A stretch of 64,000 nt of DNA. Origin: Macrostomum lignano. Taxonomy: Eukaryota. Position 1 is the first letter of the stretch. Every line of letters begins with the position of its first letter. The position numbers and the translations under genes were made by a program. Positions 1 to 64,000 of this stretch are shown here, piece after piece. The notes under the pieces are model-generated. The model saw only the letters and a list, made by a program, of their open reading frames with translations, was not told where the DNA came from and ran no database searches. The DNA lies in the NCBI GenBank assembly GCA_002269645.1, contig NIVC01000647.1, positions 310,001-374,000 of the forward strand. The letters run 5' to 3'.

Positions 1-1
1 C

Positions 2-469
2 AGCCACAGCAGCAACCTCATTAAGCACTTCAGGTTGCACTCAGGAGAAAAGCCATTTGTGTGCAAGGTGTGCGGCAAAAAATTTAATCAAAGCAGTAGC
101 CTCAGTAGGCACTCAAGGCTTCACACCGGAGAAAAGCCATTTGAATGCAAGGTGTGCGGAAAAAGATTCGTTGTTAACAACAGCCTCACTAAACACTCAA
201 GGCTTCACACGGGAGAAAAGCCATATGAGTGCAAAGTGTGTGGCAGGAGATTCAGTGTCAGTTGCAGCCTCATTGCACACTCAAGGGTGCACACCGGAGA
301 AAAGCCATTTAAGTGCAAAGTGTGCGGCAAAAGATTCAGTGTCAACGGCAACCTCATTGCACACTCAGGGGTGCACACCGGAGAAAAACCATTTCAGCGC
401 AAAGTTTGCGACAAGAAATTCAGTCAAGTCAACAATCTTAAAAGGCACTACCAGCAGCACATGGTGTAG
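2..469 (+). CDS. C2H2 zinc-finger protein ZF1, 5'-partial (runs off the window)
   Basis: Frame is open from base 2 (SHSSNLIKHFRLH). It has four intact CKVC...H-x3-H fingers with TGEKP linkers and a terminal finger lacking the first Cys, ending HYQQHMV*. Confidence 0.9.
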   Translation, partial: SHSSNLIKHFRLHSGEKPFVCKVCGKKFNQSSSLSRHSRLHTGEKPFECKVCGKRFVVNNSLTKHSRLHTGEKPYECKVCGRRFSVSCSLIAHSRVHTGEKPFKCKVCGKRFSVNGNLIAHSGVHTGEKPFQRKVCDKKFSQVNNLKRHYQQHMV

Positions 470-1049
470 CGAATATTCAACTTTGCCGCGCTCCGTCATT
501 GCTCATGTGAACAGTCACTCTGTTCTTACTGTGTCGCTGTTTTTCTTTTTAAATAATTATCTTCGTTAAATTCTCCTTGAGTAATGCATTTGGAAGCTAA
601 TCCAACGGCCAGTTAGTGACAGGACTCAATAACCAGTTAGTCACGGCATATACTATACTGCACTGTACTTTTATTGTTGTTTCCTAGCCATCTCATTACC
701 CCTGTAGAAGTACTCAGCCCTCTCTTCCTACTTGTTATTCGATGTCTTTTAACTTCTGTTTAACTTTCGTGTAAATGAAGCGTTTTTTATGCACGATGAA
801 ATTTGGTCGTTTCACAGTTCGCAGTTCACAGTCTGAAGTGCAGCTGCAAGCAGGTAACTGCATGGCTTACATTTTATCCCAAAACTTGTTTTTCCCCTGC
901 AATTTTTCCGGTTTTTCCGGTTTTTCCAGTTTTTCCGATGGCGTTGTCAACTTTACTTGTTTTTGTTTTTTTAGTTTGTCTAAGTATTTGTCTGATGTTT
1001 TGTTTTTTGCTTTCATATTGACTTTAATCGGCCACGTAAACTGTTGAAC

Positions 1050-2720
1050 GTAGCAGTTGTCACAACAGGCATTTGCTCAGCTTATAGGGCCTCTGTCAGC
1101 GAATATGCAGTCAGTTGAGCAAGTTGGTTGAATGTTTCAGCTGCAGCAGTTTTTTAGGGAGTTCATCTTCAAGTGTCCATACCGCACTCCTACTGTCTGC
1201 AGGGTAGCTTCCTACCCTTGGATGTATTCAAAACCGGCACAAAGCAATCAATACCAGTCCTATTGTCCGCACTGGATATCTGCGCTCAGTGCTGTCGCTC
1301 TTAAGCGTTTGGTTTGCTGATCGTTGTCTTCGAGATGATTGTCCGTCGCTCCGTCGCTGTGCTCTGTCTGATATGGTCACGAAGCATCATCAGACACACG
1401 AATATTCTCCGGTCTGTGACCAGTTCTTGCAGCTTAGCAGGAAAGACTATCCGGTGATCCAGTAGCAGGAGATTCTCAGTGTAGCTCAGTCTACTCTGAA
1501 GTTGTCGATACGACTCTGGCATATCTTTGCATGATCACAATCTACTGAAACTATCTTCGATCTGCTTCTCTCCGAGTGGCACTTTTGTTTCAACTCTCCT
1601 CCAATGCCGTTAGGACGACTCATCAGTGGTCAGGAACAGCTCTTCAGTTGGATCATACGGAGTCAGCAAGTGTCTCGATATGATGTCCTGCTTCAGTTTC
1701 TTCACTGCACTCTGGTGTTCTGGCGTCCTAGTCCAGACAACGTCCTTCGTCAAATCATAAAGGATAGCGCAGTCTTATGGCCACTTGAGGGATGAACACC
1801 ACTCCGAGAACAGCCGGAGCATGATCTAAGAACTCTCGAACTTTTCAGAACTAGCACAATAGTGTTAGCAAACACAGGTCGTTGCATTGTACTTTTTCAA
1901 TAATTTGTCACCTTTCCAAATCCTTTAACCTTTCCTTAACGGCTGGTAAAAGCGAAAACGGGAATGGTCGGACTCTCGACACTGCTGGTCTCTCCAATTG
2001 GATTCGCTTAAAGACCACTGAAGCTTGACAACAGCGTTTGCTAACTTCGACTTCTTAACCTTGAACTATTTCGATCGGACTGGCTTTGCTTTTAAGTCCA
2101 TGAGTAACACAGGTAGTTAGCAATCACTTTCACCCAATCGAACATTATGCAATCTAACATTCGCAGATATTGTCCCCCATAAAAATTAATTGACAATTTT
2201 TATCTCCAGAGTAAGTCCCAGCTGTTGTGCCAGGCTCTTAGGAATGCAAGTCACGGATGTTCCAGAATCCCCCATCTTTGCAACGTCTTTACCGTTCAGT
2301 TTAAGGTCACGAATGTTTAACGAGACGAATGGTCTTTAAAGCCTGCAGGCGGCTTCAAAATAGCTCATTCTCCCACAGTTCGACACTTGGTTACGTCTGC
2401 CGAGGATGTTTTTCGAATGCTTCATCCTACAGAAACTGTAGCCTTTCCCGAAATGCGTCCATGGCCTTGAGCACTGCTTTGATGTCGCAGTCTGCATATC
2501 ATTAATTTACTACTTCCACCTGTCTATTTGAAGTCAAGGCACACGTACTGAGTTGCTCTTGCGCCGTAGCAGTCTCCAACTCCAGCTTAAATGTCAATGA
2601 GTCTTTAGTAGTCAATAATCAATTCTTGCTCAGCTACGAACCGATCTCTCAGAGCTTCCTTCAGAATGACTCCAAATTAAAAAAATGTCGGCTTGAGCTC
2701 GCAGTTGGCTTTCAAAATCC
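1050..2720 (-). mobile_element. Degenerate Ty3/Gypsy LTR-retrotransposon internal remnant (gag, protease, RT-connection/RNase H, integrase pieces), antisense to ZF1/ZF2
   Basis: Minus-strand translations: protease DLKLNGKDVAKMGDSGTSVTCI (~2190-2310); RNase H entry YDLTKDVVWTRTPEHQSAVKKLKQDIISRHLLTPYDPTEELFLTTD (~1590-1770); RH-INT linker YRQLQSRLSYTENLLLLDHRIVFPAKLQ (~1430-1520); gag-like segment ~2600-2720 homologous to ~63470-63560. Many stops and deletions; no LTR recognised. Confidence 0.85.
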
Positions 2721-3286
2721 GACTCCGAGACGGCAGTTCTGCAGTGACGAAGCGTCACGAGTGCGGGTCAGTCGGGAAGACCCGAGCTACAAAGAGTGCT
2801 GCAACACGGCACCGTCGAGCTGAGGGTGTCCAGAGGCCGATCCAGTGCGACACTTGCCAAAAGAAGTTCTCGAGAAAAAAGCACCTCAAAGCTCACAGTA
2901 GTGCAGTGCACGAGAAGGCGAAGCCGCACGAGTGCAAGCGGTGTGGGAAGTCCTTCTCAGGTGCAACTCATTTTCACGGGCACATCCGGTCTCACACTGG
3001 TGAGAGGCCGTTTCAGTGCAAGGTGTGCAACAGGATATTCAGTGTCAGCTGCAACCTCACTACGTACTTAAGGCTGCACACAGTAGAAAAGCCGTTTGAG
3101 TGCATGTCGGGCGGCAAGAGACTCAATCAAGGCAGCAGTCTGAAAGAGCACTCCAAGCAGCACACATTGTGTAGTGAATATTCAACTTCGCTCTCCGTGA
3201 TTGCTGAAGTGAACCATCTGTCTTGGTCCTTACTGTGCACCAAGCGTTTGCAATCATTTATCAGCTTTTTTGTCGTTGTATATTAA
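2693..3286 (+). pseudogene. ZF2, 5'-truncated C2H2 zinc-finger paralogue (probable pseudogene)
   Basis: Homology to ZF3/6/7 starts only at DGSSAVTKR (~2729), fused to antisense gag sequence. Two intact fingers, then His->Tyr (NLTTYLRLH) and CMSG-broken fingers. A 2-bp insertion (cagcacACattgtgtag) bypasses the family stop. Confidence 0.75.
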
Positions 3287-3715
3287 TAATCTTTATTAAA
3301 TTTTCCTAGAGTAATTCATCCAGCACCCAATGCACTCAGGCAGCCACTGTAGTGCACTCTGCTAAATGTTTTTCACTTCTTGTTGTTGCCAAAGGTTTCC
3401 AGTTTCTGTGTAATCAAGCGTTAGTATTGCTTTCATGATGGAATTTGGTCACAGCATGTATTTAAGTTTCCCCGTGTCTGGAGGTAAATGCGTAGCTGAA
3501 ATTTAATCTCAAAACTTATTTTTTTCTGTATTTATAAATTAAACCGGTGTTACTGCAAACTTTATTTGTGGTTTGTTTTACTAACTGGTTTGTTTGAATA
3601 TTTGTCTTGATATGTTAGTTATTTCTCTATTGACTATAATGGGGCACGTAAACTGTTGAAATGCAGCTGCTGTCACTGGCAGTTGCTCAGCTCTCAGGGC
3701 CTCAGCCAGCGGATA

Positions 3716-3765
3716 TTCAGTCTGGCAGCAGTCTGAAACGGCACTTTGAGCAGCACATTGTGTAG
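3716..3765 (+). pseudogene. Relic of a third left-cluster ZF gene: last half-finger and stop only
   Basis: SLKRHFEQHIV* (3730-3765) followed by the conserved ZF 3' flank. It is joined directly to the shared Gypsy-distal segment at ~3640-3720. Confidence 0.7.
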
Positions 3766-3957
3766 CGAATATTCAACTTGGCGCTCCGTGATTTGCAGAA
3801 GTGGATTACGGTCTTGGTCCTTCCTGTGTGCCAAGCGTTTTTAAGTTGCTCGCAGTTGTTCAACAGTTGTTGTCGTTTCGTATTAATGATCTTTGTTGAA
3901 TTTTCTTAAAGTAATTCACACAGAAGCTAATCGAATTACCACTCAGACCACTCAGTC

Positions 3958-4505
3958 AGTCACTTCATCCAATGACCAGTCAGTCACAGCATCCAATGAC
4001 CAGTCAGTCACAGCATCCAATGACCAGTCAGTCACAGCACCCAATGACCAGTCAGTCACAGTATCCAATGACCAGTCAGTCACAGCATCCAATGACCAGT
4101 CAGTCACAGCACCCAATGACCAGTCAGTCACAGCATCCAATGACCAGTCAGTCACAGCATCCAATGACCAGTCAGTCACAGCATCCAATGACCAGTCAGT
4201 CACAGCACCCAATGACCAGTCAGTCACAGTATCCAATGACCAGTCAGTCACAGCATCCAATGACCAGTCAGTCACAGCACCCAATGACCAGTCAGTCACA
4301 GCATCCAATGACCAGTCAGTCGCTGCATCCAATGACCAGTCAGTCGCTGCATCCAATGACCAGTCAGTCGCTGCATCCAATGACCAGTCAGTCACAGTAT
4401 CCAATGACCAGTCAGTCGCTGCATCCAATGACCAGTCAGTCACAGTATCCAATGACCAGTCAGTCCCAGCATCCAATGACCAGTCAGTCGCTGCATCCAA
4501 TGACA
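3958..4505. repeat. 24-bp minisatellite (TCCAATGACCAGTCAGTCACAGCA), ~22-23 copies
   Basis: Direct reading; all frames translate as 8-aa repeats. Confidence 0.95.
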
Positions 4506-4669
4506 AATCATGCATGTCCGTTAGTGTATTTAATATAGCTGAACTCGCAGGATCAACTTTTGGAGCAACCTCTACAAGACACATACTTGCTTTATTTTCA
4601 AATTCAAGAGTTCTTATGGGGAATCCGAGTTATAGGTTGGTGTGCGTAGTGACGTGGAAGTGCGGAATG

Positions 4670-4709
<40 letters not shown>

Positions 4710-4925
4710 AGTGAGGTGTGTGTGTGTGCGGAGTGAGTTGTGTATGTGTGGAGTGAGGTGTGTGTGTGTGTGCGGTGTGAGGTGTGCATGTGTGGAGTAA
4801 GGTGTGTGTGTGTGGAGTGAGGTGTGTGTGTGCGGAGTGGTGTGGAGTGAGGTGTGCATGCGGAGTGAGGTGGGTGTGCGGAGTGAGGTGGTTGTGCGGA
4901 GTAAGGTGGGTGTGCAGAGGGAGGT
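4670..4925. repeat. (GT)n microsatellite grading into a GTGTGGAGTGAG-type repeat
   Basis: Direct reading. Confidence 0.9.
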
Positions 4926-5654
4926 GATTGTATGAGGATTGGTACATATTGGATGGAAATGTTACCTCTGTGTCTGGTAGAAAAAATTAAAACAGTGGAT
5001 TTATACGTTTAGCTAAAAAACCAGGGGTTTATTCATGATTTAATAAAATGGTTTTGAGTCGCATATATTTTAATTATCAATAGCACAAGCTAATTGTCCT
5101 CACTAGCAGATACGTGAGGCTTCAAACTGGGAAGAGAGCTATATATGCATTATACTAATTAATCACTTCCCTTTGAAGGTGCTCGAAAGTTAATGAAAGA
5201 AGGTATTTTGCTTTCAAAAAACACTTTTTGATTATTAGGCCAAAATTTCACGGCAAAACAGTTTAGTGAAGGTTGCTAAATATCGTTTGAAAAAATTGTT
5301 AATAGCAGTTAAATGTGGCCGAGAATTATCGTTAACTTTTTCAACTCGTTAAAAATAATTATCTTTGAAATGTACATTAAATGGGTTTGCTGTGCGACCT
5401 TACAGATACAAAAATTTGCGGGAACATAGAGAAAACCCCGCTATGAGTAAATACTATAATAATATTTTTCATTCGTGTTTTACTTTACTTGTTAGTAGAA
5501 ATTAAAAAAGTTCTTGTGGCTGATGAAAATAGCTAAACGAGTCAACGATTTACTGTAGGATGCTGGAATGACAATACGAGTTGACCGTGGTAGCCGGCAT
5601 ACAAACTTCACAGTCTATACGTTATAAATATTACTTGTGAATTCGGCATCTAGA

Positions 5655-6058
5655 TGTTTGGACTCGGGATCTATATATTGGTACTCGCGAATCTAGATGT
5701 TGGGACTCGGGATCTAGATGTTGGGACTCGGGATCTAGATATTGGGACTCTGGATCTAGATATTGGGACTCGGGATCTAGATGTTTGGGACTCGGGATCT
5801 AGATGTTGGTACTCGCGAATCTAGATGTTTGGGACTCTGGAATCTAGATGTTGGGACTCGGGATCTAGATGTTGGTACTCGGGATCTAGATATTGGGACT
5901 CAGGATCTAGATATTGGGACTCGGGATCTAGATGTTGGGACTCGGGATCTAGATGTTGGTACTCGGGATCTAGATATTGGGACTCAGGATCTAGATGTTT
6001 GGGACTCCGGATTTAGATATTGGGACTCCGGATTTAGATATTGGGACTCGGGTCTAGA
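5655..6058. repeat. 21-bp minisatellite (GGGACTCGGGATCTAGATGTT) just downstream of the filamin stop codon
   Basis: Direct reading, ~19 copies. Confidence 0.95.
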
Positions 6059-6115
6059 TTTCCCGACTCGGACACCTGTACTGTTTGAATTCGAGCTCGT
6101 TCACCTGCCAATAAG

Positions 6116-9100
6116 TTAAAAGTCGAATATCGCCCCGTTGCTGTGCCCGCCGCCGCCGGCCCCCTGAGGGTGCCTCTCCAGATAGGCGGCCAGCTCCGCT
6201 GCCGTCTTGAAGATGTTCACGACGAATGGTGACCCGGGAACGTGGCTGCCAGACCACTTGATGTGCAGCTGGTACTCGCCAGGCTCGGAGGGGTCGTAGC
6301 GACAGATGATTGTGCGGTCCTTCTGGTACTCGCGCTCCATCTCCACGCGGAAGGCACCTGGGGTGTCGATGTAGGAGGCTTGCGGGATTGCTATGATCGG
6401 CTCTTGGGTGGCGCCACCCTCCGATACCCCAATGGGTTTGGCGCCACCCTCCGATACCCCAATGGGTTTGGCACTACCCTCCGATACCCCAATGGGTTTG
6501 GCGCCACCCTCCGATACCCCAATGGGCTGGCGCCACCCTCCGATACCCCAATTGGGCTGGCGCCACCCTCCGATACCCCAATGGGTCGGCGCTACCCTGC
6601 GATACCCCATTGGGCTGGCGCCACCCTCCGATACCCCAATGGGTTTGGCACTACCCTCCGATACCCCAATGGGCTGGCGCCACCCTCCGATACCCCAATT
6701 GGTTTGGCGCCACCCTCCGATACCCCAATGGATTGGCGCCACCCTCCGATACCCCAATGGGTCGGCGCCACCCTCCGATACCCCAATGGGTCGGCGCCAC
6801 CCTACCGATACCCCAATGGGTTGCTCTCAACTGACTCACCCCTGGGCCCTCGGATCCGCACTGTGAGCTGTCCAGCGCCGGCTCCCTTGGTCTCGCAGAC
6901 AAATCTGCTCTGGAAGGTGTCCAGCACCCCGTGCTCAACCCCCGGGCCGTACACGTGAACCCGGCTGGCGTCGGGAGCGGCGGCCACTCGCAGGTTGAAG
7001 GGCGAGCCTGGGACCTGATCGCCGTTGTACTCAATGATGAGCTCGTGCTTGCCGGACTCCTGCGGCTTGATGCTCAGCGTGTAGGTGTTGTTCTGGTGGT
7101 CGTACAGCTCGCAGTAGGCCGGCTTGGTTGGACCAACGCAGCGGGCCGTGAGGTCGCCCGGTCCAGCCCGCCTGGTGTCGATGAGCGACTTGATCTCCTG
7201 GCCCAGCACGCCCTGGTGGAGGCCTTCGCCGCTGCAGACAATTCTGCTGGCCTCCGAGGGGCCGTGGACCGTCACGTGGAACGGGCTGCCCCGGAGTGGC
7301 CGCTCGGCCCAGCTGATGTGCAGCAGGTGCTGGCCTGGGCGCTGAGGTCTGTTGGCGAGGAAATTAGGGTGCTGCTTATAGTGGTTGCTATGCAGATTAT
7401 CGGTTGCTATGCCGATTGTTGATGGTTGCTCTGCGGATTTTATCGGTTGCTACGTTGGTTCGAATGGTTGCTATGCGGATTTTATCGGTTGCTACGTTGG
7501 TTCGAATGGTTGCTATGCGGATTTTATCGGTTGCTACGTTGGTTCGAATGGTTGCTATGCGGATTCTAATAGTATCTGCGCGGATTTTTGTTAATATGCT
7601 GTTTCTTATGTCTGCTAGCCGAGGTTTATTAGTTTCTATGCGTAAGTACTTTTAGATTCTACACTCGTAATTACGCTCGCAGATTCTAATAGTTACTATG
7701 CGAATTCTAATAGTTACTATGTTATTTCTAATAGTTGCTATGCAGAGTCTAATAGTTGCTATGCGTATTCTAATAGTTGCTATGCGTATTCTAATAGTTG
7801 CTATGCGGATTCTAATAGTTGCTATGCGGATTCTAATAGTTGCTATGCAGAGTCTAATAGTTGCTATGCATATTCTAATAGTTGCTATGCGGGTTCTAAT
7901 AGTTGCTATGCGGATTCTAATAGTTGCTATGCGGATTCTAATAGTTGCTATGCGGATTCTAATAGTTGCTATGCGGATTCTAATAGTTGCTATGCGGATT
8001 CTAATAGTTGCTATGCTGATTCTAATAGTTGCTATGCGGATTCTAATAGTTGCTATGCGGATTCTAATAATTGCTATGCGGATTCTAACGTTTCTGTACG
8101 AGTTTTTAATGTGTTATACCGCTGCACACTCACCTGTAAGTGCACTTGTACTTTTCTCCGCCAAGCCTTTGAACTTCAACGTCGGCGGCGTGCGAGTCGC
8201 CAGGCGCCGTCACGGACGCCATGGAGAGCCGCACGGCCGGCTGCCCGCGGCCAGCCTGACTCCCGTCGATGAGGAAGGCGGCCTCCTCGTTCACCCGGGC
8301 CTCCTTGAGCCCGCGGCCGCTCAAGATCACTTTCGTGTGGTCGGCGGCCGTGGCGGCGACCGCCTCCGTCTCGGCGATGCCGCGCATGGCGCCGCCTGGC
8401 AGCGGCCGGTCCCCGAATCGAACCCGGACCGCGTGCTCGCCCGGCGCCACCGGCGTGAACGCGAACGAGTCGCCACGCATCACGCAGCTCACCGACTCGC
8501 CTCGGGGACCTTCAACTTCGGCCGAGAGCCGGCCGGGCCCGGCCATGGCCGTCTCGTAGACCATCCGGTGCTGCCGGCCGACCACCAGGCCTGGAATCGC
8601 CTGCTGGCCCGGCGGCGGCCCGCCTGACACGCAGCGGACGGCGCCGAGGTCCAGCACCAGCGGGCTGAATGGGCTGCCGTGCACAGCCCTGCCGTTCCAG
8701 TGCACCTGCACGGAGTAGTGCCCGACCTCCTCCGGGGTGTAGGAGACCCGGTAGTGCCCGTTGGCCTGCGGCTCGATGTTGCAGGCGGATATCGAGGTGG
8801 GGCCTGCAGGTGGGGCAGAGGATAACCGTCAGTCCCTCATTTGCTTTATTATTAGAGGCAGGGGAGGGGGAAACCTCCGTTTCTTGGGAAATTTAAGGAG
8901 GCTGGCTTTTGTGAAAGAATACACTACGGAGACAATGCCTAAAAAACAATTAAAAATCATTGGTTTTATGAATCTATATTTTGTAATTCTTAGCTGACTG
9001 TGTAACAGTATGTGTAACAGAGATGATAAAATAGATTCATAAAACCAAAGAGTCCAGCTTTGCCATGCATTTTTATGCTTATTATTAGGTACAGGAAATG

Positions 9101-12100
9101 TACTTAGAATAAAAATTTAACATAGAATCCTAATTTTCTGAGCGAAAAGCTTTATGAATATCAATAGAGCTGTAAGAAAGTCACAACATATCAAAAGATG
9201 AACATTGGGTCTGCATGCCTCCTATCGAAAGCAGTAATAATTTTTGTGCTGAAAAAATGAAAACTTCCTATCTCCGTAGTGTGTTTTTTTCGGCGAAAAT
9301 CGGCCTCCTAAACATTTTCTAAGAAACGAGGTTTCCCGTCCTTCTAGTTGAGTCGTCCTTGAGTAATTGCTTTGTGATTTTGAAGTTTGAATTAACTTAA
9401 TAAATTTTTTGTAACAGCTTCTTTGAGATGAAAGTACATTCAGTGACCGTGTGTGCTCGGGACTTAAGTGAATTTTATTTACTAATTAATAATTTACAAC
9501 AACGCAGATCACCTGGCAGCTTCCATTTTTGTCGTTTTGGCATTTTGTGCAGCACTTGAAAAGCACAATTTTTGTGTGGTTGATTTTCTGACATCATTAT
9601 TTGAAGATTTCGACATGGTGCATTCTGCAAAGAACTGTCACTGATACACACTTAGTATTCCAGCTCAACTCCAGTAGAAGAGAGGTCACTGATACATACT
9701 ATTCCAGCTCAGCTCCAGTAGAAGAGAGGTCACTGATACATACTATTCCAGCTCAACTCCAGTAGAAGAGGTCACTGATACATACTATTCCAGCTCAGCT
9801 CCAGTAGAAGAGAGGTCACTGATACTAAGGTCAGGCACGCATTAAGAACAGCTACAAGCAGACTCACCATCCACCTGCACAAACAGGTCTCCTTTTTGGC
9901 CCTTGGGATCAACAAAGAAGTGCGTCGGTCGCTGCAGCTGCGCTGCTGTCAGACCTTCGCCGTAGGCTGTGGTCGTCTCCAGCCCTGGCTGGGACGCCTC
10001 CTGAACGTAGGGACCGCCATCGACCACCAGGCCACCCAGCTTGAGGTCTAGCTGGTACCGCCCAGCCTCCTCTGGGGTGTACTCGAACTGCCGCTCTCCA
10101 GTTGAACCTTCGGGCAGCTCGCGTACAGGCGACACCTCCCTACCCGATGGCGACGTCACTTGTAGGGCCAGCGGCGCGCTTTCGCCGGCCCCGTCCAGGT
10201 CGACTCTGACGCGAGTCGGCTTGCCAACTTCGATGCTGGCATCGTAGGCGAGCCTGACGCGGCTCGGGTCCAGGATAAGCAAGCTGAATGGGCTGCCTCT
10301 GACTTGGCGGCCAGCGTACATCAGCTCCAGGTTGTACTGGCCAGCCTCCTCGGGCAGGAAGGACACCTCCATTTCGCCGTTGTCTCGGCGGCGAAGCCGG
10401 CTGGCGACCTGCGAGCCGGACGGGCCTGCGGAGAGGTTGAGGTGTTGGAGGTTGCTGGTTTGGTGCGATGTTGGAGTGATGTTGGTTTGGTGCGATGTTG
10501 GAGGTTGCTGGTTTGGTGCGATGTTGGAGGTTGCTGGTTTGGTGCGATGTTGGATGTTGCTGGTTTGGTGTGGTGTTGGAGTGATGTTGGTTTGGTGCGA
10601 TGTTGGAGTGATGTTGGTTTGGTGCGATGTTGGAGGTTGCTGGTTTGGTGCGATGTTGGAGGTTGCTGGTTTGGTGTGGTGTTTACGGTGTGGTGTTTAT
10701 GATACCTTTTTTTGACGGGGTGTTTATAGAAGGTGTGAATCATGGAGTATGTATTCTGTTTCTATGCTTATGTTTGAGTGTTTGTATTGGTTGTTTTGTT
10801 TACTGTGCTCATGATGTGCTGCTCACCTAGGATTCGAACCTCCAGCTCTCCCGGGCCGGCATTGCTCGTGTTCACCGCGAAGGAGGCGTCACGATTGCAG
10901 CGCAGCGTCAAAGCCTTGATGGCGGCCACGTCCACCGAGGCCTCTTCCTGGTTGCGCACCTGGACGCTGAACGGCGAGCCGCGGAGTTCCTCATCTCCGT
11001 AGTTAATCTGGGTGGCGGACAAATATTCGCAGGGGGGGGGGGGTCGTAAGCACCCTGGTACAACGCCTCACAACTAGCACTGAGGCAATTTTGCCCAGGG
11101 AAAGCGCAGTCCAACATGAAAGACTGACTCACCGTGATGAGGTACAGCCCAGGTCGGTTCGGCGAGAAATGAATCTTCCTGTCCCCGTCGCTGTCCTCGA
11201 CAAAGCAGGGCACGGTCTCGCCGTCCAGGCTGACCTGGGCCGAGAGTTTGGCTCCGGCGGCGTGCCTGACCAGCACGTGCGTGTCCTGGCCCGTCACCAC
11301 GGAGTTCGGCGCCTCAACGGCGACTGAGGCGCTGTCCAACAGGACGAGGGTCACCGGCGAACTGGGCAGCTCCTCGTTGTCAATCCACACCCGGAGCTGC
11401 CATTCGCCTGGTAGAGGAGAAACAGTTTTATTAGTACACTTGTACTTTTGATAAGCGCATTTAGACTATAATAAAATTTATGCGTATCCGTATAAAGTAC
11501 ACGCGTACTTTTAGCAAAGTACATGCGTACTTTTAGCAAAGTACATGCGTACTTTTTAGCAAAGTACATGCGTACTAATCAAAGTACACGCGTACTTTTA
11601 ATGAAGTGCATGCGTACTTTTACTAAAGTGCATGCGTACTTGCTAGTATTTTGACAAATTCAATATATTAAAACAGGTGCGCGTGTACTTTTTGTTGGAC
11701 GTTTTCTTTTCCTTCTTTTCCAAGAGAGGAGCTAGAAAAAGGAGCAAAAAATTGAATTCGATTTTCGCAGAATAAATAGTTCATTGATAAGAAACTAATG
11801 ATAAAAGTGAATAACCAACCATATGCAAGTATACTAGCTAGCTAATAACTAAAGGTGTTGCACAAAAGTCAAAGAAATTCCGACATGCAAGATAAGTAAA
11901 GATGCAAATCACCTGTGTGACATTTTTATTGCAAAATAAATTTACCATGATAAGTTTCGGCGTACCTGACTTTTTACCTATAGCGAAAGCGGATGAAAAA
12001 TCAGTGACGGGGTTTTTAGATTAATTTTTTATTACATGCAATACTTCCATAATTTATTAGTGCAGCCAGCTATTCAAATAAACCAATTTATTGGTTAAAT

Positions 12101-15082
12101 TAAGGTGGACAGCTCATGCATCGGGTTTAAGTTGGAGAACTTCTTTTGACCACTGACAACAGTTTGCTCAATAGTTGACTGTCACTACCTTCATCCCAGT
12201 CATGGAGATCAAGTATCAGGCTTTCCTCTTCTGAAATACAATTTTTTAACAATGTACAGGCAAAAAATGTACTGTAATATCTGTATTACAGAATTGTTAT
12301 AGCAAAATGGGACAGAAACATGAAAAATTGAAAATTTATGTTAAGACACGAACTGTTTGATGCTTAATTTGTTCTCTTCGCGCTAGAAAACCGGTCCACT
12401 AGCTACCATGGAATTCTGTTGCCATAGCAACTAAAGCACTCGCACACTTCTTACCCGTAGTCATAGCAACTAAATCACTCCCGATCTCACACCCGTCACC
12501 ATAGCAACCAAATCACTCCCGATCTCACACCCGTCACCATAGCAACTAAATCACTCCCGATCTCACACCCGTCACCATAGCAACTAAATCACTCCCGATC
12601 TCACACCCGTCACCATAGCAACTAAATCACTCCCGATCTCACATCCACCGCCATAGCAACCATAACATTTCCCGATCTCATATCCGTCGCCATAGCAACC
12701 AAAGCACTCTCGATCTCACATCCGTCGCCATAGAAACCAAAGCCCTCCCGATCTCATCCGTCGCCATGGCAACCATAACATTTCCCGATCTCATATCCGT
12801 CGCCATAGCAACTAAATCACTCCCGATCTCACATCCACCGCCATAGCAACCATAACATTTCCCGATCTCATATCCGTCGCCATAGCAACCAAAGCACTCC
12901 CGATCTCACATCCGTCGCCATAGAAACCAAAGCCCTCCCGAACTCACATCCGTCGCCATGGCAACCTAAGCACTATCGATCTCACACCCGTCGCCATAGC
13001 AACCAAAACACTGGTCGCTCACTCACCCGGGTCGCTGCCCAGCAGCCGGAGCCCGTAGAGGCCTGGCGCGATCTCGCTGACTGGCACGTCGTTGGCGCGA
13101 CCGGCCGGAGACCGCAGCTCCGCTCTGACGTCGCCGCCGCCCAGGCATCGAGCGTCCAGACGAGCCTCGGTGACGCGGCTGCTGCGCAGGCCGCTCGGCA
13201 CCTCCAGGCGGACGTCGTGCGGACTGCCGGGGTTGACTTCGACTGGCAGCGGCTCGGCGTCTGCGCCGGAAACGCTGACGGAGTGGCGGCCGGTCCACAC
13301 GGGGGTGAACTCCACGCGGAGACGGGAGTCGGTCAGCCAGGTGAGGTGCGGCTGCGGCCGGGAGTTGCGCGGACCCTCAACTTCGGCCACGACAGCCGAC
13401 TTGTCGTCAACTGGACGCGGCAGGTCCAGCAGCAGCCCACCGGCTGGTTGGGTGTCGGTGGCCCGAACTCTTCGCTGTCCAGACGGAGCCGGGCGCGCTG
13501 TGCCTGCGGAGGCGGCGGCGGAGGCGATGTCGGAATGTTCATCGACTGTCCGGCATCGATGACGTCCCCGGACGGTTCCGGACAGGCCCGCTCCAGCCTG
13601 GCAACGTAGGCCATCACGCCCAAATAGTCCACATCCTGGTTGGTGAACTCGTCTGGGGTGAGCACGTGCTCAACTCGGAACTCGGAATTCGCCCGCTCGA
13701 AGCATCGCTCAACTCGGTGCTTCGGCGTGTCGGCCGACAGCTCCGGCGGGGCGCCCATGGCGCGCAGGAGGCAGCAGAGCGCGTCGCCGTTGACCCAGTC
13801 GGTGGTGAAGTTGTCAACAGGCTGGCGGCCAACGGAGGCCAGCATTCGGTTGGCCCAGCGCAGGGTGGCGGCGTGACCCGGGGACTCCTGATTCATGAAA
13901 TACGACAGGTAGGTCATGGCGCTCAGCTCGTCCACGTGTGCTGAGCTCAGGTCCTCCGGCTGCATGATCTGCGGCACGTTGAACTTGGCCTTGGCCAGCA
14001 CCATGGCCGAGCGGCAGTTGGCCAGGCTGTGGAGGGGGTTGGTCGGTCACGTGACGTTTCTACTCATTCTTACAGCTGAATTGGAGCTTGAATACTAAAG
14101 CGGGGGTTGGCAAATTTTTTCACCTTCTTAAAGGCCAGATAAAGAGTCCAGCTCATGGCTGCGGGCCGGAGGAGAAAAGGAAAGGAGGGGGTGGAGAAGA
14201 GAGTGGAGGTAGGAGGAGATGAGAGAGAGGATAGAAGCGGCAAGCGGGAGAGAAAAGAGGGGAGAGAGGTGAGGGGGAGAGATGAGAGGAGGGAAGAGAG
14301 CTGAGAAAAGACACAAACCTTGAGCGGGCCGGATTGCTATTGTGAAGTCTCAAATAACCTGAAGGCAGGATAGAGAGGCTTAACTCAGATTAAATAGCAT
14401 CCAGCTTGAAAAAACTGGGTACCAATCTCGGTCAAGTCCTAGGAAACAAACTTTTAGTAACAAAAAATTGAAAACATTGATATAATCTCGCTGAATGTGA
14501 AGAAATAACAGCTATTTTTTTACATTCCTACTTTAAGTAGCAACTAATCAGCGTCTAAATTAAGTAGATTAAACTATTAAAAGAAGAGTAGACATTTGTA
14601 AAATGCGAAAATAAAACTCGAAACCAACAGCTGAATGAAATTGCTATTCGACTGGAGAGAGACAGACTGGCACAGGTTAGAGCAGAGCTCAGCCTGAGAG
14701 AATGAGAGGGCACTCACCCATTGTCCCTATGCAGCTGTCTCCAGTTCGCCGATGTGCCCGGCTCGCAGTAGTCCAGCAGTGCGCTGGAATGAAGTGAAAA
14801 TCTGCATTGAGCGAGAGCTGGGGTGTGCAGCGTCATATTATGACCACGAATTGTTTAGGAATGCCTTGCTGCCAGTGGGCTGGGCTTGCAGATAAAAAGT
14901 GAATGACAATGGGTTGAGTCTGTTTGCTCACTGTTCGGGCGGCGGTTGGGGAGGGGCAGCTACGGCTGCACAAGGGACCCACCCTGCTGACCCACCCAGC
15001 TCTGAGGGTCTGTGGGGGCGTCTCTGCGATTATTCCAGAGCATGAGTCTTCATTTCTAAATTTACATTTCCAGAATTTTTCA

Positions 15083-15128
<46 letters not shown>

Positions 15129-15129
15129 G

Positions 15130-15205
<76 letters not shown>

Positions 15206-15206
15206 T

Positions 15207-15296
<90 letters not shown>

Positions 15297-17071
15297 TGAT
15301 TGATAGATTGATAGATAGATAGATTGACTGATTGACTGATTGACGCAGACGGGCGCTCACTGCAGCGCGATCCCGCTATTCCAGTCGGTGGTGAAGTTGA
15401 TGATGTTCAGGCTGGGGATGACAGCCTGCACCCAGTACAGCATCAGCTTCTTGGACGGGATCTTGGAGGTCTTGCCGATCTGGTACTTGAGAATCATGTG
15501 CCACACCAGCCCGAGAATGAGCTTCACGTTCTCCTTGACGATGTCCTCGGCACCTGGGTAAGGGAAGGCAGATCAGGGTTGATGCTAAGGCCCAGAATCC
15601 CCTGCCTCATAGCCAATTCCCGCAATCCGTCATCTTCTCATGTCTCCCCTCTACAGCTGCTGCTTCGGCCTGTCCTCCGTATACATGTAGATCGCGAGTT
15701 CTAATTAATAATTAATTTGGGTAGGAGCCTACTTCGGGATAAATAAAACTTTGAAAGGGTAAGTATAAAGAGTAGGAAACAATGAAGTCTGTGGTCTGTT
15801 TAAACTGAGCCCTGTACAGTTGACTGCTAACAGCAGTACAGTGCTCACTGCAAACTATATTGCCCAGAAAGTGCAGCAGCGCTTCTAAACCTACTGAGGG
15901 CTATTGGGGGGGGGTTTCACGCCTGGGCGCGGCGAGGGGTTGGAGCGCACGAAGAACTGGAGAGATTTCTGCCCACGGCTGATCCCCAAAAAAATGGAAG
16001 GCCGAGAGAGTAGCACAGCGTGTGTCTGGTTGCTGCCCCCATGTAGGCGGATCCCCTTTCTGTGTACTCAACCACACTGGGACTTGGGAAACCAACCAAC
16101 TAAACCAACTAACTCACAATGTGCGCTCTGGATTGGCTCAACAAGAAATAGCACTGATAAAAGGTGACTTTGCTTCAAAATGCCCTTGCAGGAGTTGCGG
16201 TGGCGCTAAAATTTTGCTTGCCTTGCTTGCGGGGCTTACAGTCTTGCTTGCGGAGCTTACAGTCTTGCTTGCGGGGCTTACAGTCTTGCTTGCGGAGCCT
16301 ACAGTCTTGCTTGCGGGGCTTACAGTCTTGCTTGCAGGGCTTACAGTCTTACTTGCGGAGCTTACAGTCTTGCTTGCGGAGCTTACAGTCTTGCTTGCGG
16401 GGCTTACAGTCTTGCTTGCGTAGCTTACAGTCTTGCTTGCGGGGCTTACAGTCTTGCTTGCGGAGCCTACAGTCTTGCTTGCGGGGCTTACAGTCTTGCT
16501 TGCAGGGCTTACAGTCTTGCTTGCGGGGCTTACAGTCCTGCTTGCAGGGCTTACAGTCTTACTTGCGGAGCTTACAGTCTTGCTTGCGGAGCTTACAGTC
16601 TTGCTTGCGGGGCTTACAGTCTTGCTTGCGGAGCCTACAGTCTTGCTTGCGGGGCTTACAGTCTTGCTTGCGGGCTTACAGTCTTGCTTGCGGGGCTTAC
16701 AGTCTTGCTTGGGGCTATAGTGGCGCTACAATCTTACCGATATTCACTAGTCGGACATTGTCCTCAGCCAGAGCCTGCAGGGCCATGTTGATGTTTTCAA
16801 GTCGGTGATGCTCTGTCAGAGGCTTGTTTAGTCGGCCGAGTTTTCTGCCCTGCAAGGCTTCAACCAGTGGCACCAGTTTGGTGCCGTCCGCAAACCCGGT
16901 GACCAAAGTGTCAATGGGCTCCTTGCCCGCTGTGCTGAGGTTCTGGTTGACCCAGTTCAGAAACGTGTTGGCCTGCATGCCGACCCATTCGCCTTCAAGA
17001 CTGCCTGACAGGGAGATGGCCGCGTGGCCCTCCGGACTGCGGACGTCCGGGCTGGCTGGCGCGTCAGCCAT
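6116..17071 (-). CDS. jbug: Jitterbug/FLN-2-type filamin: 3 calponin-homology domains plus ~10 Ig-like filamin repeats, ~1340 aa, 10 exons
   Basis: Exons (minus): 17071-16738, 15553-15361, 14783-14718, 14026-13027, 11407-11133, 11007-10827, 10425-9868, 8803-8134, 7348-6840, 6357-6116. All junctions are GT-AG and phase-consistent apart from a 1-bp deficit near 13436-13438. CH1 [18 protein letters not shown]; CH2 [29 protein letters not shown]; CH3 [15 protein letters not shown]. Repeated GSPF filamin motifs. C-terminus [24 protein letters not shown] resembles jbug. Confidence 0.88.
6405..6822. repeat. 30-bp minisatellite filling filamin intron 9
   Basis: GCGCCACCCTCCGATACCCCAATGGGTTTG, ~14 copies. 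Confidence 0.95.
7395..8090. repeat. 42-bp and 21-bp (TTCTAATAGTTGCTATGCGGA) minisatellites in filamin intron 8
   Basis: Direct reading; both units share GTTGCTATGCGGA. Confidence 0.9.
9640..9825. repeat. ~44-bp tandem repeat (about 4 copies) in filamin intron 7
   Basis: CACTGATACATACTATTCCAGCTCAGCTCCAGTAGAAGAGAGGT. Confidence 0.9.
10435..10680. repeat. 26-bp minisatellite in filamin intron 6
   Basis: GGAGGTTGCTGGTTTGGTGCGATGTT and variants. Confidence 0.9.
11485..11645. repeat. ~22-bp repeat (GCGTACTTTTAGCAAAGTACAT) in filamin intron 4
   Basis: Direct reading. Confidence 0.85.
12405..13010. repeat. ~38-bp minisatellite in filamin intron 4, next to the donor
   Basis: CATAGCAACTAAATCACTCCCGATCTCACACCCGTCAC and variants, ~16 copies. 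Confidence 0.95.
15088..15342. repeat. (GATA)n microsatellite in filamin intron 2
   Basis: Direct reading. Confidence 0.95.
16215..16712. repeat. 21-bp minisatellite (CTTACAGTCTTGCTTGCGGGG) in filamin intron 1
   Basis: Direct reading, ~23 copies. Confidence 0.95.
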
Positions 17072-17761
17072 GAGTCAGCTGTGGGAGAGTCTAACAAGTG
17101 ATAATTAATAAATTAGTAGAATTATTTAAATTATTGTTAACTAAAAACTTCTGTTCAATAAAAATACAAAGTTCTAATATTACGGACTTCTTTACTGTTT
17201 CATCATGCAGCGGGAAAAATTGCTTATTCACTTGCTTAAAAGTACAAAATTACAGAAATATTTTTTAAATAAAATATATGGACGCAAACATATAGCTAAC
17301 TTACAGAAATTGCTTTAAATTTGATGCTAGAGTTTAATCGCTGACTATCCACGCTCGTTTGTAGCCAAGAAAAGTTTCTAAAGAATGAAACTAAATCGGC
17401 GCCAGTTTTTTACTTCGCAAAATTTTTTCTCACATAAACAAAATGTTTTTAATTTACTAAAATAAAAGTACAGTAAAGAACTAAAATCTGAAATACTTTT
17501 TTTTGCCAATTTTTTTTATAAAATGTAAAAACGTTTCAGAAATCGATTTTGTTGTTACTACCAAGCGTCATTTGCAGAATCAATTTCGAATTTGTGAAAC
17601 AATATTTCAATTTTACTAGCCATAGACATCTATATATCTATCTATCTATTAGCTATGTAAATACCGGTAGAAGAAACGTATATAATTCAGTCTCTGAAAG
17701 CTTGTCTAGAATATTGTTAATTTTTCTATGATTCAGCAGGTTGTACTGTTTTTACTTTAAA

Positions 17762-19505
17762 ATGCCGGTTGGTGCCAATAAAAAAGGCAGGGGAAAAGGC
17801 GGAAAGGGAGGAAAAAAGAAAGGAGCATCAGATGTAAGTGTTTTGCTTTGAACAGCTTTATGACATATCTTAATATGCAGATTTATAAAGTTAATTACTA
17901 CAATTTTTGTGTTTTAACGTTTGATTTAAATTCTAGTAAATTTTAATGTTCACAGACAACAATAAATTATTTAAATATTTAGAGCAGAGTAATAAAAAGA
18001 AAAAAGAAAATATTTTTTCATCATTTTTTGCTAATATTTTAAAATTCATAATTCATAATCTGAATTTTTATATGCACGCAGTCTAAATCATTTGTTCTTA
18101 CTGCATTGCGTGTCAATTAATATTTTTTGTACACAATAACAAAACAGATTATGATATTTAATTTACAATTTACATCTGAAATTACTGTAGCAAAATATGT
18201 CTGCAAACTAACATATTTGCAGTTATGTTAGCAAACTAATGGAAATGAATGGAAAAGTGGCTATTTTTTCCTTATTATGCTTCTTTCTAACCACCCAGAG
18301 CCTGGCAGTGGATCCAGTGAAGCTGATGAAGCAAATCCTCGCTGAGTACGAGTCGAAATGCTCGGAACTGGTGAGCGGAGTCTGCCCCAGTGTCCGACTG
18401 GCTATGCGTGAAGCCATCGAGCAGGAGAAGCTCATGTCTAAGGTGAGTCAGAAATGGGAAAACATTTTTTTAATATCAGAGAATCAAAGACATGAGAGGG
18501 TTATAGGGATGAGAGAGTCAGTGAGATGAGGGAGTCAGTGAGATGAGGGAGTCAGGGAGAAGAGAGAGTCAGAAAGATGAGAGTCCTAGAGATGAGAGAG
18601 TCATAGAGATGAGACAGTCATATAGATGAGACAGTCATATAGATGAGACAGTCATAGAGATAGGAGTCATAGAGATGATAGAGTCCGAGAGATGAGAGTC
18701 AAAGAGATGAGAGAGTCAAAGAGATGAGAGAGTCAGAGAGATAAGAGAGTTAGAGAGAGAGATGAGAGAGTCATAGAGATGAGTCATAGAGATGATAGAG
18801 TTCGAGAGATGAGAGAGTCATAGCGATGAGAGTCAGAGAGATGAGAGAACCTGTGAGATGAGAGAGTCAGAAAGATGAGAGTCAGAGAGATGAGAGAACC
18901 TGTGAGATGAGAGAGTCAGAGAGATGAGAGAGTGAGAGAGAAGAGAAAGTCAGTGAGATGAGACAGTCATAGAGATAAGAGTCATGGAGATGAGAGTCTG
19001 TGAGATAAGAGAGTAAGAAAGATGAGAGTCAGAGAGATGAGAGAGTCAGTGAGATGAAGGAGTCAGAGTCCCCAAGAAGTGCCAAGCAAGCCATTCCAAA
19101 TGATGCTGAAACCCCTCGCCCATCCCCAGTTCATCGTGTGCCCCCGAGACCGCAGCGAGTTCACTCGGTGGGCAGACGAGGATCTCATTGCGATGTTCGG
19201 GCCGCCTGAGATGCAGAAGACGCCAGAGAAGAAGAAGCCGACCTCAGCGGGCTCCGGCCGCTCCCGCTCTCGCAGCCAGTCGCGCAAGCGAGCTCAGAAA
19301 AAGGGCGAACCGGCAAGCGGGCAGGTTTTGATTGACAGGTTCGTCAAGAGGGAGCCGCCGCCCGCCGAGCCGAGGCCTCTGGCGCGGGTGCGGCCGCTGA
19401 TGGAGGCGCTCAGGGCCAAGCGGTACACCGGGATCTCCGCGCTGTACGTGTGGGACATGTGCCTGGACCTGATAGAGCTCAACTCCATTGTGAGTGATCG
19501 CTGCT

Positions 19506-19561
<56 letters not shown>

Positions 19562-19620
19562 CAGACAGACAGACAGGCAGACAGACAGACAGACAGACAG
19601 ACACAGACAGACAGACAGGC

Positions 19621-19717
<97 letters not shown>

Positions 19718-19720
19718 GGC

Positions 19721-19799
<79 letters not shown>

Positions 19800-19840
19800 A
19801 AGACAGACAGACAGAAAGACAGACAGACAGACAGACAGGC

Positions 19841-19879
<39 letters not shown>

Positions 19880-22800
19880 AAGACAGACAGACAGACAGAC
19901 AGAAAGACAGACAGACAGAAAGACAGACAGACAGAAAGACAGACAGACATTCCCCACCCCCCAACCTGCAGTCCAGCCTCATAGGCAAAGGCTTCTACGC
20001 CCTGACCAAGGTGGAGCTGATGGACTGCCTGCTGCAGCCGGACTCGCTGAAATCATTCGGCGACTCAACAAGAGCCTGCAGGACACTCACGGAGATCGTG
20101 CTGGACTTTAACGAGTGAGTCTTGCTATGCCCGAACCTCAGAAAAACTGAACGCAAAAGCACTGCGCTGTGTTTCAAAACCCTGACGTGCAGGTTTTCAG
20201 ACGATGGCTGCAAGGAGCTCTGCCGCGGGTTGATTGGCAACAAGTACTTGAAAACTCTCAGCCTGTGCTACTGCGATCTCACCTATCTCAGCGGAAAGTA
20301 CCTGGGCACTCTGCTCTGCCAATCGGCTGTCGTGTGAGCTGCTATTTTCACGTAGCTCATCCTCTCATAGTTGATGCTCAATTTACACTATACTACTATA
20401 AGCTATACTATAATAAGCGACTTATTAATAATAACCTACTATAAGGGACCTACGATTAGACCACACTCCAATCCACCCCCAATGCACCCGCCCAATCAAC
20501 CCCAACCCAACCAAAACCCACCCCATCAACACCCACCCTAATCAACCCCACCCCAATTAACACCCACCCCATCAACAGTTCAACACCCACCCCATCAATA
20601 CCCACCCCAATCCACCCGCCCAATCAACCCCAACCCAACCAACACCCAACCCAATCAATCCCCATCCAAATCAACGCCCACCCCGATCAACGCCTACCCC
20701 AACCAACACCCAACCCAATCAACGCCCACCCCAATCAGCACACACTTTAATCAACCACCACCACAATCAACCCCCACCCTAATCAACCCCCACCCCATTC
20801 AACCCTCACCCCAATAAACCCCCACCCAACCAAACCCTCACCTCAATATGGCATCACACGAGCTTTCTCAATAATTCAGCGACCTTTTCCTCGACGGCAA
20901 CGAGCTGGAGGCTGAAGGCGTCATCTACCTAGTTGACAGTCTGGCCGAATATGCGGAGGACGAGGCGAAACAACGCGAAGAGGAGGCGCAGCGGAAATTG
21001 CAGGAAGCTGCGGAGAAAGCGCTGCAGAGTGAGTTGGGGTGGGGTTGATTGGGGTGGGGGTTGATTGGGTTGGTGGTTGATTAAGGTGGGGTTGATTGGG
21101 TTGGTGGTTGATTGGGTTGGGGGTTGATTGGGTTGGTGGTTGATTGAGGTGGGGTTGATTGGGGTGGGGGTTGATTGGGGTGGGGGTTGATTGGGGTGGG
21201 GTTGATTGGGGTGGGGGTTGATTGGGGTGGGGGTTGATTGGGGTGGGGGTTGATTGGGGTGGGGGTTGATTGGGTCGGGGGTTGATTGGGGTGGGGGTTG
21301 ATTGGGGTGGGTGTTGTTTGGGTCGGGGGTTGATTGGGGTGGGTGTTGTTTGGGTCGGGGGTTGATTGGGGTGGGGGTTGATTGGGGTGGGGGTTGATTG
21401 GGGTGGGGGTTGATTGGGGTGGGGTTGATTGGGGTGGGGTTGATTGGGGTGGGGTTGATTGGGGTGGGGTTGATTGGGGTGGGGTTGATTGGGGTGGGGT
21501 TGATTGGGGTGGGGGTTGATTGGGGTGGGGGTTGATTGGGGTGGGGGTTGATTGAGGTGGGGGTTGATTGGGGTGGGGGTTGATTGGGGTGGGGGTTGAT
21601 TGGGGTGGGGGTGATTGGGTGGGCGCTGATTGGATGCAGCAAAAATGCAAGGTGACAGAACGATCAGTACACTGCACATGGCAGTACAAATGCAGCAGCG
21701 CCAACCACCTGGACCATTTTTCAGCACCCAAGGATCGGTACACCTACTCCACATCATCGCACATTTGCAGTACGAAAACTGGAGAAAACCTCTTGTATTC
21801 AATAGTATATTTTTCTCTACTAATTCAATTGCGAATTTCCATTTTTTCCATCTTCCTTACGTTGCTTTTGCGTAGATGTTTTGACGAATAGCATATAAAA
21901 TTTTGTGCCTTTACTTTTCGTTTCCAATCCGTTTAAAGAAATTTTCAAGGACTACTAATTTAGATGTCTTTCTTAGTTTTAGTTGCAAAATCCGATTTTC
22001 TCTACTGCAAGTAGAGTTTCATGCGCTTGTTTTCAACTTTCAGGCGCCTCAGAGGCCAAACCGGACTCAGCCAAATCTTCGAAGAGCGGCAAGAAGAAGG
22101 GCGGAAAGAAGGGCGGAAAGAAGGGCGGAAAGAAGGGCGGAAAGAAGGGCGGAAAGAAGGGCGGAAAGAAAGGTGAGCTCTAAAGAAAATTTATGGGCAT
22201 GACAACTCTAGTGCAGTGACAGTGATTTATGTACACCTTGTACTTTTTCATGTTCAAATTTCTGCAGACGAAGAAAGCGATGCTGAGGGTAAACAAAAGC
22301 TATGAAAGTCAAATTTCAAATCAGAATTGTCTTTTTTTAGATTTTTAATAACATTTTCTGCGATTAAGTTGAACTCTCTGCTTGCTAATAGATTCTATTG
22401 CAGAAATATTGATGAATAATTTCTTTTCGATGTTTCAGCGCTCGCTTAGTCGGGTAAATATTAAAGATTGTTTTTCAATTATTTGCTAAAATTTACCGCC
22501 CTTTTGCGTTACTGACTACTGGTGCAAGTAGCACAAATACCAGTTACGTTTTCTATTTTTAAAATTTTATAACTTCAAGTAATTTTTTTTCTCACTTCGC
22601 AAACAGATGGCACGTTTTTTTACGACCAATATTACCTGTTAAAAACATTAATTATAAGTTCCTCTCCTTTAGATATTAATAATAGGTTTACCTACTAAAG
22701 TACATTCTCAACCCTGGATTCCCAGGTCGCAGGAAGAAGCCCGTCGAGCGGCCAGCAATCGAACCGGTAATCCGGAAGCTCCACCTGGCCGACAACGGAA

Positions 22801-25279
22801 TCGACCAGGTCGGCAGGGGCGCTAACTTTGTCTGCCTGAAGAGCGTCATCCGGCTGGGCAGGTGGGCCATCGAGGAGCCTCCAATTAATGTTGCGTTGAC
22901 TGATGCTTTGCCTAATTTGGGGGAATCCTAATTTTAGGGGAATCTTAATTTTAGGGGAATCCTAATTTTAGGGGAATCCTAATTTTAGGGGAAATCCTTA
23001 TTTAGGGGGAATCCTGATTTTAGGGGAATCCTAATTTTAGCGGGAATCCTCATTTAAGGGGAATCCTAATTTTAGAGGAATCCTAATTTTAGGGGAATCC
23101 TAATTTTAGGGGAAATCCTTATTTAGGGGGAATCCTGATTTTAGGGGAATCCTAATTTTAGCGGGAATCCTCATTTAAGGGGAATCCTAATTTTAGGGGA
23201 ATCCTAATTTTAGGGGAATCCTAATTTTAGGGGAATCCTGAGTTTAGGGAATCCTAATTTTAGGGGGAATCCTGATTTTAGGGGAATCCTGATTTTAGCG
23301 AGAATCCTCATTTAAGGGGAATCCTAATTTTAGGGGAATCCTAATTTTAGGGGAATCCTAATTTTAGGGGAATCCTAATTTTAGGGGAATCCTAATTTTA
23401 GGGGAATCCTAATTTTAGGGGAATCCTGATTTTAGGGGAATCCTAATTTTAGGGGAATTCTAATTTTAGGGGATTCCTGATTTTAAATGAATCCTCACTT
23501 TAGGGGAATCCTATTGCACTGGGAAATCCCAAAGCCAAGGGAAAATCCCACTACTCTTGGAAAACATCTCCCAAAACAGGAGAATCTGATTATACTGTTT
23601 ACTTTTGAATCCTAACGCGAAGAGGAACCCAGTAATACCGGGGGAATCCTAACTCAATGGGAAATCCCTTTTTTCTGGAGAATTCCAAACCGAAACGAAA
23701 TCCCGCTGCAGGGGAATCCTAGCCTAAAGGGGAATCTCATTACTAATTATATTGGGGAATCCAAAAGAAATCATGACACTCAGTTCGAAGAAAATCCCGA
23801 AAATTCCCAATCCCAGCATCGTGAGCTGCTCCCCGATCCTCGAGGAGCTGGACCTCTGGGGCAACGACATCGGCGATGTGGGCGGCCGGCTGGTGTTTGA
23901 GTTCCTTCAGGCACGCAAAGAAGGTGAGTGACCTTTGTTCTGAGTGAGTCAGTATTGAGAGTCAGTGTCGAAAATAACTATGGAGTCAGACAGAAAGTCA
24001 GAGGTTGTGTACGGCTGTGTCAGGGATGGTTATACAGTCAGAAAGGTAGTCAGGCTGAAGGAGAGAGTCAGACAGAGAAAGTCAGACAGAGAGAGTCAAA
24101 CAGAGTCAGAGAGTCAGACATAGTCAGAGAGTCAGACAGAGTCAGAGAGTCAGACAGAGAGAGTCAGACAGAGTCAAAGAGTCAGACAGAGAGAGTCAGA
24201 GAGTCAGACAGAGAGAGTCAGATAGAGAGAGTCAGATAGAGAGAGTCAGACAGAAAGTAAGACGGAGAGAGTCAGACAGAGAGTCAGATTGAGACAGAGA
24301 GAGTCAGACAGCTAGAGTCAGAGAGTCAGAGAGGGTATTTAAATTATTTTAAAAGAAATAAAAAAATTTTTTTGCAACAAAACGTTTTTTATAAACTAAT
24401 TTCTCAGACAGAGAGTCAGACAGAGAGAGTCAGACGGAGAGAGTCAGACAGAGAGAGTCAGACAGAGAGAGTCAGACAGAGAGAGTCAGACAGAGAGTCA
24501 GACGGAGAGAGTCAGACAGCGAGAGTCAGAGAGTCAGACAGAGAGAGTCAGAGAGTCAGACAGAGAGAGTCAGAGAGTCAGACAGAGAGAGTCAGATAGT
24601 CAGACAGAGATAGTCAGAGAGTCAGACAGAGAGAGTCAGAGAGTCAGAGAGGGTATTTAAATTATTTTAAAAAAAAATAAAAAAATTTTTTTGCAACAAA
24701 ACGTTTTTTATAAACTAATTTCTCAGACAGAGAGAGTCAGACAGAGAGAGTCAGACGGAGAGAGTCAGACAGAGAGAGTCAGACAGAGAGAGTCAGACAG
24801 AGAGAGTCAGACAGAGAGTCAGACGGAGAGAGTCAGACAGCGAGAGTCAGAGAGTCAGACAGAGAGAGTCAGAGAGTCAGACAGAGAGAGTCAGAGAGTC
24901 AGACAGAGAGAGTCAGACAGAGAGAGTCAGAGAGTCAGACAGAGAATGTCAGAGAGTCAGACAGAGAGAGTCAGAGAGTCAGACAGAGAGAGTCAGACAG
25001 AGAGAGTCAGAGAGTCAGACAGAGAGAGTCAGACAGAGAGAGTCAGAGAGTCAGACAGAGAGTTAGACAGAGGGAGTCAGACAGAGAGTCAGACAGAGAG
25101 AGTCAGAGAGTCAGACAGAGTCAGACCAGCCCTCAAAATCGCCTGCAGCCAAGCTGTCCTCCATGTCGCTGCGCGTCGGTCCCCGCATGAACTCCGAGAC
25201 CTTCGCCAATATCCAGAAGCTGGGCTCCGGCATCAAGAAGAGAAAGCGAGGCAAGCGGGGTCGCAAAAAGAAGAAGTGA
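17762..25279 (+). CDS. Ribonuclease-inhibitor-type leucine-rich-repeat protein with several Lys/Arg/Gly-rich tracts, ~510 aa, 11 exons; divergent from the filamin
   Basis: Exons: 17762-17833, 18299-18442, 19130-19489, 19972-20114, 20193-20333, 20880-21028, 22044-22172, 22268-22288 (putative micro-exon), 22726-22861, 23817-23923, 25149-25279. GT-AG and phase-consistent, total 1533 nt. LRR motifs LTKVELMDC, LTEIVLDFNEFSDDGCKELCRGL, LKTLSLCYC, DLFLDGNELEAEG, RKLHLADNGI, LEELDLWGNDIGDVG. Ends GIKKRKRGKRGRKKKK*. Confidence 0.8.
18500..19065. repeat. Degenerate GAGAT/GAGTCA purine-rich repeat, LRR intron 2
   Basis: Direct reading. Confidence 0.8.
19505..19950. repeat. (GACA)n microsatellite filling LRR intron 3
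   Basis: Direct reading. Confidence 0.95.
20455..20845. repeat. C-rich degenerate ~15-bp repeat (AATCAACCCCACCCC), LRR intron 5
   Basis: Direct reading; it is the reverse complement of the intron-6 array. Confidence 0.85.
21032..21625. repeat. G-rich 15-16-bp repeat (GGGGTGGGGTTGATT), LRR intron 6
   Basis: Direct reading; many G4+ runs. Confidence 0.95.
22915..23520. repeat. 17-bp minisatellite (GGGGAATCCTAATTTTA), LRR intron 9
   Basis: Direct reading; it decays into related variants to ~23800. Confidence 0.95.
23940..25125. repeat. (GAGAGTCAGACA)-type repeat in LRR intron 10, with a duplicated AT-rich spacer
   Basis: Spacer GGGTATTTAAATTATTTT...TTTCTCAG occurs at ~24333 and ~24651. Confidence 0.9.
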
Positions 25280-25384
25280 AGCTGCTATGCCGCTGAAATC
25301 GCTAAATATTAAATTACCTTAATGCTATTTAAATATATTAAATGCTCTTATGCTCTACTTTGCATTCACTCCTGCTTCAATATT

Positions 25385-25818
25385 CCACACCCCTCAGTCC
25401 CCACCCCTCAGTCCCCACCCCTCACTCCCGACCCCTCACTCCCGACCCCTCACTCCCCACCCCTCACTCCCGACCCCTCACTCCCCACCCCTCAGTCCCC
25501 ACCCCTCACTCCCACCCCTCACTCCCCACCCCTCACTCCCCAACCCTCACTCCCCACCCCTCACTCCCCAACCTTCACTCCCCACCCCTCACTCCCCAAC
25601 CCTCACTCCCCACCCCTCACTCCCCAACCTTCACTCCCCACCCCTCACTCCCCAACCCTCACTCCCCACCCCTCACTCCCCAACCGTCACTCCCCACCCC
25701 TCACTCCCCACCCTACGCTCCCCACCCCTCAGTCCCTAACCCTCACTCCCCACCCTACGCTCCCCACCCCTCAGTCCCTACCCCTCACTCCCCACCCTAC
25801 GCTCCCCACCCCCCAGTC
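25385..25818. repeat. C-rich ~14-bp repeat (CCTCACTCCCCACC) downstream of the LRR stop
   Basis: Direct reading. Confidence 0.9.
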
Positions 25819-26294
25819 CTACTCCATGCCAAATGTTCATGTAAGCAAATTATAACAGCACATGTTCAATTGCATAGTAATATTGCACGCAGCCAAAATT
25901 ACTTGTCTATTATTATAAACTTACGAATAAATACAAACAAACACTGTAATATTTCTGTTTTATTGATTTATTATCAAAAGCAGTCCATCGATATGGCTAG
26001 CAAGCATTGCTCCAGACTTCAAACCTTACCTTGTCAGTGCTCAGTGCCGCCCTTCTGAAAAATCTATTTCAAAGACAAGATAGCCAATGAGAAACACAAC
26101 ACAATCTAAAGCAATAAAACTGGAGCAACAGAGTCCTAGATTAAACCGAACTTCAGATAAAAGAAGAGACGATTTGCTCCACACTGTGCATACCAGTAGC
26201 AGGCCGTAACTTCCCGGCTGCATGCAAAAAATGGTGTGCTCTCTCACTGAGTGACTTCTGTCGGAGAATATTAATTTCTTCTTTTTTTGTAACC

Positions 26295-28315
26295 ATGAAA
26301 GATCAGGTGAGTTGGTTGCTTTCTTATTGATGCCTTTCTATGAGGGAGAGGTTGGAGTTGCTGCTGAGAGTCACTGAGATGAGAGGTTGAGTCACTGAGA
26401 TGTGATGTTCAGTCACTGAGATGAGAGGTTGAGTCAATGAGATATGAGGTTGAGTCACTGAGATGAGAGGTTGAGTCACTGAGATGCGAGGTTGAGTCAC
26501 TGAGATGTGAGGTTCAGTCACTGAGATGAGAGGTTCAGTCACTGAGATGAGAGGTTGAGTCACTGAGATGTGAGGTTCAGTCACTGAGATGTGAGGTTCA
26601 GTCACTGAGATGAGAGGTTCAGTCACTGAGATGAGAGGTTGAGTCACTGAGATGAGAGGTTGAGTCACTGAGATGAGAGGTTGAGTAACTGAGATGAGAG
26701 GTTGAGTAACTGAGATGAGAGGTTGAGTAACTGAGATGAGAGGTTGAGTCACTGAGATGTGAGGTTGAGTCACTGAGATGAGAGGTTGAGTCACTGAGAT
26801 GTGAGGTTGAGTCACTGAGATGAGAGGTTGAGTCACTGAGATGAGAGGTTGAGTCACTGAGATGTGAGGTTGAGTCACTGAGATGTGAGGTTGAGTCACT
26901 GAGATGTGAGGTTGAGTCACTGAGATGTGAGGTTGAGTCACTGAGATGTGAGGTTCAGTCACTGAGATGTGAGGTTGAGTCACTGAGATGTGAGGTTCAG
27001 TCACTGAGATGAGAGGTTGAGTCACTGAGATGAGAGGTTGAGTTACTGAGATGAGAGGTTGAGTCACTGAGATGTGAGGTTGAGTCACTGAGATGCCAGG
27101 TTGAGTCACTGAGATGAGGTTGACTCACTGAGGGGTCAGGATGAGGCACTGAGATCTCAGGATAGAGTCACTGAAAGGTCATAATAGATTCACTGAGTGT
27201 CAGGATAGAGTCACAGATCTCAGACGAGAGTCAGTGAGGGCCAGGACAGTTCTGACGGCAATTCCCGCCCCCCGTGACAGGGCCAGTCGAAAAAGTGCCT
27301 GTCAATATTGGTGCTGCTGCTGCTGCTGGCCACGGGGCTGCTTATCTACCACCTGCACCCGGGGGATGGCCGCTCCGGCGTGCTCGTGTGCAAGGAGAAG
27401 CCTTCAACTACTCTGAACCAATCGCTGAGATCCATTCGAGATCAACTTGAATACAACCGATTTCTTGTAGAGGAATCTCGCGACGCGGTGTACAAGGACG
27501 TTTGCGACGGATCTTTGATCACACGCCTGGACGGGCTCGTGTGCCCGGTCACTGCCGTTGTTGAAGCCAGGCCTGATGAACTGCCTGCCGCTCAGGTTCA
27601 GCTAAACTGCCTGTGCAGTCGGGTTGATGATAGGCTAAACTCGATTGCTGGAGTGTGCGAGCAGGTGAGCACATTCATTGCTGACTGCTCACTGACTGCT
27701 CACTGACTGCCCACTGACTACTCACTGACTGATCACTGTCTGATCACTGACTGCTCACTGACTGCTCACTGACTGCCCACTGACTACTCACTGACTGATC
27801 ACTGTCTGATCACTGACTGCTCACTGACTGCTCACTGACTGCTCACTGACTGCTCACTGACTGCTCACTGACTGATCACTGTCTGATCACTGACTGCTCA
27901 CTGACTGATCACTGACTGCTCACTGACTGCTCACTGTCTGATCACTGACTGCTCACTGACTGCTCACTGACTGCTCACTGACTGCTCACTGACTGATCAC
28001 TGTCTGATCACTGTCTGATCACTGAGTGCTCACTGACTGCTCACTGATCACTGACTGCTCACTGACTGCTCACTGACTGCTCACTGACTGCTCACTGACT
28101 GATCACTGTCTGATCACTGTCTGATCACTGAGTGCTCACTGACTGCTCACTGACTGCTCACTCCCTACCAGATAACTCAGCCAGTATCTGTGATTCGCAT
28201 TCGCAAAGACTACAACGTGCAGGACAGTCTGTGCCCTGAAGGAGCCGAGAGCTTCTGGGGTGAATGGGTTGAGATCCGGGTCAACAAGAGCTGCTCATTC
28301 AGGACGATCAGTTAA
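26295..28315 (+). CDS. Small secreted Cys-rich protein, IL-17-like cystine-knot candidate, 179 aa, 3 exons
   Basis: Exons 26295-26306 (MKDQ|gtgagt), 27281-27664, 28172-28315, all phase 0, 540 nt. Hydrophobic signal-like CLSILVLLLLATGLLIY. Cys scaffold VCKEKP..VCDG..VCP..ELP..CLC..VCEQITQPVSVIR..LCPEG..RVNKSCSF. The gene model is well supported; the family assignment is by pattern only. Confidence 0.65.
26370..27135. repeat. 21-bp minisatellite (GAGTCACTGAGATGAGAGGTT), intron 1 of the secreted-protein gene
   Basis: Direct reading, ~36 copies. Confidence 0.95.
27682..28162. repeat. 11-bp repeat (CACTGACTGCT / CACTGACTGAT), intron 2 of the secreted-protein gene
   Basis: Direct reading. Confidence 0.95.
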
Positions 28316-28554
28316 GCGACTTCAGATAGTTCCATGATCTTGGCGATTGCAACATTAGAACTTTTATCATATTTGACTTTGAAATTAAAACAAAATTGAC
28401 TCGTTCATTTTTTTTCTTAAACGATTTTTTAGGATTTTTATTGCTGCAAAGAACTGCTTCGGTGATTCGAAAAAAAACTGAAATATAAAATAGCATCTCG
28501 AGGCATCTAGAACTAACGCTTTTTCTTTGCTGAAAGAAGAGAGGAAGAAAAGAA

Positions 28555-29430
28555 TGGAGTGGGGCCGAGGGGAGTGGGCAGAGGGGAGTGGGGCAGAGGG
28601 GAGTGGGGCAGAGGGGAGTGGGGCAGAGGGGGGAGGGGCAGAGGGGAGTGGGGCAGAGTGGGGAGGGGCAGAGGGGAGTGGGGCCGAGGGAGTGGGGCAG
28701 AGGGGATTGGGGCAGAGGGGAGTGGGGCAGAGGGGAGAGGGGCAGAGAAGAGTGGGGCAGAGGGGAGTGGGGCAGAGGGGAGTGGGGCAGAGGGGAGTGG
28801 GGCAGAGGGGAGTGGGGCAGAGGGGAGTGGGGCAGAGGGGAGTGGGGCAGAGGGGAGTGGGGCAGAGGGGAATGGGGCAGAGGGGGGAGGGCAGAGGGAG
28901 TGGGGCAGAGTGGGGAGGGGCAGAGGGAGTGGGGCCGAGGGGAGTGGGGCAGAGGGGATTGGGGCAGAGGGGAGTGGGGCAGAGGGGAGAGGGGCAGAGA
29001 AGAGTAGGGCAGAGGGGAGTGGGGCAGAGGGAGTGGGGCAGAGGGGAGTGGGGCAGGGGGAGTGGGGCAGAGGGGAGTGGGGCAGAGGGAGTGGGCAGAG
29101 GGAGTGGGGCAGAGGGGAGTGGGGCAGAGGGGAGTGGGGCAGAGGGGTGTGGGGCAGAGGGGAGTGGGGCAGAGGGAGTGGGGCAGAGGGAGTGTGGCAG
29201 AGGGGTGTGGGGCAGAGGGCAGAGGGGCAGAGGTGAGTGGGGCAGAGGATGGTGGGGCAGAGGGGGGTGGGGCAGAGGGGAGTGGGCAGAGGGGAGTGGG
29301 GCAGAGGAGCAGTGGGGCAGAGGGGAGTGGGGCAGAGGGGAGTGGGGCAGAGGGGAGTGGGCAGAGGAGCAGAGGGGCAGAGGTGAGTGGGGCAGAGGGG
29401 GTCGGGGCAGAGGGGAGTGGGGCAGCAGAG
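28555..29430. repeat. G-rich 15-bp repeat (GGGGCAGAGGGGAGT), intergenic
   Basis: Direct reading. Confidence 0.95.
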
Positions 29431-30257
29431 CAGAGATGGAGAGAGATGAAGGAAGATTATACGCTCGTAGATGTACAGTGTGGTCAAAGAGATTAAAGAA
29501 GGCCAGAAGGAAGTGAAGAGAGTGAAAAAGGATTCAAGAGTTCGTCAACAATCAGCATTTCCTTCACCTTTCCAAGGTCATTCAAATCTTGCACTAAAAG
29601 GCCTTCTTTGGCTAAATTTTAAAATAGAAAAAGAGGACTTTATTCTGCTTTTAATATAAGGACAGGCTTTGGGTAACTTCACTGTGACTGCACTGGGAGC
29701 CACTTGAACCTGTCTGTCACAGGGATTGCATGGGCAGCCGTTTGAGGCTCTTTCTGTACTCAAAAGGCGTGGGAACTGGGCCAGCCGTCTGAATGCCTTA
29801 ACCACTACGTGCTGCAGGCTCTCATTCGTATCATTCTTACCGATTGGGAGGAATGTGAGAGAGACAAAATAGAGATGAGAGGGGAGATGAGAGGGGAGAT
29901 GAGAGCGGAGATGAGAGGGGAGAGGAGAAAGGAGATGGGAAGGAGATAAGAGAGGAGATAAGAGGGGAGTTGACAGGGAATATGAGAGAGAAGAGAAGGC
30001 AGTGAAAGAAAAGTAGAATAGATGAAGCAAAGCAAAAAAGCAGCAAGAAACAGAGGCAAAAAGTAAAAGACAGGAAGGTCCAGTTTAATGCTCAAAGCTG
30101 GGGTCAAGAGTTCACATCCCCGTGAATGTGAGTAATTACATTTACAATCGAAATACAAAATCTGCAGAAAACGTTCTGAAAGCAAGAGGAAAGCAGACAG
30201 AAAGGCACAAGAGAGTGTTTGGTTTTGAACTCAAAGCAATATTGTGCAGGGGTGTGG

Positions 30258-33200
30258 TCAAGCCAGTTTGGCCTTGTTCATGCTGCGCATCAGCTCAAGG
30301 ATGCTGCCCGATGGTCCGCTGTCCGACTCTGCTAGGCTGGCGCCTCGGGACCAGGCAGACTGCATGAACTCCGCGGCTGAGGACCGCTCAACCTGCGTGA
30401 GGATGGGGAGAACTGCTTCTGAGCTGGGCAACATCTCCGCCCCTTAGATCTCCACCCCTTAGATCTCCGCCCCTTAGATCTCCGCCCCTTAGATCTCTGC
30501 CCCTTAGATCTCCGCCCCTTAGATCTCCGCCCCTTAGATTTCTGCCCTTAGATCTCCGCCCCTTAGATCTCCGCCCCTTAGATCTCCGCCCCTTAGATCT
30601 CCACCCCTTAGATCTCCACCCCTTAGATCTCCGCCCCTTAGATCTCCGCCCCTTAGATCTCCGCCCTTAGATCTCCGCCCCTTAGATCTCCGCCCCTTAG
30701 ATTTCTGCCCTTAGATCTCCGCCCCTTAGATCTCCGCCCCTTAGATCTCCGCCCCTTAGATCTCCACCCCTTAGATCTCCACCCCTTAGATCTCCGCCCC
30801 TTAGATCTCCGCCCCTTAGATCTCCGCCCCTTAGATCTCCGCCCCTTAGATCTCCGCCCCTTAGATCTCCGCCCCTTAGATCTCCGCCCCTTAGGTCTCC
30901 GCCCCTTAGATCTCCGCTTCTTAGATCTCCGCCCCTTAGATCTCCGCCCCTTAGGTCTCCGCCCTTAGATCTCCGCTTCTTAGATCTCCGCCCCTTAGAT
31001 CTCCGCCCCTTAGGTCTCCGCCCCTTAGATTTCTGCCCTTAGATCTTTGCGCTTAGATTTCTGCCCTTAGATCTCCGCTTCTTAGATCTCCGCCCCTTAG
31101 ATCTCCGCCCCTTAGATCTCCGCCCCTTAGATCTCCGCCCCTTAGATCTCCGCCCGTTAGGTCTCCGCCCCTTAGATCTCCGCCCGTTAGGTCTCCGCCC
31201 CTTAGATCTCCGCCCCTTAGGTCTCCGCCCCTTAGATTTCTGCCCTTAGATCTTTGCGCTTAGATTTCTGCCCTTAGATCTCTGTCCCTTAGATTTCTGC
31301 CTTTAGATCTCTGTCCCTTAGATTTCTGCCTTTAGATCTCTGTCCCTTAGATTTCTGCCTTTAGATCTCTGTCCCTTAGATTTCTCCCCTTAGATCTCCG
31401 CCCCTTAGATCTCCGCCCCTTAGATCTCCGCCCCTTAGGTCTCCGCCCCTTAGATCTCCGCTTCTTAGATCTCCGCCCCTTAGATCTCCGCCCCTTAGGT
31501 CTCCGCCCCTTAGATCTCCGCTTCTTAGATCTCCGCCCCTTAGATCTCCGCCCCTTAGGTCTCCGCCCCTTAGATTTCTGCCCTTAGATCTTTGCGCTTA
31601 GATTTCTGCCCTTAGATCTCCGCTTCTTAGATCTCCGCCCCTTAGATCTCCGCCCCTTAGATCTCCGCCCCTTAGATCTCCGCCCCTTAGATCTCCGCCC
31701 CTTAGATCTCCGCCCGTTAGGTCTCCGCCCCTTAGATCTCCGCCCGTTAGGTCTCCGCCCCTTAGATCTCCGCCCCTTAGGTCTCCGCCCCTTAGATTTC
31801 TGCCCTTAGATCTTTGCGCTTAGATTTCTGCCCTTAGATCTCTGTCCCTTAGATTTCTGCCTTTAGATCTCCGCTTCTTAGATTTCTGCCCTTAGATCTC
31901 CGCCCCTTAGATCTCCGCCCCTTAGATCTCCGCCCCTTAGATCTCCGCCCCTTAGATCTCCGCCCGTTAGGTCTCCGCCCCTTAGATTTCTGCCCTTAGA
32001 TCTCCGCTTCTTAGATCTCCGCCCCTTAGATCTCCGCCCCTTAGATCTCCGCCCCTTAGATCTCCGCCCCTTAGATCTCCGCCCCTTAGATCTCCGCCCC
32101 TTAGGTCTCCGCCCCTTAGATCTCCGCTTCTTAGATCTCCGCCCCTTAGATCTCCGCCCCTTAGATCTCCGCCCCTTAGATCTCCGCTTCTTAGATCTCC
32201 GCCCCTTAGATCTCTGTCCCTTAGATTTCTGACCTTAGATCTCTGTCCCTTAGATTTCTGCCTTTAGATCTCTGTCCCTTAGATTTCTGCCTTTAGATCT
32301 CTGTCCCTTAGATTTCTGCCTTTAGATCTCTGTCCCTTAGATTTCTGCCTTTAGATCTCTGTCCCTTAGATTTCTGCCTTTAGATCTCTGTCCCTTAGAT
32401 TTCTGACCTTAGATCTCTGTCCCTTAGATCCCCCCACCTAGATCCCAGACTCATCTCCTTCTCAAATCCCAGACTCAGCTCCATCTCAGATCCCAGACTC
32501 AGCTCCATCTCAGATCCCAGACTCAGCTCCATCTCAGATCCCAGACTCAGCTCCATCTCAGATCCCAGCCCACCTGGCAGGGCCTCAGCAGGCGATCCAG
32601 ACAGTCGCGGCACTCCCTGCTAAGCTGTCCGCAGACTCCGCAGTCGGCGCAGGCCTCTGCATAATTGAAGCATCGAATGGCCTCAGTCAGGTCATCCGCC
32701 TCATCGTAGGGGCAGCGGCCGTGGAGCATGCAGTAGGCTATGATGCCCAGTGCCCACACATCGCACTTGTAGTTGTAACTGCTGCCGCTGACAATCTCGG
32801 GTGCCTGGTAGACTGGGGTGCCGACATTGTCCACCAGGGAGTGCTCGAGGCAGCGCAGTTCGATGGACAAGCCAAAGTCTGTCAGCTTGACGTCGAACGG
32901 GCAGGAGGCTGAAATGTCGTCTTCTGCGAGGCTGTGATGGCTGCGAACTCGTCTGGCCTGCTGCGGCTGCTGCTTCTGGGAGCAGCGGGCTTTTAGTAGG
33001 CAGTTTTGCAGCTTCAGATCTCTGTGAACGATGCGACTCTTGTGTAGGAAGCTGAGCGCACTGCCCACCTGATGGGGTTGGAATGGGATCAGAGTACATG
33101 ATGGGATCAGAGTACATGATGGGATCAGAGTACAGGATGGGATCAGAGTACATGATGGGATCAGAGTACAGGATCAGAGTACAGGATCAGAGTACAGGAT

Positions 33201-33537
33201 CAGAGTACAGGATCAGAGTACAGGAAGGGATTACAGCATTCGCACCTGTCTAAGCAGGCACCTGGCATCGGCCTCCTGAAACTGCCGTTTTCTGTTCAGC
33301 TCATCCGCCAGGGTGCCGGCGTCGCAGAGCTCCATGAACAGGTAGCAGTTGCTCTCGGACTCAAAGATGATCTCCAGCTGCACGATGTTGGCGTGCTGGA
33401 AGCGTCTGAGCACCCGAATCTCATTCTCCCAGGATTTTCCGTAGGTCGACTTTGTGTCCTTGTTCTTGGCGAGCTGCGGGACAGGGGCAGTGAGCTGTCT
33501 GTCTGTGTCTGTCTGTCTCTGTCTGTCTGTCTGTCTA

Positions 33538-33574
<37 letters not shown>

Positions 33575-33623
33575 GTGTCTGTCTGTCTGTGTGTCTGTCT
33601 GTCTGTGTGTCTGTCTGTCTGTG

Positions 33624-33658
<35 letters not shown>

Positions 33659-35107
33659 GTGTCTGTCTGTCTCTGTTTACATGTATCTGTCTGTCTGTCA
33701 TCTCAATATAGTTTTTGATTCAAGATAAAGAAGTCAAAATTTTATCATCAGCTCCACTTTCCCATTATTCAAGCGCTCTCTCACTTGAGCAGGGCAGGGC
33801 CAACTCATAGGTGACTGGCACCTGCAGATGAGCAGTCAGGCAAGGCGTCTGAAGGCTACCCACCCACTCTATAGGCTGGAAAACGATTCAGCTGAGCACT
33901 TCAACAGCGCTGAAGTGATGCACTCGCAGTCTGTATTAGAGTAGTCCATTTTTTCCAGCTGCCCCCTCATCTTGAGCTGAGCTATGTTAGCTATTCTCTA
34001 TGTCGAATAAATACACGAAAACAGTTGATTGACAGATGGGGCTGGGGGTGCTGTGCTCTGCTCAGTTAGGGTCAGCCATGCGCACTTTTTAGATTTCTGT
34101 TTGTAATTTCAAGTTTCAAGCTCCATTTCTATTAACTTTACGCTGTAGAGCGGATTAAAATGATTTCATTCTGTAGATTTAAAAGAATTTGAGTAGATTA
34201 CAAAAATGTGAGTGGATCAGTCAAAGGGTGAGTAGATCAATGAGTGACTAGAGCAGTGAGAGAGTGACTAGAGCAGTCAGAGAGTGACTAGAGCAGTCAG
34301 AGAGTGACTAGAGCAGTCAGAGAGTGACTAGAGCAGTCAGAGTGACTAGAGCAGTCAGAGAGTGACTAGAGCAGTGAGAGAGTGACTAGAGCAGTCAAAG
34401 AGTGACTAGAGCAGTTAGAGAGTGACTAGAGCAGTCAGAGAGTGACTAGAGCAGTCAGAGAGTGACTAGAGCAGTGAGAGAGTGACTAGAGCAGTCAGAG
34501 AGTGACTAGAGCAGTCAGAGGTTACTAGAGCAGTTAGAGAGTGACTAGAGCAGTTAGAGAGTGACTAGAGCAGTCAGAGAGTGACTAGAGCAGTCAGAGA
34601 GTGACTAGAGCAGTGAGAGAGTGACTAGAGCAGTGAGAGAGTGACTAGAGCAGTCAGAGAGTGACTAGAGCAGTCAGAGAGTGACTAGAGCAGTTAGAGA
34701 GTGACTAGAGCAGTGAGTGACTAGAGCAGTCAGAGAGTGACTAGAGCAGTCAGAGAGTGACTAGAGCAGTCAGAGAGTGACTAGAGCAGTGAGAGAGTGA
34801 CTAGAGCAGTGAGAGAGTGACTAGAGCAGTCAGAGAGTGACTAGATGCAGCTCAGATGTGGCTCCCAAACCTTTTTCACCGCAAACTGCTCGCCGTCCCG
34901 CTTTCTGACGGCCAGCAGCACTTGGCCGAAGGCGCCTTCTCCAAGAGTTTCGCCGAACTCAAAATCGGACTCGAGCTGCCTCGAGCTGTCAATCTTGACG
35001 TAGTGAACGCTAGCCGGTCTCTGCTGAGGAACTTCATCGGAGGCTGAGGAGGTCGCAGAGGAGCTGGACAACGATCTGCCGTGTGGTGCACCAGCTGAGG
35101 GCATCAT
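30258..35107 (-). CDS. STK33: CAMK-group Ser/Thr kinase, STK33-like, ~364 aa, 4 exons
   Basis: Exons (minus): 35107-34871, 33473-33246, 33068-32574, 30392-30258, all phase 0, 1095 nt. Motifs [40 protein letters not shown]-terminal [18 protein letters not shown] and C-terminal ILELMRSM resemble STK33. Kinase is certain; orthology is moderate. Confidence 0.75.
30435..32435. repeat. 2-kb 15-bp minisatellite (CTCCGCCCCTTAGAT) filling kinase intron 3
   Basis: Direct reading; followed by a 24-bp repeat CAGATCCCAGACTCAGCTCCATCT at ~32440-32568. Confidence 0.97.
33078..33228. repeat. 14-18-bp repeat (GGATCAGAGTACA), kinase intron 2
   Basis: Direct reading. Confidence 0.9.
33495..33700. repeat. (TGTC)n microsatellite, kinase intron 1
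   Basis: Direct reading. Confidence 0.95.
34240..34845. repeat. 20-bp minisatellite (AGAGTGACTAGAGCAGTCAG), kinase intron 1
   Basis: Direct reading, ~30 copies. Confidence 0.95.
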
Positions 35108-37019
35108 GTCAGCGCGGAGTCAGGGCTCAACGCATTTAAAAATGCATTAACTGGATAATTAATCTGCCGCATTCTTGTATAGTTAAAGAAGATTTGCTAC
35201 AGCCAATAAAAGTGTGCAGGAAGAGCGGCTTTTGAGCAGATAAGCCAATGAGCTGTCACGATAAGGCTCTAAGCTTTACGAGAACCATGAAGCTTTGTTG
35301 ACTTAGACTCGACACGGGGGCAGCGTGTGTGTGTGAGAGAGAGAAGTTTGCACACCTTTTGCGGACTTGGCACTGTCTGTCTGGGCTAGACTGGGGCACT
35401 CACTCGATGTACTTACCTCTGCCGAAAAGTCTGCTAGCATGCATGAAGGAATTTGGAAGTTTCTATATTTGAGTTTGCGGTTACGAGCTGATTAAAATCC
35501 TTTAGATCCTCACGCCTGCCCTTCCTAGCCGTGGTCTGTTAACAATTGACTTGCGCGCCCAACACCTCATCGGTGCGGAAAGGGAATGGGAGGTGGGTAG
35601 ATGGGGAAGAGAGTCTGGCTGACAGCAACACAACCGTGTATACTGCATAGTCAGAGGAGAAAGGTGACTGCAGGCCAGAGGGGCTGTTGTTTGGTAGGTC
35701 GAGACAAGAGTCTCAGGTTATAGGCGGGGAGACGAGGTAGAAAGACGGGAGAGAAAAGCATAGGGAATGAAACGGAGAGCTGAAGGGGATCAGTACGCCC
35801 GTGGGGGGGGGGTTATAGATTTGCCAACGCGTACTTTTGAGCCTAGGTATAGACTCAGAAACTTGTGGTGTATTTTATGTACAGATAATTCCATGCATCA
35901 TATTTCCCGACAATATTTATCGAGAAAAAGGCTTTTGAAAAGTATTATTACCACCAGCGAGATTTTCTCAATAGTTCTCTGCTTTAGCTGTACACCTTAA
36001 AACTGTGTTGGAAAACAATCAGACCCGTTTAAACTGTATCAGCTCTGAGCACACACGGCTTATCTTGCGTAGCCCGTGGCTTGCTCAAATATTTGATTTC
36101 AAGCCGACTGCAGACAGATTCTTAGAAGTGCTGGAGAGATGATCGAAAATTACCAGCCAAGTTTGCTAGCTAGCTAATTAATTAATTATTAGTAATTTTA
36201 TAACTAAAGCTGTGTTAAGTGCCTGTGAAAAGTAAGGCTTGCCTGTCCAGCAGCGGGTGGCAAATTAAATGACTAAATATCGAATTCACGTAACTGCTTA
36301 ATTTAAACAATATTGAGCACGCAGACTCACTTTTGCATGCGCACAGCTGACTGGCACTGCTGCATTCGAGCAGCTCAGACGAGGCCATGAGAGCTGGTTT
36401 TTCTGAGCTCTAGTTATTAACAGAGGATTAAGGAAGATTAGATTGAATTAACCCTCCAGTCGTCAGGCAGATTTTCCTGAAGCGCCTCAGAAAGCAATTG
36501 TGTGTGAGCAATGCAGAGCTCTTTTTGTAGACCAGATGGAGCTAAAGGTTGGACAGAGACTTCTCTCTCTCTCTCTTTAAAGCAGTCCATTGTGAGCCAC
36601 TGTGCTGAAAAGTAGCCAAGCGCTCAGCTCAGCGGGGAGTCCCCTAGCGCCCAGCATCATCCCATGAAAAACTTCATCATCATCATCAGCAGCATCATTA
36701 TCGCGCCATAAAGACTGCAAAAAAGGCTCAAAGCCATACAGCTGCTCCCTCATCATTCCCTCCTCATAAAGCGGAGCGGCATTGCTATTTATCCAATGCG
36801 TTGCGCAGAGCACTGTGGGAGCAATGAGCACAATAGGTAACTGCCACGGCTGTCCGTATAACAGTCTTGTTATACCTGTCATAACTGCAATCAAAATTCA
36901 TGGCCCCTGGACGGCAAACCGCAACAAGTCCCATTTCTTAAGTCGCTTGACTTCATAATCAATAATCTTCATGTCTCCCAAATCTCAAATTTTCATTAAG
37001 ATATAAAGATAGGGGGCAA

Positions 37020-37400
37020 CGAAGATTGGAGGATATGAAGATTGGAGGATATGAAGATGGGGACATATGAAGATTGGGGATACATGAAGATTGGGGATAT
37101 ATATATATATATGAATGAAGATTGGGATATGAAGATTGGGGATATACATGTATGAAATGAAGATTGGGATATGAAGATTGGGGATATGAAGATTGGGGAT
37201 GTATGAAGATTGGGGATATGAAGATTGGGATATGAAGATTGGGGATATGAAGATTGGGGATGTATGAAGATTGGGGATACATGAAGATTGGGGATATACA
37301 TGTATGAATATTGGGATATGAAGATTAGGATATGAAGATTGGGGATAAGAAGATTGAGGACATAAAGATTAGGGATATGAGGATCAGGAAATATGAAGAT
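37020..37400. repeat. ~15-bp repeat (ATGAAGATTGGGGAT), intergenic
   Basis: Direct reading. Confidence 0.9.
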
Positions 37401-37725
37401 TAAGAGTTATGAAATCCGAGTGCAATTAGATAGTGTAAAACGACCCCTTCCGCAAAAACACTTCTCTCATTCAGTTAATTTGGCAATAGTTAAGTTATGC
37501 AGGGCCGGTGTCCCACTATTAATTGCGAGGCGCAAGGGGTGACGAGAGTACAAGAGATCTTGTCTGAGCAGCTATATTATATTAAAAAGTAATGCCCAAC
37601 TAATTAGCAATTAATTGGATTTCAGTCTGCCTATCCAACTAGAATAAAACTTTGCATTCGCATCGCAATTCAAAGCGATAGTTAGCAAAACTGCCTTGAA
37701 GGTCGAACCATAGCAGTGTTAAAAA

Positions 37726-39416
37726 TAGAAGTCGTAAATAGAATCACTTCGTTAATTTAGCCTGTTAGTCTTTCGAAATACAGTATAAGAATAATGTAGC
37801 CATATATACAGATTTTTTGCTGCAATTGTGTAAAGCTGAAGCCGCGTACATGTAGCTTTGTAGTAGCGCGAATCTGTCTATGTGGTTATTATACCTTTTG
37901 TATGAAATATGATTGTTGTCGGATTTCTATTAATTTTTTGTCTATGGCACTTTCACTTTGAAAGGGCAGTAAAAATAACCAATCGTCTATGGTAATTGGA
38001 AAGAACAGTACGCTCGTAAAGGCGACTAGCTTATACTGTCATAAATTACACTCAGCAACATTGAAGAGTTTCCACCCTCGCGCCAGCCGTGTATATTTAG
38101 AGTTTCAAAACTGGTTTTTGTTGCCAGGCTTGTGCCATATACGATTGATGATTTCGTCAACACGCACTTGTGTCATTGATGCTTCATGTGGTGGCGTGGG
38201 GAACAGCGTCTTCCGAGACGACAACGCCCCACCGCATCGCGCAGCCACTGTGGCGCATCTGAAGGAGCTGCTGCACCTGCGAACCTTGCGCTGGCCGTCC
38301 CGATCACCGGACATTAATCCCATACAGCACGTTTGGGGTTACCTGAAGCGCTCGATTCGGCGCGACAATCCGCCGCAAAACGTTGCCCAACTGCACGAAT
38401 CACTGTCTACTGCATGGCAACAACTACGGCAAGACTTTCTGCGATGCCTGGTTCTGGGGATGCCCCGGAGAGTGAGCGCTCTGCTGCACGCACGTGGCTG
38501 CTGTACGCGTTACTGACCCTGTTCTGAGCAAGTTGTCACCCATGCTTTGTTTCTTTGTTGTTCCTTTGCTTCGTTCGAATCCGGATTATATATTTGTCTA
38601 TGGCTCAAACCATGAATATCTCCACCCACCAAAATGTTGACCCTTCGCGCGCTAGGGTGGAAACTTTTCAATGTTGCTGAGTGTAATTCTCTGGTGGATT
38701 TTAAGCTTTCATTCGAAATACCAATAGAAAAAGGAGCTATGATTCGCGACAAAAATAATCCTGGTGGAGAAATATGTGGACTCTCCACGGACGAGTTGGC
38801 TTTTGTCAGCCGAGAGTCGAGCAATCGCTTTGTTCTGGAGATTAACGATTTGGATGCTTCGTCCAGTACCGAAGTGCTGCCTGAGCTGACTAGCGAAGAC
38901 CTGCAAATGCTGGACCGGAATTGAGAATGAATCTGTACCGAAATCGACAGAGACTCAACGAAAACTTCACGTGGCAAGGTTCCGCCAGTTTCTGAATGAG
39001 AAGGGGCTCTGCCAGAAGTTTGAGCGTGTACTGGCTTTTCTCTTCGTCTCTTCGAAAACAGGGTGGAACACGCTACGCGCCAAAGTCTCTCATCTGTTTT
39101 CGTGCGGCCATTCAACGGCACGTGGAATCCCCGTCCGTCAATTGCCAGGTGAACATCATTACCGAAGAATCATTCAAGCATTGCAACGGAGTTCTTGTCT
39201 CCACGTCGTTGTCATGCTTCGATTCTCGATTTTTATAGCCAAATTCATTCGTAATTTTCCGGCAACAATCGAAAACAGCCGGCAAACAATTGAATTATTG
39301 TCGAAAGGCTTACTGCCGAAAACCATAGACAGACGGGTACAATAGTAAATACATGTAGAAGTTGTAAATAGAATCATTTTGTTAATTTAGCCTGCTAGTC
39401 CGAAACAAGAATAATG
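37726..39416 (+). mobile_element. Crypton-like (DUF3504-type tyrosine recombinase) deletion derivative, bracketed by imperfect direct repeats
   Basis: Frameshifted translation ENESVPKSTETQRKLHVARFRQFLNEKGL...FSSSLRKQGGTRYAPKSLICFRAAIQRHVE...VNIITEESFKHCNGVL (~38930-39205) matches the N-terminal part of animal Crypton/DUF3504 recombinases. The catalytic part is absent. Direct repeats at 37726-37796 and 39356-39416. Confidence 0.65.
38049..38683 (+). mobile_element. Tc1-family non-autonomous element, 635 bp, nested in the Crypton-like relic
   Basis: 35-bp TIRs CACTCAGCAACATTGAA(G/A)AGTTTCCACCCT(C/A)GCGC with 2 mismatches. TA on both sides (38047-48, 38684-85). It retains the transposase C-terminus FRDDNAPPH..WPSRSPDINPIQHVW..MPRR..TRY* (DD34E spacing, with E replaced by Q). 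Confidence 0.92.
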
Positions 39417-40212
39417 ATATACTATGCCCTCGGCCTTCGGGAACCATAGTCATAGACAAATCTTTCTATTGCGTCGTAGAGAATCTTATATTGGAAAAAG
39501 GTGGTTACCACGTGCAAGAAGTTCGGGTTGGACCATGGATCTTATATAGACTAGATAGGCCACTCTCCATTCAGCTAATGCATAGAAAATGACACCCAAA
39601 ATTGACTCGGGGGGACGAAAAAAATGTTCGCTTGCACTGCTGAAAACTAATCGTCAGTAGTCTATGGACATGGACGAAGAAATATATTGAATCGCAAATA
39701 AATGATGCAGCTAAAATTTTTAGCAGAGTATACGCTAGCTGCTTTCCCTTGCTTTGTTGTTTCTGCCGTTTGTGTACCCGGTCTTAAAGAGAAGTCTTAC
39801 GCTGACACAGCAAAATAAAAAGGCAATCTAATGCTCGTTTCAGCTACTGACAAATATGCGCACCAACTACTGAAAACTAGCTGAAATCACTACTTCTTAG
39901 AAAGCTTCCCATAGACTCAATGGTTTGGCTGGGTGCCACTAAATGGCCTATCTAATGTACGAGCTATATAGGATCTATGCGCTGGACACTTGTCGGTCGT
40001 GAAAAGCTATGCGCAAGTGCGAGACGCTCATTGGCCCAACTTAATGAAGAGGCTTCTAGTTTGCCTTTAAAGCGAATGTTCAGTCCTTGGCTAGAAAACC
40101 AGAAAAAAAGCCAGCCTGATCTCAAACTGAATTATCCACAGAGTCAAAGTGAGTAACACATTGGCTGTATATTTGCTTCATTAGGAATCGAAATGCTATG
40201 CCTCAACTAAGG

Positions 40213-43200
40213 TCAGGCATCAGCAGCAGAGACAGCAGGCCAATCTCCAATCTGGTCTCGCACAGTCTTCAACTCCAAACAGTCGCTGAAGGCAGGCAGC
40301 GACACCAGACAGCGCATCTGGCTGACGAAATGCTCCGGCAGGCTGTCCGCAGACCGCGAGCCGAGCAAGCAACTCCACAGCAGATTGATCAATCGCCGGC
40401 AGAGGACCAACTGACGCGAGTCAGCAGTGCCACAGGCGACAGAAGACAGCCAGACGGTTAGCTGGTGCCGGTTCACTAAACTGACAGCAGCAGGTCGAAG
40501 GCTGGCCAGTCGGCACAGCAGCTGCAGTGTCAGACACTTGGCGGTGCCATCCAACGCCGGATAGACAGCCAACAGTGTTTTGACAGCGAAGCTTCTCTCC
40601 AGCAGCCTGTAGTCTTCCAGGTCGCGCACGCCCTGAGCGAACAGGTTCAGCAGCCACTGACGCTCGACCCGATGATCAACGTGATCGGACATTAGGAAGC
40701 GCCACAGCTCCGGAGCGGCGTTCAGCTGCACCGAGGAGCGGGCGGTGAGGAATTTCCACAGCAGGCTGTACATCCTCTGCTGCGGTCGGAGCATTGTCTC
40801 CGCGCAGCGGGCCAGGAACAGACCAATGAGGTAAGGCAAGCGTCGGGTGGCCGATGTCAAAGTGTATCGGACCACGTCAATCAGGTAGCGAGTCTGATCC
40901 CGTTCAGGGAATCGTTGAGCTTGTTGGCCGGAGCAGGCGGAGTGCAGGTTGGCCAGCACGGTTAGCGCTAGCAGTCGGACTCGTTCTGAATGGCTTGACA
41001 GAGCCGCAATGGCCAGGGCCAGGCAGTGGTGTCGCACAGCCGCACTGGCTTCAAGACCCGATGGCAACAGGCGGCACAGTAGAGGCAGCAGCCAGCAGGG
41101 GTCGTACAGGCCCGGCTTGGATGGCTCGGCGAACGGCTTCGGGTGGCTCAGCCAGGGCCGGTCCAGCGGAAAGTGCAGAGCCGTGTACAGAATGCGCCTG
41201 GGAGCGGCGGTGAGTGTGCGGGTTATGAGCATAAGCAGTGCGATTCTATTGGACTCAGGATCTCAGGCTGAAGCACACACTGAGATTCTAATGGACTCAG
41301 GGAGTCTCAGACTGAGAGACACGGTGAGATTCTAATGGACTCAGGGAGTCTCAGACTGAGAGACACAGTGAGATTCTAATGGACTCAGGGAGTCTCAGAC
41401 TGAGAGACACGGTGAGATTCTAATGGACTCAGGGAGTCTCAGACTGAGAGACACGGTGAGATTCTAATGGACTCAGGGAGTCTCAGACTGAGAGACACGG
41501 TGAGATTCTAATGGACTCAGGGAGTCTCAGACTGAGAGACACGGTGAGATTCTAATGGACTCAGGGAGTCTCAGACTGAGACACAGGGAGACTCTAATGG
41601 ACTCAGGGAGTCTCAGTGTGAGACACAGTGAAATTCTAATGGATTCAGGGAGTCTCAGACTGAGACACAGGGAGACTCTAATGGACTCAGGGAGTCTCAG
41701 ACAGAGACACAGTGAGACTCTAATGGACTCAGGGAGTCTCAGGCTGAGAGACAGTGCGATTCTAATGGACTCAGAGAATCTCAGACTGAGACACAGGGAG
41801 ATTCTAATGAATTGAATCTGCGAAGAATTTATAGACTAAAAATGACAAATAAGTTTAATACTACTAACAGTCCAATCGATCAGTAGTCAGATTAGTACAT
41901 AAAAGAGCAGCAAAAACACACACCTGGGCTCCAGCTGTGCCAAAATGCCAGCCGGTGGCGGACAGGCGAACAGCCGACTACTCAAATCCGGTTGAAATCT
42001 TCGACATTCGGCCAGGCGACCGGCCCAGCAGCACTGGCTGAGGTCGGCTGGCAGGGAGCGCCGCAGGCGGTGCACAACGGACACAATGAGCTGATCTCGG
42101 CGAGACAGGCTAGCGACATAGTGTAGCATCAACGGACCAGCCAGTCGGATGGCCAGTTCAGCTGGCGGAGGCGTCGGCGATGACATTCGAAGGGTGAGAC
42201 GGCACAGCATGGTCAGAACAGCGTCGAGAAGGCGAGGACAGGCATTAGCGACATCAGACTCGGTGGTGGAATCTTCTGTTGACAATAAAATTTGACGAAT
42301 AACTGGATTGTCCAGCGCCAGTTTCAGGACAGCGGCAGCTGCATTGCCGTCGGAATCTTCATCAGCTCCGATGCAGATAGCGTCGATAATGGGACAAGCC
42401 ACAGCTGCTGGTTCCGTCTGCAGCGACTTCCGACAAAATCGAAGCCACGAATCCACCGACAAGGCAGACTGTCCGTCTCTGCCAGCTATCCGAGCCGCTG
42501 CCGCCTGCCGACGCTCGGAAATGTCGGCGAGGTCACACGAGCAAGCCGGCAACTCTTCGGCAAGTCTCTCCTCTTCGTCGGCCTCGTCCGCAGCGGCGGG
42601 ACCTCCGTGATCGACTCTGACGGACGTCAGCGATGCTTTGGAAGCTTCACCGCCAGCTGCTCCATCGCTGGACGCGCCAACGACCGCCTTAGCAACCAGA
42701 GCTTCAGCTTCGTCACTATGACCGGAGCCCGCATCGGCTAGCTCCGTTGCCTTGGTAACCAGACCGAGCGGATCGCCTGACAAGCTCACGACCTCTGCAA
42801 CAATTGTCGATTTATCTTCGTCGCCAGCGCCGTCGCCCCCGCCGGCTACCCGACGCCAGACGCGCATGGCGAAGGCCAGCCGACGCGCCAGAATTCGTCG
42901 GATTCGTCGACACCGAGAGCGGACGGTGGCGGTGGCGTCTTTGGTGACGTCACCATCGGCGCCGTCCGCCAGCGCCAGACCGGCGGCCAGGTGCTCCAAC
43001 ACGCCGCCAGCCGGCACCAGCAGACCCTTCAACAAAGTTGCGGCGGCGTCCTTATCAACAGACGACAATAGCTGAGCGGCGTCCTTGACAACAACGGCCA
43101 GAGCTATTCTTGCCGCTTCGCCGTCGCCGTCCTCCTCTGCGTCGCCAGCGTCGCCATCGTCGACTCCCCAGACGGCGGCGAGGCAGTCAGCGGCGGCCAG

Positions 43201-44551
43201 CCAGCCGGGCGTCGGTCGAGGCGGCAGCAGCGGCGCCAGCACCTCAGTTGTCAGGCGGGCCGTCAGCTCCGGGCAGCGCCGAGCAATTCCGGCGGCCAGC
43301 CGTCGGCACCGACCATTCGACACGATCCTCCTCGCCAGACAGCCGAGCAGCAGGTGGCACAGCAGGGGATTTTCGCCTCGCCGGAACAGAATGCCGTCGC
43401 GTCGGGACGTGCCCAGCCGGCGCAGCAGTCGGTGCGCCGACTCGCGTACGGCGAGCGCGGACTCGCCAAGGCCTTCGCTATCGTCTTCCTCGTCGACCGG
43501 CATCGCAAGATCCTCCTCGCCAGCAGTTCGATGCCTCACTGATGACACAGTGGGAGTCGTGTAAGTCAACAGCTTGGCCAGGCTGCTGAGCTGTCGGCGG
43601 CCAAACAGTCGGGCTTTCTGAGTCTTGCTGACCCCGAAGCCTGGAGACATCAGCCTGTCCGACAGGGCCGGCAGCAGCAGCAGCAGAGTTGACGGCTTGT
43701 CTGCCTCAAGTCGGTCCAGCAGGAGGCTGGCAAAGTCAGCGGCTCGGTCGAGAAAAGCGCGGACAATGGGACCGCCGGAGCCGCCTGCGGGTGGGTATTG
43801 GGGATTGTAGGATGGGTATTGGGGATGGGTATTCAGGATTGTTGGATGGGTATTCGGGATTGTTGGATGGGTATTCAGGATTGTTATATGGGCATTGGGG
43901 ATCGCAGGATGGGACCTTATACCTAAAGGTGGGGTTCCTTGAATGGGAAAAGCCAAGATGATGCGTGCAACATTCCAGACTCCCAGTGCTCCGCTTTCCC
44001 AGAGTCCAGCTCTCACCGCCAGCCAATAGGAACGCCACGCCCAGCTGAACGCAGCAGTGCCGGATGTCCTCGGAGTCGGCGGGATTCCGCCTCCTAGCCA
44101 GGGTCTGCCAACGCTTGGCACCGAAATCGATGGAGTGCAGCAAAGTCCTGGCCGAGCTGGCATCGCACGAAGCCATGGCTGCCAGACAGCGCAGGGCCGA
44201 CTTGACCACCCCGGCACTGTTGGCGGGATCCAACGCTCTGTAGACGCTGCCAAGATGATCATTAACCAGCGATTCAACCAGCGCCTGGCATCGCTGATTC
44301 GCTGTGGCACTTCTGCTGGCCAGAGCGGCCAGACAGTGGGTGGCAACAGCGAACACCAGGCGCAGCTCCTGAGGCCTTCGATGCCCATCCTCGCTGGCCA
44401 GATGCTGCAGCAGCTGGGCCGGTTCAGCGTCGGTTAAATCAACAAGATCTTCGATTTCGTTGCCATCCGAAGTGTCACGGGATTCGAGCTCCGCAACCAG
44501 GCTCGATAGGCGATCGAAATCGCCTACTAATTCGGTCCAAGAGTACTTCAT
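40213..44551 (-). CDS. URB1: Nucleolar pre-ribosomal-associated protein 1 (URB1/NPA1) homologue, ~1126 aa, 3 exons
   Basis: Exons (minus): 44551-44017, 43784-41924, 41197-40213, phases 1 and 2 consistent, 3381 nt. Npa1-like N-terminus (KSALRCLAAMAS..ARTLLHSIDF..DIRHCCVQ; LEADKPSTLLLLL..SKTQKARLF). NopRA1-like C-terminus (VQLNAAPELWRFLMS..ERQWLLNLFAQGVRDLEDYRLLERS). The start codon is uncertain. Confidence 0.8.
41255..41812. repeat. 42-44-bp minisatellite in URB1 intron 2
   Basis: ATTCTAATGGACTCAGGGAGTCTCAGACTGAGAGACACGGTGAG, ~13 copies. Confidence 0.95.
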
Positions 44552-44591
44552 GCAGTGTGTTGACAATATAGACTCATTGCAGCTGTGTGTC

Positions 44592-44795
<204 letters not shown>

Positions 44796-45424
44796 TTGCA
44801 CCTAACAAATACTCTGTCTTCGTACCCAAACTAACATAGTATATAATATTTAGGGCTAGATAAGCTAAATAGATCTATATATATCGCAGTGTCGTGTGCG
44901 GTGGCCATAAACTTACAATTATCAAGATAAACTGTTAATTGGAAAAAGAAGAGCGAAGCAAGGCTGACAAAGTCAACTGTATTGTTTATTTGACTGCCAA
45001 GAGTTATTTTTACATATTACTCCTAGATGCATTCTAAAAGCTTATATAATTTAGCATTTAAGTAACACTTTTCCGCTAAATATTATACAGGACTGAAAAC
45101 ACAAAACAAAGATTTATAAGTTCACCAATCAGTTATGAGTATTTTTTCAGTGCTGAGTAACAGTAAATATTTGATGAGCTTGGCACAGCTGGTTTATATA
45201 GGCAAATAAGTAGAAAAATGATATTGATTTTACGAGGAAATGCAAATACAAACTCGTAACATGCATTCTGTCCTTAAAATTCGAACTGCTAATTTTTATG
45301 GAAACTTAACAACCATAGCTCAGCCAGGAGGACCCGGCATTGCATTTTTACACCAAACCCACCCAGTTGTACCCCTCTTCATTCTTTCTACGCCGGCTCT
45401 CCGTGTTCCAAATGCCCGTTAAAG

Positions 45425-46315
45425 CACTGAGAATCCACTGCTACTGGATGGATAGTTATTTCTGGGGAAGTTGAGAGCACTGCTGATTCGGTTTCTGCAC
45501 GACCCTCATCCGGGATTACAAGCGTGGTAGAGGTGCGTGGTGGAGTCTTCCATATGTCAACGCATGAGACCTCAGAAAGCGGTGCTTAGCGAAATATCCA
45601 ATAGCAAAGGAACTATGGTACCGAATACATGCTTATGTTTGCCAATTGAAGTAAACAGCTTTCAAGTGATTTAAAACGCAAGCTAAACTTATTAGACCTA
45701 TTAGCTGATCGCAGAACGGACCTACTTGTGGTCAAGCCACCTCTGTCGCGCATGTGCGCCTACGACGGACATGTGATAAGACAGCTGGGGGTTCTGGGTT
45801 GCCTGGTGGAGAACGGCGGCAGCAAAAGCAAATTCAGGACTGCCGAGCTGCCCGTCATTGACTGTCAACAAGAGTTCGGGTTGCTCGGCCGGAATTTGCT
45901 GACTCCCGCACCAGTGCTCTATGCTAATTATGCAGAACCAGTGGCCAGTAACAGGCATGAGAGCTTGTTGTGAATTTCTGGTGCCACAGGAGAAATCCGC
46001 CATCGTGCTAGAGTGAGACCAATCTTCCAGCCTCTTCTAAAAGCTAGGGAACTGCTTTTAGCGCTGAAGCATTTTGTTAAGAAGGAGTTGGATCTGGTGG
46101 AAAATGCCGGAATCGAAGAGAAAGTGACGTCTTCTAAATGGGGCAGTCTAATTATCGTAGCGGTGAAGTCTGACGGAGCATCTGTAAGAATCTGTGGGGA
46201 CTATTAAGCAGTTAATCGATTCGTGCAGCACCAGACTTACCTTACCCCATCAATAGCCTTCTGTAAGATAGCCAACAAAAAGCTATTCTACCGGCTTGAT
46301 CTGTCGGATGCTAGG
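45425..46315 (+). mobile_element. Gypsy remnants: integrase zinc-binding piece followed by protease C-terminus and RT N-terminus
   Basis: FLHDPHPG..RCVVESSICQRMRPQKAVL (~45490-45600); PPLSRMCAYDGHVIRQLGVL..FGLLGRNLL (45728-45900); KARELLLALKHFVKKELDLVENAGIEEKVTSSKWGSLIIVAVKSDGASVRICGDY..RLDLSDA (46013-46315). Confidence 0.85.
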
Positions 46316-46953
46316 TACATGCGAGAAGATACACCTGAAGATAAACTCCCCAGAAAACTGCTGCGGTAAAATCTCAACAAATGTGCTCAACTGAATGCAT
46401 ACCCGCCGGATGAGGACCTTTGAGCTGAGTAACTGCCACAACTGCTGCATTTTACACCCTACATGGCCTAGGTGGCATAAACCAATATCAATATAATTAA
46501 CACATGAAGACAAACATTGAACAAAAAGTTAAGCTCGCATACCATCGGTGTAATTTATGAATACAAGAAACTGTTTCAGATTACGAGCGTAAATTTTAGC
46601 CACACATTTACCAGCTGGCAGCGGCAGTTCAGATTAGGGAAACATAAACAGAGACTGAGAGACACCAAATTTTATTATGCAGACAATAAAAACGCTTAGA
46701 TTTAAAAAAGTTTAAAGAAGTATACCATGAATGCTGACTACATTTTCAATGCGTGATAAAATGAGTGAAAAAAACAAAAACTTTTAATACAAAGCAACAA
46801 GAGCTGTTAAACGATGGTAAGCAACTTAAAAATGCTTGATGCACAGTAGAGACCAAGACGACGGTCAAGTTGAATATTTGCTACAAATTGCGCTGCTCGG
46901 AGTGCTTTGTCAGACCGCTGCCTTCATTGAACTTCTTGCTGCACTCCTTGGAC

Positions 46954-47865
46954 TCAAATGGCTTTTCTTCTGTGCAGTTTTGAGTGTGTAGTGCGGTTGC
47001 TGCTGTCACTGAATCTCTTGCCACACACCTTGCACTCAAACGGCTTTTCTCCTGTGTGCACTCTAGAATGTTTAATGAGGCTGTTGCTGTAACTGAATCT
47101 CTTGCCGCACACCTTGCACTCAAACGGCTTTTCACCTGTGTGCAACCTGGAGTGCCTTGTGAAGCTGCTGACGTCACTAAATCTCTTGCCGCAAACCTTG
47201 CACTCAAATGGCTTTTCTCCGGTATGCAACCTGGAGTGTCTTGTGAAGCTGCTGACGTCACTGAATCTCTTGCCGCACACCTTGCACTCAAATGGCTTTT
47301 CTCTTGTGTGCACCTTGGAGTGTGTAGTAAGGTGGCTGCTGACGCTGAATCTCTTGCCGCACACCTCGCACTCAAACGGCCTTTCACCAGTGTGAGACCG
47401 CATATGTACGTGAAGATGAGATGAGAAGGACTTCCGACACCGCTTGCACTTGTGCGGTTTCGCCTTTCTGTGCACTGCACTCATGTGAGCTTTGAGGTTG
47501 CTTTTTCTCGAGAACTTCTTCTGGCAAGTGTCGCACTGGAACGGCCTCTGGACACCCTCAGCTCGACAGTGCCGTGTTGCAGCACTCTTTGTAGCTCGGG
47601 TATTCCCGACTGACTCGCACTCGTAACGCTTCGTCACTGCACGACTGCCGTCTGCACACGGCTGCATCACTGACTCATTGCGAGACGCGACCTGCTCGAC
47701 CGCCGCCGCTCTGACAGCTTCTGAGTTGGTCGCAGCCGCCTCCTCTGGCTCCGAGTCGCAGCCCATTTCGTGTGACCGCACATGACGCAAGTACTGCGCC
47801 ACTGCCGCTCGGGTGCGGCAGAACCGCCTGGGACAAAAGGGGCAGGCGACAGAGCCCCGGCGCAT
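46954..47865 (-). CDS. C2H2 zinc-finger protein ZF3: atypical N-terminal finger plus 7 fingers; frameshifted last degenerate finger
   Basis: ATG at 47865 (MRRGSVACPFC). A 2-bp CA deletion near 46972 relative to ZF6 ends the frame at 46954; the family C-terminus (HSEQRNL*) lies in another frame ending at 46881. Confidence 0.85.
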   Translation of the reverse strand: MRRGSVACPFCPRRFCRTRAAVAQYLRHVRSHEMGCDSEPEEAAATNSEAVRAAAVEQVASRNESVMQPCADGSRAVTKRYECESVGNTRATKSAATRHCRAEGVQRPFQCDTCQKKFSRKSNLKAHMSAVHRKAKPHKCKRCRKSFSSHLHVHMRSHTGERPFECEVCGKRFSVSSHLTTHSKVHTREKPFECKVCGKRFSDVSSFTRHSRLHTGEKPFECKVCGKRFSDVSSFTRHSRLHTGEKPFECKVCGKRFSYSNSLIKHSRVHTGEKPFECKVCGKRFSDSSNRTTHSKLHRRKAI

Positions 47866-48922
47866 CTCTGAGAAACTGTGGGGCTGCGATCCGTGCTGAG
47901 ATGCCGATGCTCGAAGCCCGTCTGTTCCTGAACTGCAATGGAGAGCGGTAGAGAATTCGTCACTTTGTAGTCGGGGTTGGAATGACACTCAAGTATGGTC
48001 ATGGATAAACTTAATGAGCCTAGCTTTAGTATCAAACGTTGGGGCTGCCAAGGTAATATTATTTTCTTTGAGGATGAGTATACTTTGGGTGTTCAGTATA
48101 GATACAAAAGTGAAAGCAAAAATGTGTTCCATAGAGGTATTTGAGATGAATTTGAATGCACAGAGCTATTTTAGAATATAAAATAAAATTGAACAACTTT
48201 GTACAGGACTTATAGGGTAGAGGTACACTTTCTTGGACAGACAATTAGAATTTACAATTTTCCAAATACATCTCAGTGCTTTTGGATGGACAAAAAGTGC
48301 CTAAAAATTAATCAAGAAAAATCTACATGTGTATGACAAAGTGCTTTGAGTACCCTCAGGGCTGCAGCAGCTGAACATACCAACTTTGTGTCTAAAACAC
48401 AGGTATGACACAGGATGACACAAAAACAGGATGGTGCAATGTGGTACTATAATGCTTTAAGTTTAGTTAATTAATTCAGATTTTTGTTATAGTAGATTAA
48501 GCAGACTTTTTTGCACTGGAGTTCTTTTATGGCTGGATTTACCAGATGGATCTCAAAGTCCATCAGATAATAATGTAAGTGCAAAAAAGCTTAGCCCTGC
48601 TAAAAATATGAGAAATTTAAATCAGTCACTCAGTTACTAATTAGAGAACTCAGTCACCCAGAGAAGCCTGGGTCAAAAATAATGTCATTCTAATTTTTTG
48701 CATTGTTTTTTGTAGAATCGGTGCTACTACGAGTACAATGGCTGATATATAATCTTTTGCTACGACTTTGCCTCTTGTCAGCTTGCATGGGAATGTACTA
48801 TATTCCATATTCTACTTATCTATTTCAGCTATTGTGCAAAATTTGTCATTGTCTAGCAATTTAAAGTTTATTATTTACATTTTTAAGCAGAATGCATTAC
48901 TACTAACAATGCATCGTTTGTA

Positions 48923-49868
48923 CGAGCGCTGTCCGGAAAGTTCTTACAATTCTAATCCCAGAGCAAAAACAGTAGCAGCTGCAAGCGCAACTTTGGTGTC
49001 ATTTTAAAGCGGCATATCTCTTCTTTCCTATGAGTTTAGTTGCGTATATTTTAGTCAGTTTTCATTCAAAAGCTGGGTGAAAAACCATTGCAATGCCATC
49101 GATAGTCTTACAGTAAATTAAAAAATATAAAAAGCTATGCTTTCTCCTCAACGAAACGAATTGTAGTCGTTCATCATCATCCTTGGAATCTGCAGCCTGT
49201 CAGCCATCTCTCGAACTGTGAAATGATTGTCATCCTCTAAAATATCGCGTGTTCGGTCAGCCAAGTCTTCGCACCCAGGATGGCATGGACGACCTGCTCT
49301 TTGTGGATCAGCGACATCGGTACGTCCTGACTCGAACTCCTCTACCCAGCGGTAGACGGTACGCCGGCTCACTGCATGTGACCCACGAATTGATGTCGAA
49401 TGAGAATGGATCTCTGCACGTCTTTCCGATGCTCCAAAGCGTGAATATTCCGCGCCTTTGGCCTTCTTTCGATTGCACACTCGTGATGGTGTCAATGATC
49501 ACAAAAATCAAAACACTTCACTAAGCACAATTTCGCAAGGTGCAAAACAGTGAGATTTGCTTACAAGTGACGGAGTGTCTAAGATAGCTCGTACTCAACA
49601 CAAGGCGTGAACGGTAAGAGAAGAATGCATTGTACATTAGAGCCGTTGTGTGTACGCTCGTAGACACTGTGCTGCAAAGAAGATCCATAAAAAACTAAGT
49701 TATGTACTTCACCTTTTACTGTAAGACTATCAGTGGCATTGCAATGGTTTTTTCACACCTAACTTTTGAATGCAATGACCAATCTAGCTCGTACAAGCAC
49801 TGAATTCATTGGAAAGAAGAATCTGTCGCTTTAAAATTTCAAAACTTAAACTTTCCGGACATCCCTCG
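48923..49868 (-). mobile_element. mariner-family deletion derivative, 946 bp, encoding only the N-terminal HTH region
   Basis: Termini TA|CGAGCGCTGTCCGGAAAGT and ACTTTCCGGACATCCCTCG|TA. Subterminal inverted match 49061-49117 vs 49714-49774. Minus-strand AEIH..GSHAVSRRTVYRWVEEFESGRTDVADPQRAGRP..DNHFTVREMADRL is a Mos1-like HTH. Confidence 0.9.
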
Positions 49869-49895
49869 TATATTTCTATCTATCTATCTATCTTA

Positions 49896-50299
49896 GCTTA
49901 CCGCGCCCATTGGCTTTCCAGCTGCCTTAATCGTTTCCGGTGATCTTGTGTGCGTGCATTCAGCTTGATTGGCTGCGGCAAGTAAGCTCGAAAGAGCTCG
50001 CTTCGCTCGCTCTTTCTCGCTATCTACTATCTATTGCCAGGACCTGCACCGGAGCGGTTACGAAAATTAGATTTCTCGGTAGTTGCGCGCACTCTTTTGC
50101 ACTACTTGAGTAGTCTGATTTTCGAACGGCATGGCTGGTTCCAGCAGGTAGTTCCTCTGGATAAAAGCGCTTACCGCGCCCATTGGCTTTCCAGCTGCCT
50201 TAATCGTTTCCGGTGATCTTGTGTGCGTGCATTCAGCTTGATTGGCTGCGGCAAGTAAGCTCGAAAGAGCTCGCTTCGCTCGCTCTTTCTCGCTATCTA
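49896..50299. repeat. Two apparently identical 131-bp direct repeats around a 142-bp core, embedded in (TCTA)n; TRIM-like or microsatellite-associated element
   Basis: R1 49896-50026, R2 50169-50299; no mismatch found by eye. Confidence 0.75.
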
Positions 50300-50344
50300 T
50301 CTATCTATGCATCTATCAATCCATGTAAAATTGATCTACTACAG

Positions 50345-50660
50345 TTATATCATAATGCGGTGTGTGGTGGCCATAAACTTAAAATTATTAAGACAAACTG
50401 TTAATTGGAAAAAGAACAGCGAAGCAAGGCTGACAAAGTCAATTGTATTGTGTATTTGACTGCCAAGGGTCATTTTTACTTATTACTCGTAAATGCATTC
50501 TAAAAGCTTAAATAATTCAGCATTTAAATAACACTTTTACGCGAAACATTATACAGGATTTATAACACAAAACAAAGATTTATAAGTTCACCCATGAGTT
50601 ATGAGTATGTTTTCAGTACTGAGCATTGTAAGAGTCAATATTTGCTGAGTTTGCCACAAA
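50345..50660. repeat. ~310-bp diverged duplicate of 44885-45190 (URB1-upstream sequence)
   Basis: Shared blocks GGTGGCCATAAACTTA, AACTGTTAATTGGAAAAAGAA, GCAAGGCTGACAAAGTCAA, CACAAAACAAAGATTTATAAGTTCACC. Confidence 0.85.
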
Positions 50661-50906
50661 AACTATAAACATTTTGAAACAGCAGAAACTAAAACTAGTA
50701 AAGAAGCAAAGTTAATTGCAGAGCTGCAATTGATTAAGAAAAATGCGTGCTGCCACTAACTGGTCATTTGATTAGCTTCCGCAGCCATTACTTCAGAAAT
50801 AATCAACAAAAATCTTTAACACGAAACGACAAAACGCTTAGCACATAGTGGAGATCAAGACCGGTGGTCCACTTCTGCAATCATGGAGCGTCAGGCTGAA
50901 TTTTCG

Positions 50907-51357
50907 CTACACAATGTAATGCTCGGAGTGCCATTTCAGATGCCTGCCTCGACTGCTGCTCTTCCCGTACACCTTGATCAAATCAATTTTTTTATTTATG
51001 CACCCTGGAGTGTCTAGTGAGGTTGCTACGGCGACTGAATCTCTTAAAGCACACCTTACACTCAAACGAATTTTCTCCAGTGTGCACTCTAAAGTGCGTA
51101 TTGAGATGTCCGCATTGACTGAATCTCTTGCCGCACACCTTGCACTCAAATGGCTTTTCTCCTGAGTGCACCCTGGAGTGCCTAGTGAGGCTGCTCCTGT
51201 CACTAAATCTCTTCGCGCAACCGTTGCACTGAAACGGCTTTTCTCCTGTGTGCACTACAGAGTGCGTAGTGAGATGGCTGCCTTGAATGAATCTCTTGCC
51301 GCACACCTTGCACTCAAACGGCTTTTCTCCGGTGTGCACGGTGGAGTGCTTAGTGAA
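50907..51357 (-). pseudogene. ZF4, 5'-truncated zinc-finger paralogue closest to ZF5
   Basis: Four fingers ([22 protein letters not shown] shared with ZF5). The N-terminal domain is replaced by unrelated sequence at a T-run (~51356). Frameshift before the terminal HSEHYIV* at 50907. Confidence 0.8.
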
Positions 51358-51499
51358 AAAAAACACTGAAATACGCAAAGACGGAGATATGAGAGAATAA
51401 ATTTTGTACGATAGCTTTAAGACATTTTGATGAAGAAACATTTGTCAAAATAACTCTGAGTTTTTATATGAGAGCTAGCATTTTCTACGTTTCTGAAAT

Positions 51500-52800
51500 T
51501 TCTACGTGCTCACAGTTTGCACATATCGTTGCCAAGCTTCAGAAGCTTTCAAACGAATCCAAATGGAGTTGAAAGTAATAGTGAACACGAGACCAGTAGT
51601 GTCGAGTGTCCGACCACTACTGTTTTCGCTTGATCCACCTGAAATTACCTGTGTTTGATAAAACTATTGTGGTAGCTTCGGAGCTCTTCGATGATGCTGT
51701 GAAGCGTTTTCGGAGTGGTGACTTTTATCCCTAAGTTGCAATAAGTAAGGACTGCTATTCCGTATGATTTCTGACAGACGTTGTCTGAGCTTGGACGCCA
51801 GAACACCAGAGTGCAGTGTAGCAACTGAAGCAGGACATCATATCGAGACACTTACTGACTCCGTATGATCCAACTGAAGACTGAAAACAAATAAAAACAA
51901 TGCAAACTGGAGATCAAATGGACTAAGTTTTACACGGAGACGAGCAGATCAAATGACGTTTTCAGTCGATTGCGATTACGTGAAGATGTACTGGAGTCGT
52001 ATCGACGATTGCAGAGTAGACTGCGCTGCACTGAGAATCTACTGGTACTGGATCATCGGATAGTCATCATTGGGGAAGCTGCGAGCACTGGTGATGCGGA
52101 AATGGCTCGACCCTCATCTAGTAATACAGAAGTATTACTTCTGTATACAGAATACAGATAGAGAAGTGCGTAGCGGAGAGTTCCACATGTCAACGCATAG
52201 GACCTTCTCAGAAAGCATGCTTAGAGCAATGGCCAATAGCAAAGGAACCATGGTGCCATAAGACATATTTGTGATGATTCTGTGACATTGACACACTGGC
52301 TGCCGTCAGAGTACAGTAAACGTTCTGAAATCTGGGCATGCCGGAAGTAATTATCATTGACAATGGACCTCATTCTTTGCTAAAGAGACAGCATGTTGGC
52401 TGAAGTACTACCTCTGAAATCACAGCCATACCGCACTGCTTCTTAAGCAACAGTCCGATCCCTCTAGTAGAGAGAGGAAGCCTTACAAGAAGCTGTGACT
52501 GAACAGCTACGGCAAGTATAAGATCACCAAGTTCGAGATTTGATGATGCATCGTGACCAAATCAGAGACAGCTCAGCAAGCGCAAGACAACAATTTCAGA
52601 GACAACAATGCAAATAAGCCATTAAAAACGAAAGTTCGGAGCGCAAATACACAGTGCGGACAAGGTACCACCGGACAGGTATTGATTGTTTCGAACGGCT
52701 TTCAACACCGCCATGAACAGGTAGTGACTGAGCAGACAGTAAAACTACAGAACATACACCTGAAGATGAACTTCCCAGAAAACTTCTGCAGCTGAAAAAC
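51500..52800 (+). mobile_element. Gypsy remnant (RT, RNase H and integrase fragments) preceding ZF5
   Basis: WTPEHQSAV*QLKQDIISRHLLTPYDPTE (~51790-51880); YRRLQSRLRCTENLLVLDHRIV (~52000-52070); WPIAKEPW (~52230); integrase C-terminal RSERKY-like segment (~52635). Confidence 0.85.
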
Positions 52801-53260
52801 TCAACCAACTTTGCTCAACTGACTGAATACTCGCAAAATAAGGACTTTTGAGCTAAGGAACTGCCGCAACTGCTGCATTTTACACCTTACATGACCTAGG
52901 TAACAGAAATAAATATCAAAACAATCAATACTCCAAGACAAACACAAAAACAAACAATAAAGCTCATATGCAATCAGTGTAATTAATTAATACAACGAAA
53001 AAGTTTCAGAATAAATTTTAGCCACGAACTTACCAACTTACCCGCTTTCAGCTGCATTTCAGACAGGGTTTCACAAAAGTAAAGACATCGAACAATAAGT
53101 AAGCATACTATGAGTGCAGACTACTTTTACAAAACGTAGTTAGAAAAGTGGAAAATAACAACTAAAAAAGAACGGCTGCAAATCGAGGTTGAAAAAAACA
53201 AAATCAATAAACTTAGTGCCTTGTCAGTCTGCTGCCTCGATTGAATCTCCTGCCGCACAC

Positions 53261-54016
53261 TTAGCACTCAAATGGCTTTTCTCCTGTATGCACTGTGAAG
53301 TGCCTAGTGAAGTTGCTGCGGTAACTGAATCTCTTGCTACACACCTTGCACTCAAATGGCTTTTCTCCTGTATGCACCCTGGAGTGCCTAGTGAGGCTGC
53401 TGCTGTCACTAAATCTCTTCGCGCAACCGTTGCACTGAAACGGCTTTTCTCCTGTGTGCACTATAAAGTGCGTAGTGAGATGGCTGCCTTGAATGAATCT
53501 CTTGCAGCACACCTTGCACTCAAATGGCTTTTCTCCTGTGTGCAGCCTTGAGTGCGTAGTAAGATGGCTGCCTTGACTGAATCTCTTGCCGCACACCTTG
53601 CACTCAAACGGCCTTTCACCAGTGTGAGACCGCATATGCACGTGAAGATGAGATGACGTTGAGAAAAACTGCCCACACCGCTTGCACTTGTGCGGTTTCG
53701 CCTTTCTGTGCACTGCACTAATGTGAGCGTTGAGTTCGCTCTCTCTGGAGAACTTCTTCTGGCAAGTGTCGCACTGGAACGGCCTGTGGACACCCTGAGC
53801 TCGATGGTGCCGTGCCATCATCGTTGACTTATTGCGAGATGCGACCTGCTCGACCGTCGCCGCTCTGACAGCTGAGTTGGTCGCAGCCGCCTCCTCTGGC
53901 TCCGAGTCACAGCCCATTCCGTGTGACCGCACATGACGCAAGTACCGCGCCACAGCCACTCGAGTGCGGCAGAACCGCCTGGGACAAAAGGGGCAGGCGA
54001 CAGAGCCCCGGCGCAT
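53261..54016 (-). CDS. C2H2 zinc-finger protein ZF5, 251 aa (atypical finger plus 6 fingers; premature stop in the next finger)
   Basis: ORF-track translation. TAA replaces the Lys codon in C-K-V-C at 53261. Internal deletion in the N-terminal spacer relative to ZF3/6/7. Confidence 0.85.
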   Translation of the reverse strand: MRRGSVACPFCPRRFCRTRVAVARYLRHVRSHGMGCDSEPEEAAATNSAVRAATVEQVASRNKSTMMARHHRAQGVHRPFQCDTCQKKFSRESELNAHISAVHRKAKPHKCKRCGQFFSTSSHLHVHMRSHTGERPFECKVCGKRFSQGSHLTTHSRLHTGEKPFECKVCCKRFIQGSHLTTHFIVHTGEKPFQCNGCAKRFSDSSSLTRHSRVHTGEKPFECKVCSKRFSYRSNFTRHFTVHTGEKPFEC

Positions 54017-54509
54017 CTTTGAGAAACTGTGGGGCTGCGATCCGTGTTGAGATGCCGATGCTCGAACCCCGTCTCTGCCTGAGCAGCAATGCGGAGGGGC
54101 AGAGATTTCGTCACTTGTAATACGGGTTTGAAAGACATGTAAATGAACTGCACAATACTATCTGATATCTAAAACATAAATACGATAGCTAGGTCATATT
54201 GACAAATAAGTGAACAACTTTATTCATTTTATGAAATTTATGCAAATAACATGCATTCTTTCCTTGAAATTCGAACGGCCAATTTTTTTTGAGGCGTAAC
54301 CGAGTGGGTGTATTGTGCCTAAACGTCTTTGGTGCACCGACGATAATCCATGGAACTCAGCACCGTAGACCCGGCATTGCACTCTTACCCAGACCTGCTG
54401 TGTCTACATAAAAACCCACCCAGTTGTACCCCTTCTCACTTTTTCTGCCTCGTTCTTCTACAATACATTCCAAAACTAAGTACAAAAAAGCGCTGCTGCT
54501 TAAAAAAAT

Positions 54510-56480
54510 AACTTAAGGCTGGCCTGGACTGAAGGAAAGTTCGAAGCATGGATCCAGCGTTTTGAAGCTGTTTACAGAAGATTTTGTGTGAAGGACGAGA
54601 AATTCGACTGAAGCAGTGCTCAAGACTGAATATCCGCATGACAGCTTAAAACACGAAGCGTTTTAAGGAAGGAAAGGAAATTCGCTTCAAATATAGCCAA
54701 GAAATCACTGGGTTGACCTTAAACTGAACGGCAAAGACGTTGCAACGATGGTGGATTCTGGAGCATCCGAGACCTGCATTCTCCAGAGTCGGGCTCAACA
54801 GCTGTAACTACTCAGGGGTGATAAAAATTGTCGATTAAATCTTATCAGGAAAAAGATCTACCAGTATGTCGCACTGCGATTGATCGATGGCAGACCGAGG
54901 ATGAAAGCTGAGTGCTCACATTTAGTAAATGTCGTTGCCAAGCTTCAATGGCCTTCAAGTGAATCCAATTGAAGTTGGAAGTAATAGAGAACACGAGATC
55001 AGTAGTGTCGAGGGACTGACCATTACCGTTTTCGCTTAATTATAGACGTTAAGGAGAGATTAAAAGAATTCGAAAGGCGAGAGAGTATTGAAAGAGAACT
55101 ATGCAACGACCTGTGTTTGCTAGCACTATTGTGGTAGTTCCGAGAAGTTTCTGGAGTTCTTTGATGATGCTTCGGGGTGTACTCAGAGTGGTAGTGTTCA
55201 TCCCTCAACTGGCCATAAGACTGCTATCCAGTATCATTTGCCGAAGGACGTTGTCTGGGCTTGGACAATAGAAGACCAGAGTGCAGAAGCTACTGAGCGG
55301 GGCGTCATATCGAGATACTGACTCCGTATGATCAAACTGAAGAGCTGATCCTGACAACTGATGCAAAGAATGTGGGTCTCAAAGAAACCCACACCTGCGG
55401 AGTTGCGGTATAGCCAACTTGAGCGAGAGGCTCATGGATTGCTGTAGTAGTTACGATAAAAATTAAAGATTTGAATCAATTTACGCTTGTAAATTAGATT
55501 TAAATCGATTTCCGATCTACTGAAGTTTCACAATCATAACAGTTTACAAGCAGTTTCGATTCAAGACTGGAGCTCGAAGATCAGCTAAAGCGTCACACGG
55601 AGACGAGAAGATTAAAAAGTCGTTTTCGGTCGATTGCGATCATGTGAAGAGGTATTACAGTCGTATCGATATCGAGTAGACTGCGCTGCACTGAGAATCT
55701 ACTGCTACTGGATCATCGGATAGTCATTGCTGGGGAAGCCGTGAGCACTGGCAATGTGGTTATCTGCACGACCCTCATTCGGGATTACAAGCAATCAATG
55801 CAAATGGCGCGTCATTATAATTTCCTTGCCAAATATCGAAGCCGAGATAGAGAAGTGCGTAGCGGAGAGTTCCGAATTTCAACGCACGAGACCTCAGAAA
55901 GCGATGCTTAAAGTCATGGCCAATAGCAAAGAAACCATAGTGCCGAATGCATGCTGACTTATTTGTGATGAATAAATCTGACACTAACGCACTGGCTGCC
56001 GACAGAAAATCGCAAAGAACGTTTTGAAATTTGTGCATCCTGGAAGTACTTGTTAGTGACAATGAACCTCATTCGTTACTAAAGAGACAGCAAGTACTAC
56101 CTCTTAAATCTGAGATACCACATTGCTTCTTAGGTTACAGTCCGATCCCTCCAAAAAAGAGTGGAGAGAAGGAGCCCTACAAGAAGCTGTGACTGAACTA
56201 CGGCGAGTACAAGATCTCCAAGGTCGAGATCTGATGATGCATTGTGACCATATCAGAGACAGCTCAGCGAGCGCAAGAAAACTATTTCGGAGACAACAAT
56301 GAAAACATGCCATTAAGAGCAAATGTGTTCTGAGCGCAAATACCCAGTACGGACAAGGGGACCACCAGACAGGTATTGACTGTTTTGTCCGGCTTCGTAT
56401 ACCGCCATGAGCAGGTAGCGACTGAGCAGCCAGTAAGAGTGCAGACAGTAGACATGAAGATGAACTTCCCAGAAAACTAC
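54510..56480 (+). mobile_element. Best-preserved Gypsy remnant, order gag-PR-RT-RH-INT
   Basis: gag WTEGKFEAWIQRFEAVYRRF (~54525); protease NHWVDLKLNGKDVATMVDSGAS (DSG at 54754); RNase H LTPYDQTEELILTTDA and AELRYSQLEREA (~55320-55430); integrase LHDPHSGI..PNIEAEIEKCVAESS..RPQKAML.SWPIAK..MHAD (~55765-55960). Heavily deleted. Confidence 0.88.
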
Positions 56481-56837
56481 GGCAGCTGAAAAACTCTGAA
56501 AAACAAATTGCTCAGTTGACAGAATGCTGAGCATCTGCCACAACAACTCCTGCGTTTTACACCTTGCATGGCCTAAATCAGTATCAAAAAATCAACACAC
56601 TAATACACATTAAAAAGAAATAATAAATGATCAGCTCACAATGCAATCAGTGTAATTTATAAATACAAGGGAAAAAAGTTGCACTTACAAGTTTGCAGCT
56701 GCATTCCAGATTAGGGAAATATAAACACAGAATCTGAAAGTCGTAAAGCTACCAAAATCCTTAATGCACGCACAAATAACGATTCATATCGTTACACGAA
56801 ACACAGGAGTTTGCAAAAGACATGAAACAATAAGTAA

Positions 56838-57481
56838 TCTAAGCGTGCAGTTTGGTACGGCTGGGGCCCGCTGACATTGGGCCTCATGGTCTCCGGCGCC
56901 ACCCGGCAGATCCAAATCCTCAGTGGACGGGGTGGACTGGCGGCGCATGTTGGATCCGCGCAGCCGGCCTCTGCGATTCCGTTCACGACGCCTCTCAATC
57001 CGACGCCGAACGCTCCGCTTGCCCCGTCTCACTTTGGTGCTGACTTTTGCAGCCGCAGCCGGGGGGCGCGGCTCACCGAGCCGACCGAGGAGAGCGCAGT
57101 CTGATGCAGGTGCTGCTGCTGCGTCACCAGGAGGCGTCAGCATTATACTTGCACATCAGTGTAAATATAAGCTGAGCCCTCCCAGCGTGACCCTGCGACA
57201 GCGCCGCCTGAAGCTGGCGGGCCACGTCATTCGCGCCGAGTCCTACTGCCCGGAGCCGCTGCAGGAGGTCTTGCTGTACACGCAGCAGGGCCCGTTCCGG
57301 CGGGGGCAGGCGCGGACCCGGAGGTTCGTCGACTGTCTGACAGAAGACGCCAGGGCGCCTGATCAGATCAATGGCGCTACCTTCATCAGAGACTGCGCAG
57401 CTAAGCGTGCTTTTTGACAATGTCCCCCCCTTTCCTGACCACTTGTGGCCGGTGGCCATTGTATTTATTGTATTGTATTGT
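56838..57481 (+). mobile_element. 5'-truncated RTE-clade non-LTR retrotransposon insertion with an inverted 5' segment and a 9-bp TSD
   Basis: 3' part (+) LRQRRLKLAGHVIRAE..GPFRRGQARTRRFVDCLTED..* with an (ATTGT)n tail. TSD AATAAGTAA at 56829-56837 and 57482-57490. The paralogous empty site has one copy at ~53094-53102. Confidence 0.85.
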
Positions 57482-57712
57482 AATAAGTAAGTTTACTACG
57501 AGTGCTGACTAATTTTGAAGTGAAAAAAAGTGGAAAAGTATGCCAGCAACTAGAGGTTAGAAGCAACAAGAGCAACAAATTAAAATTCAACAAAGATCAT
57601 TAATATGAAACGAAAAGGTCTGCTAAACAAAAGTAAGCAACTTGATGAAACGCTTGGCGCACAAAAAGGACCAAGACGGCTGTTGAATAAAAGCAGCGAA
57701 GTTGAATATTCG

Positions 57713-58621
57713 CTATACATTGTGCTGCTCGAAGTGCTTTGTCAGGACGCTGCCTTGGTTGAAACTCTTGATACACTCCTTGGATTCAACTGGCTTTTCT
57801 TCTGTGTGTAGTTTTGAGTGTTTAGAGAGGTTGCTGCGGTCACTGAACCTCTTGCCGCACACTTTGCAAACAAACGGCTTTTCTCTTGTGTGCATCCTTG
57901 AATGCTTAATGAGGCTGCTGCTGTCACTGAATCTCTTGCCGCACACCTTGCACTCAAACGGCTTTTCTCCTGTGTGCAGCCTTAAGTGCTTAGTGAGGCT
58001 GCTGCTGTCACTGAATCTCTTGCCGCACACTTTGCACTCAAATGGCTTTTCTCCTGTGTGCACTCTAGAATGTTTAGTGAGGCTGTAGCTGACGCTGAAT
58101 CTCTTTCCGCACATCTTACACTCAAACGGCCTCTCTCCAGTGTGAGACCGGATGTGCACGTGTAGATGAGTTACATCTAAGAAGGACTTCCCACACCATT
58201 TGCACTTGTGCGGTTTTTCGTTCCTGTGCACTCCACTAATGTGAGCTTTGAGGTGGCTCTTGCTAAAGAACTTCCTCTGGCAAGTGTCGCACTGGAACGG
58301 CCTCTGGACACCCTGAGCTCGACAGTGCCGTGTTGCAGCACTCTTTGTAGCTTGGGTCTTCCCGACTGACTCGCACTCCTGACGCTTCGTCACTGCACGA
58401 CTGCCGTCTGCACACGGCTGCATCGCTGACTCATTGCGAGACGCGACCTGCTCGACCGCCGCTGCTCTGACAGCTTCTGAGTTGGTCGCAGCCGCCTCCT
58501 CTGGCTCCGAGTCGCAGCCCATTCCGTGTGACCGCACATGACGCAAGTACTGCGCCACTGCCGCTCGGGTGCGGCAGAACCGCCTGGGACAAAAGGGGCA
58601 GGCGACACAGCCCCGGCGCAT
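57713..58621 (-). CDS. C2H2 zinc-finger protein ZF6, 302 aa, apparently intact
   Basis: ATG 58621. Atypical finger, 6 canonical fingers and a degenerate terminal finger ending HFEQHNV*. Confidence 0.9.
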   Translation of the reverse strand: MRRGCVACPFCPRRFCRTRAAVAQYLRHVRSHGMGCDSEPEEAAATNSEAVRAAAVEQVASRNESAMQPCADGSRAVTKRQECESVGKTQATKSAATRHCRAQGVQRPFQCDTCQRKFFSKSHLKAHISGVHRNEKPHKCKWCGKSFLDVTHLHVHIRSHTGERPFECKMCGKRFSVSYSLTKHSRVHTGEKPFECKVCGKRFSDSSSLTKHLRLHTGEKPFECKVCGKRFSDSSSLIKHSRMHTREKPFVCKVCGKRFSDRSNLSKHSKLHTEEKPVESKECIKSFNQGSVLTKHFEQHNV

Positions 58622-58899
58622 CTCTGAGAAACTGTGGGGCTGCGATCCGTGCTGAGATGCCGATTCTCGAAGCCCGTCTCTTGCCTGAGCAGCAATGTGG
58701 AGGGGTAAATAATTCGTTATTCTATAATCCGACTTTGAATGGTATTGCAATCGCTGTGTAAAATCTGATTTAATCCACTTTTAGACAGAAAAAAAGTAGA
58801 CAAAGATTTGTGAGAATAAATTTATTTGTTGCACGCTTTAACAACTTTCTATAATGAATTCTGTGTTTCTGGCCAGAAACAATTTGACAATAAAAAGTT

Positions 58900-59620
58900 T
58901 GCCTGAGCTGAGACAGAAGTGCGTAGCGGAGAGTCTCATTTGTCAAGGCATGAGACCTTCTCAGATAGCGGTACTTAAAGCAATGGCCAATAGCAAAAGA
59001 GCAATGCATGCTGATCTTGGCCAATTAGAATCCAAATACCTTAGGGTGATTTAAAACGAAAACACAGGACTTATCTGTGATGAATGAATTTGTGACATCG
59101 ACGCAGCGGCTGTGGCCAAAGTTTCGGGAAGTACCGGTATGTTTTAAAATTTTGGCACCCCGGAAAGGGCCGGAAAGACTCTTTACTGACAATGGACGTC
59201 ATTCGTTGCTAGAGACAGTAGGTTGGTCGATACAGCACTGATCTTAAGATACAGCCCGATACCTCCAATAAAGAGTGGAGAGAATGAGCCATACACAAGA
59301 AACTGTGATTAAACAGCCACGGCGAGTCCAAGATCACCAAGGACAAGATCTGGTGATTCATCGTGACCACCTCAGAGACAGCGCAGTCAGCGAGGGACAA
59401 CCATCTCGGAAACAACGAGCAGCCAAGTCATTAGGAGCAAAAGTTCTGAGCGCAAATACCCAGTGTGGACAAGACCACCAGACAGGTATTGATTGCTTTG
59501 TCCGGCTTTGAATACCGCTATGAACAGGTACTGACAGAGCAGCCAGTAAGAGTGCAGAAGGTACACCTGAAGATGAACTCCCCAGAAAACTGCTACAGCT
59601 GAAACGCTTAACAAACTTGA
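58900..59620 (+). mobile_element. Gypsy integrase remnant preceding ZF7
   Basis: KCVAESLICQGMRP..WPIAK..MHAD; FGTPERAG..FTDNG; VQDHQGQDLVIHRDHLRD; SSERKYPVW. Confidence 0.8.
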
Positions 59621-60157
59621 GCAACTGACTGAATGCCTGCTGGTTGAGACCCTGAGAGCTTAGCAACTGCCACAACAACAGCAGAATTTTACAACTTACA
59701 TGGCCTAGGTGACATTCAATATCAAAATAACCAACGCATGAAGACAAGCATTAAAACGAACAATAAATGAAGTTTGCATGCCAAGGACGTAATTAAAAAT
59801 TACGAGTACAAGGAAAAAAGCTCAAGAAGAAATTTTAGCCACGCATTCAACAGCCTAGATCTGCAATTCAAACTGGGGAAACATCAAAAGACTCCGAAAG
59901 TCACTAAATTCCTTCATGCTGACAATATTAACGCTTGATGTTAAAAGGTGAAAAGACATGGAACAATAATTAAGTATACTACGCGTGCTGACGACTTGGA
60001 CAATACGTAATACGATGGATGGAAAACAACAACTAGAATAGTATGGCAGAAACAAGTGTTTGGAAGCAACAATACCTGTTGCCTCCAACGATTGTGAGCA
60101 ACTTAAAACGCTTGACGCACAGTATAGGCCAAGACTGGCAGTAAATTTGAATATTCG

Positions 60158-61150
60158 CTATACATTGTGCTGCTCGGAGTGCCTTGTCAAAGTGCTGCCT
60201 CGATTGAATCTTTGGCCACACACACTGCGCTTAGATGGCTTTTCACCGGTGTGCACCCTGGAGTGCCTAGTGAGGTGGCTGTCTCGATTAAACCTCTTGC
60301 CGCACACCTTGCACTCAAACGGTTTTTCTCCTGTGTGCAGACTTGAGTGCCTACTGAGGTGGCTGCTTCGATTAAATCTCCTGCCGCACACCTTGCACTC
60401 AAACGGCTTTTCTCCTGTGTGCACCCTAGAGTGTGCAGTGAGGCCGCTGCTAAATCTGAACCTCTTGCCGCACACCTTGCACTCAAACGGCATTTCTCCT
60501 GTGTGCAGCCTAGAGTGCCTACTGAGATGGCTGCCTCGATTAACTCTCTTGCCGCACACCTTGCACTCAAACGGCTTTTCTCCTGTGTGCAGACTTGAGT
60601 GCCTAGTGAGGTGGCTGCTTCGATTAAATCTCTTGCCGCACACCTTGCACTCAAACGGTCTCTCACCAGTGTGAGAACGGATGTGCACATAAAGATGAGA
60701 TAACCTTGAGAAAAAATTCCCACACCGCTTGCACTTGTGCGGTTTCGCCTTCATGTGCACTGCACTAATGTGAGCCTTGAGGTGGCTTTTTTTGGAGAAC
60801 TTCTTCTGGCAAGTGTCGCACTGGATCGGCCTATGGACACCCTGAGCTCGATGGTGCCGTGTTGCAGCACTCTTTGTAGCTTGGGTCTTCCCGACTGACT
60901 CGCACTCCTGACGCTTCGTCACTGCACGACTGCCGTCTGCACACGGCTGCATCGCTGACTCATTGCGAGACGCGACCTGCTCGACCGATGCCGCTCTGAC
61001 AGCTTCTGAGTTGGTCGCAGCCGCCTCCTCTGGCTCCGAGTCGAAGCCCATTCCGTGTGACCGCACATGACGCAAGTACTGCGCCACTGCCGCTCGGGTG
61101 CGGCAGAACCGCCTGGGACAAAAGGGGCAGGCGACAGAGCGACGGGGCAT
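60158..61150 (-). CDS. C2H2 zinc-finger protein ZF7, 330 aa, apparently intact
   Basis: ATG 61150 (MPRRSVACPFC). Atypical finger, 7 canonical fingers and a degenerate terminal finger ending HSEQHNV*. Confidence 0.9.
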   Translation of the reverse strand: MPRRSVACPFCPRRFCRTRAAVAQYLRHVRSHGMGFDSEPEEAAATNSEAVRAASVEQVASRNESAMQPCADGSRAVTKRQECESVGKTQATKSAATRHHRAQGVHRPIQCDTCQKKFSKKSHLKAHISAVHMKAKPHKCKRCGNFFSRLSHLYVHIRSHTGERPFECKVCGKRFNRSSHLTRHSSLHTGEKPFECKVCGKRVNRGSHLSRHSRLHTGEMPFECKVCGKRFRFSSGLTAHSRVHTGEKPFECKVCGRRFNRSSHLSRHSSLHTGEKPFECKVCGKRFNRDSHLTRHSRVHTGEKPSKRSVCGQRFNRGSTLTRHSEQHNV

Positions 61151-62329
61151 CTCTGAGAAACTGTGGGGCTGCGATCCGTGCTGAGATGCCGATGCTCGAA
61201 TTGCCCGTCTCTGCCTGAGCTGCAATACGGAGTGGTAAATAATTCGTTACTTTGTAATCTACTCCACTTTTAGACCGAAAATGATGAAAGACGTAGACGG
61301 ATGTGTGAGAATAAATTTAAATTTAGTGCCGCGTTCTTACAACTTTTTTCCATAATGAACACTGTACTTCTGGCCATAAAGTAGCCAGAAACAATTTTTG
61401 ACAATGAAAAGTTTTAAACTAGCTAGCGATGTTGTTGGGCATCTGAAGTGTTTTTTCTTGGAAGATGTGAAATATTGAGACGGTGAAAGCGAGTCCCAAG
61501 ACCGCTGACCGACGTCTGGATACTGAGCAAAGGGCATAAATGCCTCTGAGAAATATTTTCCACGAAAATGATATTGCAATTTTAAAGTTAATTTCCCTGC
61601 AGAAAAATAAGAGAAAGAAGGAACTGCTTGAAACACAAGTAGAGTAAACTTATACTCTAAAATGTGAGCTAATAATCAAAGAACTGTAATGAGGGTATTT
61701 TATTAAATGTGTAATGGCAGAGGGAAAGAGATCAGAGGGAGGGAGTGTAGTGCGCTTGTGCGCGGATTACAAAGTGGTCTCATGGACCATATATTTGAGT
61801 TAATATATAGGCACTGCGACGTGCGGCTACAACGTTGTGCAATGGTTAGGGGGGGGGGGCAGAGCTAGCGCACGTTGGTCGAGAGAACTCAGGCTAGAGT
61901 CGCATACAAGCCTACAGGCATAGAGGGGCGTACACTACAGGGAGGGAGGGATCAGAGGGAATGAGATTGTCATATTTAATGGCAAGCATATTAATGTGCT
62001 ACACCGGTATAAGCAGACAGAACATTCTTTCATGTGCTTCCATCTTCATTAGTGCAGTGAAGGCAGACAGACAGGAGAGGTGCAGCGTGCTCAAAGACGG
62101 CAATTCTCAATCTAAACAATCCAACTCAAACGGTCAGAGATTTGGCTTACAACCAACCAGTTAGCTGTGCTCAGTCTCAAGAAACTGAAGTCTTCAACTG
62201 AATGATAAAGATGTGAGCTGTAAGCAGCACTAGCAAGTTGGCAGCCTTGAAAATCTGCATTGAAGCGGCAGCACAGCTGAAGCACCGCATGGCTGGCAAA
62301 ATGCCTTGCGGAGAAGCTCAGTGCGGGAA

Positions 62330-63190
62330 ACACCTCAATGCGAGCCTCAGCAGAAAACTGCTGTAGCTGAAACACTCAACCAACTTGATCAGCTGATTGA
62401 ATATCCGCTGGCTGAGGCCCTGAGAGCTGAGCAACTGTGAATGACAAAAGCTGCTTTGGACACCTTAATTGGTCTACTACGTAAAGTCAATAGCAAAACA
62501 ATCAACACATAAAGACAAACATTTAAACAAAAAATACTTAAAGTTTGCATTAGTGACCCGCTCTACGGCGAGCTACATAGCCAGCGGAGGGGGGGGGGCT
62601 AGGCTAAGTACAGAGCACTCTAAACAGGCGCACAAAGGCAGGGGGTGGCTGATCACTAAAGCTGATTCGCACAAGTTGCAAGCACCTATGCAAACCAATG
62701 CAATAACAACAGTGTAATTTATAAATACAGGGGAAAAGGTTGTGATTACATTTTAGCCATGCCAGTTGTGTAACAAACAAATTCCATCAGACAGAAAATA
62801 CTCGTATTAACGCCTCATTACACAAAATATAAACAAGATAAATATTATTAAAAAACAAAACAAAAACAACACCCGATATAATAATCAGCATTAAAAAGTT
62901 AAAATTAGTCCAGCGGTGAAGTACACTCATAGAAGCCGTGACTGACTGGTGATTGAATGTTGTCGCTATCTGGTATTTGAGAGCTGTTACTACTGTCATT
63001 AAGTGCTGTCACTAACTGGTCTTTGGAGTAGCTGCCATCTGTACTACTATAAAAGAATTAAACAAGGATCATGAATACGAAACGACAAGAGATTTTAAAC
63101 GATAGTGAGCAACTTAAAAACACTTGGCCTACAGTAAGCAACAAGACCGGTGATCCACTTCTGCAGCAACGGAACTCGAAGTTAAATATA
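62330..63190. other. ZF-less relic of the repeated unit: Gypsy-distal segment plus ZF 3' flank, coding region deleted
   Basis: AGAAAACTGCTGTAGCTGAAACACTCAACC..GAGGCCCTGAGAGCTGAGCAACTG (~62352-62440) and CAAGACCGGTGATCCACTTCTGCA (~63142-63165) match the flanks of the other units. Confidence 0.7.
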
Positions 63191-63209
63191 TTCTGTTCAG
63201 AGAGCCTTT

Positions 63210-64000
63210 TCTGCTGGCTGCCATGGATTTAGCTGTTTGAAGCCGTCTGCAGAAGATTTGGCGTGCAGGACGAGAAAGCCGACGGATTGACAAACAAGAA
63301 CCATATTTTAGGCCTCATGGGGAAAGCCACGTGTGACAAAAAATTACGGATCTTGGTCGATCAGAAGCCAGATAAAAATGAGAACTGAAGGATGAAACCA
63401 AAAAGATTGTAATCTTGCAGAAAAACCTGTTGTGGCGGAGCGCTACAAATTTAACGTATTGAATCAAGACGAGTACGAGCCAGCGGTAGATTTTGAGAAC
63501 CGACTGAGAGTTCAAGCCTACAGCTTTTAATTTGGATACTATCTGAAAGCTCTGAGAGTTCGGTTCGTAGCAGGACGGTGCAATGCGTCGGTTTGGTAAA
63601 GGTGGAAGCAGCTGGAAGCAGTAAATTCAACGAAGGGCAGAATGCGACATCAAAGCAGTGCTCAAGATTGAAGCCGCATGCAAACTTAAAGACCATTTGT
63701 CTGGGATGGAAGGGCAAAATTCTTTTCAAACAAAAGACCAAGAAATCACTGGGTTGACCTTAAACTGAATGGTAAAGACGTTGCAACGATGGTGGATTCT
63801 GGAGCATCGGTGACCTGCATTGCCCAAAGTCTGGCTTAATATACTATGACCACTCTGGAGAGATACATTGTCGATTGAAGCTTATAAGGGACAAGAGCTA
63901 CCAGTATGTTTTACTGCGAATGATCAATTGCATACCGAGGATAAAAGTTAAGTGTTCAGAGTTAGCAAACGCCGTTGCTAAGCTTCAGTGGCTTTTAAGC
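63210..64000 (+). mobile_element. Gypsy gag-protease remnant starting a further unit that runs off the window
   Basis: FEAVCRRFGVQDEK, VVAERYKFNVLNQDEYEPAVDFENRLRVQA (gag); HWVDLKLNGKDVATMVDSGASVTCI (DSG at 63795). Confidence 0.85.

Follow-up and report, generated by a model that had tools for sequence, protein, structure and literature searches.

Two arrays of C2H2 zinc-finger (ZF) genes in the analyzed window, 64,000 nucleotides of Macrostomum lignano DNA, most probably belong to a young, lineage-specific family that grew by tandem duplication, with a dead retrotransposon fragment hitchhiking along. There is no sign of a special anti-transposon device, and the process is one of ordinary tandem gene duplication. 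In the model that we favor, a single LTR-retrotransposon would have inserted shortly after the 3' end of an ancestral ZF gene, in antisense orientation to it, and its LTRs and the greater part of the reverse transcriptase (RT) would have disappeared before duplications started. Segmental duplication at the DNA level, by unequal crossing-over, would then have copied gene and spacer together with the dead fragment, which would since have been eroded by neutral decay, shortened in some units and lost from others. The ZF genes themselves would follow a birth-and-death regime, some copies staying open and transcript-annotated and others becoming truncated, frameshifted or deleted, and surviving copies would have diversified in DNA-contact residues and finger number.

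Layout of the arrays and anatomy of the units

In the right array (45.2-64 kb), single-exon C2H2 ZF genes on one strand alternate with degraded pol remnants of LTR-retrotransposon origin on the other, and the left array (1-3.3 kb) has the same layout in inverted orientation. A previous reading of the letters alone (the sequence-only reading) had described such a repeated unit of ZF gene and Gypsy remnant, and analyses of ORFs, Pfam domains, motifs and self-BLASTN confirmed it. The self-comparison of the window that this reading had proposed was performed with BLASTN and showed units that are collinear across coding and non-coding parts, with E values down to 0 and far beyond chance; units A, C, D, E and F are collinear in the order remnant, tail, 3' flank, ZF gene and 5' block. 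The following features were distinguished:

1-469 (+; ORF 2-466): ZF1, left array, C-terminal fingers (4 canonical), gene cut by the window edge
900-2720 (-): left remnant with gag-like piece, protease, collapsed RT, RNase H junction, integrase N-terminus and tail
2728-3286 (+; ORF 2728-3283): ZF2, last unit of the left array, 5'-truncated, fingers degenerating
45187-45640 (+): unit A remnant, the unit's 5' part and an integrase N-terminal fragment
45842-46323 (+): extra RT N-terminal fragment, only in unit A, in frame with the shared tail
46324-46953 (unstranded): unit A tail and ZF 3' flank, the conserved 600-900-bp segment of the sequence-only reading
46954-47988 (-): ZF3, open ORF, ATG 47865, N-terminal block and six C2H2-pattern fingers
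50830-51445 (-; ORF 50992-51441): ZF4, 5'-truncated, fingers without N-terminal block
51446-52748 (+): remnant of unit C, which retains the RT/RNase H junction and pieces of integrase; motifs at 51858, 52042 and 52158
52749-53260 (unstranded): unit C tail and ZF 3' flank, from self-BLASTN collinearity
53261-54157 (-; ORF 53261-54016): ZF5, open, ATG 54016, linker deletion of 28 codons, stops within a finger
54187-56448 (+): unit D remnant, the fullest copy, with 5' part, aspartyl protease, collapsed RT, RNase H start and integrase fragments
56449-56837 (unstranded): unit D tail, from self-BLASTN collinearity
56838-57481 (+): later LINE-like insertion of 645 bp, outside the ancestral unit
57482-57712 (unstranded): ZF6 3' flank, from self-BLASTN collinearity
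57713-58750 (-): ZF6, intact, ATG 58621, 302 aa, N-terminal block, atypical first fingers and canonical fingers
58791-59555 (+): unit E remnant, integrase fragments only
59556-60157 (unstranded): unit E tail and ZF 3' flank, from BLASTN matches to other units
60158-61225 (-): ZF7, intact, ATG 61150, distinct contact-residue pattern (RSHR fingers)
61260-63200 (+): unit F, ZF-less relic that keeps tail (62351-62760) and ZF 3' flank (63003-63165), ZF gene deleted
63222-64000 (+): beginning of one more unit, cut by the window edge, with 5' part and protease (DSG 63789)

Both the ZF-less relic and the beginning of another unit had been noted, and they were located at about 61260-63200 and from about 63222; the relic is unit F, and the remnant at 54.2-56.7 kb is the partner of ZF6. 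When compared by BLASTN, ZF1 shares 75-80% identity with ZF3, ZF5, ZF6 and ZF7, and the left remnant matches units C and D. Unit A matches unit D in three segments (45187-45310 with 54187-54300; 45424-45523 with 55688-55792, 84%; 45528-45633 with 55848-55955, 80%), and its portion 46324-47972 matches 59556-61259 (79%) in unit E while 46324-46616 matches 52749-53038 in unit C. Also, 51932-53008 (unit C) matches 55595-56683 (unit D) at 74.6%, unit E matches unit D (55956-56630 with 59068-59770, 72%) as well as unit C (52428-53026 with 59230-59843, 75%), and 54611-54959 matches 63653-63999 at 79%.

All three recurring peptide motifs of the sequence-only reading are present opposite the ZF strand in several units, the DSG protease motif at 54748, 63789 and 2275(-), LTPYDPTEE at 51855, 55318 and 1652(-), and YR.LQSRL..TENLL.LDHRIV at 52000, 55690 and 1490(-). 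The motif series of unit D runs through 54748, 55107, 55139, 55247, 55321, 55702 and 55847, and that of the left remnant through 2275 (DSG), 1881 (RPVFA), 1849 (SEKF), 1744 (DVVW), 1663 (YDP), 1468 (LDHRIV) and 1164 (ELPKKL).

Of the seven ZF copies, whose ORFs the sequence-only reading had described as mostly open, four are so, and the full ending is kept only in ZF6 and ZF7, the C-termini of ZF3 ('HRRKAI') and ZF5 being altered. In ZF2, homology begins at 'SSAVTKRHEC', the N-terminal block is missing and no remnant is found downstream; this copy is probably a pseudogene. About half of the ZF copies are truncated, frameshifted, broken or deleted.

Nature of the remnant and its shared lesion

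Raw reading frames gave Pfam matches to an aspartyl protease (gag-asp_proteas, unit D, E 2e-5) and to RT_RNaseH_2 (unit C, E 0.016), and a hand-stitched peptide scored 35.1 bits for RT_RNaseH_2 (cut-off 29.8) and 28.9 bits for gag-asp_proteas (cut-off 28.2). RVT_1, rve and Integrase_H2C2 had no Pfam match in any frame or stitched peptide and, therefore, a catalytic RT and integrase core was not recovered. Weak collinear BLASTP matches connect the remnant to residues 112-149, 678-719 (E 0.006), 1055-1093 (E 0.07) and 1137-1191 of an intact Ty3/gypsy pol. All copies lack the RT core, and the only RT fragment recognized by BLASTP was the N-terminal one of unit A, which aligned with residues 442-513 of the intact pol from the paralogous locus L002 (E 1e-5; BLASTP, two-sequence database) and had no Pfam match. 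The order of domains is consistent with PR-RT-RNase H-INT of Ty3/gypsy elements, and also with Bel/Pao. Ty3/Mdg4 families are dominant in M. lignano (PMC12801592). The label 'Gypsy' is thus weakly supported, by the RT_RNaseH_2 and protease matches and not by an integrase detectable with Pfam; judging from such weak or hand-stitched matches, the source was probably a Ty3/gypsy-type LTR-retrotransposon, possibly with two fragments joined into a composite. Searches of the protein collection and of the loci examined brought up no intact relative of the remnant.

The same collapsed RT region is present in three copies, namely in the left array, in unit D and in the paralogous contig L001, which argues that a single, already inactive insertion gave rise to all the remnants. 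In the left copy and unit D, the spacing from RPVFA to SEKF is 32 nt, with about 105 nt to DVVW and 74-81 nt to YDP, and the distance from RPVFA to YDP amounts to 220 nt in L001 versus 214 nt in unit D. From protease to RNase H start, the remnant spans about 190 aa, when compared to about 590 aa in the intact L002 Ty3/gypsy pol. The copies therefore do not simply bear different deletions, as the sequence-only reading had it, this large RT deletion being common to them.

Paralogous loci and the origin of the association

ZF family members are found in the left and right arrays of the window, in L001, in L002 and at the locus behind paralogue P0004. L001 (14000-20585) is collinear with window positions 59942-53540 at 87-94% identity and, therefore, the array is older than that split. 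The 645-bp insertion that separates the unit D remnant from ZF6 is missing in this copy (L001 16513 corresponds to window 56837 and L001 16521 to window 57482); by eye it looks like the tail of a non-LTR retrotransposon, and the ORF inside it (56923-57417) had no Pfam match.

At L002, no remnant follows the ZF paralogues at 10004, 11130 and 14413, one unit has kept just the gag-side piece (17305-18200) and another just some 130 bp of the tail; this tail piece (46438-46571 in the window) lies downstream of L002 ZFs where pol remnants are absent. The L002 ZF ORFs of 449 aa and 311 aa are uninterrupted and carry single-exon gene annotations; in GenBank, Mlig_3_7 was annotated from transcripts (PMC5730564). 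Thus, the possibility raised against the linkage, that paralogues elsewhere lack the Gypsy flank, applies to L002, where little or nothing of the remnant is left, and does not apply to L001. Open L002 ZFs with the remnant mostly lost indicate that ZF gene and remnant came together once, in an ancestor, and that tandem segmental duplication multiplied this arrangement, as opposed to capture or co-selection.

Alternatively, a Ty3/gypsy element might have captured the ZF gene as an antisense ORF between integrase and 3' LTR and spread it by retrotransposition or as a trans-mobilised non-autonomous element, the arrays then being LTR-internal-LTR concatemers. We consider this origin, which the sequence-only reading had put forward, extremely unlikely. 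LTR retrotransposons with extra antisense ORFs or captured host genes are known mainly from plant Ty3/gypsy lineages. The Macrostomum ZF ORF resembles those ORFs in position and orientation relative to integrase; it has a single exon and, in each full unit, directly follows the integrase remnant on its 3' side in antisense. With copies so degraded, an origin within an element keeps a small probability, and the short segment that recurs upstream of some ZFs (45187-45310 and its unit D match; L002 20040-20400, matching window 54115-54438) could in principle be an LTR relic. However, no direct-repeat pair resembling LTRs brackets any remnant or unit (BLASTN word size 8, E 1e-3), and all copies seen in the window and at the three other loci compared lie in head-to-tail arrays, so that neither a gene between LTRs nor dispersed copies with target-site duplications were found. 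Moreover, the element was defective before the duplications, the ancestor that all copies share already having a collapsed RT, and no intact carrier was found; the intact Ty3/gypsy element in L002 is devoid of a ZF ORF and unrelated to the remnant at the DNA level. The presence of the family at several loci, which would also suit capture, is accounted for by the neopolyploidy of M. lignano and its highly redundant assembly alone, with 180-312 Mb duplicated (PMC5730564). Tandem duplication with birth-and-death, in turn, is matched by collinear non-coding sequence, common pre-duplication lesions and a mixture of intact and pseudogenised copies.

Selection on the zinc-finger genes and their possible function

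Pfam searches with ZF3, ZF5, ZF6 and ZF7 returned zf-C2H2 and zf-H2C2_2 with E values of 1e-24 to 1e-48, and consecutive C-x2-C-x12-H-x3-H fingers with TGEKP-type linkers are present, as in C2H2 tandem ZF proteins. The seven open paralogues that were compared carry 4-10 pattern-matched fingers each (5-11 C2H2 motifs when counted over the whole ORF); the zinc ligands and the scaffold residues do not vary among them, variation is clustered at helix positions -1, 1, 3 and 6, and the sets of contact residues differ between paralogues. Such canonical arrays suggest that the proteins would be sequence-specific DNA-binding regulators. The N-terminal domain had no Pfam match, an exhaustive HMMER search of 1.84 billion representative proteins yielded no relatives of the N-terminus beyond its own family, and its AlphaFold model (pLDDT 43) is uninformative.

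Remnants differ by Jukes-Cantor (JC) distances of 0.20-0.25 and tail plus flank by 0.29-0.46, values that bracket the dS of fingers 1-3 (0.27-0.29), and the remnant therefore looks neutral. For fingers 1-3, dN/dS is 0.38-0.43, for the N-terminal block 0.56-0.75, for the linker above 1 and for comparisons with L002 about 1 overall, these pairwise values being non-independent and possibly distorted by gene conversion, as the uniform 5' block suggests. This 360-bp block is unusually alike in all paralogues (90-97% identity), with very low dS and also low dN, which suggests homogenisation and not protein-level selection. The finger scaffold of surviving copies appears to be under moderate purifying selection. 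Collinear units, a common RT collapse and nearly neutral remnants next to constrained fingers thus support the other origin that had been offered, in which a ZF-Gypsy pair was tandemly amplified and only the ZF stayed under constraint.

That the array is decaying and has no current function, ORFs being open only through the youth of duplicates or gene conversion, is very unlikely in our judgment. The high proportion of damaged copies, the homogenised 5' block and the higher ratios of N-terminal block, linker and L002 comparisons would fit such decay. However, the finger ratio of about 0.4 was reached at a dS of about 0.28, a divergence sufficient to break unconstrained ORFs of 300 codons, invariant ligand and scaffold residues are set against variable contact positions, and paralogues are included in the transcript-based annotation.

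Equally, the selective history of the remnant bears on a proposed dual anti-transposon locus, in which long, possibly polycistronic minus-strand RNAs would encode DNA-binding repressors and carry antisense retroelement sequence into the piRNA pathway, the remnant being kept as useful; we judge this very unlikely. piRNAs are 24-35 nt long, and 28-32 nt in M. lignano. Unidirectional piRNA clusters have been described in this species, with Macpiwi1 piRNAs mostly antisense (Zhou et al., 2015, PMC4604429), polycistronic precursors are common among its transcripts (PMC5730564), the paralogue name Mlig009848g4 suggests several genes per transcriptional unit, and across animals ZNF expansions follow TE load (PMC10547256). 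All right-array remnants are antisense to the ZF genes, but this uniform orientation results automatically from tandem duplication. Also, the remnant is about neutral and deleted from most L002 units while transcript-annotated ZFs stay open, no intact or close target relative was found in the protein collection or the loci examined, and piRNA clusters make up only 0.63% of the genome (PMC4604429). The combined repressor and antisense/piRNA locus of the sequence-only reading therefore has no support beyond geometry. Likewise, the array resembles flamenco-type piRNA clusters in sequence geometry only, with one-way TE fragments antisense to local genic transcription; such clusters hold a graveyard of many active families, whereas here one ancient fragment is repeated with protein-coding genes interleaved.

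The hallmark of KRAB-ZNF (KZFP) proteins is an N-terminal KRAB domain that recruits TRIM28. Only fingers were matched by Pfam in the Macrostomum proteins, with no KRAB or other effector domain, so they do not qualify as members. As in the lineage-specific birth-and-death clusters of mammalian KRAB-ZNFs, cyprinid FiNZ genes and Drosophila ZAD-ZNFs (Wells et al., 2023, PMC10547256), head-to-tail paralogues have a family-specific N-terminal region followed by a variable canonical finger array, with contact-position variation, variable finger number, many pseudogenes and TE-rich surroundings. In contrast to those families, the Macrostomum genes lack KRAB, SCAN, BTB, ZAD or FiNZ domains (Pfam), and they have a single-exon CDS and an N-terminus without outside relatives; with regard to TE repression, the likeness would be one of evolutionary signature only (cluster, variable contact residues). 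Nothing essential distinguishes the arrays from segmental duplications with a TE passenger, in which every duplicate bears the same defective fragment with the same lesions, place and orientation and decays neutrally; unusual is the number of units that keep the fragment, at two to three paralogous loci.

Layout of the zinc-finger array and its paralogous loci

ORF calling, Pfam searches and finger motif counts showed that the ZF ORFs of the window are genuine C2H2 genes, and self-BLASTN together with a MAFFT alignment of the units revealed a single collinear layout. Along the + strand, the order is 5' part, protease, collapsed reverse transcriptase (RT), RNase H start, integrase fragments, tail (the shared segment that follows the integrase fragments), ZF 3' flank and reversed ZF gene. 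The repeated unit proposed in the sequence-only reading is thereby confirmed, and the peptide motifs listed in that reading recur, as claimed, on the strand opposite to the ZF genes.

Zinc-finger ORFs and units of the window, and paralogous loci
2-466, +, ZF1, left-hand array, inverted relative to the right-hand array
2728-3283, +, ZF2, left-hand array, N-terminus missing
46954-47988, -, ZF3, C2H2 ORF
50992-51441, -, ZF4, C2H2 ORF, 5'-truncated
53261-54016, -, ZF5, C2H2 ORF with a linker deletion, end falls within a finger
54.2-56.7 kb, remnant of ZF6 (unit D), set apart from ZF6 by a 645-bp insertion (56838-57481)
57713-58750, -, ZF6, C2H2 ORF
60158-61225, -, ZF7, C2H2 ORF
61260 to ~63200, unit F, ZF lost, tail and 3' flank retained
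start at ~63222, further unit
NIVC01000975.1 140739-161323, L001, M. lignano contig with ZF family genes
NIVC01001847.1 35828-56358, L002, M. lignano contig with ZF family genes

The 645-bp insertion of unit D is missing in the collinear L001 copy. It contains an ORF (56923-57417) with a terminal '...RRLKLAGHVIR...'-type sequence, which by eye resembles the C-terminus of a LINE-type (non-LTR) reverse transcriptase; a Pfam scan of this ORF gave no match. A direct repeat of 331 bp (86% identity; 44867-45187 and 50328-50658, 5.4 kb apart) lies around unit A and ZF3. It was rejected as an LTR pair around ZF3 because its positions are not equivalent within the unit and it has no other occurrence in the window; candidate interpretations are a solo LTR, a SINE or the scar of a rearrangement. 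Another direct repeat, of 140 bp with 99% identity (49896-50034 and 50169-50308), is far younger than the rest of the array.

The right-hand array is collinear with L001 at 87-94% DNA identity, and L001 is a paralogous or homeologous copy, distinct from the window locus. The left and right ZF arrays of the window (1-4500 and 45187-64000) are mutually inverted and 40 kb apart, whereas the two L001 sub-arrays (0-3200 and 9800-20585) share one orientation at a distance of 6.6 kb. The paralogous loci therefore differ by an inversion or rearrangement. Between the L001 sub-arrays lies a retroelement (5689-9500, + strand) with a SAP-domain ORF, an RVT_1 ORF (E 7e-9) and further long ORFs without a Pfam match; this retroelement is possibly DIRS-like or of another non-gypsy type.

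Origin and identity of the retrotransposon remnant

Four observations favour an origin of the repeat by DNA-level tandem duplication, in which a gene was copied together with a dead passenger. First, the collapse of the RT is shared. Both the inverted left copy and unit D have 32 nt between RPVFA and SEKF, then ~105 nt to DVVW and 74-81 nt to YDP; the RPVFA-to-YDP distance is 220 nt in L001 versus 214 in unit D. From protease to RNase H start there are ~190 aa in the remnant versus ~590 aa in an intact L002 pol. Further deletions are nested, the loss of 55348-55595 being common to unit C and the left copy, and the protease is absent from units A and E. Second, self-BLASTN of the window detected no LTR-like direct repeats around any remnant or unit. 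Third, units differ in the remnant by JC distances of 0.20-0.25 (0.29-0.46 in tail and flank), which match the dS of fingers 1-3 (0.27-0.29), as would be expected for a remnant that drifts neutrally. Fourth, no trace of the remnant lies downstream of three L002 ZF paralogues, one further L002 unit keeps only a gag-side piece, and in another only a tail piece of ~130 bp is left, with the upstream region of the next gene directly after it. The L002 ZF ORFs of 449 aa and 311 aa are open and annotated as single-exon genes, and the M. lignano annotation was built from transcripts (PMC5730564). The remnant, missing or reduced in L002 while the ZF ORFs stay open, is dispensable.

The leftover pieces show that L002 goes back to this ancestral arrangement as well, and the whole association of ZF gene and remnant is therefore one ancient event copied many times. 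The sequence-only reading had offered either capture and spread of a ZF gene by the retrotransposon or tandem amplification; given the shared RT collapse, the lack of LTRs, the neutral remnant and its loss in L002, only the latter is supported, and capture is very unlikely. The locus is a tandem C2H2-ZNF cluster, specific to its lineage and accompanied by a TE relic as passenger, and provides a clean example of an apparent gene-TE association produced by tandem duplication. As every unit goes back to a single event, treating the units as independent evidence would be pseudo-replication, a caution for scans that score repeated co-occurrence.

In raw frames of the remnant, Pfam matches were limited to fragments of a protease (E 2e-5) and of RT_RNaseH_2 (E 0.016). 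A peptide stitched by hand across frameshifts and copies reached 35.1 bits for RT_RNaseH_2 (cut-off 29.8) and 28.9 bits for gag-asp_proteas (cut-off 28.2). An apparently intact Ty3/gypsy element is located 2 kb upstream of the L002 ZF cluster (2302-7859, - strand), with a gag ORF of 348 aa containing a CCHC knuckle and a pol ORF of 1508 aa containing PR, RVT_1, RNase H, H2C2 and rve. Remnant peptides gave weak but collinear matches to this pol at residues 112-149, 678-719, 1055-1093 and 1137-1191. Judged from these matches, the remnant appears to be an LTR-retrotransposon pol in the order PR-RT-RH-INT. Given that Ty3/gypsy elements dominate in M. lignano (PMC12801592), Ty3/gypsy is its likely, though unproven, superfamily. 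When gag and pol of the intact L002 element were compared with the window by TBLASTN, nothing scored below E 0.1, and this element belongs to a different family, unrelated at the DNA level to the window remnants. Searching the stitched 300-aa pol peptide against a 5.8-billion-protein collection yielded no match at E 1e-3 and no intact relative.

Unit A alone carries an additional RT N-terminal fragment (45842-46323; BLASTP E 1e-5 to residues 442-513 of the intact L002 pol), which reads into the shared tail and suggests an ancestral spacer made up of two fragments. This continuity is the sole hint of RT in the tail; RT palm motifs are not claimed there, as Pfam found none and BLASTP of the tails of units C and E was non-significant.

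The uniform 5' block and evolution of the ZF genes

A block of ~360 bp, reaching from ~120 bp upstream of the ATG to about codon 80, is 90-97% identical in all ZF paralogues of the three loci. Elsewhere in the units, identity is 65-85%, and it falls abruptly upstream of the block.

Copies of the 360-bp block
window: 58382-58741, 47626-47984, 60911-61259, 53819-54132
L001: 15264-15623, 9944-10300, 12226-12489, 20031-20306
L002: 11143-11491, 14426-14774

In the block, dS is 0.06-0.07 versus 0.28 in the adjacent fingers, synonymous sites are conserved as much as non-synonymous ones, and similarity is not predicted by orthology. This pattern points to gene conversion or nucleotide-level constraint, and not to protein-level selection, as the probable cause of the uniformity.

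Among 5.8 billion sequences, the N-terminal 118 aa of ZF6 matched only Macrostomum lignano proteins, with 92% identity to BOX15_Mlig019357g1 and 81% to BOX15_Mlig009848g4. The N-terminal region has no Pfam domain and, among 1.84 billion representatives, no relatives beyond the ZF family; the four strongest matches were paralogues or chimeric models fusing neighbouring paralogues. An AlphaFold2 model of the N-terminal 150 aa was uninformative (pLDDT 43). What is documented is a lineage-specific C2H2-ZNF family with a previously undescribed N-terminal region in a regenerating-flatworm model.

Among the public proteins P0003, P0004 and P0005 are chimeric gene models in which several adjacent ZF paralogues are run together; P0004 contains the N-terminal block four times, and P0005 joins four L001 genes. 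Exact-product look-up returned no record for ZF6 or P0004. The UniProt 'secreted protein' A0A1I8JPV5 is the N-terminal block translated in an alternative frame. All three forward frames and some reverse frames of this apparently GC-rich block are open, but dual coding was dismissed as not significant given the few stop-prone trinucleotides in such a stretch and copies at least 90% identical.

Pairwise dN/dS over the N-terminus and fingers 1-3 was 0.5-0.8 within the window and L001 and ~1 against L002.

Substitution rates by region (dN; dS; dN/dS)
First 67 codons: 0.04-0.05; 0.06-0.07; 0.56-0.75
Linker: above dS; very low; >1, with few synonymous differences
Fingers 1-3: 0.10-0.12; 0.27-0.29; ~0.4

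In linker codons 68-105 of ZF3, ZF6 and ZF7 (e.g. 58307-58420), between the block and the first canonical finger, pooled omega was 1.7-5, a value based on very few synonymous differences. A loss of 28 linker codons is seen in ZF5 and in the corresponding L001 gene. Finger variation among paralogues is found at helix positions -1, 1, 3 and 6, and finger number and contact sets differ by paralogue (RSHR in ZF7, DSSK in ZF6, FSNS in one L002 gene). About half of the ZF copies are truncated, frameshifted or deleted. Such contact and finger-number variation with broken copies is the birth-and-death signature of tandem ZNF families in general, whose expansion follows TE load across animals (PMC10547256).

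Functional proposal and genomic setting

That the array supplies both repressors and antisense or piRNA substrate against TEs, as had been proposed, is very unlikely. The antisense geometry of remnant and ZF gene is real, and M. lignano has unidirectional piRNA clusters (PMC4604429) and many polycistronic transcripts (PMC5730564). However, this geometry is an automatic outcome of tandem duplication, and the remnant, besides being dispensable, evolves neutrally. Neither the 5.8-billion-protein collection nor the loci examined yielded an intact or close relative as its target, and piRNA clusters make up only 0.63% of the M. lignano genome (PMC4604429). We likewise regard it as very improbable that the array is a flatworm counterpart of a KZFP cluster and also a unidirectional piRNA source. 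In such an array, long, possibly polycistronic - strand transcripts could code for rapidly evolving DNA-binding repressors whose N-terminal effector region is new, and could bring antisense retroelement sequence to the piRNA pathway; the 360-bp block could correspond to a regulatory or processing element common to the genes. If the ZF proteins target transposons, a link that is hypothetical here, the ZNF-TE arms race would extend to Platyhelminthes; for M. lignano, transgenesis, RNAi and piRNA data are already available.

The tandem ZNF cluster with its relic lies in a neopolyploid genome (PMC5730564) with 21% LTR retrotransposons, 15% simple and tandem repeats and a highly redundant assembly (PMC5730564). 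The window, very rich in tandem repeats, fits this picture: about twenty separate satellite arrays lie within 3953-41809 (3.9-41.8 kb). Their periods range from 4 to 44 bp and their lengths reach 2 kb; one of them comprises 135 copies of a 15-bp unit at 30433-32430. The 24-bp satellite array at 3953-4504 recurs beside the ZF cluster in L001 (2187-3101). An Npa1/NopRA1 (URB1-like, ribosome-biogenesis) gene with large GC-rich ORF blocks is located on the - strand at 40213-44626 (40.2-44.6 kb), and a 44-bp tandem array (41238-41809) lies between two of these blocks. At E 1e-10 the NopRA1 block had no match in the protein collection, an odd outcome for a conserved gene. An Rfam scan of the window detected no RNA family. 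Two Tc1/mariner-type fragments are present: at 49001-49837, inverted repeats (49001-49117 and 49715-49837, 79%) flank an HTH-domain ORF (49148-49495, - strand), and 37989-38516 (+ strand) encodes the C-terminal part of a DDE_3 transposase.
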